From an uncultured archaeon (GTDB lineage Archaea > Asgardarchaeota > Lokiarchaeia > Sigyniarchaeales > SOKP01), in contig CAZALK010000010.1 of assembly GCA_964486045.1 (NCBI GenBank), positions 84,889-148,888 on the forward strand: DNA of 64,000 nt, given 5' to 3'. Numbering within the stretch: the stretch's first letter is position 1; each line of letters opens with the position of its first letter. Both the position numbers and the translations under genes were made by a program. Below are positions 1 through 64,000 of this stretch, piece after piece. The notes beneath the pieces were generated by a model. The model saw only the letters and a program-made list of their open reading frames with translations. It had not been told where the DNA came from and ran no database searches.

Positions 1-84
1 ATGAAAGAGCTTGAAGGATTTAGAATAGCACGAGATGAAATATATAGGTGTTTAATAGAAGGTTTACAAAAATATACGTTTTAA
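1..84 (+). CDS. 3' end of a probable arsenate reductase / LMW-PTP family protein (truncated by window edge)
   Basis: Frame +1 reads MKELEGFRIARDEIYRCLIEGLQKYTF*; FRxxRDEI is the typical C-terminal helix of ArsC/LMW-PTP proteins. Confidence 0.5.
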   Translation: MKELEGFRIARDEIYRCLIEGLQKYTF

Positions 85-87
85 AAA

Positions 88-933
88 ATGATAGAGTATC
101 TAATTATTGCAGTTCTCCAAGGATTATTTGAATGGCTCCCTATCTCATCATCGGGGCAAACTATGATTGTAGCCACAAACTTCTTTGGTATTTCTTCAGA
201 GAATGCTTATAGTCTTGCAATTTGGTTGCATTTAGGAACAACTTTTGCAGTTTTACTAAAATTTAGAAAAAATTCCATTAAGATACTAAAAACATTAACT
301 CATAAAGAAAATGAATTCAATAAAATCGCTTTTAAAGAAAGAAATTGGATAATTTGGGCTACAATAGGGACGGGAATTACTGCTATTCCTCTTTATTTGT
401 TGTTTAAAATAATATTTTTAGAGTCCTTTACTGCTTTTCAAGGAGATTTTATAACACTCTTTATTTCTGGTTTATTAATAATTACTGGGGCAATTTTAAT
501 AGCAACGAGAAAAATTTATGGGAATCAGGAAATAGAGCATACTTCTAAAAAGATCATACAAAAAGATAGTTTTCTGTCAGGTCTTGTTCAAGGAGTTTCG
601 ATCTTACCGGGGATATCTCGCTCTGGTGTCACTGTTGGTGCAATTTTATTAGAAAAGTACAACCAGGATGATGCGCTCAGGTTAAGTTTTTTAATGTCTG
701 TCCCTGTCGCTATTGCTTCTATATTAGTTGATATTATGTTAAGTAAAGGGTCAATCTTTGGAACTTTAGACATTCTTACTATTCTAATAACAACAATCGT
801 AAGTTTTGTGGTGGGGTATTTAACAATTGAATTTTTATTTAGAATAGCACGGCAAATTAATTTTGGGTATTTTTGCATTTTATATGGAGTAATAGCCTAT
901 TTAATTATTGTGCCTTTTTTGGTTATCGCTTAG
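88..933 (+). CDS. uppP: Undecaprenyl-diphosphate phosphatase (BacA/UppP family)
   Basis: QGLFEWLPISSSG, HLGT and PGISRSGVT motifs; multi-TM protein. Confidence 0.93.
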   Translation: MIEYLIIAVLQGLFEWLPISSSGQTMIVATNFFGISSENAYSLAIWLHLGTTFAVLLKFRKNSIKILKTLTHKENEFNKIAFKERNWIIWATIGTGITAIPLYLLFKIIFLESFTAFQGDFITLFISGLLIITGAILIATRKIYGNQEIEHTSKKIIQKDSFLSGLVQGVSILPGISRSGVTVGAILLEKYNQDDALRLSFLMSVPVAIASILVDIMLSKGSIFGTLDILTILITTIVSFVVGYLTIEFLFRIARQINFGYFCILYGVIAYLIIVPFLVIA

Positions 934-1823
934 ACGATTAAGGTATAACTTTCAATGTACTCTTTTAACTCCTTTTCAATATTAGGAATACCCCTAAAAC
1001 TTGGAAAATCATTCAGATCTACAATATAAAATTTTGATTTATCTCGTGGGCATACCAAATCAAATCCAAAAATCTTAAGATTTAACTCAGATGATAAAAT
1101 TTTTGAGAAGTGCTTGATCTCTTCATTAACTTCAAATCTTTCTCGTTTAAGCTTACTCACGTCAATCGTATCTGGTTTTTCTCTTAAATAAAGATAAATA
1201 GGATTCTCTCTTTTTATCCCAAAAACCTTATCTCCTATTACATAAATTTTTATCTCAAATCCATCACATTCAATGAATTGTTGAATATATACATCATAAG
1301 AGAGGAATTGTTTATATTTTTCGCAGAATTTATCAACATCATCAATTTTTTGAACAAGAAAATTAAATCTGTTATATTTTTCATGTTGGTTATGACTTTT
1401 AATAACAATAGGCAATTTCGATAAAGCCCATTCCTTAAATTTGTTTACATCTGTTAAAGATTGGTTCCATGAATTAGGCATTAGAAACTCCTCCAAAGTA
1501 CCTTTGTGCTTTTCTAATACTTTTCTTATTGAATAATCAAGAGCTATTTTATTTTTACAAACTAAAACAGTATCTACATCATGGAGAGTTGGTAAATTAT
1601 AAAGTTTAGCAAAATGTAATAAATCAATTGAGCATTCATTTCTAACCTTTACAACGATTAGATCTGCATCTTTTACCGATTGAGTCATATCTGATAAGGA
1701 GAAGAAATCTTTAGTCGGGTCATGGTGTACCAATTCAACTGTTTTGGCAAGTTTAAGACTATTTATGACTTCTTTAATGACATTATGATTTTGAATAACT
1801 GAAAAAAAGATTTTTTTTACCAT
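930..1823 (-). CDS. ATP-grasp kinase, inositol-phosphate kinase ITPK1-like
   Basis: IQQFIE..IKIYVIG and FGFDLV..IVDLNDFPSFRG (ITPK1-type IDINxFPGY motif); next to ino1; start moved to ATG at 1823 (MVKKIFF). Confidence 0.8.
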   Translation of the reverse strand: MVKKIFFSVIQNHNVIKEVINSLKLAKTVELVHHDPTKDFFSLSDMTQSVKDADLIVVKVRNECSIDLLHFAKLYNLPTLHDVDTVLVCKNKIALDYSIRKVLEKHKGTLEEFLMPNSWNQSLTDVNKFKEWALSKLPIVIKSHNQHEKYNRFNFLVQKIDDVDKFCEKYKQFLSYDVYIQQFIECDGFEIKIYVIGDKVFGIKRENPIYLYLREKPDTIDVSKLKRERFEVNEEIKHFSKILSSELNLKIFGFDLVCPRDKSKFYIVDLNDFPSFRGIPNIEKELKEYIESYTLIV

Positions 1824-2285
1824 AATTATCAATAAAAAAGGGGAATATGTTCTTAAATTTATCAGTTCCAAATGGAATATTTCGCTTATCTTTAAAAACT
1901 TGCTGATTATTAGATCGCTTTGCTCTCCCTCAGGTTGAATTTCATTTAACTTCGTCATCTCCATAAGCACCAATTAGAACATGAAATACATTATATTCGC
2001 CTAAGAAGTCACCCCTTTTAAAATTATCAAATGATAATTTATTTAAAAATTTAATAAATTTTATCAATCTTTTTAATTAGTCAGCAAATCTGACATTCAT
2101 TTAAATAGTATTTAAATAGGATACTTTAATATAAACAATAATATGGCTGATAAAATTGTCAGAATTTCGAATTATTTATAAGGTAGAAAGGATAGAAAAC
2201 ATAATATAAAAAATAAGGAAAAATTATATAATAAGATTTACAATCAACAGATTTAATTTTTAAAAATTATTATTAGTCAAATTTT

Positions 2286-3380
2286 ATGACGGGATCTGAA
2301 ATTAGGGTTGCTATAGTCGGTGTAGGAGATGTTTGCTCCGCGCTCGTTCAAGGAACGGAGAATTACAAGGATAACCCAGAAAAAATTATTGGTTTACTCC
2401 CAGAAATAACCCAATATGATATCAATGATGTTAATTTTGTTGTTGGTTTTGACGTTAACTCAAATAAAGTTGGAAGAGATTTAAGTGAAGCAATATTTGT
2501 TTCACCAAATTGCAACACGAAACTGTATCATCCAGATTTTGTAAATGCCCCTATATTAAAAGGACCCGTATTGGATGGATTAGACAGCAATATTAAAAAT
2601 ATAGTTCCTGTTTCTGAAAACCAAATTGCTGTTGATGTTTCCCAAGAAATGAAAATACGGGATGTAGATGTAACAGTAATATTACTCCCTACTGGAAGTC
2701 ATAAAGCCGTAAAATTTTATGCCTTAGCAGCTATTGACGCTGGAGCAAGTATAATTAATGGGATGCCGTCTCCTGTTGTTAATGATCCAGAGATTGTAAA
2801 AAAAGCAGAGGCTCAAAACCTTTCACTAATAGGAGATGATGTTAAATCTCAAGTTGGGGCAACAATAATTCATCGATCTCTTGCGAATCTTTTTCCCATG
2901 AGAGGAGCGATTTTGGATAAAACAATCCAGTTAGATTGGGGTGGATGTAGTGATTTCTACAACTTATTAACCCCCATGCCAAACGGTGAGTTAAGATACG
3001 AGATGGGAAAACGTCAATCAAAAACTGAAGCAGTTATCGCTAATCTTCCAAACAAAGATACTGTGGAATGTCAGATTTCTGCTGTGGATTACATACCTTT
3101 TTTAAAAAATCAAAAAGAAGCATATATGAGACTGGAAGGAAGAATTTTTGGGGGTGCGTCAGTTCGTGTAGATATTACTATGTTTGTGGAAGATGGTAAT
3201 AATTCTGCCGGGATAATTGCGGATTGTATTAGGATTTCAAAGATTGGAAAAGATAGAAACATCGGTGGTGTATTACAATCAGCCTGCTCGTTTTTTATGA
3301 AACATCCACTGGAGCAATTGGAGGATTACATTGCGAAGAAATATCTCTCAGAATTTATAGAGAATAAAAAAGAGAGATAA
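2286..3380 (+). CDS. ino1: myo-inositol-1-phosphate synthase (prokaryotic type)
   Basis: Rossmann VAIVGVG..SALVQG, GDDVKSQVGAT, KRQSKTEAV, ED..NSAG motifs. Confidence 0.93.
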   Translation: MTGSEIRVAIVGVGDVCSALVQGTENYKDNPEKIIGLLPEITQYDINDVNFVVGFDVNSNKVGRDLSEAIFVSPNCNTKLYHPDFVNAPILKGPVLDGLDSNIKNIVPVSENQIAVDVSQEMKIRDVDVTVILLPTGSHKAVKFYALAAIDAGASIINGMPSPVVNDPEIVKKAEAQNLSLIGDDVKSQVGATIIHRSLANLFPMRGAILDKTIQLDWGGCSDFYNLLTPMPNGELRYEMGKRQSKTEAVIANLPNKDTVECQISAVDYIPFLKNQKEAYMRLEGRIFGGASVRVDITMFVEDGNNSAGIIADCIRISKIGKDRNIGGVLQSACSFFMKHPLEQLEDYIAKKYLSEFIENKKER

Positions 3381-3412
3381 AGTGAAAATAGCTAATAGTA
3401 ATTGGTTTACCC

Positions 3413-4321
3413 CTAAACTGTCGCGGGAGTTTTAAATCGTACTTGTTGCATAATAACTACGTTATAGATATAATCAGATATTAAACTCACAGCTTCAGGA
3501 ATTCTTCTAAAACTTGGGAAATCATTAACATCGATAATGTAAGGTATTCCATCTTTTGTTCGAATATAATCTACACCAAAAATAGACATCCCTATTCTAC
3601 GTCCTAGACGTAAAATTCTTCTTTTTAGTTTTTTTTCAATTGGAACACGGATGTGAATTAAATCTAAAGGAGTTAAATTCTGTTTTTGGAGCAACCGGTT
3701 ATGTGATGTAATAGAGACCACCCATCTATCTATTACGTATACCTTATAAATCAGATCAAATTCTCCTAAGTAATTTTGAATAAATAATGGTTTTTCTTGA
3801 TGATACTTAACCAGTTTCTTTAATTGATCTGGACTTCTTGCAATTCCAATAATTCGATCATTTTTAGGTAGATTTGGTATGTTATGAGTGTCAAGTTTAA
3901 TAATAACAGCCTTTTTATTGACACATACATCAAAAGCTTCATCAAGAGATGAACATGTTTCTGGAATAGTCAATTTATTATGTTTTTGTTCGATAAACTT
4001 AAATGTTTCAGTTCTACTTTCGCATAACTTAACTGATTCAAAACTATTTAACCAGGGAATATTAGGTGCTATATCTTTAACTATGCTATATATTCTCTGA
4101 TTTTTTTTCTCTGATAAAAGCTTAACAATAAATAACGAAATTGGGTATTTTTTTAATTTTTTCTTTAAATACTTGGCATTAAAGGAATTGGAATCCTTTT
4201 TTAAAAGATTGATTATTGAGATATTATAGTTCTTGTTACAGAAATTTTTGATTTTCTTACAAATTTCGAGATCCCTGTTCCAAATAGCGCCAACATAAAT
4301 TGTATTGAGTTTACCTGACAC
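3413..4321 (-). CDS. ATP-grasp kinase, ITPK1-like
   Basis: FIQNYL..YKVYVID and FGVDYI..IIDVNDFPSFR; GTG start. Confidence 0.8.
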   Translation of the reverse strand: MSGKLNTIYVGAIWNRDLEICKKIKNFCNKNYNISIINLLKKDSNSFNAKYLKKKLKKYPISLFIVKLLSEKKNQRIYSIVKDIAPNIPWLNSFESVKLCESRTETFKFIEQKHNKLTIPETCSSLDEAFDVCVNKKAVIIKLDTHNIPNLPKNDRIIGIARSPDQLKKLVKYHQEKPLFIQNYLGEFDLIYKVYVIDRWVVSITSHNRLLQKQNLTPLDLIHIRVPIEKKLKRRILRLGRRIGMSIFGVDYIRTKDGIPYIIDVNDFPSFRRIPEAVSLISDYIYNVVIMQQVRFKTPATV

Positions 4322-4503
4322 TCTAAAAACCCTATTTATTTGATAAACTATTTATAAATTATGGTATATAAATTTATTGATTCTATGCGAACAGCTTGTT
4401 ATTATGTTTTAAAATCAAGATGTTTTTAGGATGTAAATTATAATATTCAATCAGCAAAAAATTTAATAAAATTGCTTGGTTTAAGGCAAATAAGGGAATT
4501 CTA

Positions 4504-5322
4504 GTGAAAAAAATTGGGATAATTATTGATAAATACCATTTAAATAATAAAGTCACTAGTTTCTTAGAATATTTAAAATCAATAGCAAAAGTTAAGTTAT
4601 ACGTAGAAGAATCATATTTTTTAATAAGTTCGAGTCACCAGTTTGATGAGGATATATTTTTCCTTAAAGGAAAAGGTGATATAATTTTAAGTTTAGCAAA
4701 ATTAATTGAAGAGCATACTACTATTCCTGTAATAAATTCCTTTAAAGCAACCTGTTTAGCTATTAACAGGTTCCTAAATAGTACATACTTAAGAAAAGCA
4801 GGAATCCCTGTACCTGATTTTTCTTTAAATCCTGACGGAACATCACCACCATTTAAAGATTATATTATTAAAAACATCGTTGATCAAGGAGTCTACAAAT
4901 TTAACCCAATAATAATTGAAAAAGATGGGAATACAAGAGTAGCCGATAAAAGAGCATTGGATGAAGTTAATGGAAAAGAACATCAATATAACTTCCTTTA
5001 TTATCAGAAATTTATCAAGAGTAAATGGGAATATAAGATCTATGGCATAGGTGAGAATATTTATTATTATAAACAACTACCTGTTCTGGTAAATCCTATT
5101 AAAACTGATTCACGGCAAAAAATAGATGAGATTTCAGACTTAGAGGAATATTGTTTAAAAGCAATGGAAATAATGGATATAAAAATTACTTCCCTTGATT
5201 TTCATAAAGATCAGGATGATAAATTTTTTCTCACAGATATAAATTGCACTCCTAATTTTAACTATATGAGAAATGGTTATAAAATTGTAGCAGATTATTT
5301 ATTAAAAGAAGCAAAAAATTAA
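4504..5322 (+). CDS. ATP-grasp kinase, ITPK1/RimK-like
   Basis: YQKFI..EYKIYGIG and SLDF..LTDINCTPNF motifs; in ino1 cluster. Confidence 0.75.
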   Translation: MKKIGIIIDKYHLNNKVTSFLEYLKSIAKVKLYVEESYFLISSSHQFDEDIFFLKGKGDIILSLAKLIEEHTTIPVINSFKATCLAINRFLNSTYLRKAGIPVPDFSLNPDGTSPPFKDYIIKNIVDQGVYKFNPIIIEKDGNTRVADKRALDEVNGKEHQYNFLYYQKFIKSKWEYKIYGIGENIYYYKQLPVLVNPIKTDSRQKIDEISDLEEYCLKAMEIMDIKITSLDFHKDQDDKFFLTDINCTPNFNYMRNGYKIVADYLLKEAKN

Positions 5323-5329
5323 CGGTTAA

Positions 5330-6136
5330 TTGAAAATGAATATTGGCATATTATCAAAGAGAACAACGACATTTGCAGGAAAAATAAAAAAATATTATGA
5401 AAACAAAGGCTTCAAAGCTACAATTTATACTTTAGATACTCTTGTCATCAATAAGACTCTTTTTAAAAATGATTTTTATATCCTAAAATCAAAAAATCTA
5501 TTCTTTTTGTATGCCGGGTTTTTTTTGGAAGCAAATAATATACCCGTTATACCAAATCCACAAGTTTCTTTTAGGCAAAAAAATCGAATACAATCCCATT
5601 TCCTCATAGAAAAAGCAGGCCTATTAACCCCGAGGTTTTATTTAGGTACTAAAGAAACATTACTAGATCAACTAGATTCAAAAGTTTTTCCTTTAATACT
5701 AAAACCAATTATGGGCTCAGGAAGTATAGGTGTAAAAGTTATCAATTCTATTAAAGAATTAAAAAAAGAAGAAAACAAAATTCTATATCTTGAAGATTTT
5801 ATAAAAGGAATACATTACAATGTTTATTTTATAGATAAATGTGTCTGTACTTTAATCAAACCATCGTTATCTAATGAACATGTTGAGATGAAGGTAATAA
5901 AAACGTCCAAAGACATTAGGGAGTTGATTAAAAAGTGGAGATTTTTCCTCACCGAGAATAATCTATTTGGACATTTGGATTTAGTTAGAGATGAATCAAG
6001 TAAAGAATTATATGTTGTAGATCCAGGTTCATTCCCCGAATTTACAAATTGGAATTGTAATGAATCTCCAGTTAAGAAAATCTGTGATTTAATATTAAAT
6101 AAATATGAGGAAAAGAAAGCTAATTTGGACAATTAA
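5330..6136 (+). CDS. ATP-grasp protein, ITPK1/RimK-like (divergent)
   Basis: FPLILKPIMGSGSIGV, YLEDFI, FGHLDLV..VVDPGSFPEF. Confidence 0.72.
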   Translation: MKMNIGILSKRTTTFAGKIKKYYENKGFKATIYTLDTLVINKTLFKNDFYILKSKNLFFLYAGFFLEANNIPVIPNPQVSFRQKNRIQSHFLIEKAGLLTPRFYLGTKETLLDQLDSKVFPLILKPIMGSGSIGVKVINSIKELKKEENKILYLEDFIKGIHYNVYFIDKCVCTLIKPSLSNEHVEMKVIKTSKDIRELIKKWRFFLTENNLFGHLDLVRDESSKELYVVDPGSFPEFTNWNCNESPVKKICDLILNKYEEKKANLDN

Positions 6137-6159
6137 AATTATTTTTTAACAAAATAATA

Positions 6160-7134
6160 GTGAAAATGAGCAATAAAGAAGAGTTAGAAGAATATGAGAT
6201 TTTTGGAATAAAACAAAAAGTTAGATTATATAAAATCAAAAACTTCATCTTTGATTTTGGAGGTGTATTAATTGAGAAAACCTTTGTGCTTAAAAATTTA
6301 CTTGACATGCTTGAAGCGGATTTGAATATTACCATTCCTCGATTTGAAAATCCATATATCAGGAAATTGAAACGTAAATTAAGTTCTGGAAGAATTTCCT
6401 CCCGGATATTTTTAGAAAGGATTTTTAACAGATTTTATTATCCATTTCAGAAAAAGAATGGAACTCTACCTTCAAAAAAAGTGAATGTGGATTATTACTT
6501 AGAATTATGGTTTGATTTATACTCTCAAGTCACTCATGTGTCTGGAGAAATGGCAGAAATCATTGAGCGTTTACATCAAGCCGGATATATAGTAAGCTTA
6601 ATGTCAAACACTCATGAAATCCATGTTAGATCAAATAATTTAAGAGGCTTTTATGATTCCTTTGATAATACTTTTCTATCAAATGAAATTGGGCTTATCA
6701 AGCCTGATATGGAGAAATATAAATATGTGATAAATAAATTAGGCACAAAACCAAAAAATTGTATCTTTATTGACGATAAAATTCAAAATTTAGTCCCAGC
6801 TAGAGAATTAGGGATTATAGTTATCAGATTTGAATCATTTGAAGATTTTAAAGTGAAATTAAATGAATTGGGAATAGGAGAAATCAGTAAGGATTTAAGA
6901 AATAAAATAAGAAAAAAATATAAGAAGTACAAAAAGACAAAAAAAAGGTATAATATAGCAAAGAAAGAATATAAAGAAGCAAAAAAAGAATACCTAAAAA
7001 AGAAAAGGAATTCTCTGAAAAGAAAATTAGAATTCCAACAAAAAAGAGCTGAATATAATAAAAGAAAAACTGAATACAAGAAAGAAAAGAAAAAGAAAAA
7101 ACAAGACCTCATTTCAAAAATAAAGATAACTTAA
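6160..7134 (+). CDS. HAD-superfamily phosphatase with long lysine-rich C-terminal helix
   Basis: Motif I FDFGGVL, motif II MSNT, KPD and FIDD motifs; last ~80 aa dominated by K/R. Confidence 0.88.
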   Translation: MKMSNKEELEEYEIFGIKQKVRLYKIKNFIFDFGGVLIEKTFVLKNLLDMLEADLNITIPRFENPYIRKLKRKLSSGRISSRIFLERIFNRFYYPFQKKNGTLPSKKVNVDYYLELWFDLYSQVTHVSGEMAEIIERLHQAGYIVSLMSNTHEIHVRSNNLRGFYDSFDNTFLSNEIGLIKPDMEKYKYVINKLGTKPKNCIFIDDKIQNLVPARELGIIVIRFESFEDFKVKLNELGIGEISKDLRNKIRKKYKKYKKTKKRYNIAKKEYKEAKKEYLKKKRNSLKRKLEFQQKRAEYNKRKTEYKKEKKKKKQDLISKIKIT

Positions 7135-7157
7135 CGATTACATATTATATTACTAAA

Positions 7158-8258
7158 TTATGTATTTTCTTCATTCTCTTCTTTTTCTTTATTAAATTCT
7201 TCAACTTTTTGCATTATTGATTCTGATGGTGTTGTTGGTATAGGTATTTTTTCATAAACTTCAATAAATTTTACATCCTCAATTTCTTCTGCCATATGTG
7301 TTTGTAAGTCCATGGCAAGCCCGAATTTAACATATGTTAAATTTTGGAAAAGAAGCATCTTTGGAATTATAATTTCAAGTGTTTTATCATCCTTGATGTA
7401 ATTAACTTTAAATTCAGATATATTCTCATTAGGAATTCCTTTATTTATCATAAAATACTCTATTTTTGCATTGAAATCTTCTATTTTGTCTATGATTTCT
7501 AAATTATAATCAAGATTTTGTCCTGCTAAAGGGTGATTGTAATCGATAATAACTCTTCCTTGAACAACATTAGTTATTACACCTCTTTGTCCTTTTTTAT
7601 TTAAGAACTCACGGCCTAATTCGGGATTCTTACCTTCACTTACCTTTCGAAATTTAGCAATACCCATTCTTTCTATTTTCTGGGGATCTCTTTTCCCATA
7701 TGCTTTAGAAGTGGGAATTCTAACCGATTTTTTCTCAAAGTAGTTCATTTCTTTAATTATTTCTGTAAGACCTTCATTCAAAAATCCAGGCTTTCCTACA
7801 ATAACAAATTCAGGAGTATAAAAACCTTTTTCAGCCTTCTTTTCATCATATGTTCCTGCTTTTTTAGCATCTTCTTCACTAGAAACTCTAAATATAATAC
7901 CTTTTTGGGTGCGTCCAGTTAATTTAACTAATATAAAATCTCCTTCTTCAACTTTTTTTCCTTGTAATTTTGATTTTTTTTGTTCTAATCTTTTTAATTC
8001 TTCTTGTATCTTTTCCACTTCTTTCTCTTCTATAGATGCTTCTTCAACAGCGTTAGTAGGACTTGTTTTAGGAGTTTCTTTCAAAATTACTTTAGCATTT
8101 TCTATAATTTTTGAAGCAGTTGCTTTTCCAATTCCCTTAAGTGCAGTTAAATCGTCAGTTTTTGCATTAGCTAATTTTTCAACTGTATCAATACCGGCTT
8201 GCTTTAAAGTATCCTCTTTTTTGCCAACGCCTTTTACATCACTTAAACTAAAACTCAT
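7158..8258 (-). CDS. Long-type archaeal FKBP peptidyl-prolyl isomerase (SlyD-like) with N-terminal helix-hairpin-helix domain
   Basis: IDYNHPLAGQNL and AYGKRDP motifs; N-terminal VKGVGKK / LKGIGKATA HhH motifs; start taken at ATG 8258. Confidence 0.88.
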   Translation of the reverse strand: MSFSLSDVKGVGKKEDTLKQAGIDTVEKLANAKTDDLTALKGIGKATASKIIENAKVILKETPKTSPTNAVEEASIEEKEVEKIQEELKRLEQKKSKLQGKKVEEGDFILVKLTGRTQKGIIFRVSSEEDAKKAGTYDEKKAEKGFYTPEFVIVGKPGFLNEGLTEIIKEMNYFEKKSVRIPTSKAYGKRDPQKIERMGIAKFRKVSEGKNPELGREFLNKKGQRGVITNVVQGRVIIDYNHPLAGQNLDYNLEIIDKIEDFNAKIEYFMINKGIPNENISEFKVNYIKDDKTLEIIIPKMLLFQNLTYVKFGLAMDLQTHMAEEIEDVKFIEVYEKIPIPTTPSESIMQKVEEFNKEKEENEENT

Positions 8259-8355
8259 AATTAACCCATTCAATTAAAATATAATAAATATAGAATAAAG
8301 AGTTAGGTTTTCAAATATATGATTACTTTTAGATTTTTCTAATTTTTGAATATCA

Positions 8356-8480
8356 TTATGAGACTGGTTTATATAGTATTCCTAAACCAGATGCATAATT
8401 TTTTACTTCTTGCATTTCTTGAGATGTCGGTCTTCGATTTATTTCTGGATAATCAAAACTATGATACTGAGGTCTATATT
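8356..8480 (-). pseudogene. Orphan duplicate of the last 40 codons of the radical SAM gene at 11119-12231
   Basis: Minus strand reads YRPQYHSFDYPEINRRPTSQEMQEVKNYASGLGILYKPVS*, 31/40 aa identical and collinear with 11119-11243. Confidence 0.93.
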
Positions 8481-8502
8481 TTTTATTATTAACCAATGAA
8501 AA

Positions 8503-9675
8503 TTAAGTCCAGAACTCTCTTTTTCTTGGCAAACTTTTATCATAAATATTTATCATCTCTCTCATTAAGTCTGCTCCTAAACTGATTTGATCTCCTTTAA
8601 CAGTATATTTTTTTTTAACTGGATCGTATTGGATGGAACCGGAATTAGAGACTGGTATGTTTAAGAATGGGGAATTTAAAATATCAGCAAGAAACTTGTT
8701 ACTACCAGAAGTTATTCTTGATCTCCCCATTGTCCCATCCCCATCATAATAACCAAGTAGAAACGCTAACAATAGCTTCCGATGTTTAAAATGTGGTAGT
8801 CGTATATTTTTTGATTTCTTTTTTCCTACTATAAATCCATGAGAAATAAGATAGTTACAAAATTGAGTGTTAATTAATCTAATTCTTCGAAATACATGTA
8901 TCTCACCTTCAGAAGTGATATATTTTTCAATACCGGGTTCATTGTTTATAATATCTAACCCAATAGAATCGGAAAACCTCTGCAGTAGAATGAAATCATC
9001 TTCTAGACACCCTACACCTAACCTATAATATGGTTCTCCTGCCTTATTTATACTATGTAATCTAATATATGCCTCAGCAAACAACCAACCTAACCAATAT
9101 GCTTTTTCATTTGTATCAATTTTTTTAAAATAATCAAGTTTTAGATTAGGGTGCTGCTCTAATATACCATTTGAACCACGAGCATATAGCTTAAGTTTAT
9201 TATAATTTTTATAATTTTTAATGATAGTTCTAATATTATTCTTTACTGAATCAATCTTATCTATTAATTTTGAATCCGATTCTTTTAATATCCAATAATT
9301 AAAAGATTTTATAAGGATATTTTCAATTTTCGTTAATAAATTTAAGCCTAATTGCTTTCCTTTTTGACTTTTTTGACATTTGTATCTAATATAATAAGGT
9401 TTTAAACCAAGCAACAGACTAAAGAATGCTGTATTTTCATTTGCTTTTCTGATACAAAAACAAGGATTTGGAATGAAAAATATTTGTTTTTTAATTGCTT
9501 TGAAAAGAGCAGTAGCATCAACAATTTTTTGTTCTTCTTCATCATTAGTAATAGTGATTCCAAAATCATCTTCAAAATTATTTATTCCACATTCTGGATT
9601 TATATTATAATCTTTACCTTTAAGCCTTACATCCTGCCTACAACTTAAGTCGTCTTTATTGTTTTTTTCGCTCAT
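8503..9675 (-). CDS. Free-standing two-motif LAGLIDADG homing endonuclease-like protein
   Basis: DYFKKIDTNEKAYWLGWLFAEAY and AFLLGYYDGDG motifs. Confidence 0.85.
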   Translation of the reverse strand: MSEKNNKDDLSCRQDVRLKGKDYNINPECGINNFEDDFGITITNDEEEQKIVDATALFKAIKKQIFFIPNPCFCIRKANENTAFFSLLLGLKPYYIRYKCQKSQKGKQLGLNLLTKIENILIKSFNYWILKESDSKLIDKIDSVKNNIRTIIKNYKNYNKLKLYARGSNGILEQHPNLKLDYFKKIDTNEKAYWLGWLFAEAYIRLHSINKAGEPYYRLGVGCLEDDFILLQRFSDSIGLDIINNEPGIEKYITSEGEIHVFRRIRLINTQFCNYLISHGFIVGKKKSKNIRLPHFKHRKLLLAFLLGYYDGDGTMGRSRITSGSNKFLADILNSPFLNIPVSNSGSIQYDPVKKKYTVKGDQISLGADLMREMINIYDKSLPRKREFWT

Positions 9676-9967
9676 AATATATCAGTCTCAATCAAGTGAA
9701 TTTTACTGCTTCCTACCATGCCGTTTATTCATCAATTACAATTTTTTTTTTTATAATCGGCATTATTCAATATTTTTTATAAATTTTCTATAAAAATACA
9801 AATATTTTCATTCTGTTCAACTATATAAAAATTTATGCTTATAAATTTTACGGAATATTTATAAAGGAAGAATTTATAAGAGGATTTCAATAGTATATAT
9901 AAAGGCAAAATCGTTAGGTTGAAAAAGGCAAAAATTTATAAACATAGATACTTATTTAACACCTTAC

Positions 9968-10042
9968 ACTACTATTAACTATTCTGAATGAATACCTAAT
10001 ACTACTATTAACATTTTTGGATGAATACCTGATATTACTATA
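9968..10042. repeat. Imperfect 33-bp tandem repeat (about 2.3 copies)
   Basis: ACTACTATTAAC...ATGAATACCT units starting at 9968 and 10001, partial third at 10034. Confidence 0.75.
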
Positions 10043-10373
10043 ATGTTTTATGACTCCGGTTTAGATTTGGTAAGTTAACTTATTCTTTTTGTTTAATCTT
10101 TATAAAAATCTCTCATTCAGAATTGAAGACTTTTGATGATGTCAATTTTTTTCCTTTAGTTTATGATTTTTATCACATTATATGATATGGGTTTTAAAAA
10201 TGAAGAAAAAGACTCAGTGTTTCATAGGTTTTAAATCATATAAAATATTCAAGAAAGATAAATTAGGAATCTAAGCAGAAAGTTGCTTATTCAATAAAAA
10301 AAACCCTTTCTACAGGTAGCTCAAAATCATTAAAACTTATATTAAAGACACTTGGATGGTGTTATAATTAATT

Positions 10374-11054
10374 ATGAGTAATATTAATATTATTTTGAAG
10401 AGATGTAATGAAGTTATTAATCAAGCAGAAGATGTTATAAAAAAGAATGAGCCTAGGCGTGTAATATACATTATTACCTCAATACAAAATATACTTAATA
10501 CAGTATATTCAGGTGAAGTTCCTGATTATTTGAATTATGAATATTTTATTGAACATGTTTTTCCAAAAATTTCAAGTCAGCCTGAATATATTTCAAAATA
10601 TAAAAAAATAGATAAACTTGTTGTTTACTTGGAAACATTTAAAGCCTTTAGAGATGACTTAGATAGTGGTTTAATTTCACACCTTTCTAATATTATATCT
10701 GTGGATATTTTTAGTAGTTTGATTGATCAAGCAACTCAACTTCGAGAAAATAATACTGAACCATTGAATCGAGCTGCATGTGTACTAACCAGAATAGTGT
10801 TGGAAGATACATTATTAAGATTAAGTAGAAATAATAACCTCACACTTTCTAATGAAAAAGCCTCTATAGCTAATGACGAATTGAGGAAGAAAAACATCTA
10901 TGGCCAGGCAAAGTGGAGAGAGATCCAATCATGGTTAGATATTGGAAATAAAGCTGCTCACCCTGATCCAGAGTTTATGACAATTAGCGAAATAGATATA
11001 GATAATATGATAAATAATGTGAGGAGATTTACTGAATTATATCTCCAGAATTAA
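10374..11054 (+). CDS. DUF4145/HEPN-domain protein
   Basis: RAACVLTRIVLEDTL helix and C-terminal GNKAAH motif. Confidence 0.7.
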   Translation: MSNINIILKRCNEVINQAEDVIKKNEPRRVIYIITSIQNILNTVYSGEVPDYLNYEYFIEHVFPKISSQPEYISKYKKIDKLVVYLETFKAFRDDLDSGLISHLSNIISVDIFSSLIDQATQLRENNTEPLNRAACVLTRIVLEDTLLRLSRNNNLTLSNEKASIANDELRKKNIYGQAKWREIQSWLDIGNKAAHPDPEFMTISEIDIDNMINNVRRFTELYLQN

Positions 11055-11118
11055 TTTAAGAAAAACAATGAGATGATAATCTGTTATACTAATAAGGAAA
11101 ACTCAATAATTTTCAAAA

Positions 11119-12231
11119 TTAAGAAACCGGTTTCCAGAGAATTCCTAATTTATCCGTATAACCTCTGACTTCTTGCATTTCTTGTGAAGTAGGTCGACGG
11201 TTTATCTCAGGATATTCAAATGATTTCCACTGTGGACGATATTGAGACATTATGTTTACGACAGCCTTCGATAACTCTTTAGCTACATAATCCAAAATCG
11301 GTTTAGAGCAACATTCTATATGTTTGGGCATAACAAGATGACGGATGATAATTTCACCACTACCCTCATCATGCACCCGTTTATGATTTCTAGCAATGAC
11401 ATCGAAGTAGTTATCAATACCAGAATATTTTTTGGCACATTGATTATTACCATACTTCCAATCTGGCAACCAAAAATCCATCAAATCAATAATGAGAGAT
11501 AAAGCTTTATCAGTCAAATAAAAATTGGAGTTCCAAAGTTGTGTGATATTTGACTTCTGATAAAGTAAGTTTCCAATTATTGTATGAATATTTGGAATTG
11601 GGTCTCCTCCCACATAATTAATATTTATTGCTCCTTTTTTGGCTAAATTATCTGCTATTACTGCTAATTGTTTGCTATCCACTTTTTGGGCTATGTCATC
11701 AATTTCCTTTTTATTTTTCCATGCTTGTGAAATATCGTAATTTTGGCAGAAAACACACCCAAAATTGCAACCTTGAAAAAAAATTGTCCCACTGGGAATA
11801 AGGGGTGTTTCTTCTCCCATATGTAGAAATGCTGAAGAAATATATGAATCTTTACTTATTAAACAAAATCCTACTTGTCCATCAATCCTATTCGTTTCAC
11901 ATCGACGCTCACAGTATATACAACTTTCAAGATATTTAATGGCTAGAGTTTCGATTAAATGGATATATGACCTAGGAGAAATTTTACGAGATTTAATTTC
12001 TTCGATGTTCTTTTTTAATAAATCATTAAACTCCCGTGATTTTTTTTTTAGTGTTATTTCAAGATTCTCAATCGAATCACTTGATTCATAATCACAATCA
12101 ATAGTTTTAGCGATTAAAAACCTTGCGATTTGTGAGCCATCAATAATCCCTCGATATCTTGAAAAGCGTTTAAGGATATCCTCATTTTGCCATACCGAAT
12201 CAGAATCTGGTCTAATGATTCTAAAAACCAT
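11119..12231 (-). CDS. Radical SAM protein, PflX-like pyruvate-formate-lyase activating enzyme family
   Basis: N-terminal CIYCERRC, GTIFFQGCNFGCVFCQN (CxxxCxxC), IIRHLVMP, NIMSQYRP. Confidence 0.9.
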   Translation of the reverse strand: MVFRIIRPDSDSVWQNEDILKRFSRYRGIIDGSQIARFLIAKTIDCDYESSDSIENLEITLKKKSREFNDLLKKNIEEIKSRKISPRSYIHLIETLAIKYLESCIYCERRCETNRIDGQVGFCLISKDSYISSAFLHMGEETPLIPSGTIFFQGCNFGCVFCQNYDISQAWKNKKEIDDIAQKVDSKQLAVIADNLAKKGAININYVGGDPIPNIHTIIGNLLYQKSNITQLWNSNFYLTDKALSLIIDLMDFWLPDWKYGNNQCAKKYSGIDNYFDVIARNHKRVHDEGSGEIIIRHLVMPKHIECCSKPILDYVAKELSKAVVNIMSQYRPQWKSFEYPEINRRPTSQEMQEVRGYTDKLGILWKPVS

Positions 12232-12256
12232 AATATGGGAAAAAAATCTTTGTTAA

Positions 12257-12988
12257 CTATCTTTCAAAAGATAACCATTCAATAATATTTGACAAAAATT
12301 TTAAATTGTCACCAGAATCAAGTCCAAAATCACTGTCTTCCGTTATCCAATCAGATGAACCAATTGATACACATCTACCTTCATAAAAACGGGAAACCGC
12401 ACAAATCGGGACTGGCCCAATTGCTCCTAATTCTTCATCGATGTAATATTTAAATTCTGATTTTTGAGAAGTCACAATTATATCATCTACATCTTCCTCA
12501 GAAATTGTAAGGAAAGTACTGTTTGGGAATACTAACTCGGTAATCCCCTCAGTAATAGGATGATTGAACATTTCAGTAATTAAGACATTGTTTTTTTTAA
12601 CTAAAAAATTAGATGAAGATTCTTGTATCAAACCATTCCAAAATCTCCGAACACCTGTAACCTTATATAAGACCCTAATAGATCCTTTTTTCATGGATAT
12701 ATCTCTATCCCCTCCATCTCCACTAGTTAAAAAAATACTACTCCCCTCTCCTACAAATTTTTTAATTGCTCTCAATTCATCATGGGTGAATTTATCATCC
12801 TTTCCGTTAATAGTATGTTGAATATTTCCTATGAATAATATGTCAAAATCTTCAAGTTTTTCGAACTCAATTGGACCTTCATTTTTATCAATATATTCTA
12901 TTTCATAACCGTCATCTCCTAAGGAAAATTCGGGGAATTCTTCAATTTTCTCCTTATGAGATAAATCTACTATTATATGGGATGACAT
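12257..12988 (-). CDS. Class I glutamine amidotransferase-like fold protein (DUF4350/GIFT-like)
   Basis: DLSHKE start, FTxDELxAIKKFVxEG, HPITEGI, GRCVSIGSS..DNLKFLSNIIEWL. Confidence 0.6.
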   Translation of the reverse strand: MSSHIIVDLSHKEKIEEFPEFSLGDDGYEIEYIDKNEGPIEFEKLEDFDILFIGNIQHTINGKDDKFTHDELRAIKKFVGEGSSIFLTSGDGGDRDISMKKGSIRVLYKVTGVRRFWNGLIQESSSNFLVKKNNVLITEMFNHPITEGITELVFPNSTFLTISEEDVDDIIVTSQKSEFKYYIDEELGAIGPVPICAVSRFYEGRCVSIGSSDWITEDSDFGLDSGDNLKFLSNIIEWLSFER

Positions 12989-13194
12989 TGTAATATTACG
13001 GGATTAAAGCAAGGTTTTTCTATGTTAAGATAAAATAATTACTTTAATAAACGTATGTAATTTTTATAAATTTTATCTATTATAATTCTATTTCTTAATT
13101 TTCTCTTTTAAATTTTATTAAAAAAGAAATAGAGAACGTAAAATTTAAATAATAGGAGAACGAGTTCATTTAGATTAAATAATTTAAATTGGAT

Positions 13195-13881
13195 TTATAT
13201 AGGGATAAATTCGCGCTCTACAGGACCTTCTTTTTTGATGATAACAATATCAATCCCATTACCACTGAACATATCTCGAATAATGCTAGATGTAACAGCT
13301 TTTCTAATGATTTGTTTACCCACTTCTACAGATAAATTATCCTTATATTTCGCTTCTAAAACACCATAAGAAAAATTTTGTCCACTTCCAATTGCACAAT
13401 ATTTTTCATTTAAAATGGAACCATAAGATCCGATGCTTAGAATTGTTGGACCTTCTCTTTCAGTTAATCCTCCTAACATTAACCCTACTTGAAAGGGAAA
13501 CATCTTATTAGAATATAATATGTTTGATAACATTTTTCCAGCAGATTTTACCAAAATTTTTTTATTTTCATGGTTTAACTGGAACATTGTAGTTTCTGCA
13601 CGTAACACATCTGCAAGATATTGAGCATCCGCTGGTGAACCTGCTATAGTCATCCATATATGATCTTGAATTTTTAAAACTTTTTCCGCAGTTTTACTTG
13701 CTACAAAATAACCCATCGATGCTCTTTTATCTGTTCCGAAAATAACTGCATCTTTACAAGTCAAACCTACTGTCGTTGTTCCAGTTTTCAAGCGGTTTGC
13801 AGTAATATTCTTTTCTATTTTTTGGGTCCTCTTAATTTCAAATCCAAATTTAGAAGAGTTTAATTTTTCTTCATTTCTCAT
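13195..13881 (-). CDS. psmB: Proteasome subunit beta
   Basis: Propeptide followed by KTG|TTTVG, DKRAS, GSG, RDMFSG. Confidence 0.95.
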   Translation of the reverse strand: MRNEEKLNSSKFGFEIKRTQKIEKNITANRLKTGTTTVGLTCKDAVIFGTDKRASMGYFVASKTAEKVLKIQDHIWMTIAGSPADAQYLADVLRAETTMFQLNHENKKILVKSAGKMLSNILYSNKMFPFQVGLMLGGLTEREGPTILSIGSYGSILNEKYCAIGSGQNFSYGVLEAKYKDNLSVEVGKQIIRKAVTSSIIRDMFSGNGIDIVIIKKEGPVEREFIPI

Positions 13882-14096
13882 ATGGTCATTTAAGGAGTTA
13901 TAATTTAATAAATTTCTTCTAATTTAATATAAACATTGGATGATCAAACCAAGAAAATTTATCAGAAATAATTAATAAATATTGAGATGATTTTATTAGT
14001 ATCTACATCAACCAAATTATTAACTAAGGAATTCTCAATAAGAGTCTAAATGTTAAAAACAATACTTTTAAAACAATTTTAAATAATCTTTTTTAA

Positions 14097-15029
14097 ATGG
14101 TTGAATTTATCGGGTTAGTTTTTACAACTTATGCTGTATTCACATGGGCAATAGTTTCACTTGTTTATAAAACAGGATTAGAGAAAACTGACCCAAAAGC
14201 AAATTTATTTTTTAGATTATGTTGTGTCTCAATTGGTTCACTTTTTTTCTCTCTAATTTTCGGAAATTTTCTAATTTTTAGTAGCATGAATAATTCTGAA
14301 TTGGGATTATATCTATTAGCGTGTCTTATATCAGGAATTAGCGTCACAATTGGGGATTTACTGTATTATTTCTCATTAAAGAAAATAGATGCCTCCCGTG
14401 CGTATCCTCTCGTCCAGCTCTCACTTATTTTTGTGTTTCCATTTAGTGTCTTTTTATTTGGTGAAGAATTGAAACTTTCAGTATTATTTGGAGGTTTATT
14501 ATTCTTAACTAGTGTTTTTATACTAAGTTCTAAGGATAAAAACGAAATCGAGACTAACGGAAGTTTAAAAAAAAAAGAAGCTGAAAATGTTATTATTGGA
14601 GCCGTGTTCGCTGTATGTGCTGCCTTTCTTTGGGCTGTAGCGATTATTTCTTTTAATCAAGCAAGAATTATTTCGAATGATGTATTCGTAACAAATTTCT
14701 TAAGAGTGGCTATGGCAACAATTTTATTCCTTATATTAGGAATATTCAAGCCTGTTTATTTTTCGGGTTTTAAAAAGGAAAGTCGAGGAAATTTAAAATA
14801 TTTTATATATATAGGAATCGCAGGCATAATTTCTTTAGGATTGGCAGATTCATTATTTTATAAAGCAGCAGAAATCAATGGGTTAATTCTAACAACAGCT
14901 ATTACAATTAATACACCTTTCGTAAATTTTTGTTTCTCAATTTTAATTTTAAAAGAAAAGTTTCGCAAGAGGTTTCTAGTTGCGGTTGGGTTGATAATTT
15001 TAGGTAACTATGTCATATTATTCATTTAA
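14097..15029 (+). CDS. EamA/DMT family transporter
   Basis: Ten TM helices in two repeats ending LFGE / ILKE. Confidence 0.85.
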   Translation: MVEFIGLVFTTYAVFTWAIVSLVYKTGLEKTDPKANLFFRLCCVSIGSLFFSLIFGNFLIFSSMNNSELGLYLLACLISGISVTIGDLLYYFSLKKIDASRAYPLVQLSLIFVFPFSVFLFGEELKLSVLFGGLLFLTSVFILSSKDKNEIETNGSLKKKEAENVIIGAVFAVCAAFLWAVAIISFNQARIISNDVFVTNFLRVAMATILFLILGIFKPVYFSGFKKESRGNLKYFIYIGIAGIISLGLADSLFYKAAEINGLILTTAITINTPFVNFCFSILILKEKFRKRFLVAVGLIILGNYVILFI

Positions 15030-15186
15030 TTCTATTAAAAATAATTATACTTTAACTCTTGCTCAGAAAGCTATTTAAATCAAAGTCAAAAATAATAAAA
15101 AATAAACAACAACAAATAAAAATGAAAGAAATAATTTAATTATTTAATTAGATTAGCACAAAATTAAAATTCTAGATGAAAATAAT

Positions 15187-15867
15187 ATGATGTTATTCTT
15201 ACATAAGGATAAAATTCGAGCAGACAGCTATATTACAGGTTTTTATGTTTTAGGCTATGTACTTTTTTTTGTGTTCTTTAGATTAGAAGTGATAATGTCA
15301 TTGATAGTTTATCCTTTCATAGCATTATTTTTTTATGGTATAATAAAAATAATTGATGGGACCAACAAAAGAAACAGAGGAAATATGAAAAATCTCAACA
15401 GAGTTTTATTTGGATTATCTTTAATAGCCTTTTCAATAGTATTCCTTAACTTTTTTCTTAGATTACCTAACGTATCTTTTCAAAATACAATCCATTTAGC
15501 TGCCTATCCAATTCTTATTGTAGGAGTTTCAAGCATAATTAAAGGGAGTTTAATTGAAGTTTATTCAATAAAGTTTCGGTATATTAATATCCTGATTGGA
15601 GGAGTATCGATAGTAATCTGTATGCTAGCCTTCCTCTCTTCTCGTATATTTCCACCTATTCTTAATATTTTTCACGTATTTTCTCTCACTATTATTCTCA
15701 TAGTTAATATTGTAAGCAGAGCCGCGCTATATTTAAGCGAGTACAATTTATCGGTTTTGAATTTCAGAAATTTTAAACTCTTCTTCTATATAATCTCTGA
15801 TTACTTTATTTATATAAACAAGGATGGGAATATTGTTTTGAATAAACTGGCACAAAATATAAAATAA
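15187..15867 (+). CDS. Hypothetical membrane protein (about 6 TM, HdeD/DUF308-like)
   Basis: Hydrophobic helices; no diagnostic motif. Confidence 0.55.
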   Translation: MMLFLHKDKIRADSYITGFYVLGYVLFFVFFRLEVIMSLIVYPFIALFFYGIIKIIDGTNKRNRGNMKNLNRVLFGLSLIAFSIVFLNFFLRLPNVSFQNTIHLAAYPILIVGVSSIIKGSLIEVYSIKFRYINILIGGVSIVICMLAFLSSRIFPPILNIFHVFSLTIILIVNIVSRAALYLSEYNLSVLNFRNFKLFFYIISDYFIYINKDGNIVLNKLAQNIK

Positions 15868-15893
15868 AATTCAACCCATAGACTTAAAATTAT

Positions 15894-17084
15894 TTAAGAT
15901 AGTGCATTTTCAATACGATCCATTCCCTTTATGATATTTTCACGAGAGATACAATAAGAAAAGCGAATATATTCTTCTTTTTCCTCGGGAATTTTTTTTC
16001 CAAAGTATGTTCGGGAAAGAACTGCGACATCCAAATTTTCTAAAAAATATTCTTGCAGTTCTAAACTGTTTTTAAGGTTCAATTTCTTACAAGCTCCTGT
16101 GACATTAGCAAATATATAAAAAGCTCCTTTAGGTAAGACAGCTGTGATTCCGTCTATTCTATTTAATCTTTTATGAATAAGATCCCTCCGTCTTTTAAAC
16201 TCTTTTATCATGGAAATTGAAGGTGCTTTATCCCCGGTAATAGCAGTGGTTCCTGCCATTTGTGTAAATGTTGCTGTGCAAGAAATTGTGTTTGTTAACC
16301 ATCGTGCAAAATATGCAGCTAAATCTTCATTAACAATAGCATACCCTAATCTCCATCCAGTCATAGAAAAGAACTTACTAAATCCGTCTAAGATTATGGT
16401 TCTCTCTAACATCTCTGGTAGAATGGCTATAGTTTTATAATTAATATTATCATACACAATATTAGAATAAATCTCATCAGAAAGAATCCATAGATCATTT
16501 TCTACAGCAATCTTGGCTAAAATCTCTAAATTTTTTTGATTGAGTACAGATCCTGTTGGGTTTTGGGGGCTGTTGATGATAATCAATTTTGTTTTGTCAG
16601 AGATTTTGTCTAATAGACCTTCAATATTATAGTTCCATTCTTCACTTTCTAGTAATTGTGCAGATATAGCCTTACACCCGTGAACATTTATTAAACTCTC
16701 ATAAATTGGATATCCAGGGTTCGGATATATTACCTCATCTCCCGGATTTGTGCACGATAATATGGTTAAATCCACAACAAATTTAGCACTAGGTAAAACT
16801 ACAACATTTTTAGATGTAACATTTAATCCTCTGTTTTCATTCATGAACTCAGCAATTCCACTCCTTAACTCAGGAATTCCAGCAGATATTGAATAATGTG
16901 TGAAATTCTTCTTAATTGCTTCAATACCTGCTTTTTTAATATGTTTTGGTGTATCGAAATCGGGTTCACCAATTGAGAATGAGATTATATTTTTTTTCCT
17001 TCTTTCTGGAAAACTTTGAATACGACTTAACACCTCAAAAGCAGTTTCAGTACCTAGCCGATTTAACCTTTCAGCATAATTCAT
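15894..17084 (-). CDS. PLP-dependent aminotransferase class I (aspartate aminotransferase-like)
   Basis: GEPDFDTP, NSPQNPTG, SDEIY, GFSKFFSMTGWRLG. Confidence 0.94.
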   Translation of the reverse strand: MNYAERLNRLGTETAFEVLSRIQSFPERRKKNIISFSIGEPDFDTPKHIKKAGIEAIKKNFTHYSISAGIPELRSGIAEFMNENRGLNVTSKNVVVLPSAKFVVDLTILSCTNPGDEVIYPNPGYPIYESLINVHGCKAISAQLLESEEWNYNIEGLLDKISDKTKLIIINSPQNPTGSVLNQKNLEILAKIAVENDLWILSDEIYSNIVYDNINYKTIAILPEMLERTIILDGFSKFFSMTGWRLGYAIVNEDLAAYFARWLTNTISCTATFTQMAGTTAITGDKAPSISMIKEFKRRRDLIHKRLNRIDGITAVLPKGAFYIFANVTGACKKLNLKNSLELQEYFLENLDVAVLSRTYFGKKIPEEKEEYIRFSYCISRENIIKGMDRIENALS

Positions 17085-17282
17085 TTTAAGATCAAGTTAC
17101 CCTTTTTTAGTTCCTTTTTCCTATTTAACAGAAAAGATTTAGTGTTATTTAATGTTTTATAAAGAAATGACTACGGGGAAAGATATCCCATAAAATTAAG
17201 TGAAGTAGTTGTTCAATCAGACCCTAAGATGAATTTCCCGAATTAATTAATTAGATGGTTTTTTCAGAAGGAGTTAAGAAAA

Positions 17283-17858
17283 TTAAGGATTTGTTATCTG
17301 TTCAATTTTTAGCAAGTTTCTTTTAAGACTTAGTTGCCAGCCCTTATCAGATTCTCCCATAAAACCTCCAAGATCACCATTCTTTTTTATTACACGATGA
17401 CAGGGAATAATTAGGGGTAATGGGTTTCTTCTTAATATATTTCCAATAGCTCTATATGCCTTAGAGCCCATTTTGCTTCCGATTTCGAAGTATGTGGTGA
17501 TTTCACCCCTATTTAAGTTCATTAAATTATTAATAACTTTTTGAGAAAAATCGGTTGGAAATTTATTGTATATGTCTAAATCAATGTTTAAATTGTTTGA
17601 ATAATCATATAGATTAATATTTTTACCAGATAAAAAATTAAGGATTACCTCATGCAACTCTTGAAGCCCGGAATAATTTATGAGATCTTTTTCAGGGACT
17701 AATTCATAGCCCATTCTTTTAATATAATCAATTGCTTGTATTTCTTTTTCAAAAAATTTAACTTCATCTAACTTTATTTTTTGCTCTTTAGCTTTGAATT
17801 CAAAGGATATTAAAATGGTAGCTTTTAATTGCTCTGATTTGATATAAGTTGATAACAT
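17283..17858 (-). CDS. ogt: Methylated-DNA-protein-cysteine methyltransferase
   Basis: RAIG..NPLPLIIPCHRVI active-site motif. Confidence 0.92.
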   Translation of the reverse strand: MLSTYIKSEQLKATILISFEFKAKEQKIKLDEVKFFEKEIQAIDYIKRMGYELVPEKDLINYSGLQELHEVILNFLSGKNINLYDYSNNLNIDLDIYNKFPTDFSQKVINNLMNLNRGEITTYFEIGSKMGSKAYRAIGNILRRNPLPLIIPCHRVIKKNGDLGGFMGESDKGWQLSLKRNLLKIEQITNP

Positions 17859-18033
17859 AATTTTTACTTCTTAAAATAATATTTAAGCCTAATAATTTTT
17901 TCTCATTTCGAAAATTATTTAAAATTAATCTCTCTTAATAGTTATAGATTTCTACTAAAAAAATAACTTATGTTAATATTAATAACTTAAACCAATTAAT
18001 TTTTAGTATACAAAACTTATAGGTAAAAAACCA

Positions 18034-19089
18034 ATGCCAAAGGATTTAAGAGATATGTTGGATAACATTGAATCCAGTGAACAACAAACTGCTATTCTAC
18101 AATCAAAGGTGGATAAATTATCATCACTAGTAGAACGACAAAAAAGAATTATTAGTGAACAGGAATCTATTGTTGAGGAACAGAAAAGTAAAATCTCAAA
18201 AATGAGTGACATTCCAGAAGATATTCTAGAATTAAAAGAACTGATTGGAGCACAGAGGCAAAACCTTAATGAGAGAGAACTTGAATTGGAATATACAAAA
18301 GGAGAAGTAGCCCAATCACAGAAAGAACTTGAATTAATAAAAAAGCAGATAATTCCTACTCAACGTAAAATGGAAGAATCCTATGAAACGATTGGAAATT
18401 TAAGAGCAGAGTTGGCTGAAAAAAATTCAGAGTTACTTTTAAAAAATGAAGCAGTTAAAAACTTGAACAACAAAATAGAAGAATTACAGGCATTTACCGA
18501 TAAATTCAAGGAAGAACAAGTAAAATTAATAACACAATTAGAAGATAAACGTCGAAAAGAATCACAAGGATTAAAAGCTGAAGTGAGTAAATTAGAATCC
18601 ACTTTATTAGAAAGAAAGTTACAATCCACGGAAAGAGATTCTGATGCAAAAGATGCAATTTCTAGGATGGAGAGTATGAAAGACAAATACGAAGAATTAA
18701 TTAATAAAGTTGGGGAACTAGGTGATAAAAATAGAGAGGCTAATAACGAAATTGAGCGCTTGGAAAGGAAAAATAATGACGATATTGAACGGCTGACAAA
18801 AAAGATTAAAGAAATTCAAGAATTTCAGAAGGAAAATATTGACAAAGTACATCATTTTGATAAATTAAAGCCATTAATGGAAAAAGAAACACTTTTTAAA
18901 GCCTTCCTTATAGTTGAGGAAGTTGGAGCAATCTCACTTGAGGATCTTCGAAATGCACTTGGATCCCCGATAGTATTAATAAAAAAGATGGTGCAACAAT
19001 TGGAAGATGTAGGAATTCTGGATAAGAACGTACAGGGTAAAATTATCATTAAAAAAATTGAAGAAATTGAAGAAGTTGAAGAAATTTAA
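18034..19089 (+). CDS. Long coiled-coil protein with probable C-terminal winged helix
   Basis: Heptad-rich E/K/Q sequence, then GAISLEDLRNALGSPIVLIKKMVQQLEDVGIL. Confidence 0.7.
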   Translation: MPKDLRDMLDNIESSEQQTAILQSKVDKLSSLVERQKRIISEQESIVEEQKSKISKMSDIPEDILELKELIGAQRQNLNERELELEYTKGEVAQSQKELELIKKQIIPTQRKMEESYETIGNLRAELAEKNSELLLKNEAVKNLNNKIEELQAFTDKFKEEQVKLITQLEDKRRKESQGLKAEVSKLESTLLERKLQSTERDSDAKDAISRMESMKDKYEELINKVGELGDKNREANNEIERLERKNNDDIERLTKKIKEIQEFQKENIDKVHHFDKLKPLMEKETLFKAFLIVEEVGAISLEDLRNALGSPIVLIKKMVQQLEDVGILDKNVQGKIIIKKIEEIEEVEEI

Positions 19090-19188
19090 TCTATATTCTC
19101 TTCCCCTAATTCTTATACGATAATTCTTTGAATTCCTAAAAACCTCATTAGGACTAAATATAAAAAAAAGGAGTAGAATAAACTATCA

Positions 19189-19566
19189 TTATACTTTAGC
19201 TAATTGGTCATAAAGATTGGGTAAAGTTTCTTTAAAGGTATCATCAGGTATTTTCTCAAGTATTTCAGCAGCAATCGTCTTTAGCACCTCTCGATATTTA
19301 CCTGGTTTTTCATCTCGTCGAAGTATTAGAGCAACAACATAATTCTCAACAGAAATGAAATCTTGTCCTACTCCTGAGAAAAACGACACCACTTTGTTAT
19401 TCTTCAGTGCGATAGAAGCGAATCCCGGTTTCAAGCTCTGATATCTGTGACTTGAGTATACTTGTGTGAGTAAATTATTCGTGATCTTTAATGTTTTTGG
19501 GTAAAAACCCTCGTTTATTGGACCTATTTCATTATCCCAACGGATTACGAGTATTCCAACCGGCAT
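19189..19566 (-). CDS. Longin/uDENN-like small protein
   Basis: GILVIRWDNEIGP...YP N-terminus typical of uDENN/longin folds. Confidence 0.6.
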   Translation of the reverse strand: MPVGILVIRWDNEIGPINEGFYPKTLKITNNLLTQVYSSHRYQSLKPGFASIALKNNKVVSFFSGVGQDFISVENYVVALILRRDEKPGKYREVLKTIAAEILEKIPDDTFKETLPNLYDQLAKV

Positions 19567-19886
19567 TTAATTCCTCTCCCCCATGTCGTCAATTATTTTT
19601 AAGATAAAGATTCCAGAAGGCATATTTTTTCACTAAAAATTTTTTCTACTGTGTGTTTCTAACCTATTTTAAGTAGTAAATTTTGATAAATACTACTTTT
19701 GATATTATTTTAATATATTATAGTTATATATTTCTTTTTGTTTTTTAATGATACGTTATCTAACCATTAACATCGAAAGGTTAAGTAAAATTTAAATTAA
19801 AATTATAACTTTGAAATATTGTCACCCATAAAAGCTAACCTTAAATCACTGTAGCTTTTAAAATATATTTACTGTTCTTCATAATT

Positions 19887-20084
19887 GGAGGGGTAACCGA
19901 GTTTGGTCAATTTGATCATATCAACTAAGGCCTAGTTTCGCGCCTTGAATGGGTCAAGACTACAGGTGCTGGACTTAAGATCCAGACATGAAATGAATGT
20001 ATTCGTGGGACAATGGCAAAGGCCTCCGAGAGTTCGAACCCTGCTTAATCACTTCGGTGGCAGTAGGAAATCTCTCCCCCTCCA
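19887..20084 (+). tRNA. tRNA-Leu(TAA) with three non-canonical introns (19911-19963, 19986-20013, ~20039-20070)
   Basis: Acceptor GGAGGGG/CCCCTCC-A; anticodon arm CTGGA-CTTAAGA-TCCAG; T arm GAGAG/CTCTC; removing three BHB-like inserts gives an 85-nt class II tRNA. Confidence 0.9.
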
Positions 20085-20265
20085 CACTTATTTCCTCAGT
20101 TTCTATAGCCTTTCGCATCCTAATCCCAAGAAAAACCTTTAAACTTAATTTTTACCTTTCAACTTATCATTGTTTTAATCCCATAAGTAAAAACAAGCAA
20201 AATTATAAATAAATATAGAACAATTCAATATATATAAGAAATCTTAATGAAAGGTAAGGAGTCCT

Positions 20266-20961
20266 ATTTCAGAATATTTATCTTTAGCGTTATCACTTGA
20301 ATATATTATTGTAACACATAGAGAGTCGCAAGAAATCATTTATTATAAGACAGCAGGTAACTTTGATCCTGATTTACTTGATATTTTCCGAAGTTCAATT
20401 CAATATGGAATTTTAAACTTACCACCTGAACAAGGTGAAATTGAACAAGCTACTTTAGAGGGTAAATTTCTAATTACTCGTGCCGGTAGGATGATCTGGA
20501 TTACTTTAATTAAAAATAACATCCCTACGCTTTTTGCAAGAGAAGTTTTAAAAATTTTTTGTGAGATATTTGAAGATTCATATAACCGTGAGATTATTGA
20601 CTTGTATTCACATTTTAAAGGTGATATTTCCATTTTTCGAAAGGAATCGAAATCCCGGCAAAGCATTGAGGGTTTAATTGAAGATGTTTTTCATTTATAC
20701 TTGAATTTGCCATTTAAAATAGGCTCCTCAAAAGGTAAAAAATTATCCCCAAAATCAAAAAAGATAATTCAGTTTGCAAAAGACCTTATTCATAAAACTA
20801 AAGATTACATTTATTTGGAAAAATTATTTAACGAAGTGAGTAGGTCTCTTACATTCAATAATGAAGATCCTGCCGATTTAATTTTTGATTTAGTTAATAC
20901 TAAAATTCTCTTGCCAGTCTCTTTAGAAAATGGAAAAAAGAAATTGATTGTTCATTTCTAA
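20266..20961 (+). CDS. Longin-like domain protein (reading frame extends well upstream of ATG 20491)
   Basis: Frame open from 20251; upstream part SLEYIIVTHRESQEIIYYKTAGNFDPDLLDIF looks like a longin N-terminus; putative ATT start at 20266. Confidence 0.6.
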   Translation: MSEYLSLALSLEYIIVTHRESQEIIYYKTAGNFDPDLLDIFRSSIQYGILNLPPEQGEIEQATLEGKFLITRAGRMIWITLIKNNIPTLFAREVLKIFCEIFEDSYNREIIDLYSHFKGDISIFRKESKSRQSIEGLIEDVFHLYLNLPFKIGSSKGKKLSPKSKKIIQFAKDLIHKTKDYIYLEKLFNEVSRSLTFNNEDPADLIFDLVNTKILLPVSLENGKKKLIVHF

Positions 20962-21035
20962 GTGAAAACTTTTTTGATCAAAAAGTTGAAAAAAATGTAA
21001 TATTGATGTTGAATGGAAGGTATTCATTTTTTTTG

Positions 21036-21665
21036 TTAATCTGTATCTTCTAATTTATTGATCAAGGAAGCCCCACAATTAGGGCAATATTCTATTTCTC
21101 TGCCAATTTCAGATCCACATTTATAACACATTATTTCGAGCTCAAGAACAATAGGAATGATTTCCATAACATTTTTTAAGGTTTCTGTTAAAGCCTTTCG
21201 AATTTCTTCGACTTTCTCTTTCTTTTTTTCCTGTGGAAAAGAGTGCACGTAAATTGAAGAAAGCTCTACTAAAAAATTCTCAATAAATTTGAGTTGATCA
21301 AGATAATTCTTATTTACCTTATGTTTTAATAATTCTTCTCCCGCTTCAGTTAAAGAGTAGACTTTTCTCAATGGACCTATTGGACTTTTAACCTTTTGGG
21401 CTTTTAAAAATCCATCTTTGTCCAGTTTTGATAATATCGGATAAACAGTGCCAGATTGGGCCTTCCAAGTTCCAGCAAAATGCCTATTAAGGTTTTTAAT
21501 CAAATCATAACCTGAGAGTTGCTTGCTATTAAAAATGTTTTCAATTATTATAAATTCAAGGGGTGTAAGCCTACTTTTTTTTAGATTAATAAATACTTCC
21601 TCTCGAATCTTAGACTTCAAGCTTTTTAAATCTTCCTCAAAATCTAAGAACTTACCAAGCCACAT
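21036..21665 (-). CDS. PadR-family regulator with C-terminal zinc ribbon
   Basis: SGYDLI..GTVYPILSKL..RKVYSLTEAG; CxxC..CxxC tail. Confidence 0.9.
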   Translation of the reverse strand: MWLGKFLDFEEDLKSLKSKIREEVFINLKKSRLTPLEFIIIENIFNSKQLSGYDLIKNLNRHFAGTWKAQSGTVYPILSKLDKDGFLKAQKVKSPIGPLRKVYSLTEAGEELLKHKVNKNYLDQLKFIENFLVELSSIYVHSFPQEKKKEKVEEIRKALTETLKNVMEIIPIVLELEIMCYKCGSEIGREIEYCPNCGASLINKLEDTD

Positions 21666-21678
21666 TTTAATACTATCC

Positions 21679-22191
21679 TTAGATATTTTTTTTTTGTCTT
21701 TTCCGCATTTTTTCTAGTTCTTTTTCAATAGCTCTCTCTTTTCCTGATTGACGTTTTCCACTTATCTCAACCCTTCTGCTAAAATAGAGAATGTAAATAA
21801 TAAAGTGTAAAATAACTGCCGTTCCCCAAAAAATACTAGGAAAAATCACCCAATAAAACTCTGAAAATGTTACAACATTCACGATAAACAAAAATAGCAT
21901 GACAAAAATATATGTTACTAAATGGTAAATTACTCCTCGTTTAGCCATTGGATAAATTCCTCTTGCGTATAAAATATATGCTAATACATGCATATTAACT
22001 CCGATTAACCATGAGAAACAAGGAAAAATGAACCAGTAAAGTTCTGGTGTATAGAAAAAATTCACTAGAAAAAGCAATATGTTGACGATTATGAATAATA
22101 CTACATGCATTTTCACAGAAAACCTAAAACTCACTTTTTGCGCAGCTATTTCTCTTAAATTTTCTTCTGAAAACCCGGAATTTAAACTCAT
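21679..22191 (-). CDS. Tandem 2TM-domain membrane protein
   Basis: Two H...VN....YW.IFP...W repeats; ends IEKELEKM. Confidence 0.75.
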   Translation of the reverse strand: MSLNSGFSEENLREIAAQKVSFRFSVKMHVVLFIIVNILLFLVNFFYTPELYWFIFPCFSWLIGVNMHVLAYILYARGIYPMAKRGVIYHLVTYIFVMLFLFIVNVVTFSEFYWVIFPSIFWGTAVILHFIIYILYFSRRVEISGKRQSGKERAIEKELEKMRKRQKKNI

Positions 22192-22408
22192 AAGTGTCGC
22201 TCGGAAGATCTATTTTCAGATTTTAAAATCTAATTTTTACTAGTATTTAAAAACATGCATCCTATTAAAAACGCTTGATATTCTCAAATTCATAGAGATA
22301 ATACTAATTATATTCTTATCAATAGAATCAATCAAGAGTATGCTTGATTGGAAAAACTATAAATATAAATTTTAACATTTTTACACAAATCTTCAGCTTG
22401 GTAACTTT

Positions 22409-23056
22409 ATGTCGTCATTATCGGATTATCTTGACAAACTAGAAGAATGGGATCATAGGGCATTCCTAAATATTTACAAAAGTGACTTCAGCAAGAGAAC
22501 AAAAAAATTTGCGATAGCCTTTAGTTTTCTAGGTTCTTTATATTTTTGGGGCTTGATTTGGTTAATTTGGTTTATTTACGGGTATGTAACAAAAGATTAT
22601 TACCTTCTAGTCATTTTTACAAGTGGGTTTGAGCAGTCAATTATTATTCACAGCATCATTAAATATAAAATAATCAGAAGAAATCGACCTTACATAAAAT
22701 TAAAGAAGAATGGTGTTAAGAAACATGACGATTTTATCAGAATTCCATATATTATGAGCGAATCAGATAAAAAGTCATTTCCTAGTGGGCATGTTGCTTT
22801 CTTTCTTCTTTTTGGTCTCATTTTTGCTTTTTATTTTCAGAGTTCATTAATGTTAATTATCTTCGTCATATTAGATATTGTAATTGCACTTTCACGACTG
22901 GTTTTAGGAGTACATTTTCCTATAGACGTTATTTTTGGTTTTGTGTTTGGTCTTCTTTACGGTTTATTATATCTTGGGGTCACCTATATCTACTGGTTAA
23001 AGTTTTATTACTGGCTCGGTCCAATTTTCTCGAGTATATTCCACTTTTGGTTATAA
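22409..23056 (+). CDS. PAP2-family phosphatase
   Basis: K..RxRP, SFPSGH and SRLVLGVHFPIDV motifs. Confidence 0.92.
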   Translation: MSSLSDYLDKLEEWDHRAFLNIYKSDFSKRTKKFAIAFSFLGSLYFWGLIWLIWFIYGYVTKDYYLLVIFTSGFEQSIIIHSIIKYKIIRRNRPYIKLKKNGVKKHDDFIRIPYIMSESDKKSFPSGHVAFFLLFGLIFAFYFQSSLMLIIFVILDIVIALSRLVLGVHFPIDVIFGFVFGLLYGLLYLGVTYIYWLKFYYWLGPIFSSIFHFWL

Positions 23057-23163
23057 AAAGAATAATGGGATTGACCAATTCTAAAGTAGAGTTAGCCTTT
23101 GCGTTTTTGCCATAGATTAATTAAAAAAATATTTAAAAATGAGACTAGATTTACTTTTCCATT

Positions 23164-24615
23164 ATGAGTGTTGAAACAAGTTCAGAAATAGAAGAAAAAA
23201 CAGGATTTTTCATTCTTATAAAAAGGCTTTGGCAACATTTCTTAGTTTATAATACACTTGCTTTTACAATTTCTACTTTATTTATCAATATCGTTATTGT
23301 TTCTGGAATTATGTGGCCTGGAGATACATTTGCAGATCATGCAAATGAATTAGGTATTTTGACAGGAACCTCGATGTATATTGTAGCGTTATCGGGGATC
23401 CTCTTTGGTGTTTTAGCGGATAAATTTTCAAGAATAAAGTTGATGTCAATAGTTGAATTGATTTTTGGAATGGGTTTATTCCTCAATGGGTTGGTACCAG
23501 AGGGTCAAGGTGGAACAACATTTTATTTATTCCTTACGTTTAGTTTGGTAAGAGGATTTTCAATCGGAGGTATCTGGCCTCTTATTTCTTCTCATGTTAA
23601 CGATTCTACAGAAGATAAAGAACGATCTCAATTTTTTGGCGCGATGCAAGCAATGTTTCAATTGTTTCAAATTATAGGAATGTTAATCTCAGCATTAGCA
23701 TTTCAAAATAATTATTGGAGACAATTTTATTTTATCGCAGGAATAGTCGCAATGTTCTTTAGTGTAATAATATTCATTAAGGGGAGAGAACCAAAACGTG
23801 GTGCTACACGCGATGAATTAAAAGATGTTCTTTCAAGTGAAGAGATTGTTTATGAATATCGGTTGACCAAAGAAACAATAAAATCCACGATAATAGCACC
23901 CACAAACTTAATTGCTTTTTTCGAAGGCATATTCACTTCGATCATATTATCTGTTCCTGACTTCCTGTTAATTGCTTATTTGCAATCTCCTCCTTACTAC
24001 ATATCCCCACTTGTAACGGCTTTCTTTATGATTATTTTTGGGTTGCCTGGAGGTGTAATTGGTTCTTTAGCTTTTGCTAAACTATCTGATCGGTTAGGTA
24101 AAAAAAATATCAAAAATAGAATATATATGATTGTAATTTCAATAATAATATTATCGTTTGTTTATCTCCTTATTTTTAATATACCTATTCCAGTCATGTC
24201 TATTTCAGAAGGAAGTAACTTTTTATTTGTTATGTCTATCCCCACTATGTTGGTAATGGGTTTATTGGCACTTATAGCACGTTCAACTGTGGGACTTTGG
24301 AATATAAATCAACCGCCTCTCCTGCAAAAAATAAATCTACCTGAAGCTCAGGGTAAAATTACTTCCGCAAATCAATTCTTAGAGTCAATTGGAAGCGGTA
24401 CAGGGCCAATAATTGCAGGAATTTTATTAATAACCTTTCAAAATTTCCAACTTACAATACTTATAACTACGATATTGGGCATGATTGGTGGTTTATTTTG
24501 GTTAACATCTTCAATTTGGATAAATAAAGATATAAATCGTATTTCCACCATTTTAAAGGAGCGAGAAATCGAATTAAGTCGCAAATCAAACTCAAATAAC
24601 ATTGATAACAGATAA
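23164..24615 (+). CDS. MFS transporter
   Basis: 12 TM; GVLADKFSR and KLSDRLGKK motif A. Confidence 0.88.
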   Translation: MSVETSSEIEEKTGFFILIKRLWQHFLVYNTLAFTISTLFINIVIVSGIMWPGDTFADHANELGILTGTSMYIVALSGILFGVLADKFSRIKLMSIVELIFGMGLFLNGLVPEGQGGTTFYLFLTFSLVRGFSIGGIWPLISSHVNDSTEDKERSQFFGAMQAMFQLFQIIGMLISALAFQNNYWRQFYFIAGIVAMFFSVIIFIKGREPKRGATRDELKDVLSSEEIVYEYRLTKETIKSTIIAPTNLIAFFEGIFTSIILSVPDFLLIAYLQSPPYYISPLVTAFFMIIFGLPGGVIGSLAFAKLSDRLGKKNIKNRIYMIVISIIILSFVYLLIFNIPIPVMSISEGSNFLFVMSIPTMLVMGLLALIARSTVGLWNINQPPLLQKINLPEAQGKITSANQFLESIGSGTGPIIAGILLITFQNFQLTILITTILGMIGGLFWLTSSIWINKDINRISTILKEREIELSRKSNSNNIDNR

Positions 24616-24670
24616 TTCAAACATACCAAAAAACTTTTTTTCCATATTCCTTTATCATTATTGTTAACAT

Positions 24671-25969
24671 ATGCAATTACGCTTGAAAAAAAGAAAAAAG
24701 GAATCGATACCACTCAGTCATAAATATACCTCAGATTTCGATTCAGTCATTTTGATTGTTATCTGGAATTCACTCGGATTTTTTTTTGTAGACTTTATTA
24801 TCACATATATTATTAGTCAAGTCTTAGGTGCTTCTGGCGTTGCTATTGGGCTTTTCCCTGCATTTTTAATGTTTGGTATGTTAATCAGTTCATCATTTGC
24901 AGGTTTTTTAGCAGATCGTTTCCCAAAACAAAAATTAATTATGATTGGTTCATTTGGGCGCGGATTATCATATTTTGGACTTTATTTTTCAATTATTACC
25001 AAATCCTTAACGGGAATGTATATCAGTGCGTTTGCCCTTGGAGCAGGAGCGATGTTATTTTGGATTCCATTAGATACACTTATTTCAGAGAAGTCCTCGA
25101 AATATCATCGTTCTTCCGCTTTTGGGCGCAGGAGATTTGCTTTAGGAATTGGACAAGTGATTGGTGCAATAGTAGGTTTCACCATTTTTGCATTGACAAA
25201 TTATTTCATACCGGATAATATTTTTCTAGTTTTTTGTGCTATTCCATTATTTGGAGTTGCTAATTTTTACGCTGGAATACGGTTCTACAGAAAAGTTAAT
25301 GAAGATAATAAGTTTCAAGATGGTGAAGATCAAAGATCTACGATTGATAATCCCGGTTTATCAGGTAAATCAGAACAAAAATATGTATTAGGAATAACCT
25401 TATTGTTCTTCGCAATGATTTTAGGTGCAATTAATGCTGGAATTTATAGACCCTTTATATTACCAATCATCTTTCAAAATATAAGTAGTAATGTAAATTT
25501 GATCTCTTGGTTTTTTCTCCCTTCTACCATTATCGGAACATTAATTGCACCAAAATTAGGGAATCTTGGAGATAAACTTAATCCTTATCTTACTGTCTCA
25601 ATAACAAGTTTAATTGGAGGAATTTTAACATTACTTATCATTTTTTCTAAGGATATATGGACTTTTTCTTTGTTATTGGTATTCGATAACACAATCATAC
25701 TTGCATCTGGATTTGTATTTATTAATTTTCTCAGCCGCATTTCCATTAAGGACAGGGGTAAAATCTTCGGTTTAATTAGCACTTTCGAGTCAATTGGATT
25801 TATAATAGGCCCCATCCTCGGTGGTTTAGTTTGGGATGCTTTTAGCTCCAGTGCCCCTTTTATTATTTCAATTATTGTTGAATGGTCCTTAATTCCCTTT
25901 TTCGCATTTGGGATATGGATTCTCAACCCAAAAATAGTAGAAGTATTAGAAGACCAAATTATAAAGTGA
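24671..25969 (+). CDS. MFS transporter
   Basis: GFLADRFPKQ, RGKIFG, IGPILGG. Confidence 0.88.
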   Translation: MQLRLKKRKKESIPLSHKYTSDFDSVILIVIWNSLGFFFVDFIITYIISQVLGASGVAIGLFPAFLMFGMLISSSFAGFLADRFPKQKLIMIGSFGRGLSYFGLYFSIITKSLTGMYISAFALGAGAMLFWIPLDTLISEKSSKYHRSSAFGRRRFALGIGQVIGAIVGFTIFALTNYFIPDNIFLVFCAIPLFGVANFYAGIRFYRKVNEDNKFQDGEDQRSTIDNPGLSGKSEQKYVLGITLLFFAMILGAINAGIYRPFILPIIFQNISSNVNLISWFFLPSTIIGTLIAPKLGNLGDKLNPYLTVSITSLIGGILTLLIIFSKDIWTFSLLLVFDNTIILASGFVFINFLSRISIKDRGKIFGLISTFESIGFIIGPILGGLVWDAFSSSAPFIISIIVEWSLIPFFAFGIWILNPKIVEVLEDQIIK

Positions 25970-26000
25970 AAAATAAGTAGATAAAAATCCTTTTAATTTA

Positions 26001-26537
26001 CTAATACCAATCAACAAATTCTTCGACCATGTGTCGTTCTCTTTGCTTATTAACAGCCTTTACTCTAGCTTCATCAATATGACCTATTGCGATAACACCC
26101 ATTAATTCGTATTTCTCTAGAGAATATTTAAAAATCTCGTTAACCTCATCCTTTTTATTTAGAATTTCACCAATCCATGTAGCCCCAATGTCTTCATGAG
26201 CATGAACGGCCAGGAGGATATTTTGCATAAAGGCTCCAATCGCTTGAATATCTTTTGTTCTATCATAACCTTTCTCTAAATCCAAAAAAACAACTAAGCT
26301 TGCATAAGCTTCTTCAATAATCCCTCCATATTTAGTAAGTTCTGAAACCATTCTTTTAACGGTGGGATGAATAACAACGCAAACATGCCATGGTTGTGAA
26401 TTTCTCCCAGAAGGAGCCCATCTACCGCAATCTAACCAGTCCATAATTGTTTTTTTATCAATTTTTTGGTAAACAAAGCTTCTAATGCTTTTTCTTTCTT
26501 TGATAAATTCAACAATATCATTTTTAATTAGATCCAT
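26001..26537 (-). CDS. Nitroreductase family protein
   Basis: RKSIRSF, APSGRNSQPW, QNILLAVH..GATWIG. Confidence 0.92.
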   Translation of the reverse strand: MDLIKNDIVEFIKERKSIRSFVYQKIDKKTIMDWLDCGRWAPSGRNSQPWHVCVVIHPTVKRMVSELTKYGGIIEEAYASLVVFLDLEKGYDRTKDIQAIGAFMQNILLAVHAHEDIGATWIGEILNKKDEVNEIFKYSLEKYELMGVIAIGHIDEARVKAVNKQRERHMVEEFVDWY

Positions 26538-26685
26538 ATTTGTAAATTGGTAAATCTTACATTAAATATTTTTCCCTCTCGGATAATATGTAGATGTTAT
26601 CACCATATTTCTTCTATTTTTGTTTTAGATACCTTATTATCTAAATTAGTAAGCAAATTTTATGTTATTTTCTTGGGGAAACAAG

Positions 26686-27030
26686 ATGGGAAAACTTTGG
26701 AGAAAAAAAAATGATAATGACCTATTGAGCTCCCCACAAGAGGCAATGGGATTCTCAAAAGAATATTCTTCGCTGCTACATAACTTTATCATAAAGAAGT
26801 ACGACTTCTCAAACCTCAACCAAATAGAGGATATTAAAAAGCAATTATTAGGTCGCAGAATACTACTGATTAACGTAAAAGAAATTTTGGAGAATGGAGA
26901 AGTGTCAGAACTAAAAAGTTGCATAGAAGAATTGAAAATTTTTTTAAGAGAGAATGGAGGATCTATAGGGCGTCTTGGTGATCAATATCTCATATTAACA
27001 CCAAATTCTCATATAAAAATAGCAAACTAA
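26686..27030 (+). CDS. sepF: Archaeal SepF (cell division)
   Basis: IEDIKKQL..ILLINV..IEELK..GGSIGRLGDQYLILTP pattern; start at ATG 26686 or 26662. Confidence 0.78.
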   Translation: MGKLWRKKNDNDLLSSPQEAMGFSKEYSSLLHNFIIKKYDFSNLNQIEDIKKQLLGRRILLINVKEILENGEVSELKSCIEELKIFLRENGGSIGRLGDQYLILTPNSHIKIAN

Positions 27031-27047
27031 TGAACCTTACGAAATAA

Positions 27048-27548
27048 TCACCTTTCATTAGACTTATGCTTGATGATCAAATCCCGAAATACCTTGAGAT
27101 TCTTCTTCCTTTGGTCAATATAACCCTCAGTCCACCCTCTCGTCTCATCGTACTCCCATGTAGTAGAGTAAAGAATCGCATCGTACACCTCAAAGGGCAT
27201 TCTTGTTTTGGTATAAAGTATTAATAAGCCAAGAATCTGATACCCGATATATATATCATCCATATCCGCAACCCAACTACCCTTAAGGGGTGGTTTTGGT
27301 CTCAAAATGGGGTTCTCGACAATCTCTTTAAATTTATGAATATAATTTAGAATCTCATCCAAGAAATATTCCAGTACCTTACTGGTGATTACCTTTCCAA
27401 GAGAAGAGTAAGAAGTTTCGAAATCAAGCCCACAGAGCTCAAGGAAAAACCTCTCCCATTGATGTTCATGATCTAGCTCCCTAATATCAAAAGGATTTAA
27501 ACCTCTGCTTATTAATTCATCCATTACCTCCAACATATTATTCTCCAT
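27048..27548 (-). CDS. Hypothetical protein (islet cargo)
   Basis: 166-aa ORF with protein-like composition; no recognised family. Confidence 0.7.
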   Translation of the reverse strand: MENNMLEVMDELISRGLNPFDIRELDHEHQWERFFLELCGLDFETSYSSLGKVITSKVLEYFLDEILNYIHKFKEIVENPILRPKPPLKGSWVADMDDIYIGYQILGLLILYTKTRMPFEVYDAILYSTTWEYDETRGWTEGYIDQRKKNLKVFRDLIIKHKSNER

Positions 27549-27616
27549 TTAAAAAAAGAAGAGTATATTTTTTTATAAAAAATATAGAAATATTAATATT
27601 TAAAATTAGAGCGTTC

Positions 27617-27829
27617 TTATTTATATTTCCCTAAATAGTATCCTGATAAACTAGAATATGATATGATTATGTCATCAAAGGATAATGACTCGTAATTCCG
27701 GTCATTAGTTGCGCGAAGAAGCGTTTCGTAAAACAATTTTAGCTGAACATTAGATTCAAACTGAACTTGGAAGGTATTCTCCATAATATCTCTTGGATCT
27801 TTACCCCACCTAAGTAATTCTACCGTCAT
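27617..27829 (-). CDS. Small hypothetical protein (islet cargo)
   Basis: Likely start MTVELLRWGKDP at 27829; the longer ORF call runs into the sepF repeat. Confidence 0.45.
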   Translation of the reverse strand: MTVELLRWGKDPRDIMENTFQVQFESNVQLKLFYETLLRATNDRNYESLSFDDIIISYSSLSGYYLGKYK

Positions 27830-27999
27830 ATCCACTCTTAATAGAGCCTTCAAGGTAGAAAAGAGATAAATATGGTTTTCTCCTAGTATATAAGTTGCGA
27901 GTTGATGTATGAACAATTTTGAGTTGAGAGAATTCTCTGAGACTCCTGCACGTGATGACACCAAATTCTCATATAAAAATAGCAAATTAATAAGTAGGA

Positions 28000-28725
28000 T
28001 TATTTAATTTTCGGAATCAGTAAAACAAAATTGCTTCCTTTTGAAAAATCCCCTTTAACTTTATCTTCAATCCAAATTTCACCCTTATAGGAATCAACCA
28101 AATTCTTAACTAAAAATAATCCAAATCCCATAGTTTTTCCATTATTTGGGCTTGTATTCTTCAGTTTAAAAATATTCTTTTTCCTTTCATTATCGATTCC
28201 AACACCATTGTCTATAAATTCCATTTTCAAATATTTCTTCTTATGTTTACACACTTCAGAAATTTTGATTGTTATTTTAATGATTTCATTTTTATTATGT
28301 ACAACCGCATTGATTAATAGATTTTCGAACACATCTTGAAGGAGTGAATTCGCATTAACGTAATATTCCGTGAAAGAAGTATTAACATTAAACGTTACAT
28401 TCTCTTGAAGTGGAGTCTTTACAAAATTAAGTGCAGTCCTCAATAAATCACATACCTCAATTTTATGAAGATTCAATTGATCCTTCTCTAGTTGAGAAAG
28501 TTTATGGACATTTGATATAAGTCTAAATCCCCTTGAAGTTTGCTGTTTAATTGTTCCAAGAAGATCTTTTACTTTACCCTTTCGTTTTGGATCATTGATG
28601 TAAAGATCAGTAAGTTCACTTGAAGTTCTTATATTTTGTAAAATCTGATTTAAATCGTGGATCAACAAGTTAGATAGGAGATTGTCTTTTTCCATTTGAT
28701 TATCTGAATTAAAAATTTCAAACAT
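28000..28725 (-). CDS. Sensor-less histidine kinase (HisKA + HATPase)
   Basis: HDLNQ H-box, VFENLLINAVVH, DNGVGI, GFGLFLVK. Confidence 0.88.
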   Translation of the reverse strand: MFEIFNSDNQMEKDNLLSNLLIHDLNQILQNIRTSSELTDLYINDPKRKGKVKDLLGTIKQQTSRGFRLISNVHKLSQLEKDQLNLHKIEVCDLLRTALNFVKTPLQENVTFNVNTSFTEYYVNANSLLQDVFENLLINAVVHNKNEIIKITIKISEVCKHKKKYLKMEFIDNGVGIDNERKKNIFKLKNTSPNNGKTMGFGLFLVKNLVDSYKGEIWIEDKVKGDFSKGSNFVLLIPKIK

Positions 28726-29079
28726 GAATTTAAGGTCTTTACAAATCTGTCTTGATATTTATATATTAATTATTAAAACAAGTATTTAAATAAATAGTTG
28801 TTTAATTTTTCATGTCAGTCATATGAAAAAAAAGAAATATTAGGAAATGTTGGAGAAATTAAAATAAGTGGAAGAATTATTTTATGGTGTTTATATTAAC
28901 ACTTCTAATAATTGTAATTTTGATGCATCATTATCTTGTTTCAACTATAAGTATTTCTCCGATACTAAATTCCCCCTGTGCTCTAAAACAGTTAAATTTT
29001 GAATTATTTACATTCTAATTTATGATAATTTAAAATATAAAAACTATAATGGTAAATGTTTGTATGCAACTCCCTCCTA

Positions 29080-30600
29080 CTATTCCTTGAAAATTATAAT
29101 ATCATCCCATACAGATCTCTCTTTCCCGTAAGGATCATTTTCTACTTTTATATCCTTCCCGAATATCATGGTTGCTCTATTATCTCTATATTGAGCCCAT
29201 TTTGGAACTTCTTTATTATTAGGGTTACCGTTTCTAGCGAACGAAATCCAACAATCCATCATTTTTCCACTAAGTTCCTCAGTTTCTTTATTGGATTCAG
29301 GGAATAACTTGAAGTTCACATTCCGAGGTGTGTCTAATGTACCGAATACGAAGGGAATTTCAATTGCGTGAACAGAACCTAACGATCCATTTCTTATAGG
29401 TGAAGGATAAGTGAACATATACATATAAGTGTCAGGTTGATTTTTCGATTGCATTTCTGCTAATAATGTGGATGGTACACGGAAAAATGCATCAGTTACT
29501 ATAGCACTATATACCTCGGTAGGATTTTCCCTCGTCTCACTATAAAGATCAATTATTTCGCGGACTTTTTCTTCGGATTGTCCCATTGGTTTCATCATTA
29601 AATTCAATCTATTGAATAATGCTTCAGTATTTTTTATGCCAGGATACCATAATTCCCATAATCTCATTTCATCTTTATTAGTACCGTGTAAAATTTCAAT
29701 GTTTTTTGTTTCACCATCAAGCACAGCTTTTAGAGGATGTTTTGGTAATGTTTTACCGTCAATGAGAGGGGAATACCCTAAAGCAAATGCAGTTCCTCCT
29801 TCCAATACTTGCTGATCCATCTTTGTCTGAGCCTTGATAATCTCCTCTGCCGAAATTTTTCTTAAACTGTCAATATCATCTTTTTCGATTTTCAGAAGTG
29901 AAGCTAACCTTTGTGCCGTTGCTATTGCCCTACCCTTTTGGTAACCAAGCGGATTTGTGCTTCCAGATTGTGGGATAATGCGATTAAACAAACCCTTAGC
30001 TGTAGGCATGCCAAGTAAACAACAAATTGCTCCCGCACCAGCAGATTCACCAAATACGGTAACATTCTCTGGATCTCCCCCAAAGTTCACAATATTTTCT
30101 TTAATCCATCTTAACGCTTCGATTTGATCGAGCAACCCAACATTTGCCGAAAAATTAGGGGCATCGGGAAGATAAAGAAACCCTAAAGGTCCTAATCTAT
30201 AATTAATTATAACTATAACTACATCACCACGAGCTGCTAAAGGAATTCCATCATAATTATTCGCTGAACCAGTCTTATATGAACCTCCATGGATCCAAAA
30301 CATAACAGGTCGTTTCTTATCATCGGATGCTGGAGTCCAAATGTTAAGTGTAAGGCAACTTTCTTCCCTCTGTGGAGGAGCAGGATCTGGAGTGAAAGGA
30401 CTGGGAGGTTGTGGAGCAACAGGACTCAACTCAGTTGCTTTTAACACACCATTCCATGAGTGCTTCGACTTTGGAGCATTAAATCTTAATTCCCCAACAG
30501 GAGGTTCCGCGTATGGAACTCCTTTATATATTTCTATACTTTTATCAATATATCCTTGTAGCTTTCCACTACTAATCTCAATAATTTTTGTTTTTTTCAT
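29080..30600 (-). CDS. Carboxylesterase type B (pnbA-like)
   Basis: GVPYAEPPVGELRF, WIHGG, FGGDPENVTVFGESAG. Confidence 0.94.
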   Translation of the reverse strand: MKKTKIIEISSGKLQGYIDKSIEIYKGVPYAEPPVGELRFNAPKSKHSWNGVLKATELSPVAPQPPSPFTPDPAPPQREESCLTLNIWTPASDDKKRPVMFWIHGGSYKTGSANNYDGIPLAARGDVVIVIINYRLGPLGFLYLPDAPNFSANVGLLDQIEALRWIKENIVNFGGDPENVTVFGESAGAGAICCLLGMPTAKGLFNRIIPQSGSTNPLGYQKGRAIATAQRLASLLKIEKDDIDSLRKISAEEIIKAQTKMDQQVLEGGTAFALGYSPLIDGKTLPKHPLKAVLDGETKNIEILHGTNKDEMRLWELWYPGIKNTEALFNRLNLMMKPMGQSEEKVREIIDLYSETRENPTEVYSAIVTDAFFRVPSTLLAEMQSKNQPDTYMYMFTYPSPIRNGSLGSVHAIEIPFVFGTLDTPRNVNFKLFPESNKETEELSGKMMDCWISFARNGNPNNKEVPKWAQYRDNRATMIFGKDIKVENDPYGKERSVWDDIIIFKE

Positions 30601-30810
30601 AATAATTCACCTTAGATTTATATCTAAATAAGTTTATCTTCTTTTTTGAAAAATTTCGATAAACCTTTCGATTTGGTCTATATGCTATTTTTTCTTTTAT
30701 ATCCCTTATCTAATGATATTTCATCTCAATTCTTAAATATTAAAAAAATATTTATTTGATTAAATAATTAAAAACATAACGTAGAATATTTTAAACGAGA
30801 TTTCATTTCA

Positions 30811-31122
30811 ATGTCATCGCAAAATACTATTAATCGTACACTCTCGAAAGCCATTCTTAAGGACGAGGTAAACATCAAATTAAAAATTTGGAATACATAT
30901 TTAACGGGAAAACTTATTCAATTCGATAACTATATGAATTTAATCGTTGAAGATGCGAAAGAGATCTATTTTGGTCGGGGGGGAAAACGTTCTAAGGATT
31001 TGGGAACTGTGATGATTAGGGGGGCAAGTGTGATTTTCATAGGCCAGGATCGTGAAAAACTAGTATTCACTGATGATTCAGAGGAAGATTTAATGCATCA
31101 TTCAGAGGACGAGGGAGGTTAA
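30811..31122 (+). CDS. Sm-like (Lsm/SmAP) protein
   Basis: GKLIQFDNYMNLIVEDA and MIRGASV; directly upstream of rpl37e as is usual in archaea. Confidence 0.92.
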   Translation: MSSQNTINRTLSKAILKDEVNIKLKIWNTYLTGKLIQFDNYMNLIVEDAKEIYFGRGGKRSKDLGTVMIRGASVIFIGQDREKLVFTDDSEEDLMHHSEDEGG

Positions 31123-31127
31123 ATGAA

Positions 31128-31349
31128 ATGACTAAAGGTACTCCAAGCAAAGGTAAGAAAAATAAGGCACCTAGCCATAAAACCTGTAGACGTTGCGGAC
31201 ATCATTCATATCACCGGAGCAAGAGGTTTTGTGCGTATTGTGGATTTGGACGATCAGCCAAAATAAAAAAGCCCTCGTGGCGCAATAGACACCGTGCGTT
31301 TAACGGTAATAAGTCGTTTTACCGCAATAAAAGAAAAGCATCTGCATAA
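31128..31349 (+). CDS. rpl37e: 50S ribosomal protein L37e
   Basis: MTKGTPS.GK..H..CRRCG..SYH..CAYCGFG. Confidence 0.96.
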   Translation: MTKGTPSKGKKNKAPSHKTCRRCGHHSYHRSKRFCAYCGFGRSAKIKKPSWRNRHRAFNGNKSFYRNKRKASA

Positions 31350-31928
31350 CCACTCGACCTAACATTTTACATTGGTTTTCATCTCAACCTTAGATTAAGG
31401 AAAAATGATATATCTTCTTTATATCAAAATAAAGGAAGAACATTGGAAATAATGAAAATCGTTGTTTCCCTCTTTCCTTCGATATCTCAGATAAAGTTCA
31501 TGGGGTGATGAATTCAGAAATTAATTATAGAAAAAATAGAATATGAAAAAATTTTAAGATCTTTAATCTTATCAAGTTTCGGTTTGATTTATGAGGATTG
31601 GAAACGAAAGGAACTTATCGATTATTAAAATCTTTTTCTTATCAGGTAAAATTTCAAAGTAAGGTAAAACTTTCTATCTTGCACTTCTCTACAAAGCCAA
31701 TCTATACTTAAATTCTTATACTTTGATTGAAAAATTAAACTGCAGATATATTTACAAATAATAAAAATGATTAAAAATTAGGTTTTTTTGATGTTAAGAA
31801 TAATAAAATATTCACATTTCTCTTTTTGACTTATTTCACTTTTTCTTATTAATCGACTAAAAGAGAATTTGATAATCCGAATTTCGCTCAATATTTAAAA
31901 AGGTAAATACTTATAATACTATTAGGGA

Positions 31929-33500
31929 ATGACAGAGTTTCGAATTAACAAATTTATCACTTTGGAGCTGGAAGGGAAAGATACAGTAATTTATGTATCC
32001 GGTAAACGATTCCAGCAATGCATGTACCTATTTTTAGTTATTCCCGTTGATAACCTTGACCAGATTTATGAGATTGAATCTATTGACGAGGTTGCTGAAG
32101 AACTTGATAGATCTATTAACCCAAAATATAGCAGACATATGAGAATCTCACCAGAAGAGGAGTTCTGGGCGCACTGTAGCAATATTCAAGCGTTCTATGA
32201 AAATAACTATAACACCAAGATACTTCATAGAAACTTGGCGTTCCCGCTATTGATGAAGCTTTATGAAGCCGAGGATCCTAAAGCCATAAAAGTATTTAAA
32301 GAAGAGATTGCTCAAAGGCTTTCAAGCGATCATGAAAATACGGTTCTCTTTTTGTTGGAAAATAACTATCAATTTTTTCTCACAACTGAAGAATTCGATA
32401 CTGTTTATCATAGTCAAGACTCAGAAAAAAAAACCCTGATTAAGGAATTCATACACGACAGATTTAACGATAATAAGACTGACATTGAACTACAAAATAA
32501 GCTTTTTGAGTATATCAAAGTGATGTGTTCGAAGCAAGAATTACAAAAATATCAATATGTGACGTTCAATGAGAGAAAATATTTTGTTAGAGAAGGAGGA
32601 TTGACTATTAATGAAAAAGGAATTATTATTGACAGAATTGGTCAGATAAAAGGGTTATCTAAGCTCAAAGGATTGAAGAGACTGACGATCCTACGCACTT
32701 TGATTACTTCAACCGCAGGATTGGAAGGTCTAACTCAATTAGAACACCTAGATTTATGTGTAAATAGAGTCAAGATAATAGAGGGATTGAATACACTAAT
32801 CAACCTGAAGAGTTTGAAATTATCATATAACCAAATCGAAAAAATATCTGGACTAGAAACTCTGAAGAACTTAGAAGAATTACTTTTAAATTCCAATCAA
32901 ATTACTGAGATAAAGGGGCTTGAATCCCTTACAAAATTAAAGAAGTTAACCCTACATTCTAATTTAATCAGTGAAATTAAAGGGCTAGCCACCTTATTAA
33001 ACGTAGAGCAACTTAATTTAAGTCGCAATAAAATCTCAAGAATTAAGGGTCTGGAAGGTGTTATAAAATTAAATTATCTAGACCTTAATAGGAATAGCAT
33101 AGAGAAAATAGAAGGTTTGACATCCCTTAAGGAATTAGAAAGCCTTGTACTAGAGAACAATTGCATAAGTAAAATAAGAGGACTAGACAATCTTAGTAAA
33201 CTAAAATCCCTTAATTTAGGAAAAAACAAAATCACAGAAATGGAGGGATTAGATACTCTAAATTGTCTTACTTCGCTATGGCTCGATAAAAACCAGATTC
33301 TTGAGATGAAAGGGTTAGATGAACTTAGAAATTTGCGTGAAGTTAACCTACAAGAAAATTTAATATACGGTATTCGCGGGATTAATGAATTTAAAAGCCT
33401 AGAATATTTAAACCTTTATGGTAATAAACTTATAGAAGATATAAATCACGAATTCGAAGGATTTTTTGAAATAAGAAGGGTATTAGATAAACAGAAATAA
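31929..33500 (+). CDS. Leucine-rich repeat protein (SDS22-like repeats) with Lokiarchaeal N-terminal domain
   Basis: About 11-12 LxxLxLxxNxIxxIxGL repeats; N-terminal EEEFWAHCSNIQAF..ILHRNLAFPLL. Confidence 0.9.
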   Translation: MTEFRINKFITLELEGKDTVIYVSGKRFQQCMYLFLVIPVDNLDQIYEIESIDEVAEELDRSINPKYSRHMRISPEEEFWAHCSNIQAFYENNYNTKILHRNLAFPLLMKLYEAEDPKAIKVFKEEIAQRLSSDHENTVLFLLENNYQFFLTTEEFDTVYHSQDSEKKTLIKEFIHDRFNDNKTDIELQNKLFEYIKVMCSKQELQKYQYVTFNERKYFVREGGLTINEKGIIIDRIGQIKGLSKLKGLKRLTILRTLITSTAGLEGLTQLEHLDLCVNRVKIIEGLNTLINLKSLKLSYNQIEKISGLETLKNLEELLLNSNQITEIKGLESLTKLKKLTLHSNLISEIKGLATLLNVEQLNLSRNKISRIKGLEGVIKLNYLDLNRNSIEKIEGLTSLKELESLVLENNCISKIRGLDNLSKLKSLNLGKNKITEMEGLDTLNCLTSLWLDKNQILEMKGLDELRNLREVNLQENLIYGIRGINEFKSLEYLNLYGNKLIEDINHEFEGFFEIRRVLDKQK

Positions 33501-33548
33501 AAGAAATATAAAATAAAAAAAGATATAAAAACTAACTGAAGACTTGAG

Positions 33549-34224
33549 ATGCTAGCCCAAATCGTCTGATAAAAGTTCTCCGAATAAAGCCAAAAGAAGA
33601 TCTAACAAAATTACTCAAAAAGAAATCGAAGAAGTTACCCTAAAACCCGACCTTTTTAATCAGAACTTAGACCAAGAATACAATAGAATTTTTCCCCTTT
33701 TAATTAGAAACATAAAAAAGAAGTATAACCTCAAAGAACTAGGTAAAGTATGGAAAGAAAACAACCACCTCATTTTTAATTTTGAGATTGTCATGGAAGC
33801 CGACGTTCGAAAGCTAAACGATAGACGAAAGGAATTATCGCTAAAAATCATTAACGAAACCAACCCGAAAATTATTCGGCAATACCAATCCAAGATAGAA
33901 AAGTTAAAAACATTTATTCTTAAGTACACAGGCAACGTTTACACCCCACTAATTAAAAAGTATAACTCGCTAAAAGACACTATTAATACACAGTTAGAGC
34001 AGTTTTGTTTTACCGTTGTGGATGCATTCAATACAAAGCTTGAAAAAGTTTCGAAAAAATTTGCTATGAATATTACCGAATTCTATTTTGATGACGGTTT
34101 AGAACTTCGAATAATAATTAAGAATAAATCATCAAGCATTTTTCCTCTTAAAAGCCTACAGTTTAAAGATTTGGATACTAAACACAAAAAAGTAATAATC
34201 CAGATCCTCAAGACCGGTTTATAA
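33549..34224 (+). pseudogene. Hypothetical helical protein, probably frameshifted right after its start codon
   Basis: Frame of ORF 33793-34224 is open from 33556; the nearest upstream ATG (33549) is out of frame. Confidence 0.45.
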
Positions 34225-34544
34225 TGATAAGTTCACTACTTGATGCATTTACTACTATTATTAAATACTCGAAGTAAAACGGGGATCGGTCTTTTAGTCT
34301 TAGTTCCCAACGTTCTTCCTTATTACAATATGATAAGAGATTTATCTTTCTGTTTTTGTCTCAAACTTTCAGTGAAAAATTAGGCATAAATCGTTTTACC
34401 GCAATAAAAGAAAAGCTTCTACGTAAGTTGAATATTTTAGTATAAAAATCTTATTCTTAAAGGTTTAAGAGATATTAATTATTATTGAGCTTAAAATTAT
34501 GATTAATTATTACTCTTTAATTCAAATCTATGCCATAAAAATAA

Positions 34545-34919
34545 ATGAATGAATTAGAAATTCAAAGCTTGCAGGAAGAATTAGTAAAATTAGAAGGAAT
34601 TACAGATATTATAGGTGCGGCTCTCGTCAACCACAATGGTTTACTAATATCTTCAAGATTACCTCGTGATGTTGATGACAGAAAGTTTTGTGCTATGGCA
34701 GCTACTATGTTTAGCGCAATTGAAACTGCCGCTTCAACAATAGATAGTAATAATATTGATAATCTAACAGTAGAATTTAGTAATTTTCAATTAATCATTA
34801 TGGAAGTTGATGAACACATGATTTTAGTCTCATTATTGAACAATAATATAAATCTAGGACTCATCTTTATAGAGATTGAAGAAGCTATCAAAAAAATAAG
34901 GAAAGTATTGAATAGCTAA
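34545..34919 (+). CDS. Roadblock/LC7 domain protein
   Basis: IIGAALVNHNGLLISS..AMAATM..NLGLIFIE. Confidence 0.9.
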   Translation: MNELEIQSLQEELVKLEGITDIIGAALVNHNGLLISSRLPRDVDDRKFCAMAATMFSAIETAASTIDSNNIDNLTVEFSNFQLIIMEVDEHMILVSLLNNNINLGLIFIEIEEAIKKIRKVLNS

Positions 34920-35007
34920 ATCTCTTAGATTTAAAGATAAATAATATAAAAGTTATTAGATGTGCAATTTAGGAGTATTCTATTTAATAAAACGGATTAA
35001 GATATCA

Positions 35008-36681
35008 TTAGATTAAATCTGCATCCTTAATTATCTTATTATGGTCAAAAGCTAATTTCATCTTTTTCAACAGCTTAATAGGTATAAGATCTACGTCTTT
35101 TGAATCATCACCACTTTTCATTAATGAAATATCTCCTGTGATTATGCATTTATAGGCAGTGCTATGAACAGTACCTCGAGGATCACGCCCTTCCCCATCA
35201 TAAACACCAATTTTTTCAACAATTTTTATATCTAAATTAGTTTCCTCCTTAACCTCGCGAACTAAGGCTTTTATAGGTTTTTCCCTTCTTTCTCTAAAGC
35301 CTCCTGGAAGTGCATAAAAACCCTGAAACGGAGGAAATTTTCTTTTGATCAGAACAATATTACCTTTCTCATCTTCGATTACACCATCAACAGTTTTTCC
35401 AATGCTAGATTCTTTAACTTGCATTTTCGTATACAGGTTGAAAGCTATTGTAACGATTAAGATTCCAGTTATAATAATTGCAATAATGCTATTTAACAAA
35501 ATTGATGCGAAATCCCCTACTTGTATACTTAAAGCAACCATTAGGAGACCACCAAGATCAACCAAAATCCCTGCTCCAAATAGTAAATTTAACAAGTTGA
35601 GACCTTTTTCTGTTCTTTTTTGGATTTCTTCATTTTTTTTAACATATAAACCTTGCATTGAGTCATAAATAATTTTAAATTTCTCGTTTATCCTTGCCAC
35701 TATTCGATCAATCTCAAATTGAGTTAATAGGTGTTTTAGCACGCTAGTATAATGTTGTCTTCTGTTATAATCCAGTTCGTTATATATCAGACTTAATTTT
35801 GTTTGAACCAAACCTCTTAAAAGTCTAAGATTCCGAATTTTTCTTTCAATTGTATTTACATCCTTAAAGCCTTCTGATTGTGTTTTTAAAAAGAGTATGT
35901 CCAGGGATTCGTTCATAGATCTAAGCGAAAATAAAACAGTTCTCATTTTTGGTGTAGGAGTTAATACAAACTCTTTCATGTAAGAATCAAAAAAGTTGGA
36001 ATAATTATCTTCTGCCATATAAATAAAACCCGAATTTCTACGGATGAAATGTAGTTCTGATAACCGATTTGATAGATTATTTTCTATTCTCCTATCGTAT
36101 AAAACTTCAGAATAATCTTCCCATTGACCTGAATAAATTTCGGTCCAAGAGCTAATAGTTTTTTTATATTTCTCAATATTTTCTTGAGTGAATTCAATTA
36201 CGTCTGGTTTAGTTCTATCCGAAGTTACAAACACATACATAGGACTTTCTAAATCGAACAATATGCCTCGATTTACCTCTTTTTCATCATATTTCCTGAG
36301 AACGGTAATAACAATTTGAGGGATTTGTTGTATGAAATTTGATTTGATTTTTTCTTTTTTTGCAGGATCATTTTTATAATATTCGACATCAAATTGGAAA
36401 TATCCTAATGTATTATATTCATTTTGGTCATTTTCATCCTCATAAGGAAAACTCTCTAAATAAGGTACCCATTTACATGAGAGTGTTGTATTTTTTGCCA
36501 GATCGATTATATCAGCCCCAAATTCTTCACGTATTTTAAAATAAATATCCTCTATTTTCAGAACACTTAAGTGTTGCTTAATAACTTGCTCGATCTCCTT
36601 ACTTTTGACCTCACCATTAATTAGAGAAGTATTTAAAAAGCAACTTACAAACCAGTATTCACTTTTATATATAAATTCCAT
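35008..36681 (-). CDS. CorA-like helical domain + 2 TM + C-terminal NUDIX hydrolase fusion
   Basis: Long helical region, two hydrophobic helices, then Nudix box GGFRERREKPIKALVREVKEETNL, RDPR and LAFDH. Confidence 0.75.
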   Translation of the reverse strand: MEFIYKSEYWFVSCFLNTSLINGEVKSKEIEQVIKQHLSVLKIEDIYFKIREEFGADIIDLAKNTTLSCKWVPYLESFPYEDENDQNEYNTLGYFQFDVEYYKNDPAKKEKIKSNFIQQIPQIVITVLRKYDEKEVNRGILFDLESPMYVFVTSDRTKPDVIEFTQENIEKYKKTISSWTEIYSGQWEDYSEVLYDRRIENNLSNRLSELHFIRRNSGFIYMAEDNYSNFFDSYMKEFVLTPTPKMRTVLFSLRSMNESLDILFLKTQSEGFKDVNTIERKIRNLRLLRGLVQTKLSLIYNELDYNRRQHYTSVLKHLLTQFEIDRIVARINEKFKIIYDSMQGLYVKKNEEIQKRTEKGLNLLNLLFGAGILVDLGGLLMVALSIQVGDFASILLNSIIAIIITGILIVTIAFNLYTKMQVKESSIGKTVDGVIEDEKGNIVLIKRKFPPFQGFYALPGGFRERREKPIKALVREVKEETNLDIKIVEKIGVYDGEGRDPRGTVHSTAYKCIITGDISLMKSGDDSKDVDLIPIKLLKKMKLAFDHNKIIKDADLI

Positions 36682-36843
36682 TATGGTTATACCCTATTTA
36701 TTATGTTAATTTCAATTATGAATATAAGGATTTAATAATCTTTGTATATCAAAAATTCTAGTTATTAAATATTTATAACAAGAGAATTTATCTTTACTTG
36801 AACCTATTATTGATATTGTTATTTCCACAACTCAATTATAAAA

Positions 36844-37788
36844 ATGACGATTAAGCAATTACAAGAAGAAGTTTTAAAATTGAAACGACAAAATGATGTG
36901 ACGATCTTAGCTCATTACTATCAATCTATAGAAATTCAAGAGATCGCTGATCATTTAGGAGATTCGTTAGGGTTATCTCGAACAGCAAAGGAAAAAGCTA
37001 ACACCGAATATATTATATTTGCAGGAGTGGACTTCATGGCAGAAACGGCTTCTATTTTAAACCAAGACAAACATGTGTTAATTCCTAATCCAGAGTCTTG
37101 TTGTCCAATGGCTGCATTTCTCACTCCAGAAAAAGTAATTCAGTATAAAAAAGAAAACCCACGATTACCAATGGTTACGTACGTTAATAGTACAGCTGCA
37201 GTAAAAGCAGAATCGGATATTTGCTGTACATCCTCGAATGCTGTTAAACTAACTCAGAAAATAGCAAAAGAATTTAATACTAATTCAGTCTTATTTGGAC
37301 CAGATGCAAATTTGGCAGATTATGTAGAACAAAAATCAGGAATAAAAACTGTCAAGGCTCCTCTAAGGGGTCACTGTATTGTTCATTCACAGCTAACCAT
37401 TGACGACATGAAAGCCTCTAGGCATAATTATCCTGAGGGAATAATATTGGTGCATCCTGAATGTAAGAGGGAGGTTAGAGACTTGGCAGATTTTGTAGGA
37501 TCCACGGCTCATATGTATAACAGAGTTAAAAATAGTTCATTGAATGAGAATAAATTTATAATAGGAACAGAAAAAGGACTGATGGACAGGATGGCTAAAG
37601 ATTTTAACCAAAAAGAGTTCTTTATAGCAAGTGATAAAATGATATGCTATAATATGAAGAAGAACTCTATTGAACTAATGAAGTATGTGTTGGAAAACTT
37701 AGATGATAAGATGTTTGAAATTAAAATACCTTCTGAAATTGCGCGGAAAGCTTTGAAACCGATTGAAAAAATGTTAGATTACTCTTGA
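36844..37788 (+). CDS. nadA: Quinolinate synthase
   Basis: ILAHYYQ, GVDFMAETA, CPMA, YVNS, VHPEC, IGTE, CYNMK. Confidence 0.95.
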   Translation: MTIKQLQEEVLKLKRQNDVTILAHYYQSIEIQEIADHLGDSLGLSRTAKEKANTEYIIFAGVDFMAETASILNQDKHVLIPNPESCCPMAAFLTPEKVIQYKKENPRLPMVTYVNSTAAVKAESDICCTSSNAVKLTQKIAKEFNTNSVLFGPDANLADYVEQKSGIKTVKAPLRGHCIVHSQLTIDDMKASRHNYPEGIILVHPECKREVRDLADFVGSTAHMYNRVKNSSLNENKFIIGTEKGLMDRMAKDFNQKEFFIASDKMICYNMKKNSIELMKYVLENLDDKMFEIKIPSEIARKALKPIEKMLDYS

Positions 37789-37900
37789 ATCTAATTTTGC
37801 TTCAGGGTTAGAGCGTGCGATGAGATAATAACAATTATCATTATCTACATAATCAATTTTAATATCTCCATGATTTTAACTAATAATATTGAGATTAGGA

Positions 37901-39505
37901 TTAAAAAAAAGACGTAATCTTTGTTTGATTTTTATCGAGAAGCCATTTCACAAAATAATTTGTGACTCTTCCTGACCAAACTGCATTCCTAGTGGTTTCA
38001 CTTTCAAATCTTTGAATATCTCGATATGTAAATTTATTAGTTAACATAAGATTTTTCATTCGGAGTACCCATTCTACAAAATGTTTATATAATTTATTAT
38101 TTGAGGAAGCTACTCTCGCAAATGATGACTCATAGAACTCTTTATCTCTTCGAGAATACCCCGAGAAATATCTATAATTCTGGTTCATCCAAAAGTATTT
38201 TTCTGTAGATTCAGTAAATTTTTTGATATTACAGTTCCATAATTTCACGGTTTCAATTGCCGGTAACTCATTTAAAACCTCAGGAATTTCAGTAATATTA
38301 TCATTCCCTGATAAATCCAAATAATTTAGATTTGTAAATCTTTTAAGGCCTTTAAATTCCGAAATTCTATTATTTCTCAAAGAAAGGCTATGTAAATTTG
38401 TGGTATGTTCTAATTCTTCAATACTTGTAATTCTATTGTTATTCAACTTTAGGATTTTGACATTCGGAAATTTTTCCAGCCCTTTAAAATCGGAAACAAG
38501 ATTGTTGCTTAAATCTAGTTCTTTTATATCACCTAAATTATTATTTGTTAATTCAATATCTGATATGGATTGAATATTTTGATTATTTAAATACAACTTT
38601 TCATTTTTAAAAATTCCAATAATCTTATCTTTACATTTTATAAAATCATATTTGAATTCAAAATCTTTAAAATATTCGAGATGCCGATTGATATATTTTA
38701 TTAAGGGAAATCTGCTCTTTGATTTTAACTTATCATAAACACTTTTAACAAAAATTTCTCTATAATTTTGTGGAATTTCAGTTATAATTTTTGATGTAAT
38801 CACTGATAAATGTTCGATCCCAAAATTTCTAAGGAGTTCATTTGTAAATATGGTCATTAAACGAACATAATCAGGTGATGGATTAAGTTCGAGATTGCTC
38901 TTTATTTGGGCTAATAACTCATTTAAAATTGATGGATTAATTTCTTCTAAAATACTTTCAAATTCTTCTGAACTTAAATATTTCAAATAACCATTTTGAG
39001 TTAAGAATTGAGTAACTGTAGGATACTTACTCCCAAATCTCATGGCTATCTCTTCTCTAAATACTTTTTTGGCAATGGGATCACCAACTTCGCTTAATCT
39101 CTTTAGTAACGGGAAAGCAAGGTTTCTGTGAAGAATTCTAGTATCATAGCCATTTTCTGCCCATACTTGCAAATTTGAACAATGTCCCATAAATTCTTCT
39201 TCAGGAGTTATTTTTCTACTCATATTTTGATTTCCTTCTAAAGATCTATCTAAATATTCGGCAGCTTCATCAATTGAGTCAATTTCATCATAGTCTTCCA
39301 CGCGATCAACTGGTATATTAAGCAACAAATACATACATTGTTGAAAAATACGGCCTTTCACGTAAATATTTGTTCTCCCACCCTCAAGTTTTAGTTTAAG
39401 ATATTTATTAATCTCAAATTCTCTTATATGAGTTCTTGATCTAAGATTTAGATAAAAAAGTGTCGAAATAATACTCACGTATACGAATAATTGAATTTCA
39501 TACAT
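37901..39505 (-). CDS. Leucine-rich repeat protein with Lokiarchaeal N-terminal domain and C-terminal PIP box
   Basis: N-domain paralogous to 31929-33500; LRRs; ends QTKITSFF*; true start may be near 39427. Confidence 0.88.
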   Translation of the reverse strand: MYEIQLFVYVSIISTLFYLNLRSRTHIREFEINKYLKLKLEGGRTNIYVKGRIFQQCMYLLLNIPVDRVEDYDEIDSIDEAAEYLDRSLEGNQNMSRKITPEEEFMGHCSNLQVWAENGYDTRILHRNLAFPLLKRLSEVGDPIAKKVFREEIAMRFGSKYPTVTQFLTQNGYLKYLSSEEFESILEEINPSILNELLAQIKSNLELNPSPDYVRLMTIFTNELLRNFGIEHLSVITSKIITEIPQNYREIFVKSVYDKLKSKSRFPLIKYINRHLEYFKDFEFKYDFIKCKDKIIGIFKNEKLYLNNQNIQSISDIELTNNNLGDIKELDLSNNLVSDFKGLEKFPNVKILKLNNNRITSIEELEHTTNLHSLSLRNNRISEFKGLKRFTNLNYLDLSGNDNITEIPEVLNELPAIETVKLWNCNIKKFTESTEKYFWMNQNYRYFSGYSRRDKEFYESSFARVASSNNKLYKHFVEWVLRMKNLMLTNKFTYRDIQRFESETTRNAVWSGRVTNYFVKWLLDKNQTKITSFF

Positions 39506-39640
39506 TGTTAGAACAATTCAGGATCTTCTGGAAGGTAATTATAATAGAATGAGGTTACATTTGTTAAACTCATTCCAAAAGATTATTTCAGTGTTGGTAT
39601 TAAAACCCCAACTTTTTCCCTTTTTTGTTAAAAACCATGT

Positions 39641-40756
39641 TTATTGTATTTCTCTCATGCTTGGTGTCAATGAAAGGATATTCAGATTTAAATCTATTTT
39701 TGAGCCCATTAAAATAACTTCTCGAAGTAGCTTTCCTTCTTCTGACATTTGTAATTTTTTGGATTGTGTAATTCCTTCCATTAATTTCTCTCTTTCTATA
39801 TCTAAGAAACCCATTTCTATAGCGTTCTTAATAACGAGATTTAATACTAATAATTGGAATTGATCTTGAATAGCATCCCATATTAAACCCATTTCCTTTA
39901 GTTGGTTAGTTATTTCTTCAGCCATAACATCTAAATCATAAGTTTTATCATAAATATCTTCTTGAAGATTGATGATTTCATTGATTAATTTATCTTTTAT
40001 GAGCCGAAGTGTAGTTGTTCCTACTAAATCTTCTTCATGAAAGAAGAAATCATTATTTTTACGCTTAATCAAATAAAAACCAAAATCAAACTTTATTAAT
40101 TTGAACCTGGCTAAATAATTGATTGCTTCTCTTGATACTTTATATACTTCACAAAACCGATCTAAATTTAATTTATAACCAACAAATTCTTCAGTATTTG
40201 ACTCGTCTAAATGCCAATACTTTCTAGCAAAAGCACCCTGACCTAGAATTGAGTTATAAAAAATATAAAAAAGTGACAAATACAGATCTCTATCCTGCTG
40301 TAATTCAAAAAAATTATCTCCTATTTTAGAGATAATTCTGATTATATGGATTATAAATGGATCTTCCACACTGATTTCCTTGTAAAAAGCTATTAAATCT
40401 TCGAGCTTCCTGACGTTTTCTTTTAATTCATTTACGACAAATAACTCATCCTTTAGTTTTAAAGGTTCTTCGCCTAGTTTTTCTATTCCTTTTTCAGTTA
40501 TTACATATCCTCGGTATTGCTTTTTTGTTTGCTTATCCGTAATTAACCGATGTTCCACATTATTCTGTTTCCTATGGGTGTTAAGGTATTTAGAAACCGT
40601 GGATCTACTTAAATTTGAATATTTTAGTAAATTTGTAAACCTTTGTGGACCTAAGTTTCTGAGAATAAATAATATCCTCCTACTATTATCTTCGATGTTA
40701 GAGGATTTTTTTAAAAGCTCTACCCTTAATTTTTTTGATATATTCCAACTTTCCAT
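39641..40756 (-). CDS. Winged-helix (ArsR/MarR-like) DNA-binding protein
   Basis: RFTNLLKYSNLSRSTVSKYLN...YVITEKG. Confidence 0.75.
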   Translation of the reverse strand: MESWNISKKLRVELLKKSSNIEDNSRRILFILRNLGPQRFTNLLKYSNLSRSTVSKYLNTHRKQNNVEHRLITDKQTKKQYRGYVITEKGIEKLGEEPLKLKDELFVVNELKENVRKLEDLIAFYKEISVEDPFIIHIIRIISKIGDNFFELQQDRDLYLSLFYIFYNSILGQGAFARKYWHLDESNTEEFVGYKLNLDRFCEVYKVSREAINYLARFKLIKFDFGFYLIKRKNNDFFFHEEDLVGTTTLRLIKDKLINEIINLQEDIYDKTYDLDVMAEEITNQLKEMGLIWDAIQDQFQLLVLNLVIKNAIEMGFLDIEREKLMEGITQSKKLQMSEEGKLLREVILMGSKIDLNLNILSLTPSMREIQ

Positions 40757-40943
40757 AATAATAAAATGTTAGTCCAGGTTTATTAAAGTATACTTTTTTT
40801 CTATACTAAGACTAAAAGAATTGTTAAATACCAATAGTATAGAATTAAGTATATTTTCTTAAAAAATCAATATAATATAAAATTTTAAAAACTTAGGAAT
40901 TGATTTTAGAACTTGATATTAAATTTAAAATTAATAAAAATAT

Positions 40944-41150
40944 ATGCTAATGTCGATAGAAGACCCCAATATTTTAAAGAGATTAAAAAGTATTGAGGAA
41001 AGGTTAAATAGAATAGAAGAACGTCTTTCCTTTGTTGAAAATAGATTAGGTGGATATCCACCTCGGCTTCCCCCGCAGCCAGGACCAATACAGCCACCAG
41101 GTCCACCAAGTCCGCCTGGACACCCCCCAGAACCTTTTCGGGTAGTGTAA
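40944..41150 (+). CDS. Small coiled-coil protein with proline-rich tail
   Basis: LKSIEERLNRIEERL repeat followed by PPRLPPQPGPIQPPGPPSPPGHPP. Confidence 0.7.
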   Translation: MLMSIEDPNILKRLKSIEERLNRIEERLSFVENRLGGYPPRLPPQPGPIQPPGPPSPPGHPPEPFRVV

Positions 41151-41293
41151 AACTAAATATTCTCGAAGAATAACGTCAATCGGTTTACAATGAACTAAAC
41201 AAACTCAAGTCTAATTCAAAATACCAAAGACCTTAAGTAGAAATTTAACTAATATCATTTTAATAACAAACATACATAATTTATAAAAAAGAG

Positions 41294-41557
41294 TTGGTAG
41301 AAAAAATGACTCAATATAGGTTTAGACTTACAGGTGTGCCTCCTGATCAAGCAATCAAGCTTGTTGAGTTGGATCCTAATAATTCAATTGCAGACATTAA
41401 AAAAACTGTGCAAAGAGAATACAAATTGAACCCGATCCTTGCAATTCAGTTTATTTTTAAAGGAAAAGTATTACCTGATCAATTAAAATTTGCTAAAATA
41501 GGAATTCATCCAAAAAAAGACGTTATAACAGTTATGGCCACACAAGCTGGTGGGTAA
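41294..41557 (+). CDS. Ubiquitin-like protein with C-terminal di-glycine
   Basis: SIADIKK..IQFIFKGKVLPD beta-grasp pattern; ends QAGG*. Confidence 0.85.
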   Translation: MVEKMTQYRFRLTGVPPDQAIKLVELDPNNSIADIKKTVQREYKLNPILAIQFIFKGKVLPDQLKFAKIGIHPKKDVITVMATQAGG

Positions 41558-41577
41558 AATAAGTTCACGGGGTTATT

Positions 41578-41620
41578 AAGAGAAAAAAGCCGGCTAATTT
41601 TTCTCTCTTTTTTTTTATTT
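41578..41620 (+). terminator. Hairpin + poly-T terminator-like element after the ubiquitin-like gene
   Basis: AGAGAAAA..TTTTCTCT stem followed by a T tract, between convergent genes. Confidence 0.45.
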
Positions 41621-41632
41621 TTTATGGAAAAT

Positions 41633-42043
41633 TTATTGTTCGATAGTCAAAAACTTTTTTGAATACGTAAATTCTGTTAATTCAGTTGTAAATGATTTGA
41701 ATTTGGAGATTTCACCATTGAAATCCTCAAGATAATTTCCATATTTTTCAAGGAATTTTTCTATAATGCTTTCTGAAATGGATTCCAACATTTTTTTATC
41801 ATAATTTCCTTTCTTACATTTTAGAACTAAATGAAACCGCGATTTATGCGTATAAAAGAAAAAGATGAAACTATCCAGAGTCAAAGTTTTCAAACTTTCT
41901 TTAAAATTTCGTTTTGTAAACCTACAAACTATATCAAAATAGCTTGCTAGAGACTGTTGATCCTCTAATCCTTCATCACTTATGAAATTATGATAAAATA
42001 AGGCAATTCCTGATTGATTTATAATCATTATTTCGCGAATCAT
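41633..42043 (-). CDS. Longin-domain protein
   Basis: MIREIMIINQSGIALFY..FLEKYG..FNGEISKFKSF. Confidence 0.82.
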   Translation of the reverse strand: MIREIMIINQSGIALFYHNFISDEGLEDQQSLASYFDIVCRFTKRNFKESLKTLTLDSFIFFFYTHKSRFHLVLKCKKGNYDKKMLESISESIIEKFLEKYGNYLEDFNGEISKFKSFTTELTEFTYSKKFLTIEQ

Positions 42044-42400
42044 GTTAAAAACACTAGATTTATGGATCTTATGGTAATTTGGTTGTTCTAAACAAACTAA
42101 TATATTCTTATGAAAAACTATTTATCAAACTTAGTTTTCAACTAAATTATAGAACACTGTATTTTTAAATTTTATTTAATGATTTTTCTAATCATTGATA
42201 ACTTATCTTAGCATAATTTGCACATGATAACTATATAAAACTATTATATTCATTTAATAACAAAAGAAAACTTTGTTTTATCCCAGTTTCAGAAACATTA
42301 AATTTCTTAAATTAGAAATCTCTATGGCTATAAAAATAAAGAAGAAAAGGAAAATGTTATACCTTAAAGCAATTTGAATTTGAGTCGTTATAAAATCATA

Positions 42401-42898
42401 TTATTCAATTTCAAATTTTAATTTAATAGGTACTTGTCTTTCTAGCGTATCTGCGACGGGTGAATGCGTCTCACATAGTTTCAGAAGTTCAGTTAATTGG
42501 TCAGGAGTCGCATTTTTTGCTTTAATCTTAACAGTATAATTAAAATTCTGAAATCCCGGACCTGGTTCATTATCTACAGTATATAATCGAGCAATATTAA
42601 ATTGCCCTTCACTCTCGATAAATATTCTCTCCAACTCAATTCCACGTATCGTAGCATGCATTGCAATAACTCCAATTTCACATGAAATTAAACTTGCGTG
42701 GGTTGCCGCCATAGATGAAAATTCCTCATCTCCATTCAAGAAAAGTTCTTTGTTACCTGCAGTAATTTTTGAACGCATTCCCCCAATCCATTCAGCACTC
42801 ATTTTTTGTGCGATTTGGCATTTTGGAAGATCATCTTTAAACATGGCAATATCATCATTTAGTTCTTCTACATCCATACCATTAAACATTTTTGTCAA
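42401..42898 (-). CDS. OsmC-like protein
   Basis: ASLISC..GIELE..CETHSPVADTL; N-terminal FNGMDVE. Confidence 0.8.
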   Translation of the reverse strand: MTKMFNGMDVEELNDDIAMFKDDLPKCQIAQKMSAEWIGGMRSKITAGNKELFLNGDEEFSSMAATHASLISCEIGVIAMHATIRGIELERIFIESEGQFNIARLYTVDNEPGPGFQNFNYTVKIKAKNATPDQLTELLKLCETHSPVADTLERQVPIKLKFEIE

Positions 42899-43176
42899 AT
42901 TATTTCATACTCTCTTTTTATTATTTTTAGTTTAACTTATATGATACTCTATTATGATTTAATATTATTGGTATTTTTTTAGAATTCAATGGAAAATCCC
43001 TTCTAATATTGGAGATTAAGATAATTACTTGATTAAATATTAGACTTCTGCTAAAATAAATGATTCTTAAATGAAACCAGACATTATCCTTTAAAATTCA
43101 AATGAAAAAGTTAATCACTGGAATTAAAAATAGTAAGAAATTAAAAATAAATTGTTTGATGAAAAAGAAGTTATAT

Positions 43177-44232
43177 TTAAATGATTGGCTGGACTAACAC
43201 TTCACTTTTTATAGTTTCATATGCCGCTTTTAAACATTCTTCAGCATCTCTGGCAATAGTGTTAACTATATCTGAAACGCTTTCAATACTTTTTATTAAT
43301 CCGATACTCTGACCAAGATAAACCGTACCCCCTTCAAGATTTCCTTTATATGCTTCTTCGAGTTTTGCTAAATCGTCCGCTACTTTTGCCATAGAAGTTT
43401 CTTCATCTTGTTTTTCCTTCTTACTCGAAACAAGGTTCTGTTTTTCAGAACCCTTATTCTTCCATACTCTTGCGGGTCCAAAAATCCCTGTTTTTAGTTC
43501 AGTATCAGTTACGCTTGAATTAACTACGACATTTTTATAATTATCGTTGAAATCACATTCTTTTGATGAAATAAATCTAGAACCCATTTGGATCGCTCCT
43601 GCACCCATTGATATGGCGGAAGCTAAACCTGTACCAGTAGCGTATCCTCCAGAGGCAATAATAGGGACATCTGGTAGTTCTTTTCTTATCTGTTGTAGCA
43701 GAATAAGTGTACTAATATTGTCGTAAGACTGATGTCCTCCGCCTTCTCCTCCTGTAACTACTAATCCGTCAAGTCCATCTTTTATTAATTTTTGGGCAAG
43801 ATACAAGGACGGTGCCACATGGAAGTGTTTGATATTTGAACCACTTTCCTTCAATTTAGCAAAATGCCTATTGTAAATCATCCTTGGGGAACCGGCACTT
43901 GTTATTAGATAAACACATTGTTCTTTTATTCTTTGATTGTTCATGATAAATCTCGGGAGCTGTCTACAAAGTTTTATAGCATCCGGTTGTAGTCTAGCCG
44001 TTCTAATGTTAAACCCAAACGGTTTATCAGTATGTTCTACAACATATTCCATACTTTTTTTCATTTCATCTATACTAACAGTACCGTGAATCGTAATATG
44101 GCTTAAACATCCTAATCCTCCTGCTTCAGATACGGCTACCGTTAATTTAGTTGTATAAAAAGGACCCATTGGAGCACTTAAAATTGGATGTTTAATCCCT
44201 AACATTTTGGTTATGTTTGTTTCTATCACCAT
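43177..44232 (-). CDS. Nitronate monooxygenase / FabK-like flavin oxidoreductase
   Basis: HPILSAPMG, VSEAGGLG, EGGGH, IIASGG, IQMGSRF. Confidence 0.9.
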   Translation of the reverse strand: MVIETNITKMLGIKHPILSAPMGPFYTTKLTVAVSEAGGLGCLSHITIHGTVSIDEMKKSMEYVVEHTDKPFGFNIRTARLQPDAIKLCRQLPRFIMNNQRIKEQCVYLITSAGSPRMIYNRHFAKLKESGSNIKHFHVAPSLYLAQKLIKDGLDGLVVTGGEGGGHQSYDNISTLILLQQIRKELPDVPIIASGGYATGTGLASAISMGAGAIQMGSRFISSKECDFNDNYKNVVVNSSVTDTELKTGIFGPARVWKNKGSEKQNLVSSKKEKQDEETSMAKVADDLAKLEEAYKGNLEGGTVYLGQSIGLIKSIESVSDIVNTIARDAEECLKAAYETIKSEVLVQPII

Positions 44233-44590
44233 TTTAAATCACTTTTTGCTCAGAGTTTTTAATTTTACTTGTAATAAATTAGACCATTAATTATAAAGTT
44301 AAACAATTAGTTATTTTTATCAAGAGTTAATTTATAAAATTTTTACATGAAAACCCACTATCAAAAGTATTAAATTCATTAAGATCTTATTAAAAATTCG
44401 ACTATTTTTTATTAAACTCGATAGTTGAGAAATATATGTTAAGATAAATAAGAAATAATTGATAAAATGGATTGGTTTCGCTTTTTAACAAAATTTAAAT
44501 TAAAATTTCGATCTGAAAGTAAATCTATCCAAAACTTATGAGACAATAGTTAATAATATTTCAACAATCTCAGAGAAAGGAGATTGGATG

Positions 44591-45160
44591 TTAAATCCTC
44601 TGAATAATCTCCTTGATAATCTGTATTATCTGGTTTGCTGCTTTTTGAATAGTTTCTGATAAATGGAAAGCAAAAAATGGTAGATCTTGATTTTCATTTC
44701 TTTCTTTGAGAGAAAATTCACCCTCTTCATAGAAAGTTACCTCAGTAAATCCTACAAGGCTTTCTGGCACAATACCGATCATAAAAACTTTTAAATCTGG
44801 CAGTTTTTCAAGTATCAAATCAACTACAATGTGAACAGGGATAGTATGGGAAGAAATTGGTACGTATTCTTTAATATTTTCAAGTTCGATAATTGCAACA
44901 GTACCGGGAGGTTTATGTAAAGTACATGTGTCTAAAAGAACGAGATGCGATGCATTAAATTTGACAACGTCATCAATTCTACTCATCGGATTAATAGCAG
45001 CATTGATAAATAAAAACTTTTCATTAGAATAATTTAATAGTTTACTGATAATATAGGGTCCAACACCATCGTCACTCAACTTTACTTCACCAATACCCAT
45101 ATAAACTGTTTTTGCAGCACCATTTAATCTCTTTAAGACATTTTCAAACATTTCGTTCAT
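44591..45160 (-). CDS. hycI: Hydrogenase maturation protease (HycI family)
   Basis: MGIG..DDGVG, LLD..PGT, SSHTIP, IGIVP. Confidence 0.85.
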   Translation of the reverse strand: MNEMFENVLKRLNGAAKTVYMGIGEVKLSDDGVGPYIISKLLNYSNEKFLFINAAINPMSRIDDVVKFNASHLVLLDTCTLHKPPGTVAIIELENIKEYVPISSHTIPVHIVVDLILEKLPDLKVFMIGIVPESLVGFTEVTFYEEGEFSLKERNENQDLPFFAFHLSETIQKAANQIIQIIKEIIQRI

Positions 45161-45189
45161 GATTAAAGAATTTTATACTTTTTATCGAA

Positions 45190-45420
45190 TTAATCTTTGA
45201 TGTTTTATTATTTTATAATTCAATTTCATTTAATCTTTAAAATTAAGAAATTTTTTCATTTTTGTGTTCAAAATGTTGTACAAATCTGTCTGAACAGTTT
45301 AATATTTTTATAGTTATGACAAAATTATATAAAAAACCATTTTCATAATATAATAGTTTATCAAATTGACAAGGAAATTTTAAAGACTCAAATAATAGCA
45401 TCATTTCTACCATATAATAT
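45190..45420 (+). repeat. Upstream non-coding block duplicated at ~47740-47968 (shared promoter region of the two kinases)
   Basis: Collinear matches, e.g. TAATCTTTAAAATT, GTACAAATCTGTCT, TAATAGTTTATCAAATTGA, AAGACTCAAA. Confidence 0.85.
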
Positions 45421-45499
45421 TAGCTGCTGGTTGTACTATATACAAAAAAAACCTATTGAACCAGAATCCTATATTGAAAAACTTAACAAGTATTTATAA

Positions 45500-47719
45500 A
45501 TGAGGAATATGAAAATCCATGTTGTTGATTCAAAAAATAAAAAACCGAAATTGAGGTTTCTTCTTGGATACATTAAGTCAAATTATTCAATTTTAATTTC
45601 TTACTTCAGTTTAATTTTTATTTTCCTTTCATTCTCAGTTATTCTTTACATGACAGAGACAAACGCTGAAATTTCCACGATTAAACAGGTTGAAAATCAG
45701 GATGTTGCACTAAATAAAGAGATTGTACTTAATGAAGTATCTCTTATTTACTCTGATATTTTAATCCTTTCTGAGAGGCAATCGATTCAGGAGTTTTTAG
45801 TGAATAATTCTGTAATTAATAAACAAATTGTAGCAGAACAATTTTTAACTTTTGCCAATTTTTCAGGTATATATGACCAAGTTCGGTTACTAGATGAAAC
45901 TGGAATGGAAGTAATCCGTATAAATTACAATTATAGTAATCCTTTCATAGTTCCTGAAATCGATCTACAAAATAAATCGAAAAGATATTATTTTGAAGAT
46001 GCATTTTCCTTGGAAAGAGGACAAGTATTTGTTTCACCACTGGATTTGAATGTCGAGTATGGGGAGATTGAACAACCCTTGAAACCTATGATTCGTATTG
46101 GTACTCCTGTTTTTGACTCCAATAATAGCAAAAGAGGTATTGTTTTAGTGAATTATCTAGCAAAACTGTTATTGGACAAATTAAGGCATACTTCATATGG
46201 TAATATAACCATGTTAAATTCTGATGGTTACTGGCTTCGGGGAGTAGATCCTGAAGACGAATGGGGCTTTATGTACCCACCGAAACTAAATAATACTCTC
46301 TCCTATCAGCAGTCCGAGGATTGGGATAAAATAAATAAATCGATGTATGGACAATTTTATGCAGAAGAAGGATTATTAACCTTTGATACATTATATCCTC
46401 TTTCAAGTATACAAGTTTCGTCCACTGGATCAGGAAGACCTTTTGAACCGAGTAACGCGAGTATAGCTGCCAATGAATATTATTGGAAGATTTTGTCTAT
46501 AGTACCAAATAAGCTTATTACCAATATTCATAATTTGTACTTTTTTCGCTCTATGTTCTTCTTCGCAATCGTTCTATTTATTTCATCTGTAGCTCTCATT
46601 TTTTTAATGTTTATGAATACTCGTAGAAAACATACGGAGGAAAAGCTTCGAGATACTCAGCAGGAATTGATCACCGATCGCAAGAAGACAGAGGAAGAAA
46701 TAGCGAATTTAGCAAAATTTCCCTCAGAAAACCCTTATCCTGTATTAAGGGTAAATAGAAGCAGAGTTATATACGTAAATGACTCAGGTAAACATCTGTT
46801 AAACGTCCAAAAAAGTGATGAAATACCAAAGATCATTCAAAAAGAAATTAATGAAGCTTTTGAGAGTAATTCTATTACAGAACCAGAAGTTAAACTTAAA
46901 AATAGAATTTATACGTTTATTATTACTCCACTTCTAGAAAAAGGCTATGTTAATATTTATGGCATGGATATAACTGAGAAAAAACTGGTTGAACAAAAAT
47001 TAAAAGAGATAAATAAGTTAAAGTCAGAGTTCCTTAGAAGAGCCTCTCATGAATTAAAAACACCACTTATTTCAATTAAAGGTTTCTCAGATTTAATATT
47101 AGCATTGCATAAGGATGAATTAAATCCAGATGTTATCTCAAAATTAACTGAAATAAATCAAGGTTGTGAGAGACTTCAGAATATAATAAATAATCTTTTA
47201 GTAACTTCTCGATTAGAATCACCAGATATAAAACCCAAAGTTCAGAAAGAAGATTTAACTTTTCTCATTAAATATTGTGTCCAAGAGTTGCAATCTTTAG
47301 CACAAACGAGAAACCAATCTATTAATTTAAACAGACTTGATGGACACTATGCAATTTTCGAGAAAGAGGAAATTCATGATGTAATTTCAAACCTATTAGC
47401 AAATGCGATTAAATACACTCCCCCCTATGGCAAAATTGAGGTAAAAACTAACATCCAAGATAGTTATGTAGTTATTTCAATAAAAGATAACGGGATTGGT
47501 TTTACTAATGATGAGAAAAAGAAAATCTTTCACCAATTTGGAAAAATCGAACGTTATGGTCAGGGTCTCGATTTAGGAATTGATGGTACTGGTTTAGGGT
47601 TATATATTTCAAAGAGAATTGTTGAATCGCATGGGGGGAAAATTTGGATGGAATCTGAAGGTAAAAATAAAGGAAGTACTTTTTATTTTTCACTTCCACT
47701 AATAGGAGATAAGATTTGA
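45500..47719 (+). CDS. Membrane sensor histidine kinase (TM-dCache-TM-PAS-like-HisKA-HATPase)
   Basis: YDQVRLLDE.G.E..R, NKSKRYYF, SPLDLNVE Cache motifs; SHELKTPL H-box. Confidence 0.92.
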   Translation: MRNMKIHVVDSKNKKPKLRFLLGYIKSNYSILISYFSLIFIFLSFSVILYMTETNAEISTIKQVENQDVALNKEIVLNEVSLIYSDILILSERQSIQEFLVNNSVINKQIVAEQFLTFANFSGIYDQVRLLDETGMEVIRINYNYSNPFIVPEIDLQNKSKRYYFEDAFSLERGQVFVSPLDLNVEYGEIEQPLKPMIRIGTPVFDSNNSKRGIVLVNYLAKLLLDKLRHTSYGNITMLNSDGYWLRGVDPEDEWGFMYPPKLNNTLSYQQSEDWDKINKSMYGQFYAEEGLLTFDTLYPLSSIQVSSTGSGRPFEPSNASIAANEYYWKILSIVPNKLITNIHNLYFFRSMFFFAIVLFISSVALIFLMFMNTRRKHTEEKLRDTQQELITDRKKTEEEIANLAKFPSENPYPVLRVNRSRVIYVNDSGKHLLNVQKSDEIPKIIQKEINEAFESNSITEPEVKLKNRIYTFIITPLLEKGYVNIYGMDITEKKLVEQKLKEINKLKSEFLRRASHELKTPLISIKGFSDLILALHKDELNPDVISKLTEINQGCERLQNIINNLLVTSRLESPDIKPKVQKEDLTFLIKYCVQELQSLAQTRNQSINLNRLDGHYAIFEKEEIHDVISNLLANAIKYTPPYGKIEVKTNIQDSYVVISIKDNGIGFTNDEKKKIFHQFGKIERYGQGLDLGIDGTGLGLYISKRIVESHGGKIWMESEGKNKGSTFYFSLPLIGDKI

Positions 47720-47975
47720 AAATACAATCTCGAAGAAGGTTAATCTTTAGTGATTTTTTGTTTTTTAATTCACTTTTTTGTAATCTTTAAAATTGAGAAA
47801 TTTTTTCACTTTTTTGGTGTAAATGATGTACAAATCTGTCTTAATTGTTTAGTATTTTTATCGTGAACAAAATTTTATAAAAAACCGTTGTCACAATATA
47901 ATAGTTTATCAAATTGATAAAGAAATTTTCAAGACTCAAAGAATAACATTACTTCTACAATATAACATAAAAAGT

Positions 47976-50900
47976 GTGAAATATTATATGAAATCATCAG
48001 TAAGAATTTCTGGGATTGATATCATAGGCCCTGCACCATGGGGTACTCATTTCTGTGTGTTTTATCAAACTAAAGACGATCTACTGGACATTTTAATACC
48101 ATATTTTAAAGTAGGTTTAGAGAATAATGAATATTGCATGTGGGTAACTTCTGAACCTTTAAATGAAAAAGACGCTGAGAAGGCTATGAGAGCTGCTATC
48201 CCTGATTTTGATAAGTATTTACAGAAAAATCAAATTGAGATCATTCCATATACAGAATGGTACGTGGAAAATAGTGAATTTAATCCTCAACGCGTTCTCA
48301 ATGGATGGATGGATAAATGTAATTATGCGTTAGATAAAGGATTCAAAGGATTAAGGTTGACGGGAAACACATTTTGGCTCGAAGATAAAGATTGGAAGTG
48401 TTTCACTGATTATGAGGAAGAAGTAAACAACGTAATCTCTTCCTATAATATAATTGCTGTGTGCACATATTCACTCGAAAATTGCGGATCTCTTGAGATT
48501 TTGGATGTTGTTCGTAATCATCAATATGCTCTTTTTAGACGAGAGGGATCCTGGGAGATATTTAAAAGCTCAGAGCAAGCTAAAATTGAACAAAAATTAA
48601 AAGAATCAGAAGAGAAGCATCGAGTTTTCATGGAAACTGCCAAAGATTTTATGCATATAATTGATAAAAAAGGTAATATAATCTATGCAAATAGAGATTT
48701 CCTTAGCTATAAAAAAGAGGAATTAATGAATATGCACATCACTAAACTGATCGGTGAGGAATCACTGCCTATATTCGGGCCGGAATTGAAAAATTTAATT
48801 GAAAATGGCAGCATTACTCTAACGGATCTGTATTGTAAAGGGAAAGATGGTACTAAAATTATCGGGGAATTAAACGTAGTTGCAATTTATGATACTGATG
48901 GAGAATTTAACGGCGCTAATGGTATCTTCAGGGACATTACCGAACGCAAGAAAACAGAACAACAATTAAAAGAATCGGAAGAAAAATTCCGTATGCTATT
49001 TAATACTGCAAATGATACAATATTCATTGTAGATTTGGAAGGTAACATTATTGAATGTAATAAAACATCAAACGAAAGATTAGGATATACGAGAGATGAA
49101 TTATTAAGTATGACTCCTATGGATTTAGATACACCAGAATATGCTGAAGGTGTTCTTGATCGGATTGAAATTGTCCGCCAGAAAGGAGAATTGTTTTATG
49201 AAGTGGAGCATTTACGAAAAGATGGAAAAATTCTCCCCGTTGAAATTAATAGTAAATTAATCAATTTTCAAGGAAAAACAGCGATTTTGAGTATTGTTCG
49301 CGATATTACCGAACGCAAGAAAATTGAACAAGAATTAAAAGAATCAGAAGAAAAATGGAGGGCTCTTAGTGAGAACTCACCCGCTCACGTACTGTTGTTA
49401 GATCCAGAACACAAAATCATCTTTATTAACCGGACAGTTCCAGATCTTTCAAAAGAAGAAGTCATTGGTACTTCAATATACAACTACACACCACAAGAAT
49501 TCCACAAGGTTACACGAGATTTATATTATTCTGTTTGGGAAACAGGAGAGCCTAGTTCAATCACCACAAAATATATAACAAAAGAAGGTGAAATTAGATA
49601 TTTTGATATGTGGGTTGGTCCTGTATTCCAATCAGAAAAAGTAGTAGCTTTAATTACCCACTCTATGGATATCACCAAACGCAAGAAAATTGAACAAGAA
49701 TTAAAAGAATCGGAAGAAAAATTCAGACTAATTGCTGAGCAGACGTTAATAGGTATTAATATTACCCAAAATAAAATTATTAAGTATATAAATAAAGCTT
49801 TTGCAGAGATGCATGAATACTCCGTTGAAGAAATGTATGGGTGGACTCTTAATGATCTTGTTAATAATGTTCATCCAGATGATCTACCCTTGGTTAGAGA
49901 AATGGCAAAATCACGAGAAACTGGAGATAAAAATATCCATCATTATTCATTCAGAACCATAACGAAATCGAAAAAAATAAAATGGTTAGATATTGTTTCA
50001 AAAGTTATCCAGTATGAAGGAAAAGGCGCACTACTGGCAACAATTACAGATATTACAGAGATAAAGGAAATCGAAGAAAAATTAAAAGAGTCAGAACATA
50101 ACCTTGGTGAACGAGTTAAGGAATTGACTTGTTTATTTCGGTTATCTAAACTTGTTGAGAATACAAGTATTTTTCTTGAAGATATTATCAACGGCACTCT
50201 TAATTTAATTCCTCCCGCATTTCAATTTCCAGAAATAACAACATCACGAATTACATTTAATGGTAAAGAATATAAATTTGAAAATTTTGAAGAAACAGAA
50301 TGCAAATTATCAACTACAGTGGAAGTTAATGAAAAACCACTGTTGATCGAAGTTTATTATCTCGAAGATAAACCATTTCTAAAAGAAGAACTCGATCTGA
50401 TTAGAGAGGTTGGAGTTCGATTAAAGGTTACACTTGAAGAGAAAGAAGCACAAAATAAATTAAGGATCTCCGAAGAAAAGTACCGTATGGGTTTCGAATC
50501 AAGCACAGATGGGATTGCTTCGGCTGATATGGAGGGTACTTTTCTTGATTTTAACAACGTATTTCTTGAGATGCTTGGTTATTCCAGAGAAGAACTTTTA
50601 AAATTAAGTTTCAGAGAGATAACACCTCAAAAATGGCATGAAATGGAAGATAACTTGATAATATCTCAGCTTGCTGATGGAAAAGATAGTGGTATTTATG
50701 AGAAAGAGTATATTCGAAAGAACGGCACAATTTTACCAATTAATAGTAGATTCTGGATCATCAAAGATGATCAAGAAGATCCAGTTAGGATGTGGAAAAT
50801 AGTGAGAGATATTACAGAACGTAAGAAGGCTGAAGAGGAAATCGCAAGTTTAGCAAAATTTCCATCAGAGGACCCTTATCCTGTTTTAAGAGTAAATAAA

Positions 50901-51860
50901 AACATAATCATATATGTAAACGACTCAGGTAAAAATCTATTAAATGTCAAAGAAAACGACGAAATACCATTTATCCTTCAAAAAGAGATTAATGAAGCAT
51001 TTGAGAGTAATTCCATCACTGAATCAGAAATTAAACTTAAAAATAGATTTTATTCATTTGCCATTACCCCACTTAGAGAAAAAGGCTACGTTAATATTTA
51101 TGGAATGGATATAACTGAGAAAAAGCAGGTTGAACAAAAGCTAAAAGAGATAAATAAATTAAAGTCAGAGTTCCTCAGAAGGGCTTCTCATGAATTAAAA
51201 ACACCACTTATCTCAATTAAAGGCTTTTCAGATTTAATTTTAGCATTACATAGAGATCAAATAAATCCAGATGTTATCTCAAAATTAGATGAAATAAACC
51301 AGGGTTGCGAACGACTTCAGAATATAATAAATAATCTTTTAACAACCTCTCGATTAGAATCACCAGATATTGAGCCAAAAGTTCAGAGGGAAGACTTAAC
51401 TTTTCTCATTAAATTTTGCGTCCATGAGTTGCAATCTTTAGCACAAACGAGAAACCAATCTATTAATTTAGATATACATGATGGTCAATATGCTATGTTC
51501 GAGAAAGAAGAAATGCATGATGTAATTTCAAACCTATTAACAAATGCGATTAAATACACACCTCCTAATGGCAAAATTGATGTAAAGACTGACATAAAAG
51601 GAAAAAATGTGGTCATTTCAATAAAAGATAACGGGATTGGGTTTACTAACGATGAGAAAACAAAAATCTTTCAACAATTTGGAAAAATCGAACGTTATGG
51701 TCAGGGTCTTGATTTAGGAATTGATGGTACTGGTTTAGGGTTATATATCTCAAAGAGAATTGTTGAATCGCATGGGGGGAAAATTTGGATGGAATCTGAG
51801 GGAAAGGATAAAGGAAGTACGTTTCATTTTTCTCTTCCACTTATAAGAGACAAGATTTGA
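47976..51860 (+). CDS. Cytoplasmic histidine kinase (MEDS + about 5 PAS + GAF-like + HisKA-HATPase)
   Basis: PWGTHFCVFY MEDS domain; repeated DITERKK.EQ.LKESEEK linkers; SHELKTPL. Confidence 0.93.
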   Translation: MKYYMKSSVRISGIDIIGPAPWGTHFCVFYQTKDDLLDILIPYFKVGLENNEYCMWVTSEPLNEKDAEKAMRAAIPDFDKYLQKNQIEIIPYTEWYVENSEFNPQRVLNGWMDKCNYALDKGFKGLRLTGNTFWLEDKDWKCFTDYEEEVNNVISSYNIIAVCTYSLENCGSLEILDVVRNHQYALFRREGSWEIFKSSEQAKIEQKLKESEEKHRVFMETAKDFMHIIDKKGNIIYANRDFLSYKKEELMNMHITKLIGEESLPIFGPELKNLIENGSITLTDLYCKGKDGTKIIGELNVVAIYDTDGEFNGANGIFRDITERKKTEQQLKESEEKFRMLFNTANDTIFIVDLEGNIIECNKTSNERLGYTRDELLSMTPMDLDTPEYAEGVLDRIEIVRQKGELFYEVEHLRKDGKILPVEINSKLINFQGKTAILSIVRDITERKKIEQELKESEEKWRALSENSPAHVLLLDPEHKIIFINRTVPDLSKEEVIGTSIYNYTPQEFHKVTRDLYYSVWETGEPSSITTKYITKEGEIRYFDMWVGPVFQSEKVVALITHSMDITKRKKIEQELKESEEKFRLIAEQTLIGINITQNKIIKYINKAFAEMHEYSVEEMYGWTLNDLVNNVHPDDLPLVREMAKSRETGDKNIHHYSFRTITKSKKIKWLDIVSKVIQYEGKGALLATITDITEIKEIEEKLKESEHNLGERVKELTCLFRLSKLVENTSIFLEDIINGTLNLIPPAFQFPEITTSRITFNGKEYKFENFEETECKLSTTVEVNEKPLLIEVYYLEDKPFLKEELDLIREVGVRLKVTLEEKEAQNKLRISEEKYRMGFESSTDGIASADMEGTFLDFNNVFLEMLGYSREELLKLSFREITPQKWHEMEDNLIISQLADGKDSGIYEKEYIRKNGTILPINSRFWIIKDDQEDPVRMWKIVRDITERKKAEEEIASLAKFPSEDPYPVLRVNKNIIIYVNDSGKNLLNVKENDEIPFILQKEINEAFESNSITESEIKLKNRFYSFAITPLREKGYVNIYGMDITEKKQVEQKLKEINKLKSEFLRRASHELKTPLISIKGFSDLILALHRDQINPDVISKLDEINQGCERLQNIINNLLTTSRLESPDIEPKVQREDLTFLIKFCVHELQSLAQTRNQSINLDIHDGQYAMFEKEEMHDVISNLLTNAIKYTPPNGKIDVKTDIKGKNVVISIKDNGIGFTNDEKTKIFQQFGKIERYGQGLDLGIDGTGLGLYISKRIVESHGGKIWMESEGKDKGSTFHFSLPLIRDKI

Positions 51861-51982
51861 AAACATATTAGTTAAAAAGAGTACATTTTAAATTTTCGAT
51901 ATTTTCAATTACCTAAATTTTAAAGTAGAGTAAAGCACATGGATAAATTCTTTAATTATAATTAATTCCTATTTAATATTAC

Positions 51983-52585
51983 ATGACGGATGATTTGCCT
52001 GAGAAATCTGAGAAAATTCAATTAGAAGGGATAATTGAAGAGGATAAAGTTCTAATCTCAGATGAGAGAGGAATTGAAGAATTTTATAATACCTCATATA
52101 TTGGATCTGTAGAGAAAAACACCAATGGGCAAGAAATATTAATCCTCGATGCAGTCGAGATTTTATTGTTATGTGAAAGAAGTAGGATATTAATTTGGGA
52201 AGATAATGACAAAAGCAAAGCATTACACGATTTTGAGAGCTTGATAACTTATTTTACCCAATTTGATGAGCGTTTATGGTATAAATATATAATTTATATG
52301 GATCTAAGAAAAAGAGGATACATTGTTCGTACCGGTTATGGGGAAGGATTAGAGTTTCGTGTTTATAAGAGAGGTGCTGATTTTGAAAACGATTCTGCGA
52401 AATTTTTAATATATCCTGTATTTGAAGGAAGTCCTATTGAATTAAGAGATCTAGATAAAATGTCCCGAGTTGCATTAAGTTCACGTAAAGATTTATTAGT
52501 AGCAACTGTAGATAGATTGAGTAAACCAATTTATTACAGTGTAAAGAAATTTCAAATTTTGAACAAGGAAGAGAGAATTGAATAA
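51983..52585 (+). CDS. endA: tRNA-splicing endonuclease subunit (probably structural/non-catalytic)
   Basis: YMDLRKRGYIVRTG..FRVY..SRK pattern; catalytic Tyr and His positions appear substituted. Confidence 0.85.
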   Translation: MTDDLPEKSEKIQLEGIIEEDKVLISDERGIEEFYNTSYIGSVEKNTNGQEILILDAVEILLLCERSRILIWEDNDKSKALHDFESLITYFTQFDERLWYKYIIYMDLRKRGYIVRTGYGEGLEFRVYKRGADFENDSAKFLIYPVFEGSPIELRDLDKMSRVALSSRKDLLVATVDRLSKPIYYSVKKFQILNKEERIE

Positions 52586-54243
52586 TGACAGATAAGTTTG
52601 TATGTGATACTTCTGTAATATTTAATGGGTTAATCCTTGATCTTATTGAAGATGGAGAACTGGGTGAGAATCCTGAGATTTTAATACCTAATGTTGTCGT
52701 TGCTGAAATCGAATATAGAACGAATATTCACAAAGAAATTGGATTTTTTGGTTTAAACGTTTTAAAAACCTTACGTGAGTTAAATAATGCTGAAAAAATT
52801 AAGCTACAGATTGCAGGTAAACGGCCAACTAGAGAAGAAATAAAAATGGCACCAGGAGGAGAACTTGATGCCCTAATAAGAGAAATAACGCTACAAAATG
52901 ATGCCTCTTTAATAACTGCTGATAGAATTCAAGGTGACGTTGGAATTTTTGAAGGATTGGATGTTTTCTTCGTGAAGGAGAGAGGGATCCATAAACCAAA
53001 AGAACCTCTTTCTCTTAAACTAATAGATTATTTTGATGATAAGACAATGAGTGTGCATCTCAAAAGGAATCTACCTGCTTATGCGAAGAGAGGATCACCC
53101 GGAAATTGGCTATTAGAAAGAATTGATAATGAAGTGATTACCCCTAAGCTCATTGAAGATATTGCTCTTGAAGTAATTGAGAATGTACGGGAAGATGATC
53201 ATTCCTTTATTGAGATTGAGAAAATTGGAGCCGTAGTTGCTCAATTAAGGGAATTTAGAATAGTTATTACAAGACCTCCCTTTTCTAATGATGTCGAGAT
53301 CACTGCTGTTCGACCACTTGTGAGTTTGAAACTATCTGACTATTCTATTGATGCAAAATTACAAAACAGATTAGAAACAGCAGAAGGTATTTTAGTATGT
53401 GGATCTCCCGGAGCTGGGAAAAGCACCTTTTGCGCAGCATTGGCAAATTTTTACTTAAGTCAAAATAAAGTAGTAAAAACATTAGAAAGTGTGAGAGATT
53501 TACAAGTAAGCCCAGAAATTACTCAATACACAAAATTAGAAGGAAACCTTGAAAATTCAGCTGATATTCTTCTACTCGTTAGACCCGACTTTACAATTTT
53601 TGATGAAGTAAGAACTACCAAAGATTTTGAAATTTATGCTGATTTTCGTTTATCTGGTGTAGGAATGGTTGGTGTTGTTCACTCCTCTTCAGCAATAAAC
53701 GCAATCCAAAGGTTTATTGGTCGAATAGAACTTGGCATGTTACCTTCAATAATAGATACAATAATCTTTATCGAGGGTGGTGATATTTCTGCGGTATTAG
53801 TTATAAAAATGACTGTCAAAGTTCCATCAGGATTTAGAGATAAAGATTTAGCTCGCCCTGTAGTTGAAGTAAGAGATTATAAGACACATCAACTTGAGTT
53901 TGAAATCTATTCTTTTGGACAGGACATTGTAATTAATCCAATAAGACCTCAAAAACCAAAATATAAACCACCCCAAAATAAAGGATTTAAATCTTATAGA
54001 AAAAGCAAATTTAAAGAAGTAAGAATCAATCTTGAAACTGAAGTTACAAAAGATAAAGTGATTCTTAAGGCTCCTCCTCAATATGCAAGTGAGAATGTTG
54101 TTGTATTTGCTGACCAAGATGAGATTTTTACAGGCTCATTTAGTAGAAAAAGTGAAATTAATTTATCATTATCAAATAAAGAAGGTAGAAGAATTCTTAA
54201 AGAAATAGATCGAAATAAAGATATTTATGCAATGATAAAATGA
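52585..54243 (+). CDS. PINA-type ATPase (PIN + secretion-type ATPase + KH-like tail)
   Basis: FVCDTSV PIN start; GSPGAGKST; DEVR; RLSGVGMVGVVH; DLARPVVEV. Confidence 0.92.
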   Translation: MTDKFVCDTSVIFNGLILDLIEDGELGENPEILIPNVVVAEIEYRTNIHKEIGFFGLNVLKTLRELNNAEKIKLQIAGKRPTREEIKMAPGGELDALIREITLQNDASLITADRIQGDVGIFEGLDVFFVKERGIHKPKEPLSLKLIDYFDDKTMSVHLKRNLPAYAKRGSPGNWLLERIDNEVITPKLIEDIALEVIENVREDDHSFIEIEKIGAVVAQLREFRIVITRPPFSNDVEITAVRPLVSLKLSDYSIDAKLQNRLETAEGILVCGSPGAGKSTFCAALANFYLSQNKVVKTLESVRDLQVSPEITQYTKLEGNLENSADILLLVRPDFTIFDEVRTTKDFEIYADFRLSGVGMVGVVHSSSAINAIQRFIGRIELGMLPSIIDTIIFIEGGDISAVLVIKMTVKVPSGFRDKDLARPVVEVRDYKTHQLEFEIYSFGQDIVINPIRPQKPKYKPPQNKGFKSYRKSKFKEVRINLETEVTKDKVILKAPPQYASENVVVFADQDEIFTGSFSRKSEINLSLSNKEGRRILKEIDRNKDIYAMIK

Positions 54244-54256
54244 GGTAAATTGTAAG

Positions 54257-55078
54257 TTAGAATTCAATCATACCTGATTTCTTCAATAATATTAATCCCT
54301 CTAATATCCATATTGGTCTCCACCAAGGTAAGTTCTGATAGACTATTTTAAGACCACCATCTTCTGTAATTCCATTAAAATAATTATCTGCTTCACTTTC
54401 TATCACTTTAGGATCGACTACATCAAAAGCATGATACCAAGCCCGACTAAACAAAGGATAATGTTCCTTATTATTTTCAAAAAGAATAGGGAGTTGAGTG
54501 ATAATTTGTTGTAGCATTTTTTTTTCCTCATTGGTTTCTCCTAAGTATTTCAGGTATATAAAATACGGATAATCATAAAATTTTAATTCTTTAGGAAGAG
54601 TGCTTTTTAAATAATAATCTTTTATTTTTTTAAAAAAAGTAGTATCTTTTAATCCCCACTTTTTAAGAAAGCCTGCTAAAGAAAATATTCTCAGATCATC
54701 AGAACTACCCCACCATTCTTGAAATGGATAATTATTCATATTTTTAGGAGGATGGTTAATAAAACCTTCTTCATTCTGTTCTTTAATAATCCAGCTAAAT
54801 AGTTGATCCGTGATATCTTTATCGGTATATTCCAAGAGATCAAGATAATACATCGAAGTTTCAGCACCAATCGCAGTACTGTCTTGACATAATAGATCTG
54901 GTTCAATTCCATTACCAAAGCCTCCATCCAAATTCTGATACGCCATTAAAGCCTTAACAGCGTCGCCCCTATCTCCATTTTCAAAAAAGAATGAAAAAAG
55001 CCTTCTCTCGAGGAGCCTTCCATTTTTAAATATAAACTCTTTTATCTTTTCAATCTGATTCTCATCAATAGTTCTCAT
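54257..55078 (-). CDS. Prenyltransferase/squalene-cyclase-like alpha-toroid hypothetical protein
   Basis: GRLLERRLF..YQNLDGGFGNGIEPD. Confidence 0.65.
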   Translation of the reverse strand: MRTIDENQIEKIKEFIFKNGRLLERRLFSFFFENGDRGDAVKALMAYQNLDGGFGNGIEPDLLCQDSTAIGAETSMYYLDLLEYTDKDITDQLFSWIIKEQNEEGFINHPPKNMNNYPFQEWWGSSDDLRIFSLAGFLKKWGLKDTTFFKKIKDYYLKSTLPKELKFYDYPYFIYLKYLGETNEEKKMLQQIITQLPILFENNKEHYPLFSRAWYHAFDVVDPKVIESEADNYFNGITEDGGLKIVYQNLPWWRPIWILEGLILLKKSGMIEF

Positions 55079-55204
55079 AAAATATACCGTATCATATTAT
55101 TACAAATATTAAAACAGAGTATTTATTTATTGATTTTCATTTAAGAGTATTACCCTTACTAATGATTCTCTTCAAAGTCTATAATATATGTGGGGAAGAA
55201 ATCT

Positions 55205-55966
55205 TTATTTTTTATCTTTCAATGCATTTCTTACTTTTTCCATAATAGGGGGGAGTACGTCTTCAATTAGATCATCAAATCTTATATCTGTCACCCTATC
55301 ATAGGGTGTTTCACCTTTATTTATGATTATCAACTTTGCACCATTCTTCTTAGCGATACCTGGCATATTCGCAGCTGGAGAGACAACAAGAGATGATCCA
55401 ATTACAAAAAATACATCAGAATTTTGTGAGCGAAGTGCAGCTTCTTCGAGTTCATCATAAGGTAGAGGATCTCCAAAATCAACTATACTGTTAATTAATC
55501 TACCCCCACAATGCGGACATTTTGGTTGATCTTCTCGAACTGGGGATTGTCTCATTCCACGACCCCACTTAGCTTTATCCCATCCCGCTTCTTCAAATAA
55601 CATCTTTTTATTACATGATAAACATTTCATGAAAAATTGATTCCCATGAAGCTCACTCATAATTTCAAATGGAACCCCTGACTTAGCATGTAGCCCATCT
55701 ATATTTTGGGAAATAACAAAATCTAATTTTCCCATTTCCATTAACTCCACTACTGAAAAATGATTTGCATTAGGTTTTGCCTGATCCCATGGTACTTTTG
55801 GTTTTTTAGGGGGTAAACCTTTATCTCTTCTTGTCCATAACCCATCTGGTCCACGAAAATCAGGTATACCACTTCCAGTGGAGCACCCAGCACCAGTAAA
55901 TACAACTAACCGTTCTGACTCAGTGATCAATTTAGCAGCCAGATCAATTTTTTCTTCTAAATCCAT
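55205..55966 (-). CDS. cobB: NAD-dependent protein deacylase (sirtuin)
   Basis: TGAGCSTGSGIPDFRG, SQNIDGLH, ELHG, GSSL, zinc CxxC pairs. Confidence 0.93.
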   Translation of the reverse strand: MDLEEKIDLAAKLITESERLVVFTGAGCSTGSGIPDFRGPDGLWTRRDKGLPPKKPKVPWDQAKPNANHFSVVELMEMGKLDFVISQNIDGLHAKSGVPFEIMSELHGNQFFMKCLSCNKKMLFEEAGWDKAKWGRGMRQSPVREDQPKCPHCGGRLINSIVDFGDPLPYDELEEAALRSQNSDVFFVIGSSLVVSPAANMPGIAKKNGAKLIIINKGETPYDRVTDIRFDDLIEDVLPPIMEKVRNALKDKK

Positions 55967-56197
55967 AAAATACAGAAAAAAAGAGGATTTAAAAAGATTT
56001 TTGAAAAAAGGGTATTATCTCACGAAACTATTCTATAGGTCAGTAACAATGAAAAACTGGTGTATTTTATATACTTTATTTTTAAAATGGATTTGTTAAT
56101 TATAAGTCATATAACAAAACAGATTCTGTGGCTTTAGATTTTGCTTTAACTAAAGTTTAAATAAAAAATAAAAGACTAATAACTAGAAAATAAGGGG

Positions 56198-56602
56198 TTG
56201 AGGATTATTTTCACATATACCGTACAATTTGATGAAGAAGCGTTAAAAAGTAGTGGAGAACATTATATTAATGTTGATGTTACAAAACGACAATTGAAGC
56301 TAATTAGAGGTATCTCTAAAATTATCTGCGAGTTTATAAACATACCCGAATTGCCAATGAAAGCTGCTACACTGAACGCACTCAGAGAATGGCAAATAAA
56401 GAATAATTTGTCAATTGCGGAGATCCCAAAAATGCCGATTGGGAAAAGTTTAAACGCCGTGAAAGAAATTTTTTGTATCGGTAAAAGAATTGTCAAGGAA
56501 ATGGTTAAAGATCCCATAGAAAAAAATAAGATTATGATAGATGTAGTTTTTGAAAAAGGTTTTATGTCCTTTTTGGAATATTATAGTCAAAATCGATGTT
56601 AA
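56198..56602 (+). CDS. Hypothetical protein
   Basis: 134-aa ORF filling the gap between neighbours; no recognised motif. Confidence 0.6.
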   Translation: MRIIFTYTVQFDEEALKSSGEHYINVDVTKRQLKLIRGISKIICEFINIPELPMKAATLNALREWQIKNNLSIAEIPKMPIGKSLNAVKEIFCIGKRIVKEMVKDPIEKNKIMIDVVFEKGFMSFLEYYSQNRC

Positions 56603-57333
56603 CACTTAATTTCTAAAATTTTTATAAGAAGCCTTAAATTTCTTTCTAAATTGTAGTATTTTATCATTTCTAGTGGTTCTTCAATATTGTTTAGACTAGA
56701 AACACTATGAGAATCACAGCCTATCGCTACAGGAATATTACTATCTCTTAATTTTTCAAAAAATATTTCATTTTGACGGGAATAATAAGTAGGATAACTT
56801 GGATTAAATTCAAAATAAATAGAATAATTTTTGAGGAAAGAAATTAATATATCAAGGTTTCCATAAATAAAATAGGATGGATCAAAATGCGCTAATCCGA
56901 TAATTGGTAGTTCACCTATATTGCGTACTGTTCTTTTCCAAAAATCAATAATGTTTTTCATAAATGCAATTGTATTAAGATCTTGTAGATATTCAAATAA
57001 AATCAAGTCGAATTTAGATGCATGAATATTTTTTTTTATGAATCGTACAGAACTCCCTAAATCGACTTCAAGACCCTTAAAAACTCTCAAGTTGTTACCA
57101 TATTCTCTGATATGATTCTGACAAGCAGTTATTTCTCCTAAATATTCTGAGATACTATCAACATCTTTTAAGTTTGTCACCCAATCTTTCCATGAATCTG
57201 TAAAATGGTCCGTTATAGCTATATAATCTAAATCTAGCTTTAAAGCGCTTTGGACTATTGTTCTAATGCTATCTTTTCCATCTGAAAAAGTTGAATGAAT
57301 ATGAAGATTCATTTCTGGTAAAGACATTTTCAT
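56599..57333 (-). CDS. PHP-domain phosphoesterase
   Basis: NLHIHSTFSDG, AITDH, GLE, LAH, GCDSH. Confidence 0.9.
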   Translation of the reverse strand: MKMSLPEMNLHIHSTFSDGKDSIRTIVQSALKLDLDYIAITDHFTDSWKDWVTNLKDVDSISEYLGEITACQNHIREYGNNLRVFKGLEVDLGSSVRFIKKNIHASKFDLILFEYLQDLNTIAFMKNIIDFWKRTVRNIGELPIIGLAHFDPSYFIYGNLDILISFLKNYSIYFEFNPSYPTYYSRQNEIFFEKLRDSNIPVAIGCDSHSVSSLNNIEEPLEMIKYYNLERNLRLLIKILEIKC

Positions 57334-57348
57334 TATTTGATAAAGAAA

Positions 57349-59238
57349 TTAAATTCCCAGAGTTTTTGTTTCTCGGTTTAAATACAAACTTAATGGACCA
57401 CTAAATAGTAAAATAGTCCCAAAAAACGTAAGAAAAGCAATAAAAAGAAATTCCCCTGTTTTTTGAGGTACTATTGTGCCTCCAAATATGATAGATTCTA
57501 TTGAAATAACCTCAAATGTGATTAAAGCGATTAGTGAAAAAATGAATATTGAAGATGCAATCTGTACAACTCCAATAATTATATTTATGTAATAGATTAA
57601 TTTTGATTTAGTTTTTCTTAGTTCTATTATTCTACCAATCCCAATATCTATAGCCACTTCTTTCTTGGATATCCTTGTTGTGAAAAAATAAACTAATTCT
57701 TTAAGAGGTATAATATCGAAAAAAATTGTACCAAGTGTAAATATGCAAATAAAAATTAAAGTACGGAGTAATCCTAAAGAAAACACGGTTGTAAATCCAA
57801 GTAAGGAAGAAGAGATTGTGCCTAAATTATTCAAAACCCAGATAAAAGAACCAACAAGAAGAAATGCAATTAACTTTAAACCTGCGAGTGTAAAAACTAT
57901 TGAATGCCGATCTGCAATTGTCAATATATAGTATGTAATCCCTATTATGAATATAATTATACCTAAGATAACGGCAGTTGGATTTAAAGCAAAGGCTAAA
58001 ATTAAACAACTAGATCCGATGAGTATTGGTAAATAAGGGAAAAAAGGAGCTTTAAACGGACGATCTAGTTCTTTTCTTTTATATCTAAGAATCACAGCAG
58101 CAAAATTTACAAATGCTAAGCCGAAGAAATAAATGAAAGTTGTGATATTAGCCGTCAATCCGATGTTTGCAAATATGAGTGCTAAAATTGTGAATATTAT
58201 AGTGATTCCTGTAGTTATTAGTAGTGCTAATGTCGGAACTTTTGTCTTCTTGTTTACTTTCAGTAATTTTTGTGACACATAGTTATCCCTCGCTAGCGCA
58301 TACATAACACTTACAGCTGATCCTAAAGCAGAACTCATCGCTATAAATGTTGATATTGTTGCTGCAATGCCCATCAATAAGTATCCCGGAAATCCTAATA
58401 TATTGTTAAGGATTAAAGCTAATAAAATTGGGGAATCACCTAATCCTGTTGGGTTGTTACCAATATTAATCATTACAACTAAGGTTATAGAAATATATAT
58501 AAATAAAGTTATCAAAATTGCAAAAATGTTGGTTTTGGGTATATTTTTTGAAGGGTTTTTTAAATCTGCATTTAGATAAGCTAGATTTGATGTGATCCCT
58601 GTAAAAAAAATAAACAATAGAGAGAACATGAGAATTACACTAAAAAAGGTAGTACTTGAAGAGAGAAATGTTGGGTCATAATTAGAAGTGTTAGTAATTG
58701 GGGCTATTAAAAAGCCTGAAATTATAAAAATACCAAAAATAATTAGTAATACAACAGTTAAAGAAACTAAAGTTCTTAAAGCAATTTTTTGAGTTCTAAA
58801 CACTACTAATGCTGTAAAAAGAATTGAAATTATAGCAATAAGAATGAAGAAGTTTTTCGTAGTTGGCAATGGGAAGAAGGCTTCAATGACAGTAACAAAG
58901 GCTTGAGCAGAAAATGAGAATGTTGCGATATTAGCGATCCATAAAAAAAAACCAATGATAAACGCTAAAAAACCCCCTAGTGCCTCTTTTCCAAAATTGT
59001 AAGCACCTCCAGAAATAGGTAAGCTAGTTGATAACTCACTATAGTTTAAAGCAGTAATAAATATTAAAATTCCGCCAAGTATTAAACTTATTAACACACC
59101 AGATTGAGCGATAAGGATGGCGCTTCCCAATAAAACAAAGATTGATCCACCTATTCCACAACCAATACCATAAAGGATTCCAGTTGATAAGCTAACTGAT
59201 CTTGCCTGAAAAACAGCTTCTTGTTCTTTTTCTGTCAA
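57349..59238 (-). CDS. APC-family amino acid permease with extra C-terminal TM helices
   Basis: IGGSIF, YSELSTSLPISGGAY, KNPSKNIPK, RPFKAPFFP. Confidence 0.9.
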   Translation of the reverse strand: MTEKEQEAVFQARSVSLSTGILYGIGCGIGGSIFVLLGSAILIAQSGVLISLILGGILIFITALNYSELSTSLPISGGAYNFGKEALGGFLAFIIGFFLWIANIATFSFSAQAFVTVIEAFFPLPTTKNFFILIAIISILFTALVVFRTQKIALRTLVSLTVVLLIIFGIFIISGFLIAPITNTSNYDPTFLSSSTTFFSVILMFSLLFIFFTGITSNLAYLNADLKNPSKNIPKTNIFAILITLFIYISITLVVMINIGNNPTGLGDSPILLALILNNILGFPGYLLMGIAATISTFIAMSSALGSAVSVMYALARDNYVSQKLLKVNKKTKVPTLALLITTGITIIFTILALIFANIGLTANITTFIYFFGLAFVNFAAVILRYKRKELDRPFKAPFFPYLPILIGSSCLILAFALNPTAVILGIIIFIIGITYYILTIADRHSIVFTLAGLKLIAFLLVGSFIWVLNNLGTISSSLLGFTTVFSLGLLRTLIFICIFTLGTIFFDIIPLKELVYFFTTRISKKEVAIDIGIGRIIELRKTKSKLIYYINIIIGVVQIASSIFIFSLIALITFEVISIESIIFGGTIVPQKTGEFLFIAFLTFFGTILLFSGPLSLYLNRETKTLGI

Positions 59239-59300
59239 GATTGAATCATTAAAATAGTAAAAAGTTTCTCTATTTATAACATTTATTTTATTTTAGTAGT

Positions 59301-60761
59301 TTATGATTTCTCAAGATGGAATATTCCTGAAATGATTGAAAGAATTGCTCCAATTAAAAGGAAAATAACTATTAAAAAGGAATTTATATTAACTTCTCCT
59401 AAGTCAATCACATTAGCAAATATCCCTATTGCCCATATTATGAAAAATATCCCAAACCCAATTAATATACCCCCAAAAAATTTTGAAGCTCTATAAATAG
59501 CAGATAACACTTCTAACCGATGTATTCTGCTCTCTTTATCCCTAATTTCTTTTTCTTGATTTTTTAGCTCTTCTTTTAATTGGAGAAGTATGATTTTTGA
59601 ATCATTAGTACTACTATCTATAGCTTCTTTAGCTTTTACCAATTTTCCATGCTCAATTTCCATATGAGATAATTTCTCTGTTAAAGCCTCAAGACGTTGT
59701 TCTCTCTCAATATATTCTGTATTTGAGGTTTGAATGTCTTTTTTCAAATCTTCTACTCTTGTTTCATTTGCATCTATTAAATTTTGTTTGCTACTTAATT
59801 GTTCGTCTAAAGATTCTACAGTTTGATCCACTTCTTGAATACGAGATTCAATTTCTATTAATTGTTGTTGTTTATCAGTAAGCTGGATCTTATATTTTGA
59901 GAGAAGTTCTTCATAAGTTTCTCTTTGTCTCTCCATTTCAGGAAATCCATCATGATATTCCTCAAATTTTTGCCCTATTTCCTTTATTCTTCTCTCTTTT
60001 TTCTCAATTTGTTCTGCTAATAACTTTTTTTCTTCTTCTTTAGCATCTATTTCGATATTGGAATGTTCGAGTTCAATCTTATTTTTGCTAATTGTTATTT
60101 TTAAGGTTTCATTTTCAGCGCGTTGGCTCCTCAGTTTTTTCTCTAGAGCTTCAGATTCTTCTCTTTGTTTTTCAAGATTTATTTCATGTCCTTGAATTTC
60201 TTGATTCAATTTTGAAGTCTTATTCCGTAGTTCTTCTTGTGAGGCAATTTTTTCTTTTACTGAATCGGTTAGAACTATTAGATCAACCTGTCTACTTTCA
60301 TAAGTCAGAATTAATTGTTCGTTATTCCTCAAAAGCTCTTTATATTCTTGATCTAAGTTTTCCTTACTCTCTTTAGTAATATTTAATCTTTCATCCAAAT
60401 TATTCATTTCTTCATTTTTTCGATTATACTTATCTTCTAGTGTGGATATCGTTTCCCCAATCACAGCCAAATATTCTTCCTTATCATCAATCTTTTTGTT
60501 GAGTGCATCAAGCTTTATTTGAGATTCTTTTATTTCAATACTCAATTCCGAAATATCCTTTTCTCTAATCCCCTTTTTCTCTACTATCTCTCCATTTGTA
60601 ATAGTTTCAGTTATATTTTCAATTGTATTTGCAAAAGTCCTCAGCTTTTTATCAATTATATCTCTGGAATTCTTTGCTTTAGATAAAAATTCCTTATCTA
60701 CCTTCTTTAACTCCTTATCTGATTTACTATCCTTCTCTTCGCTCTTGTATTCGTCTGTCAT
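59301..60761 (-). CDS. Long coiled-coil protein with two C-terminal TM helices
   Basis: About 420 aa E/K/Q heptads then two hydrophobic segments. Confidence 0.8.
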   Translation of the reverse strand: MTDEYKSEEKDSKSDKELKKVDKEFLSKAKNSRDIIDKKLRTFANTIENITETITNGEIVEKKGIREKDISELSIEIKESQIKLDALNKKIDDKEEYLAVIGETISTLEDKYNRKNEEMNNLDERLNITKESKENLDQEYKELLRNNEQLILTYESRQVDLIVLTDSVKEKIASQEELRNKTSKLNQEIQGHEINLEKQREESEALEKKLRSQRAENETLKITISKNKIELEHSNIEIDAKEEEKKLLAEQIEKKERRIKEIGQKFEEYHDGFPEMERQRETYEELLSKYKIQLTDKQQQLIEIESRIQEVDQTVESLDEQLSSKQNLIDANETRVEDLKKDIQTSNTEYIEREQRLEALTEKLSHMEIEHGKLVKAKEAIDSSTNDSKIILLQLKEELKNQEKEIRDKESRIHRLEVLSAIYRASKFFGGILIGFGIFFIIWAIGIFANVIDLGEVNINSFLIVIFLLIGAILSIISGIFHLEKS

Positions 60762-61408
60762 TGTGCCGTGCTTATGAATATTGGATTTTTAATACCTTTA
60801 CCTCATCTAGAATTAGAATGTAGAATTATAAAAATTAATTACTGAATTTGCAAAAATAGTTTTTTTGTTCAAATAGGTGTTGATATAAATAGAACATTAT
60901 TTTGCACTTCAATTTGTATCTTATGAATTATACTTATTTCAGATATTTAAATTTTGATTTTTCTCTTTTTTTTTTGGAATTTGGACAAACTAAATGAATA
61001 AATTTAAATATTACCGATGTATAAATGATAAACTGGGTTTCTATATATCATTTACTCACTATTTATGGAGTTACTGTGTTTTTTACCTTGATTGAAAGAG
61101 ACTGGTAAAACTTTGCATATGTTATATAGTTAGTCAAACGCAGAAATCTTTCAATATCTTCAATACTTTTCAAAAAGTCTAGCAAATATTTTACATTTTT
61201 CGTTGAAATTATACAAAAAATGTTTTCCCAAGATTTTTTACTGAATATATATCGTTAAAACTTTTAGATCAATTTTTTAATAATTATTTCATGTAAGTAG
61301 AATGATCCATTCATAATATTGCAAACATTTTTATGATTTGGTAACTCTTTGTTTGACCCCCGCATCATACAAGATACTAATGACTAAGCTTTCTGTTTAG
61401 TAAAACTA

Positions 61409-62392
61409 TTAAGAATTTTTATATCTACTTGTTTCTATTAAATTCATTGTTTCTTCATATGAAGTGTCGGGCATAGGTCCAAATGACTCTACTTTCAAAG
61501 CTCCTACAGCATTTGAAAATAATCCGATTTTTTGAAGATCCCAACCCTTGAGGTAGCCCACTATAAATGCTCCCGCAAAAGCATCTCCTGCTCCTGTGGG
61601 ATCTACCTCATTTACATCAAAACCTGTTATTTTTATACCTTTTGGGTTATCAGTAGTAAAAATTGTGCATCCTTCTTTTCCTTGTTTAAGAACGACTATG
61701 CTCGGGCCTATTTCGAGTAATCTTTGACAGGCTTCTTTTGGTCCCTTGACTTTGGCTAATATTTCAGCTTCTTCACCGCTTGGAAGCAAAATTTCTGTTG
61801 TTTTTAAGATTGGTATGCTTATCTTTAGAATTTCATCTAAATCCAACATTTCTGTCCTAATATTTGGGTCAAAAGAGATTATCACATCTGGACCTTTTTT
61901 TTTTGCCACCTGAATAGCTTTTAAGCATGCATTTTGAGATTTTTTACTAATAGAGAGAGCACTTCCCATAATGTGGAGGTTTTTTATATCTTTAAAGTAA
62001 TTATCTTTTATATCCTCCGGAGAGGTTTCTCCAGCAGCTCCCTTAGAAAATATAAATTTACGAGATCCATCAGAATTATATTGATTGAACGCAATGCCTG
62101 TAGGCTCTGATTCTGATACTCTAATGTGAGACAGATCGATATTATCTTTCTGTAACTTCCTAATAATGCATTCTCCAAACTCATCATTTCCAATGACTCC
62201 TATGTATCCTGTTGTTAATTTAAAAGGTTTTGACATACGAGCAGCAGAGCTAATAAAATTAGCTGGAGCCCCACTTGGGTAAGGCCCTTTATAATTTGCT
62301 CCAATTATTCCATGTGGAGTATCCAATTCTGTGCGCGTTATTTCAACTAGTAATTCACCTAAAGAAATGATATCCGGACACATAATTTTCAT
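61409..62392 (-). CDS. PfkB-family carbohydrate kinase
   Basis: SGAPAN, FDPNIR, VDPTGAGDAF. Confidence 0.93.
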   Translation of the reverse strand: MKIMCPDIISLGELLVEITRTELDTPHGIIGANYKGPYPSGAPANFISSAARMSKPFKLTTGYIGVIGNDEFGECIIRKLQKDNIDLSHIRVSESEPTGIAFNQYNSDGSRKFIFSKGAAGETSPEDIKDNYFKDIKNLHIMGSALSISKKSQNACLKAIQVAKKKGPDVIISFDPNIRTEMLDLDEILKISIPILKTTEILLPSGEEAEILAKVKGPKEACQRLLEIGPSIVVLKQGKEGCTIFTTDNPKGIKITGFDVNEVDPTGAGDAFAGAFIVGYLKGWDLQKIGLFSNAVGALKVESFGPMPDTSYEETMNLIETSRYKNS

Positions 62393-62467
62393 CCGTTTTT
62401 TGTTTTAACTATTTTTTTTAAAAAGAATATATACAGAAACCAAAATTATGAATTATTTATAATAATC

Positions 62468-63511
62468 TCACTTCAAAAATTTCTGTTTGAATGATTCAAT
62501 CGTGCTTGAAATTTCATTTAACTGCAGTTTTAGTTCTTTAGGGTTCATTTTTTTTAATTGATCCACGTTATTTATAATTTCTCCCATTTCATCTATCCAT
62601 ATATTCATAAGAATTTCCTTTTCTTTTTCTCTTATTGCTGTTTTCATTTCGTTAGAAATCCATTCTTTCGCGCTTTTATATAATTGTTTTTTTAGTACAT
62701 CCATTTTCATTTTAGTTACATCTTGTTGACTTCTGAGGTTTTCTAAAACAGGTTTTAATTGATTTTGGAATTTTGTGTTTTCCTCATTATGCTTTTTTTC
62801 AATATCACGTAGGACTGTATCTTTTATGTCAAATTCTTCTTTAAAGGTTTTTATTTTATTAATAAAATCTTCATTCATCTCTTTGATTCTTTCTAATAGT
62901 GAGTTAGTTTTTACTTCAATGCTTTCAATATTCTCGTTAAACTTTTGTTCAAATAATTTAAATCTTCCATCTACAGCTTCACCAAGTTTTTTAAAACCTT
63001 CTACTAACTTTTTATCAATTTTATTATATCTTTCCTCTAATTTCCTGTCATAATTATTTGAAATATCATCAAATTTTTGACTTGAGTTTTTAGTTTGTTC
63101 ATTGATTTTATTTTCTAGTTTCTTGGTTTCAGTAATTACTTGATCCTCAATTTTTTTTATATCTTTGCTTAATTGGCTTTTTAATCTAATATCTTGCTCA
63201 TTTAACTTTTCACTTGAGTTTTTAATTTGTTCATTGATTTTATTTTCTAGTTTCTTCGTTTCAGTAACTGCTTGATCACCAATTTCTTTTAAATTTTTGC
63301 TTAATTGGCTTTTTAAGCTACTATCTTGCTCCCTTAACTTTTCACTTTGCATCTTATTTTGATTGGCTGTTTTTTCTTCTAGCTTTTGTATTTTGTCAGT
63401 CAATCTTTGTCCAAGTTTTTTAATTTGAGCATCAACCTTTTGTTCATTTCTACTGATTTGTTCTTTAAATTCCTTAATCTCCTTGATAGGAGGTTCTTCT
63501 TTATTTGAGAT
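62468..63511 (-). CDS. Coiled-coil protein with a 44-aa internal tandem repeat
   Basis: ORF track start is 63403 (TTG), but the frame stays open to an ATC at 63511 preceded by GGGTGAT; amphipathic repeats. Confidence 0.75.
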   Translation of the reverse strand: MSNKEEPPIKEIKEFKEQISRNEQKVDAQIKKLGQRLTDKIQKLEEKTANQNKMQSEKLREQDSSLKSQLSKNLKEIGDQAVTETKKLENKINEQIKNSSEKLNEQDIRLKSQLSKDIKKIEDQVITETKKLENKINEQTKNSSQKFDDISNNYDRKLEERYNKIDKKLVEGFKKLGEAVDGRFKLFEQKFNENIESIEVKTNSLLERIKEMNEDFINKIKTFKEEFDIKDTVLRDIEKKHNEENTKFQNQLKPVLENLRSQQDVTKMKMDVLKKQLYKSAKEWISNEMKTAIREKEKEILMNIWIDEMGEIINNVDQLKKMNPKELKLQLNEISSTIESFKQKFLK

Positions 63512-63552
63512 TTTTTATCACCCTTTTAAATTTAATTCTTTAATCTCATAGA

Positions 63553-63999
63553 TTAGGATTTTTCATATTTTTCTTTCCATTCCAAAAAGCCTTTAGTTTC
63601 TTTACCTCGATAAACAGCCCTTTTTCCAGGATTTTTTTTCTCATACTTGTTATACAACTCAATTTTTGGATCTCGTTTAATAGGTTTTGCTACTACCTTG
63701 ACTTCTTTAATTTTAGTAGGTTTTGGTTTCTTCTTAACTTCTGGGAGTTTTGGTATTGGTTTTAATTTTGCTTTGAGTCCGGAATGTTTCAGTCCGGGTT
63801 TTAGTTTTGGCTTAGCTATTGGAGGTTTTGAAACTGATCTTAATTTCACTTTAACTTCTACAGGTTTCGGCTCGGGTTGTGATTTTGTTTTTAATTCAAG
63901 AGGTTTTAGTTCTGGTTTCAGTTTTGATTTCACTTTAACTTCTATAGGTTTCAGTTTGGGTTGTGGTTTTGCTTTAACTTCAAGAGGTTTCAGTTTGGG
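63553..63999 (-). CDS. Lys/Pro-rich repeat protein, C-terminal part (truncated by window edge)
   Basis: Frame open to the window end; ~13-aa PKLKPLEVKAKPQ-type repeats and a short globular tail. Confidence 0.75.
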   Translation of the reverse strand, partial: PKLKPLEVKAKPQPKLKPIEVKVKSKLKPELKPLELKTKSQPEPKPVEVKVKLRSVSKPPIAKPKLKPGLKHSGLKAKLKPIPKLPEVKKKPKPTKIKEVKVVAKPIKRDPKIELYNKYEKKNPGKRAVYRGKETKGFLEWKEKYEKS

Positions 64000-64000
64000 T

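Follow-up and report, generated by a model that had tools for sequence, protein, structure and literature searches.

The elements e14 and phage 21 integrate into the 3' end of icd in E. coli, and in streptococci, CIMEs are cassettes of ICE/IME systems that are flanked by att sites and carry no genes for recombination. Thaumarchaeal iMGEs carry an integrase, insert at the 3' ends of protein genes, and reconstitute those ends (PMC6563490). In the mORFs of fungal mitochondria, the gene is followed by an inserted C-terminus, an endonuclease, and a native C-terminus, the last of which matches that of close relatives; the gene hybrids include atp6 of Allomyces macrogynus and atp6, atp9, cox2, and nad3 of Glomus (PMC3630166). 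Homology-facilitated illegitimate recombination occurs in transformable bacteria (PMC3240628).

We analyzed a stretch of 64,000 nucleotides (the window) from an uncultured archaeon of the Lokiarchaeia. Accessory paralogues, among them LRR proteins, small GTPases, histidine kinases, and surface proteins, abound in the large genomes of Asgard archaea, and to our knowledge little is known about how these genomes gain genes. A first-pass annotation of the window had noted that three conserved genes, encoding a radical SAM protein (rSAM), SepF, and ribosomal protein L37e, have their tails duplicated around accessory DNA (an islet), and that the copies align without gaps up to the stop codon. All three repeats re-aligned in this way. 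The rSAM copies (11119-11244 and 8356-8481) share 88 of 126 bases with zero indels, that is, approximately 70% identity with a longest identical core of 18 nt, and differ with a pS of 0.70 and a pN of 0.20. The sepF copies (26998-27030 and 27958-27990) are identical at 32 of 33 bases, with a perfect core of 29 nt and one synonymous difference, and those of rpl37e (31309-31349 and 34386-34426) at 37 of 41, with a perfect core of 26 nt. Pfam matches identified the genes involved as Radical_SAM, FKBP26, SepF, HATPase/HisKA, Ribosomal_L37e, LSM, and Robl_LC7. The repeats are not an assembly artefact: independent Logan contigs reproduce the sepF and rpl37e islets at both of their junctions, and the sepF and rSAM islets, together with an islet at the EF-2 gene elsewhere in the genome, also occur on ENA scaffolds.

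The rSAM islet and its surroundings comprise the following features:

11119..12231, minus strand: radical SAM gene (370 aa; Pfam Radical_SAM), a mosaic
about 11119-11650, minus strand: imported tail tract of the rSAM gene, last ~500 nt, from comparison with the sister strain
11119..11244, minus strand: imported in-gene repeat copy, from alignment to the orphan copy
10173..11118, no strand: variable cargo slot, in which the sister strain holds an unrelated segment
10374-11054, plus strand: DUF4145-like gene in the cargo slot (weak Pfam match to DUF4145)
8503..9675, minus strand: free-standing LAGLIDADG homing endonuclease gene (390 aa), from homologues and motifs
8356..8496, minus strand: orphan native-type rSAM tail, with open frame and stop kept
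7158..8273, minus strand: FKBP26-type gene, ancestral downstream neighbor of rSAM, from Pfam and congener adjacency

The order is gene core, inserted C-terminus, cargo slot, endonuclease, and native C-terminus, and the orphan tail begins 7-24 nt past the endonuclease stop, in the frame of the endonuclease. The rSAM and FKBP genes are adjacent, approximately 95 bp apart, in about 11 of 19 congeners. To congener G022, identity is 92.9% over the last 126 nt of the rSAM gene and 72% over the gene body. The orphan shares 69-77% with the tails of every relative, a divergence equal to that of the gene body. Against the sister strain, identity of the gene is complete (100%) upstream of ~11680 and falls to 72-90% between 11620 and the stop. 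The locus of that strain differs solely in the last ~500 nt of the gene and in the cargo slot, which is occupied there by 2.4 kb of unrelated DNA carrying two different genes. As judged from these alignments, the in-gene tail is phylogenetically foreign and the native-type copy is the orphan. A stray copy of the imported tail, frameshifted and 95.7% identical over 163 nt, was also seen at an unrelated locus on contig C13.

The islets had been described as free of mobility genes. This holds to the extent that the rSAM, sepF, and rpl37e islets yielded no integrase or transposase, no terminal inverted repeats, and no end in common; it fails for the rSAM islet, where the ORF at 8503-9675 (minus strand) is, by family, a LAGLIDADG homing endonuclease. 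The Pfam score of the ORF itself is weak (E 0.017). Its 239 homologues are mostly from Asgard archaea and mostly match PF14528, and some are named LAGLIDADG homing endonuclease. In the second motif, DGDG is invariant in 35 sequences. In the first, AYWLG is invariant and the acidic position is absent from the conserved columns (FAEA in the window, AEG in the family consensus). The two motifs with acidic residues that mark LAGLIDADG endonucleases are present, as read from DGDG and from the PF14528 matches of the homologues. At the rSAM 3' end, four other records (L107-L112) carry homologues of 69-88% identity; two of these records share the same endonuclease-plus-orphan junction, and the window orphan is 88% identical in amino acids to the orphan after the endonuclease in L107/L108. 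The sister strain (L131) carries the same endonuclease lineage at the same site. In some relatives the endonuclease gene is convergent to the rSAM gene and there is no orphan, and a distant family member (P0054) has no tail duplication at its locus. The window gene is the sole free-standing copy in this genome, and searches at its other islets turned up no further free-standing homing endonuclease.

The second islet, at rpl37e, comprises:

31128..31349, plus strand: rpl37e gene (Pfam)
31259-31349, plus strand: imported tract of rpl37e, 91 nt, from divergence from the empty site
31350..34385, plus strand: islet cargo (3036 bp), absent from the sister strain
31929-33500, plus strand: LRR protein (Pfam LRR)
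33793-34224, plus strand: 143-aa membrane-type protein
ending at ~34372, plus strand: repeated ~110-nt hairpin/T-rich 3' module
34386..34426, plus strand: orphan native rpl37e tail, then native intergenic region, 100% identical in the sister strain
34545-34919, plus strand: Roadblock gene after the orphan tail (Pfam Robl_LC7)

The cargo has paralogue families elsewhere in the genome. The gene order LSm-L37e-Roadblock occurs without the islet in 21 of 21 congeners, and the islet is missing from a sister strain of ~98.6% identity, whose contig joins 31258 to 34386. In that strain L37e reads directly into the "orphan" tail, and the orphan and the DNA downstream of it are 100% identical, so the orphan is native and the in-gene tail is imported. 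Compared to the empty site (L120/L121), the sequence hardly differs as far as ~31258 and diverges strongly beyond. The left junction lies within homologous gene sequence near 31258, and the right junction (34385/34386) is without homology. Both are non-conservative, as 50 native bases were replaced (a 91-nt imported tract versus a 41-nt orphan). A donor of the imported L37e tail was searched for and not found.

The third islet, at sepF, is smaller:

26662..27030, plus strand: sepF gene (Pfam SepF), with the in-gene repeat copy at 26998-27030
27031..27957, no strand: sepF islet (927 bp), between the repeat copies
27048-27548, minus strand: 166-aa ORF without family matches (Pfam, PHROG)
27617-27985, minus strand: doubtful 122-aa ORF without family matches (Pfam, PHROG)
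27958..27990, plus strand: orphan sepF tail, 32/33 identical to the in-gene copy
28000-28725, minus strand: convergent histidine-kinase gene (Pfam HATPase/HisKA), whose stop lies 9 nt from the orphan tail

The 166-aa protein has homologues in just 4 of 53 congeners, and the islet is also carried by the sister strain. In G022, sepF adjoins the kinase gene. Empty sites in relatives, at L37e-Roadblock (21/21) and rSAM-FKBP (about 11/19), and in the sister strain bear out the proposal of the first-pass annotation that the islets are insertions. As read from the sister strain for rpl37e and from the tails of all relatives for rSAM, the native allele is the orphan, and the in-gene tail is the import.

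The suspected recurrence extends to the whole 5.18-Mb genome. Among 135 isolated short direct-repeat pairs spaced by at most 15 kb, 22 are tail-type, with one copy ending no more than 12 nt from the stop codon of a longer gene; the orphan lies downstream in 18 of these and upstream in 4. Gene-head pairs number only 4 of the 135, and the tail pattern exceeds what chance would give. Pooled tails (19 pairs) hold 199 synonymous and 143 non-synonymous differences, a pN/pS of 0.19, and most orphans retain frame and stop; the copies diverge like functional alleles, as had been suggested from the window. In total, the genome has about 20 islets of 0.4-8 kb, with targets that include L37e, S7, EF-2, and SepF. 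Most lack a recombinase gene, and the genome holds five tyrosine recombinases. One islet, on contig C23, encodes a tyrosine integrase; it spans 8.4 kb at a VWA gene and has a tail repeat of 195 nt. Searches against Pfam and PHROG found no nuclease or recombinase gene in the sepF, rpl37e, and EF-2 islets.

One sample carries the EF-2 islet and the sister strain lacks it; like the rpl37e islet, this islet is polymorphic between strains of ~99% identity. It is flanked by a conservative, att-like 45-nt repeat in which the last codons (R-S-stop) are recoded synonymously, and the repeat flanks decay on the element side. Its 137-aa ORF has no Pfam family, and neither of its ORFs has a PHROG family. 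A model of homing-type site disruption fits EF-2 poorly, as the occupied allele still holds every native sequence of up to 45 nt.

The sequences themselves show the insertions and their polarity, the imported and native tails, the recurrence, and the identity and site association of the endonuclease. We consider it probable that the islets are foreign DNA inserted in conserved-gene 3' ends, which they supply with imported tails, and that the initiating enzyme varies by islet. Such a mixture of mechanisms is less parsimonious than a single one. The incoming DNA would carry a diverged, functional copy of the gene tail, leaving the host gene intact and the native tail stranded downstream, and homology between the incoming and resident tails would anchor the event. 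At rSAM, the endonuclease would cut alleles that lack it, and repair from a donor would co-convert up to ~500 nt of the 3' end while delivering the cassette, whose slot, placed between imported tail and endonuclease, exchanges cargo. For rpl37e, the non-conservative junctions and the 50 replaced bases point to break repair from an islet-bearing donor or to one-sided homologous plus illegitimate joining. The near-identical repeats of 33-45 nt at sepF and EF-2 would fit the conservative integration of a tail-bearing circle through one crossover, whether homologous (Campbell type) or catalyzed by a recombinase in trans.

An alternative that we regard as unlikely is that the islets are remnants or cis-mobilizable derivatives of integrase elements, with the tail repeat as att and the integrase lost or acting in trans. 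The C23 islet has the same architecture with an integrase, the EF-2 repeat with its element-side decay resembles a gene-derived attP, and the perfect cores at sepF and rpl37e would suit such sites. Integration into 3'-distal parts of protein genes was described for 14 of 68 thaumarchaeal elements (PMC6563490). However, the non-conservative rpl37e junctions do not fit, some 20 islets have some 20 unrelated repeats and no common ends in a genome with five tyrosine recombinases, and the rSAM repeat reaches only 70% identity, with 18 nt as its longest core. The sepF and rpl37e islets leave scarcely any non-coding space for a decayed integrase, and the L37e site is empty of any integrase-bearing element in the 21 congeners searched.

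The first-pass annotation had favored one general, possibly trans-acting, integrase-free system that moves circles or fragments of gene tail plus cargo. The recurrence with its directional bias, the scarcity of recombinases, and the two polymorphic islets are all in line with this; the stray tail on C13 shows that tail-bearing fragments relocate, and direct repeats would permit loop-out by homologous recombination. We nevertheless find it improbable, as one islet has its own endonuclease, another its own integrase, and the junctions of rpl37e and EF-2, the two islets with before-and-after sequences, are of different types. No common motif, end, gene, or enzyme was found across the islets, and no circular junction among the assembled contigs of older runs. 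Local tail duplication followed by decay of one copy, or an assembly artefact, is largely refuted and very improbable. The near-identity of the sepF copies could come from such a duplication; against this reading stand a pN/pS and mostly intact orphan frames that neutral decay in place would not produce, the foreign in-gene tails of rSAM and L37e, and junctions reproduced in independent assemblies.

Conserved-gene 3' ends anchor about 20 small insertions in one Asgard genome. Near-identical strains differ in the presence of at least two of these, so genes are still being gained. Housekeeping genes become mosaics in the process, which is relevant to marker-gene phylogenomics. A more speculative idea, to which we give little credence at present, is that lokiarchaeal genomes host self-perpetuating, recombinase-free "tail-anchored cassettes". 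Cargo flanked by two alleles of a gene tail would loop out by homologous recombination and re-enter any related genome at the same conserved gene, with endonucleases and integrases only as occasional boosters. If true, this would be a principal channel for the flux of accessory genes in the prokaryotes most closely related to eukaryotes.

Among the known systems, a casposon, which can target the ef-2 3' end and would have terminal inverted repeats, a short target duplication, and a Cas1 gene, was rejected for the EF-2 islet: inverted repeats did not rise above shuffled controls, the repeat measures 45 nt, the 137-aa ORF matches no Pfam family, and neither ORF matches a PHROG family. Homology-facilitated illegitimate recombination resembles the rpl37e islet in that a homologous junction is paired with a non-homologous one and recipient bases are lost. 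It predicts neither the strong bias toward tails over heads nor the conservative EF-2 junctions, and we know of no archaeal case. CIMEs are likewise att-flanked cassettes without recombination genes, but the islet repeats all differ in sequence, and no cognate integrase-bearing element was found at L37e in the 21 congeners or at the rSAM and sepF loci fetched. Integrase-borne elements share the replacement tail with mostly synonymous differences, the flanking direct repeats, and the targeting of conserved genes, including ef-2. In contrast, the islets are small and mostly lack an integrase, which lies inside the C23 islet and in none of the three window islets; recombination was conservative at EF-2 and not at rpl37e.

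The rSAM islet matches the mORF type in gene order, in the phylogeny of its tails, and in its site association, with cleavage by the endonuclease being putative. Both have a gene core, a foreign C-terminus, a LAGLIDADG ORF, and a native C-terminus, and in both the insert brings a divergent copy whose phylogeny is discordant, with largely synonymous differences. Unlike mORFs, the rSAM islet lies on an archaeal chromosome, targets a radical SAM gene, has relatives with a convergent endonuclease and no orphan, and holds a variable slot of 0.9-2.4 kb with unrelated genes between the imported tail and the endonuclease. As far as could be found, it is the first counterpart on an archaeal chromosome to the tail-swapping mORFs of mitochondria, and its cargo slot makes a selfish endonuclease a vehicle for gene delivery.

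The three repeat pairs claimed for the window are real: the last codons of a radical SAM gene (rSAM), of sepF and of rpl37e each recur downstream as an orphan copy, with accessory DNA (an islet) between the copies.

11119-11244 and orphan 8356-8481: rSAM tail repeat, 88/126 identical, ungapped
26998-27030 and 27958-27990: sepF tail repeat, 32/33 identical
31309-31349 and 34386-34426: rpl37e tail repeat, 37/41 identical

The orphan rSAM tail has kept both its stop codon and its open frame. Gene names and predicted flanks (FKBP26, histidine kinase and Roadblock) were borne out by Pfam, and tRNA and Rfam scans of window 6-37 kb found no family and no tRNA.

The decisive evidence on polarity is a contig that the same study obtained from a second sample; it belongs to a strain ~98.6% identical and joins window position 31258 to 34386. 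In this sister strain (contig and ENA scaffold, L121 and L120), L37e continues directly into the window's "orphan" sequence. The orphan's 41 nt and all downstream sequence are 100% identical to the sister strain, and window 31259-31349 is strongly diverged from its L37e. The in-gene tail and the 50 nt before the repeat have therefore been imported, at the cost of fifty native bases, and the orphan is the native allele. The empty site expected at rpl37e is also seen more widely, as LSm, L37e and Roadblock are immediate neighbours in 21/21 same-genus genomes. For rSAM and FKBP the expectation holds in part: their spacing is ~95 bp in about 11 of 19 congeners, and other DNA lies between them in the remainder. 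The sepF gene adjoins the kinase in one congener, as predicted, and its islet is common to both strains. The three islets are insertions, in which the orphan is the native tail and the in-gene tail is imported.

In a search for a donor of the imported L37e tail, neither an exact pattern of the junction nor a degenerate one of the coding sequence matched the genome or metagenome contigs. Homologues of the 166-aa sepF cargo are found at loci where no convincing tail repeats flank them. Elsewhere in the window, the sister strain carries 192 other letters at 20918-21105, in place of a 186-nt stretch, and an insertion of ~21 nt near 23058 (23058-23060).

A second polymorphic islet, which one sample has and the sister strain lacks, lies at the 3' end of aEF-2 on another contig of the genome (G000).

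G000 contig C13:94157-95766 (L094): aEF-2 islet, 1.5 kb, integrase-less; empty site at L124:5555-5662

The repeat is 45 nt long (44/45 identical), and the last codons of the imported copy, R-S-stop, are recoded by four synonymous changes. The junction is conservative, with no native bases lost. Sister-strain look-ups for four further islets returned same-strain contigs only, or nothing.

Recurrence was assessed by self-comparison of the 5.18-Mb genome, which gave 135 isolated short direct-repeat pairs at most 15 kb apart; simple k-mer tail scans were dominated by tandem paralogues and needed filtering. In 22/135 pairs the end of one copy coincides with the stop of a longer gene, and the orphan is downstream in 18 of these and upstream in 4 (one-sided binomial probability about 0.002). 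Gene-head pairs numbered only 4. The proposed genome-wide recurrence of tail islets is thus upheld. Targets include S7, L37e, EF-2, SepF, NadB, acetyl-CoA synthetase, Ras-like GTPases and ferredoxin, and the islets carry accessory genes: LRR proteins, PAS kinases, beta-helix surface proteins, PIN, MFS, a peptidase and unknowns. When 19 pairs are pooled, 199 synonymous and 143 non-synonymous changes separate the in-gene tails from the orphans (pN/pS 0.19, binomial p about 6e-51), and 14/19 orphans are free of internal stops. Rather than local duplicates, the copies are therefore alleles whose divergence took place under selection in separate lineages, which agrees with the earlier view of two functional alleles. 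A candidate at C4 97374 was rejected, as it has an orphan head (152 nt) beside the tail (58 nt) and looks like an internally deleted paralogue.

G000 contig C4:99882-100095: side-by-side orphan head and tail of gene C4:95982-97427

Some modules recur. An unannotated ~156-aa N-terminal domain (window 31929-32408) heads many LRR and other proteins, has >30 paralogues genome-wide and is part of the cargo of three tail-replacing islets (rpl37e, EF-2 and the one on contig C23). A conserved module of ~110 nt, which contains a hairpin and a T-run (window 34225-34372), lies 3' of a 143-aa membrane-protein gene family, with copies on C10, C11, C13, C3 and C1, and is also found alone; it may be a terminator common to these sites or a small repeat element. 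An array whose repeats have a period of 61 nt, perhaps a CRISPR array, is located at G000 contig C32:443-1973.

The first-pass annotation had seen no mobility gene in the three islets. This is incorrect for rSAM.

8503-9675 (-): LAGLIDADG homing endonuclease ORF by homology, 390 aa; free-standing, in the rSAM islet, ends 7 nt before the orphan's ORF

The ORF and the orphan tail are in the same reading frame with a single TAA between them (window 8496-8505), an arrangement also present in the sister strain (L131) and absent from locus L107. Its 239 homologues are mostly from Asgard archaea; most have PF14528, and several carry the name LAGLIDADG homing endonuclease. Both the second-motif DGDG and the first-motif AYWLG are invariant in an alignment of 35 sequences, in which the acidic position of the first motif is not among the conserved columns. 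Comparison with sequences of solved structures gave no match. This is the sole free-standing copy in the genome, the others being inside inteins. At L109-L112, homologues (69-75% identity) are convergent to the rSAM stop; at L107/L108, an orphan rSAM tail, 88% identical in amino acids to that of the window, begins 13 nt after a homologue (88% identity). Such comparisons identify the ORF as a LAGLIDADG homing endonuclease and tie its lineage to the rSAM 3' end. A distant homologue, P0054, was rejected as a tail-swap case: it adjoins a type IIG restriction-modification gene and has no tail duplication. Separately, G000 contig C14:38871-43136 (-) encodes an acidic-repeat protein of 1421 aa that has a LAGLIDADG domain (MLGDGH, LFDTDGS) embedded in it, and its gene end overlaps that of a convergent neighbour.

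The in-gene rSAM tail is, judged by its affinities, phylogenetically foreign: identity to congener G022 is 92.9% for this tail and only 72% for the gene body. The orphan shows 69-77% identity to every relative, the same level as the gene body. The sister strain is 100% identical to the window upstream in rSAM, then 72-90% over the last ~500 nt. It has a different 2.4-kb cargo segment in place of the 0.94-kb DUF4145 segment, and returns to 97% identity starting ~500 nt upstream of the endonuclease. In five congeners (L059, L060, L062, L064 and L069) the space between rSAM and FKBP holds a conserved opposite-strand gene of ~315 aa, and their rSAM tails are nearer the window's imported tail than their gene bodies are. 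A third copy of this tail, 95.7% identical to window 11111-11273, has a truncated Schlafen/STAND gene on one side and a Zn-ribbon ORF on the other, within a defence-like Schlafen/HEPN region.

G000 contig C13:20279-20440 (-) (L088:8280-8441): frameshifted third copy (163 nt) of the imported rSAM tail

The best reading is that tail-bearing foreign DNA would be inserted by homology anchoring, with initiators that differ among islets; we infer cleavage, the pathway of repair and the form in which the DNA arrives. No shared ends or motifs were found among 24 islets beyond cargo paralogues, and terminal inverted repeats were not above shuffled controls. Profiles for HNH, HNH_3, GIY-YIG, LAGLIDADG_1/3 and the endonuclease family had no match inside the other islets, and the small cargo ORFs showed no mobility functions when scanned with Pfam and PHROG. 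In mapping of contigs (contigs only), several low-side joints fall in the repeated family at window 33.6-34.3 kb. The one general integrase-free route proposed earlier is not supported in view of the endonuclease in the rSAM islet, the tyrosine integrase in the C23 islet, which is the one islet with such a gene, and the conservative EF-2 and non-conservative rpl37e junctions; there is no single mechanism for all islets. The genome has five tyrosine recombinases, and it is implausible that these act on about 20 repeat sequences unrelated to one another.

Integrase-borne archaeal elements are known to integrate at gene 3' ends and to restore the tail (PMC6563490), and the sites of published Asgard mobile elements are tRNA genes or an 11-bp motif (PMC8813620, PMC11529989). 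We found no description in the literature of small recombinase-free tail-replacing islets in Asgard archaea, or of a chromosomal archaeal element of the mORF type. The rSAM islet has the layout of the gene hybrids made by mobile endonuclease ORFs (mORFs) in fungal mitochondria (PMC3630166), with a gene core, an inserted C-terminus, an endonuclease and the native C-terminus, but it differs from them in having an added, exchangeable cargo slot.

Follow-up and report, generated by a model that had tools for sequence, protein, structure and literature searches.

A LAGLIDADG endonuclease cassette beside a duplicated radical SAM gene end in a Loki-type Asgard archaeon: a probable archaeal counterpart of yeast WHO elements

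Gene content of the locus and the duplicated gene end

The window analyzed here is a 64,000-nucleotide stretch of DNA from a Loki-type Asgard archaeon. Starting from a radical SAM (rSAM) gene, the order around the duplicated gene ends is rSAM, a DUF4145-like ORF, a LAGLIDADG ORF, an orphan copy of the rSAM tail, and an FKBP-type gene. A repeat search returned one direct repeat, comprising positions 8355-8480 and 11118-11243 (126 nt, 71% identity, spacing 2763 nt). The features are listed below; W and Y denote two types of gene end that are described in the next section.

12231..11119, minus strand: rSAM host gene, 370 aa (Pfam Radical_SAM, 41.6 bits)
11118..11243, minus strand: active copy of the gene end, codons 329-370 with the stop codon and 1 nt (direct repeat, alignment)
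11119..11167, minus strand: W-type diagnostic 3' portion, RGYTDKLGILWKPVS plus stop; the part that would travel with the cassette
11168..11184, minus strand: 17-nt core CAAGAAATGCAAGAAGT in the active copy, with the same letters in both tail copies
10223..11112, plus strand: cargo module, containing a DUF4145/HEPN-like ORF (10374-11054, 226 aa)
9676..10222, no strand: spacer and upstream region of the nuclease gene; 9710-10140 conserved with L069 and L072
8503..9675, minus strand: free-standing, predicted single-chain LAGLIDADG endonuclease gene, 390 aa
8422..8480, minus strand: 5' half of the orphan copy, codons 329-347; element-borne, likely a homology arm
8405..8421, minus strand: second copy of the 17-nt core, in the orphan; identical to 11184-11168
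8356..8404, minus strand: 3' half of the orphan copy, KNYASGLGILYKPVS plus stop; native Y type, grouping with empty-site tails
7158..8355, minus strand: 82-nt spacer and FKBP26-type/HhH gene (8273..7158; Pfam); conserved right flank and putative right homology arm

The match between the two tails reported in an earlier note on this DNA, 31/40 aa and 86/123 nt, was exact on recount (83/120 nt without the stop codon), and the many synonymous changes it described correspond to a pS of 0.71 and a dS of about 2.3, with a dN/dS of 0.10. These last two values mean that the active and orphan copies were functional gene ends of different lineages while they diverged. Similarity begins abruptly, as the note had stated, at position 8480, 22 nt past the LAGLIDADG stop codon (8505-8503), with just the letters AA in common ahead of the Tyr-329 codon. 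The orphan is not a chance match, since the rSAM protein finds it with E = 1.7e-14 in a whole-genome search.

That the repeat is direct, with both copies in the same orientation, would suit a local tandem duplication in this lineage, after which the two gene ends diverged and other genes were inserted between them. We disfavor this explanation as highly improbable: the dS between the tails is near saturation, whereas that of the nuclease and cargo against their nearest relatives is only about 0.25, and a recent local duplication can be rejected on the tail value itself. The active copy is also 96% identical to a third copy of the tail, 163 nt long, on a different contig of the same genome, and over 86% identical to an allele with a distant gene body, while the empty-allele tail of another lineage matches the orphan's 3' half at 98%. 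Tandem full-length rSAM paralogs, named in the earlier note as an alternative source of the orphan, were absent from the 40 relatives searched; 30 of these have a single full-length ortholog, and other rSAM matches are at most 35% identical and located elsewhere. A read-through fusion of nuclease and orphan was rejected as well: in the window the two are in frame and separated by one TAA and 24 nt, but the orphan in the sister lineage L067 is out of frame, and the arrangement is best regarded as coincidence. Rfam and ARAGORN tRNA scans detected no RNA genes in the cassette.

Sequence and structural modeling indicate that the nuclease gene product is a single-chain, two-motif protein of the LAGLIDADG fold under purifying selection (dN/dS 0.22-0.40). 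Both motifs are intact (WLGWLFAEA with E201, LLGYYDGDG with D313), so that both catalytic acidic residues are kept, and A192, Y193, L195, G196, D311, G312, D313, and G314 are invariant in an alignment of 42 homologs. The AF2 model (pLDDT 83) places two alpha-beta-beta-alpha-beta-beta-alpha units at residues 189-386 in a pseudo-dimeric LAGLIDADG fold. Its top Foldseek matches, with E values as low as 3.9e-06 and a TM by target of about 0.5, are bI3 maturase, I-SceI, I-AniI, and I-DmoI. The Pfam LAGLIDADG_3 match of the window protein is weak (E = 0.017); homologs carry PF14528. Neither a Hint nor a zinc-finger domain was found in it by Pfam or NCBIfam, and the N-domain is helical in the AF2 model. 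The first 47 residues are disordered and chimeric in origin, with the N-terminus matching the start of a 613-aa ORF that lies beside a tail in L073 and has no Pfam or PADLOC match (Atlas scores <0.8). An HTH-like C-terminal extension is present in L038, L039, L070, and L082, mostly missing in L080 and L081, and missing in the window. Given the disordered N-terminus and the missing extension, the window copy may no longer be mobile; the chance that it still is would be even at best. No other member of the same nuclease clade was found in the genome.

The passenger gene (dN/dS 0.078) lies within an 890-nt unit that recurs with identical ends, at 93-97% identity, in four other contigs. Its DUF4145 match (E = 4.8e-4, 20.6 bits) falls under the 23.1 cut-off, and PF13643 is carried by 4/32 homologs. 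The closest PDB structures to its AF2 model (pLDDT 90) are HEPN domains, namely AF_0298 (TM by target 0.71), HepT toxins, and sacsin HEPN, all at weak E values of 0.13 or above. The Rx4-6H motif is not found: the invariant W-L-D-I-G-N-x-A-A-H(196) has no Arg 4-6 residues ahead of the His, and the invariant residues R124, R133, and R140 lie elsewhere. The addiction role that the earlier note proposed for the passenger, or one as a toxin, is hypothetical. Searches with PADLOC and NCBIfam returned no name for either the nuclease or the passenger.

Empty sites, exchange point, and history of the host gene

Ten genomes of the genus have empty sites, in which the rSAM gene is followed directly by the FKBP gene at a spacing of 82-97 nt. 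The earlier note had postulated an empty allele consisting of the gene body joined to the orphan tail, and a matching natural allele exists on the metagenome contig L085, with the joint at the 17-nt core. Its tail is a mosaic around that core. To the left it matches the active copy of the window at 52/57 nt; to the right it matches the orphan at 54/55 nt, compared to 36/55 nt for the active copy. The resemblance continues through the spacer after the orphan (88/95 identical) and the FKBP-side right flank (84.7% nt identity). When L067, the sister lineage, is compared with the empty allele, the orphan's 3' half matches at 55/55. The 5' halves of the orphans resemble the empty allele less, at about 70% identity (41/60 in the window, 38/52 in L067).

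Judged from these alignments, exchange took place at the 17-nt core (codons 348-353), where similarity to L085 switches between the copies, and not at codon 329. The claim of a foreign rSAM 3' end consequently holds for the final ~17 codons of the active copy, but not for a start at codon 329, which the comparison with L085 contradicts. Likewise, the view of the orphan as the native tail applies to its 3' half; the 5' half, by its low identity to empty alleles, is element-borne. A donor lineage may also have supplied the orphan together with the element, in which case it would not be the former tail of this genome.

The type of gene end follows the state of the locus: ..W(K/R)PVS-type tails are found at 14 of 14 occupied loci, and ..(Y/F)(E/K)PVS-type tails at 10 of 10 empty ones. 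Identity over the W-type portion is 0.83 within the W group vs. 0.63 between the W and Y groups. A comparison of the two groups revealed no consistent difference over the initial 57 nt of the tail, which makes immunity to the nuclease unlikely to reside at codon 329. The core of Y-type alleles is predicted to be the center of the nuclease target, which would span ~20-30 bp around it.

Separate trees for the gene body and the tails, a check proposed in the earlier note, disagree in topology. Occupied and empty loci are intermixed in the body tree (e.g., L020 with L021, support 98/95), and in the tail tree, which is based on only 120 nt and has moderate support, occupied loci stand apart from empty ones, with the orphans among the empty-site tails. 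Pairwise comparisons change along the gene as well: between the window and G022 alleles, identity rises from 67% on the 5' side of nt 696 to 86% on its 3' side, and L073 matches the empty L085 allele at 96-98% up to nt ~750 and at 65-91% beyond. Between distant alleles, similarity extends 150-290 nt upstream of the repeat. On these sequence comparisons, the rSAM host gene is a chimera, the last part of which is of the traveling W type.

The mosaic structure of the empty allele could equally reflect one crossover between the tails, by integration or deletion, and alone does not prove a double-strand break. A Campbell-type integration would produce it if a circular element with a full tail as its attachment site had recombined once within the core, either through a lost or unseen site-specific recombinase or through host homologous recombination, with the LAGLIDADG gene as cargo or stabilizer. 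The empty allele, combining the active left half and the orphan right half at an identical core, does have the pattern expected of attB = attL x attR, and big, cargo-rich islands are present at the site. However, Pfam, NCBIfam, and PADLOC found no integrase or transposase in either the cassette of the window or the ~16-kb island of a relative, and none was found in minimal elements consisting of a tail and a nuclease gene. The upstream similarity of 150-290 nt in distant alleles is inexplicable by a 126-nt attachment site, other rSAM tail fragments begin at codons 269 and 318, and the nuclease clade follows the target gene while the cargo changes. We consider such an integration improbable.

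Recurrence of the element and the proposed homing cycle

The same nuclease clade occurs at this rSAM 3' end in eight loci, namely the window, L067/L072, L038 (another genus), L039, L070, L080, L081, and L082, which together represent two genera and several metagenome contigs. The nucleases are 55-90% identical to that of the window, and both orientations occur. Six of the eight loci have orphan tails (the window, L067, L038, L080, L081, and L082); L039 and L070 have none within the stretch of sequence compared. The orphans in the window and in L038 both begin at codon 329. Tails can be stacked, with three in L072-L074 and three in L080, and one orphan in the window itself, and modules are reshuffled among the arrangements in the window, L072-L074, and L069. 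Remoter members of the clade bracket duplicated ends of PGM/PMM, AMP-binding enzyme, and SNF2 helicase genes.

Cargo differs among the eight loci. Some have none, the minimal elements in L038 and L082 being a tail and a nuclease gene alone; others carry a SIR2_2-like gene, a 282-aa ORF, or a ~16-kb defense-like set that holds a DEAD-box helicase, a DUF87 ATPase, and three HEPN-type genes. Examples of defense-type cargo are thus HEPN-like genes, SIR2-like genes, and this ~16-kb set.

It could be argued that no dedicated mobility is involved, and that DNA from relatives with another gene order entered by one homologous and one illegitimate crossover, carrying the LAGLIDADG gene as an unrelated passenger. 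Several W-type tails indeed occur at loci without a nuclease gene, with a GNAT, FGGY kinase, or DUF423 gene downstream, and the content of the islands is mosaic and rearranged from contig to contig. Left unexplained are the recurrence of one nuclease clade at the same gene end, the shared start of the orphans at codon 329, and the clade members that bracket duplicated tails of other genes; we regard this possibility as even less probable than Campbell-type integration.

Our preferred reading, to which we assign a probability of roughly 75%, is that the 2.76-kb cassette is an archaeal counterpart of the yeast WHO elements, homing by replacement of the 3' end of its host gene and taking cargo along. 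The earlier proposal of an archaeal free-standing LAGLIDADG element with a replacement rSAM 3' end is supported by the empty sites, the eight loci, the discordant trees, the stacked tails, and the other targets. The cassette would comprise a nuclease-resistant W-type rSAM end, cargo, the LAGLIDADG gene, and a partial rSAM tail that acts as the downstream homology arm. When DNA of an occupied chromosome encounters a chromosome with an empty Y-type allele, the endonuclease would cut the latter near the QEMQEV core at codons 348-353. Recombinational repair on the occupied chromosome would follow, with the rSAM body pairing on the left and the orphan tail and FKBP region on the right. The intervening DNA would be copied in, leaving the gene intact with its last ~17 codons new, and the old end of the recipient would become the 3' half of the orphan. 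Each of the two resulting copies would have one "wrong" half-site, conferring immunity, and cargo between the tails would be co-transferred. The anatomy, the empty alleles, the recurrence, the discordant phylogeny, and the nuclease's fold and intact catalytic motifs are established by the data; cleavage, cleavage site, and immunity are all inferred.

Asgard archaea are the closest prokaryotic relatives of eukaryotes. A homing cycle of this kind would represent a third route for homing endonucleases, independent of introns and inteins, which is in print for yeast nuclei and fungal mitochondria and appears to be common in the Asgard archaea studied here; we found no published account of an archaeal tail-swapping version in the literature. 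It would explain orphan gene ends, chimeric conserved genes (which matters for phylogenetic markers), and islands that lack an integrase, and it suggests a route for defense-type cargo between Lokiarchaeial lineages. The nucleases are also predicted to offer new LAGLIDADG scaffolds with natural pairs of sensitive and resistant alleles. More tentatively, and with the odds slightly against it, tail-swapping LAGLIDADG cassettes in Lokiarchaeia might be general vehicles and anchors for defense-type genes, beyond small selfish genes. If so, cargo between the replacement and orphan ends would enter naive chromosomes at every homing event, ends of housekeeping genes would be integrase-free hotspots for defense islands, and an arms race of the nuclease with its target would have left its visible mark in the W and Y ends.

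Comparison with known homing systems

The closest parallels are the WHO elements at FBA1 in Torulaspora and Lachancea yeasts, for which cleavage has been experimentally shown (Coughlan et al., 2020, PMC7282813; Osborne, Monnin and Wolfe, 2026 preprint, 10.64898/2026.08.13.744650). As in the cassette, a LAGLIDADG-type nuclease gene lies directly downstream of a conserved host gene, a variant replaces the 3' end of that gene, and the displaced old end persists as a downstream fragment and homology arm. Trees built from the 5' part and from the 3' part of the host gene are discordant, fragments are stacked by repeated invasion (as in relatives of the cassette), and neither RNA nor protein splicing is required. 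In contrast, the cassette is archaeal and its host gene encodes a radical SAM enzyme; the Hint and zinc-finger parts are not seen in its nuclease, whose N-domain is helical and some copies of which bear an HTH-like C-terminal extension. The replaced piece is very short, ~17 codons beyond the 17-nt core, and unrelated cargo is aboard, including HEPN-like and SIR2-like genes and reaching ~16 kb. The cassette is thus WHO-like in working principle, yet outside the WHO/HO protein family, having neither Hint nor zinc finger.

Fungal mitochondria also contain free-standing endonuclease ORFs with partial C-terminal duplications, as at atp6 of Allomyces. Further examples are found at cob and atp6 of Endoconidiophora resinifera, for which no population-level comparison of empty and occupied alleles was reported (PMC6279837). 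The likeness to the cassette is that an ORF (LAGLIDADG or GIY-YIG) sits between a gene and its duplicated C-terminal segment; the differences are that these are organelle genomes, usually cargo-free, with ORFs that are mostly degenerate. Intron-less homing is performed by the free-standing phage endonucleases of T4, the Seg and Mob proteins (PMC2988022, PMC2790892), which similarly cut a nearby site in genomes lacking the nuclease gene, so that flanks are co-converted and neighbors hitch-hike. Unlike the cassette nuclease, these are GIY-YIG/HNH enzymes with usually intergenic genes, and neither rebuilt gene ends nor orphan tails are involved.

Among archaeal LAGLIDADG enzymes, I-DmoI, I-Tsp061I, and PI-PfuI belong to rRNA introns and inteins. 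They share a common fold and catalytic motifs with the cassette nuclease, but the cassette has no self-splicing intron or intein, and its host gene would instead be saved by replacement of its end.

The duplicated end of the rSAM gene

The locus holds a radical SAM (rSAM) gene whose 3' end is present twice. The second copy, hereafter the orphan, lies downstream of two ORFs and ahead of an FKBP26-type/HhH gene.

Features of the locus, in window positions.
12231-11119, minus strand: rSAM gene, with its own (active) 3' end
10374-11054, plus strand: 226-aa ORF (the passenger), convergent to rSAM
Spacer of 698 nt between the 226-aa and 390-aa ORFs
9675-8503, minus strand: 390-aa ORF (the nuclease)
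Unrelated sequence of 22 nt between the nuclease ORF and the orphan
8480-8356, minus strand: orphan, a second copy of the last 42 rSAM codons
Spacer of 82 nt between the orphan and the FKBP gene
8273-7158, minus strand: FKBP26-type/HhH gene

A repeat search returned one long direct repeat (8355-8480 and 11118-11243; 126 nt, 71% identity, 2763 nt apart), and a whole-genome search with the rSAM protein as query also recovered the orphan (E = 1.7e-14). The earlier note had counted 31/40 identical amino acids and 86/123 identical nucleotides (with the stop codon) between the two tail copies by hand; alignment gave exactly these values. Synonymous sites are near saturation (pS 0.71, dS ~2.3) and dN/dS is 0.10, and therefore both ends have long been diverging, each as a working gene end. 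This dS excludes a local duplication of the gene end as the source of the orphan, and we give that explanation next to no weight. The host protein is a radical SAM enzyme by Pfam match; its likeness to activase-type NCBIfam families is sub-threshold only.

Several further observations concern these ends. The nuclease ORF and the orphan share a reading frame (window 8479-8505, with one TAA and eight sense codons between), probably by coincidence, because the orphan is out of frame in a 90%-identical relative, L067. The two orphans (window 8356-8480; L067 7190-7309) differ by seven synonymous and five non-synonymous changes (dN/dS 0.17), and 11 of the 12 differences fall within the first 66 nt, a pattern that, small as the numbers are, would fit refreshment of the orphan from working tails at each homing event. 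The window's own genome has a third rSAM end of 163 nt (L037:9980-10141; contig C13:20279-20440), spanning codons 318-370 plus 8 nt past, with 96% identity to the active tail and a 1-nt deletion. It adjoins an AlbA_2/STAND-NTPase gene truncated at the P-loop, and defence-like genes are frequent in this stretch. This third end may be what is left of another cassette, or it may be an ectopic insertion. Elsewhere in the window, the last part of a SepF-like ORF (26662-27030) has an 11-codon match (91%; 26998-27030 and 27958-27990) ~930 nt away. Two neighbouring histidine kinase genes (45500-47719 and 47976-51860), 86% identical over their C-terminal ~350 residues, are ordinary tandem paralogues with no relation to the cassette.

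Recurrence, empty sites and the exchange point

Nuclease relatives with 55-90% identity lie at the 3' end of the same rSAM gene in every retrieved context except L069, where an 87%-identical nuclease has another context and a different 3' junction.

Arrangements at the rSAM gene end in relatives.
L067, L068 and L084: as in the window
L038 (another genus): nuclease convergent, with a 30-nt overlap with the gene end; orphan; FKBP
L039: nuclease at the gene end, without an orphan in the available sequence
L070/L071: nuclease at the gene end, without an orphan in the available sequence
L080: cargo ORF plus two more remnants of the tail
L081: SIR2_2-like cargo; orphan; FKBP
L082: orphan; FKBP

Codon 329 is the first codon of the orphan both in the window and in L038. 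Since the next most similar proteins are only ~41% identical and located elsewhere, the rSAM-end nucleases form a target-specific clade. Chance recombination with foreign DNA would leave such a clade unexplained, and we regard it as very unlikely. Genomes G022 and G001 keep orphans without a nuclease gene (in G001 with a frameshifted GNAT gene between the rSAM end and the orphan), which is consistent with the decay phase that homing endonuclease genes usually go through.

Gene order in the genus is conserved (GIFT-like gene, rSAM, FKBP), and in ten of its genomes the rSAM-FKBP gap is just 82-97 nt; we refer to these as empty sites. The tails of empty loci are of the (Y/F)(E/K)PVS type in 10/10 cases (Y-type, the native gene end), and those of loci with an insert or another downstream gene are of the W(K/R)PVS type in 14/14 (W-type, the travelling end). 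Across all loci, the last 46 nt of the tail have an identity of 0.83 within the W group vs. 0.63 between groups, and the first 57 nt show no W/Y difference (0.70 vs. 0.67).

A pattern search with the 3' half of the orphan found the contig L085, where the rSAM gene is full-length, shares 81% aa identity with that of the window and is followed after 82 nt by FKBP, with no nuclease gene present. Its tail is a mosaic about a 17-nt core, CAAGAAATGCAAGAAGT, that is identical in both window tail copies. Left of the core it matches the window active copy at 52/57 positions (about 70% for the orphan); right of it, the orphan at 54/55 (36/55 for the active copy). The spacer towards FKBP is 88/95 identical to the window. 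In the occupied sister lineage of L085 (L067 and the 20-kb contig L072-L074; rSAM body 96-98% identical up to nt ~750), the orphan matches the empty allele at 55/55 positions in its 3' half and 27/27 downstream, vs. 38/52 in its 5' half. The mosaic and the confinement of the W/Y difference to the last 46 nt place the exchange point at the core, codons 348-353, near which we also infer the cut site. The travelling type is limited to the final ~17 codons of the active rSAM gene, and the first half of the orphan is part of the element.

Gene body and tail have discordant histories. A maximum-likelihood tree of rSAM residues 1-328 intermixes occupied and empty loci, with supported mixes (L020 with L021, 98/95; L007 with L010, 92/89; and a 94/92 clade with both kinds). 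In a tree of the 120-nt tail, the active tails of occupied loci group together and orphans group with empty-site tails, with moderate support. The window and G022 alleles, at 67% identity in the 5' part, are among the most distant there, vs. 86% 3' of nt 696 (maximum chi-square 47.8). The window and L085 are 90-91% identical between nt 840 and ~1040 vs. 72.5% over 8.6 kb upstream, and L073 and L085 diverge abruptly at nt ~750. Such local exchange is the signature of gene conversion in which flanking sequence is co-converted, a process described for FBA1 in the WHO system, yeast elements that spread by replacing the 3' end of a host gene (PMC7282813, section 10).

The empty-allele mosaic would be equally expected from one crossover at the core, whether a circle integrated there or the stretch between the copies was deleted. 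However, no recombinase gene was found, minimal elements consist of just a tail and a nuclease gene, and shared tracts extend well upstream of the repeat; we consider this explanation unlikely.

The nuclease, its cargo and other target genes

The 390-aa protein has no Pfam match above cut-off, but many of its 239 homologues carry PF14528 and are named LAGLIDADG homing endonucleases in Asgard assemblies. An acidic residue is kept in both LAGLIDADG motifs (E201, D313). In the AlphaFold model (pLDDT 83), a helical N-domain spans residues 54-160 and the LAGLIDADG core consists of two units; bI3 maturase, I-SceI, I-AniI and I-DmoI are the best PDB matches. The first 47 residues are disordered and similar to the beginning of an unrelated ORF of 613 aa from a relative. 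The window nuclease lacks the C-terminal HTH-like extension (~68-70 residues) seen in L038, L070, L082 and L039, which is also short or absent in L069, L080 and L081. The clade has a dN/dS of 0.22-0.40. The window copy may still be mobile.

The passenger belongs to a family of 32 proteins, DUF4145 being found in 4/32. HEPN domains are the best structural likeness of its model (pLDDT 90), all at E >= 0.13, and its invariant GNxAAH motif has no Arg at the canonical distance. A dN/dS of 0.078 indicates strong purifying selection. The gene lies within a discrete 890-nt module (window 10223-11112) that recurs with unchanged ends in four other contigs. In three of these four it adjoins a HEPN_Swt1-like gene matching PADLOC candidate PDC-M34B, a partner absent from the window. 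The DUF4145-like and HEPN_Swt1-like genes usually stand tail-to-tail (L072, L075, L076), and in the window the rSAM tail passes straight into the module, 8 nt past the stop codon. A two-domain GNAT-like gene is convergent to a W-type rSAM end in five genomes (L014 of G001, L004, L005, L007, L009); it may be former cargo, because the G001 copy has a frameshift and a degenerate Y-type orphan comes after it.

Contig L072-L074 encodes, in order, a full rSAM gene with W tail, a 613-aa ORF, a HEPN_Swt1-like gene, a DUF4145-like gene (96% aa identity with the window passenger), a NikA-like gene, three ORFs, a DEAD-box helicase, an rSAM fragment (codons 269-371), a HEPN_RiboL-PSP-like gene, a DUF87 ATPase, a WD40 protein, the nuclease (90% identical) and a Y-type orphan; no integrase domain was found in the island. 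It looks like two nested invasions with differing left junctions, and it shows that the space between tails can hold large defence-type cargo. Both L072-L074 and L080 have a stack of three rSAM ends at a single locus, with ~16 kb of intervening defence-type genes. In the stack, the second event has a different left junction, at codon ~269, and adjoins the 613-aa ORF; the first ~44 residues of this ORF are similar to the N-terminus of the window nuclease.

Generality was checked by self-comparison of 29 homologue-bearing loci from the order, with 1.5-kb flanks each. The bracket of active end, nuclease and orphan end was also seen at a PGM/PMM-family gene (L040, L041), an AMP-binding enzyme gene (L044), a SNF2 helicase followed by a SWIM protein (L047, L058) and, as a weak match, a HAD/P-type ATPase-like gene (L061). 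These homologues are in other Lokiarchaeial genomes, are more distant from the window nuclease and occur in both orientations.

Proposed mechanism and known systems

The best-supported explanation is that the cassette is a homing element that swaps gene tails in the manner of the yeast WHO elements and here also carries cargo. Y-type alleles would be cut by the nuclease close to the 17-nt core; the break would be repaired from an occupied chromosome, with the rSAM body as one homology arm and the orphan plus FKBP region as the other, and repair would copy the whole interval between these arms. A full-text literature search found no paper describing such elements in archaea. The closest published systems are the WHO elements of yeasts (PMC7282813; preprint 10.64898/2026.08.13.744650) and the C-terminal duplications beside endonuclease ORFs in fungal mitochondria (PMC6279837).
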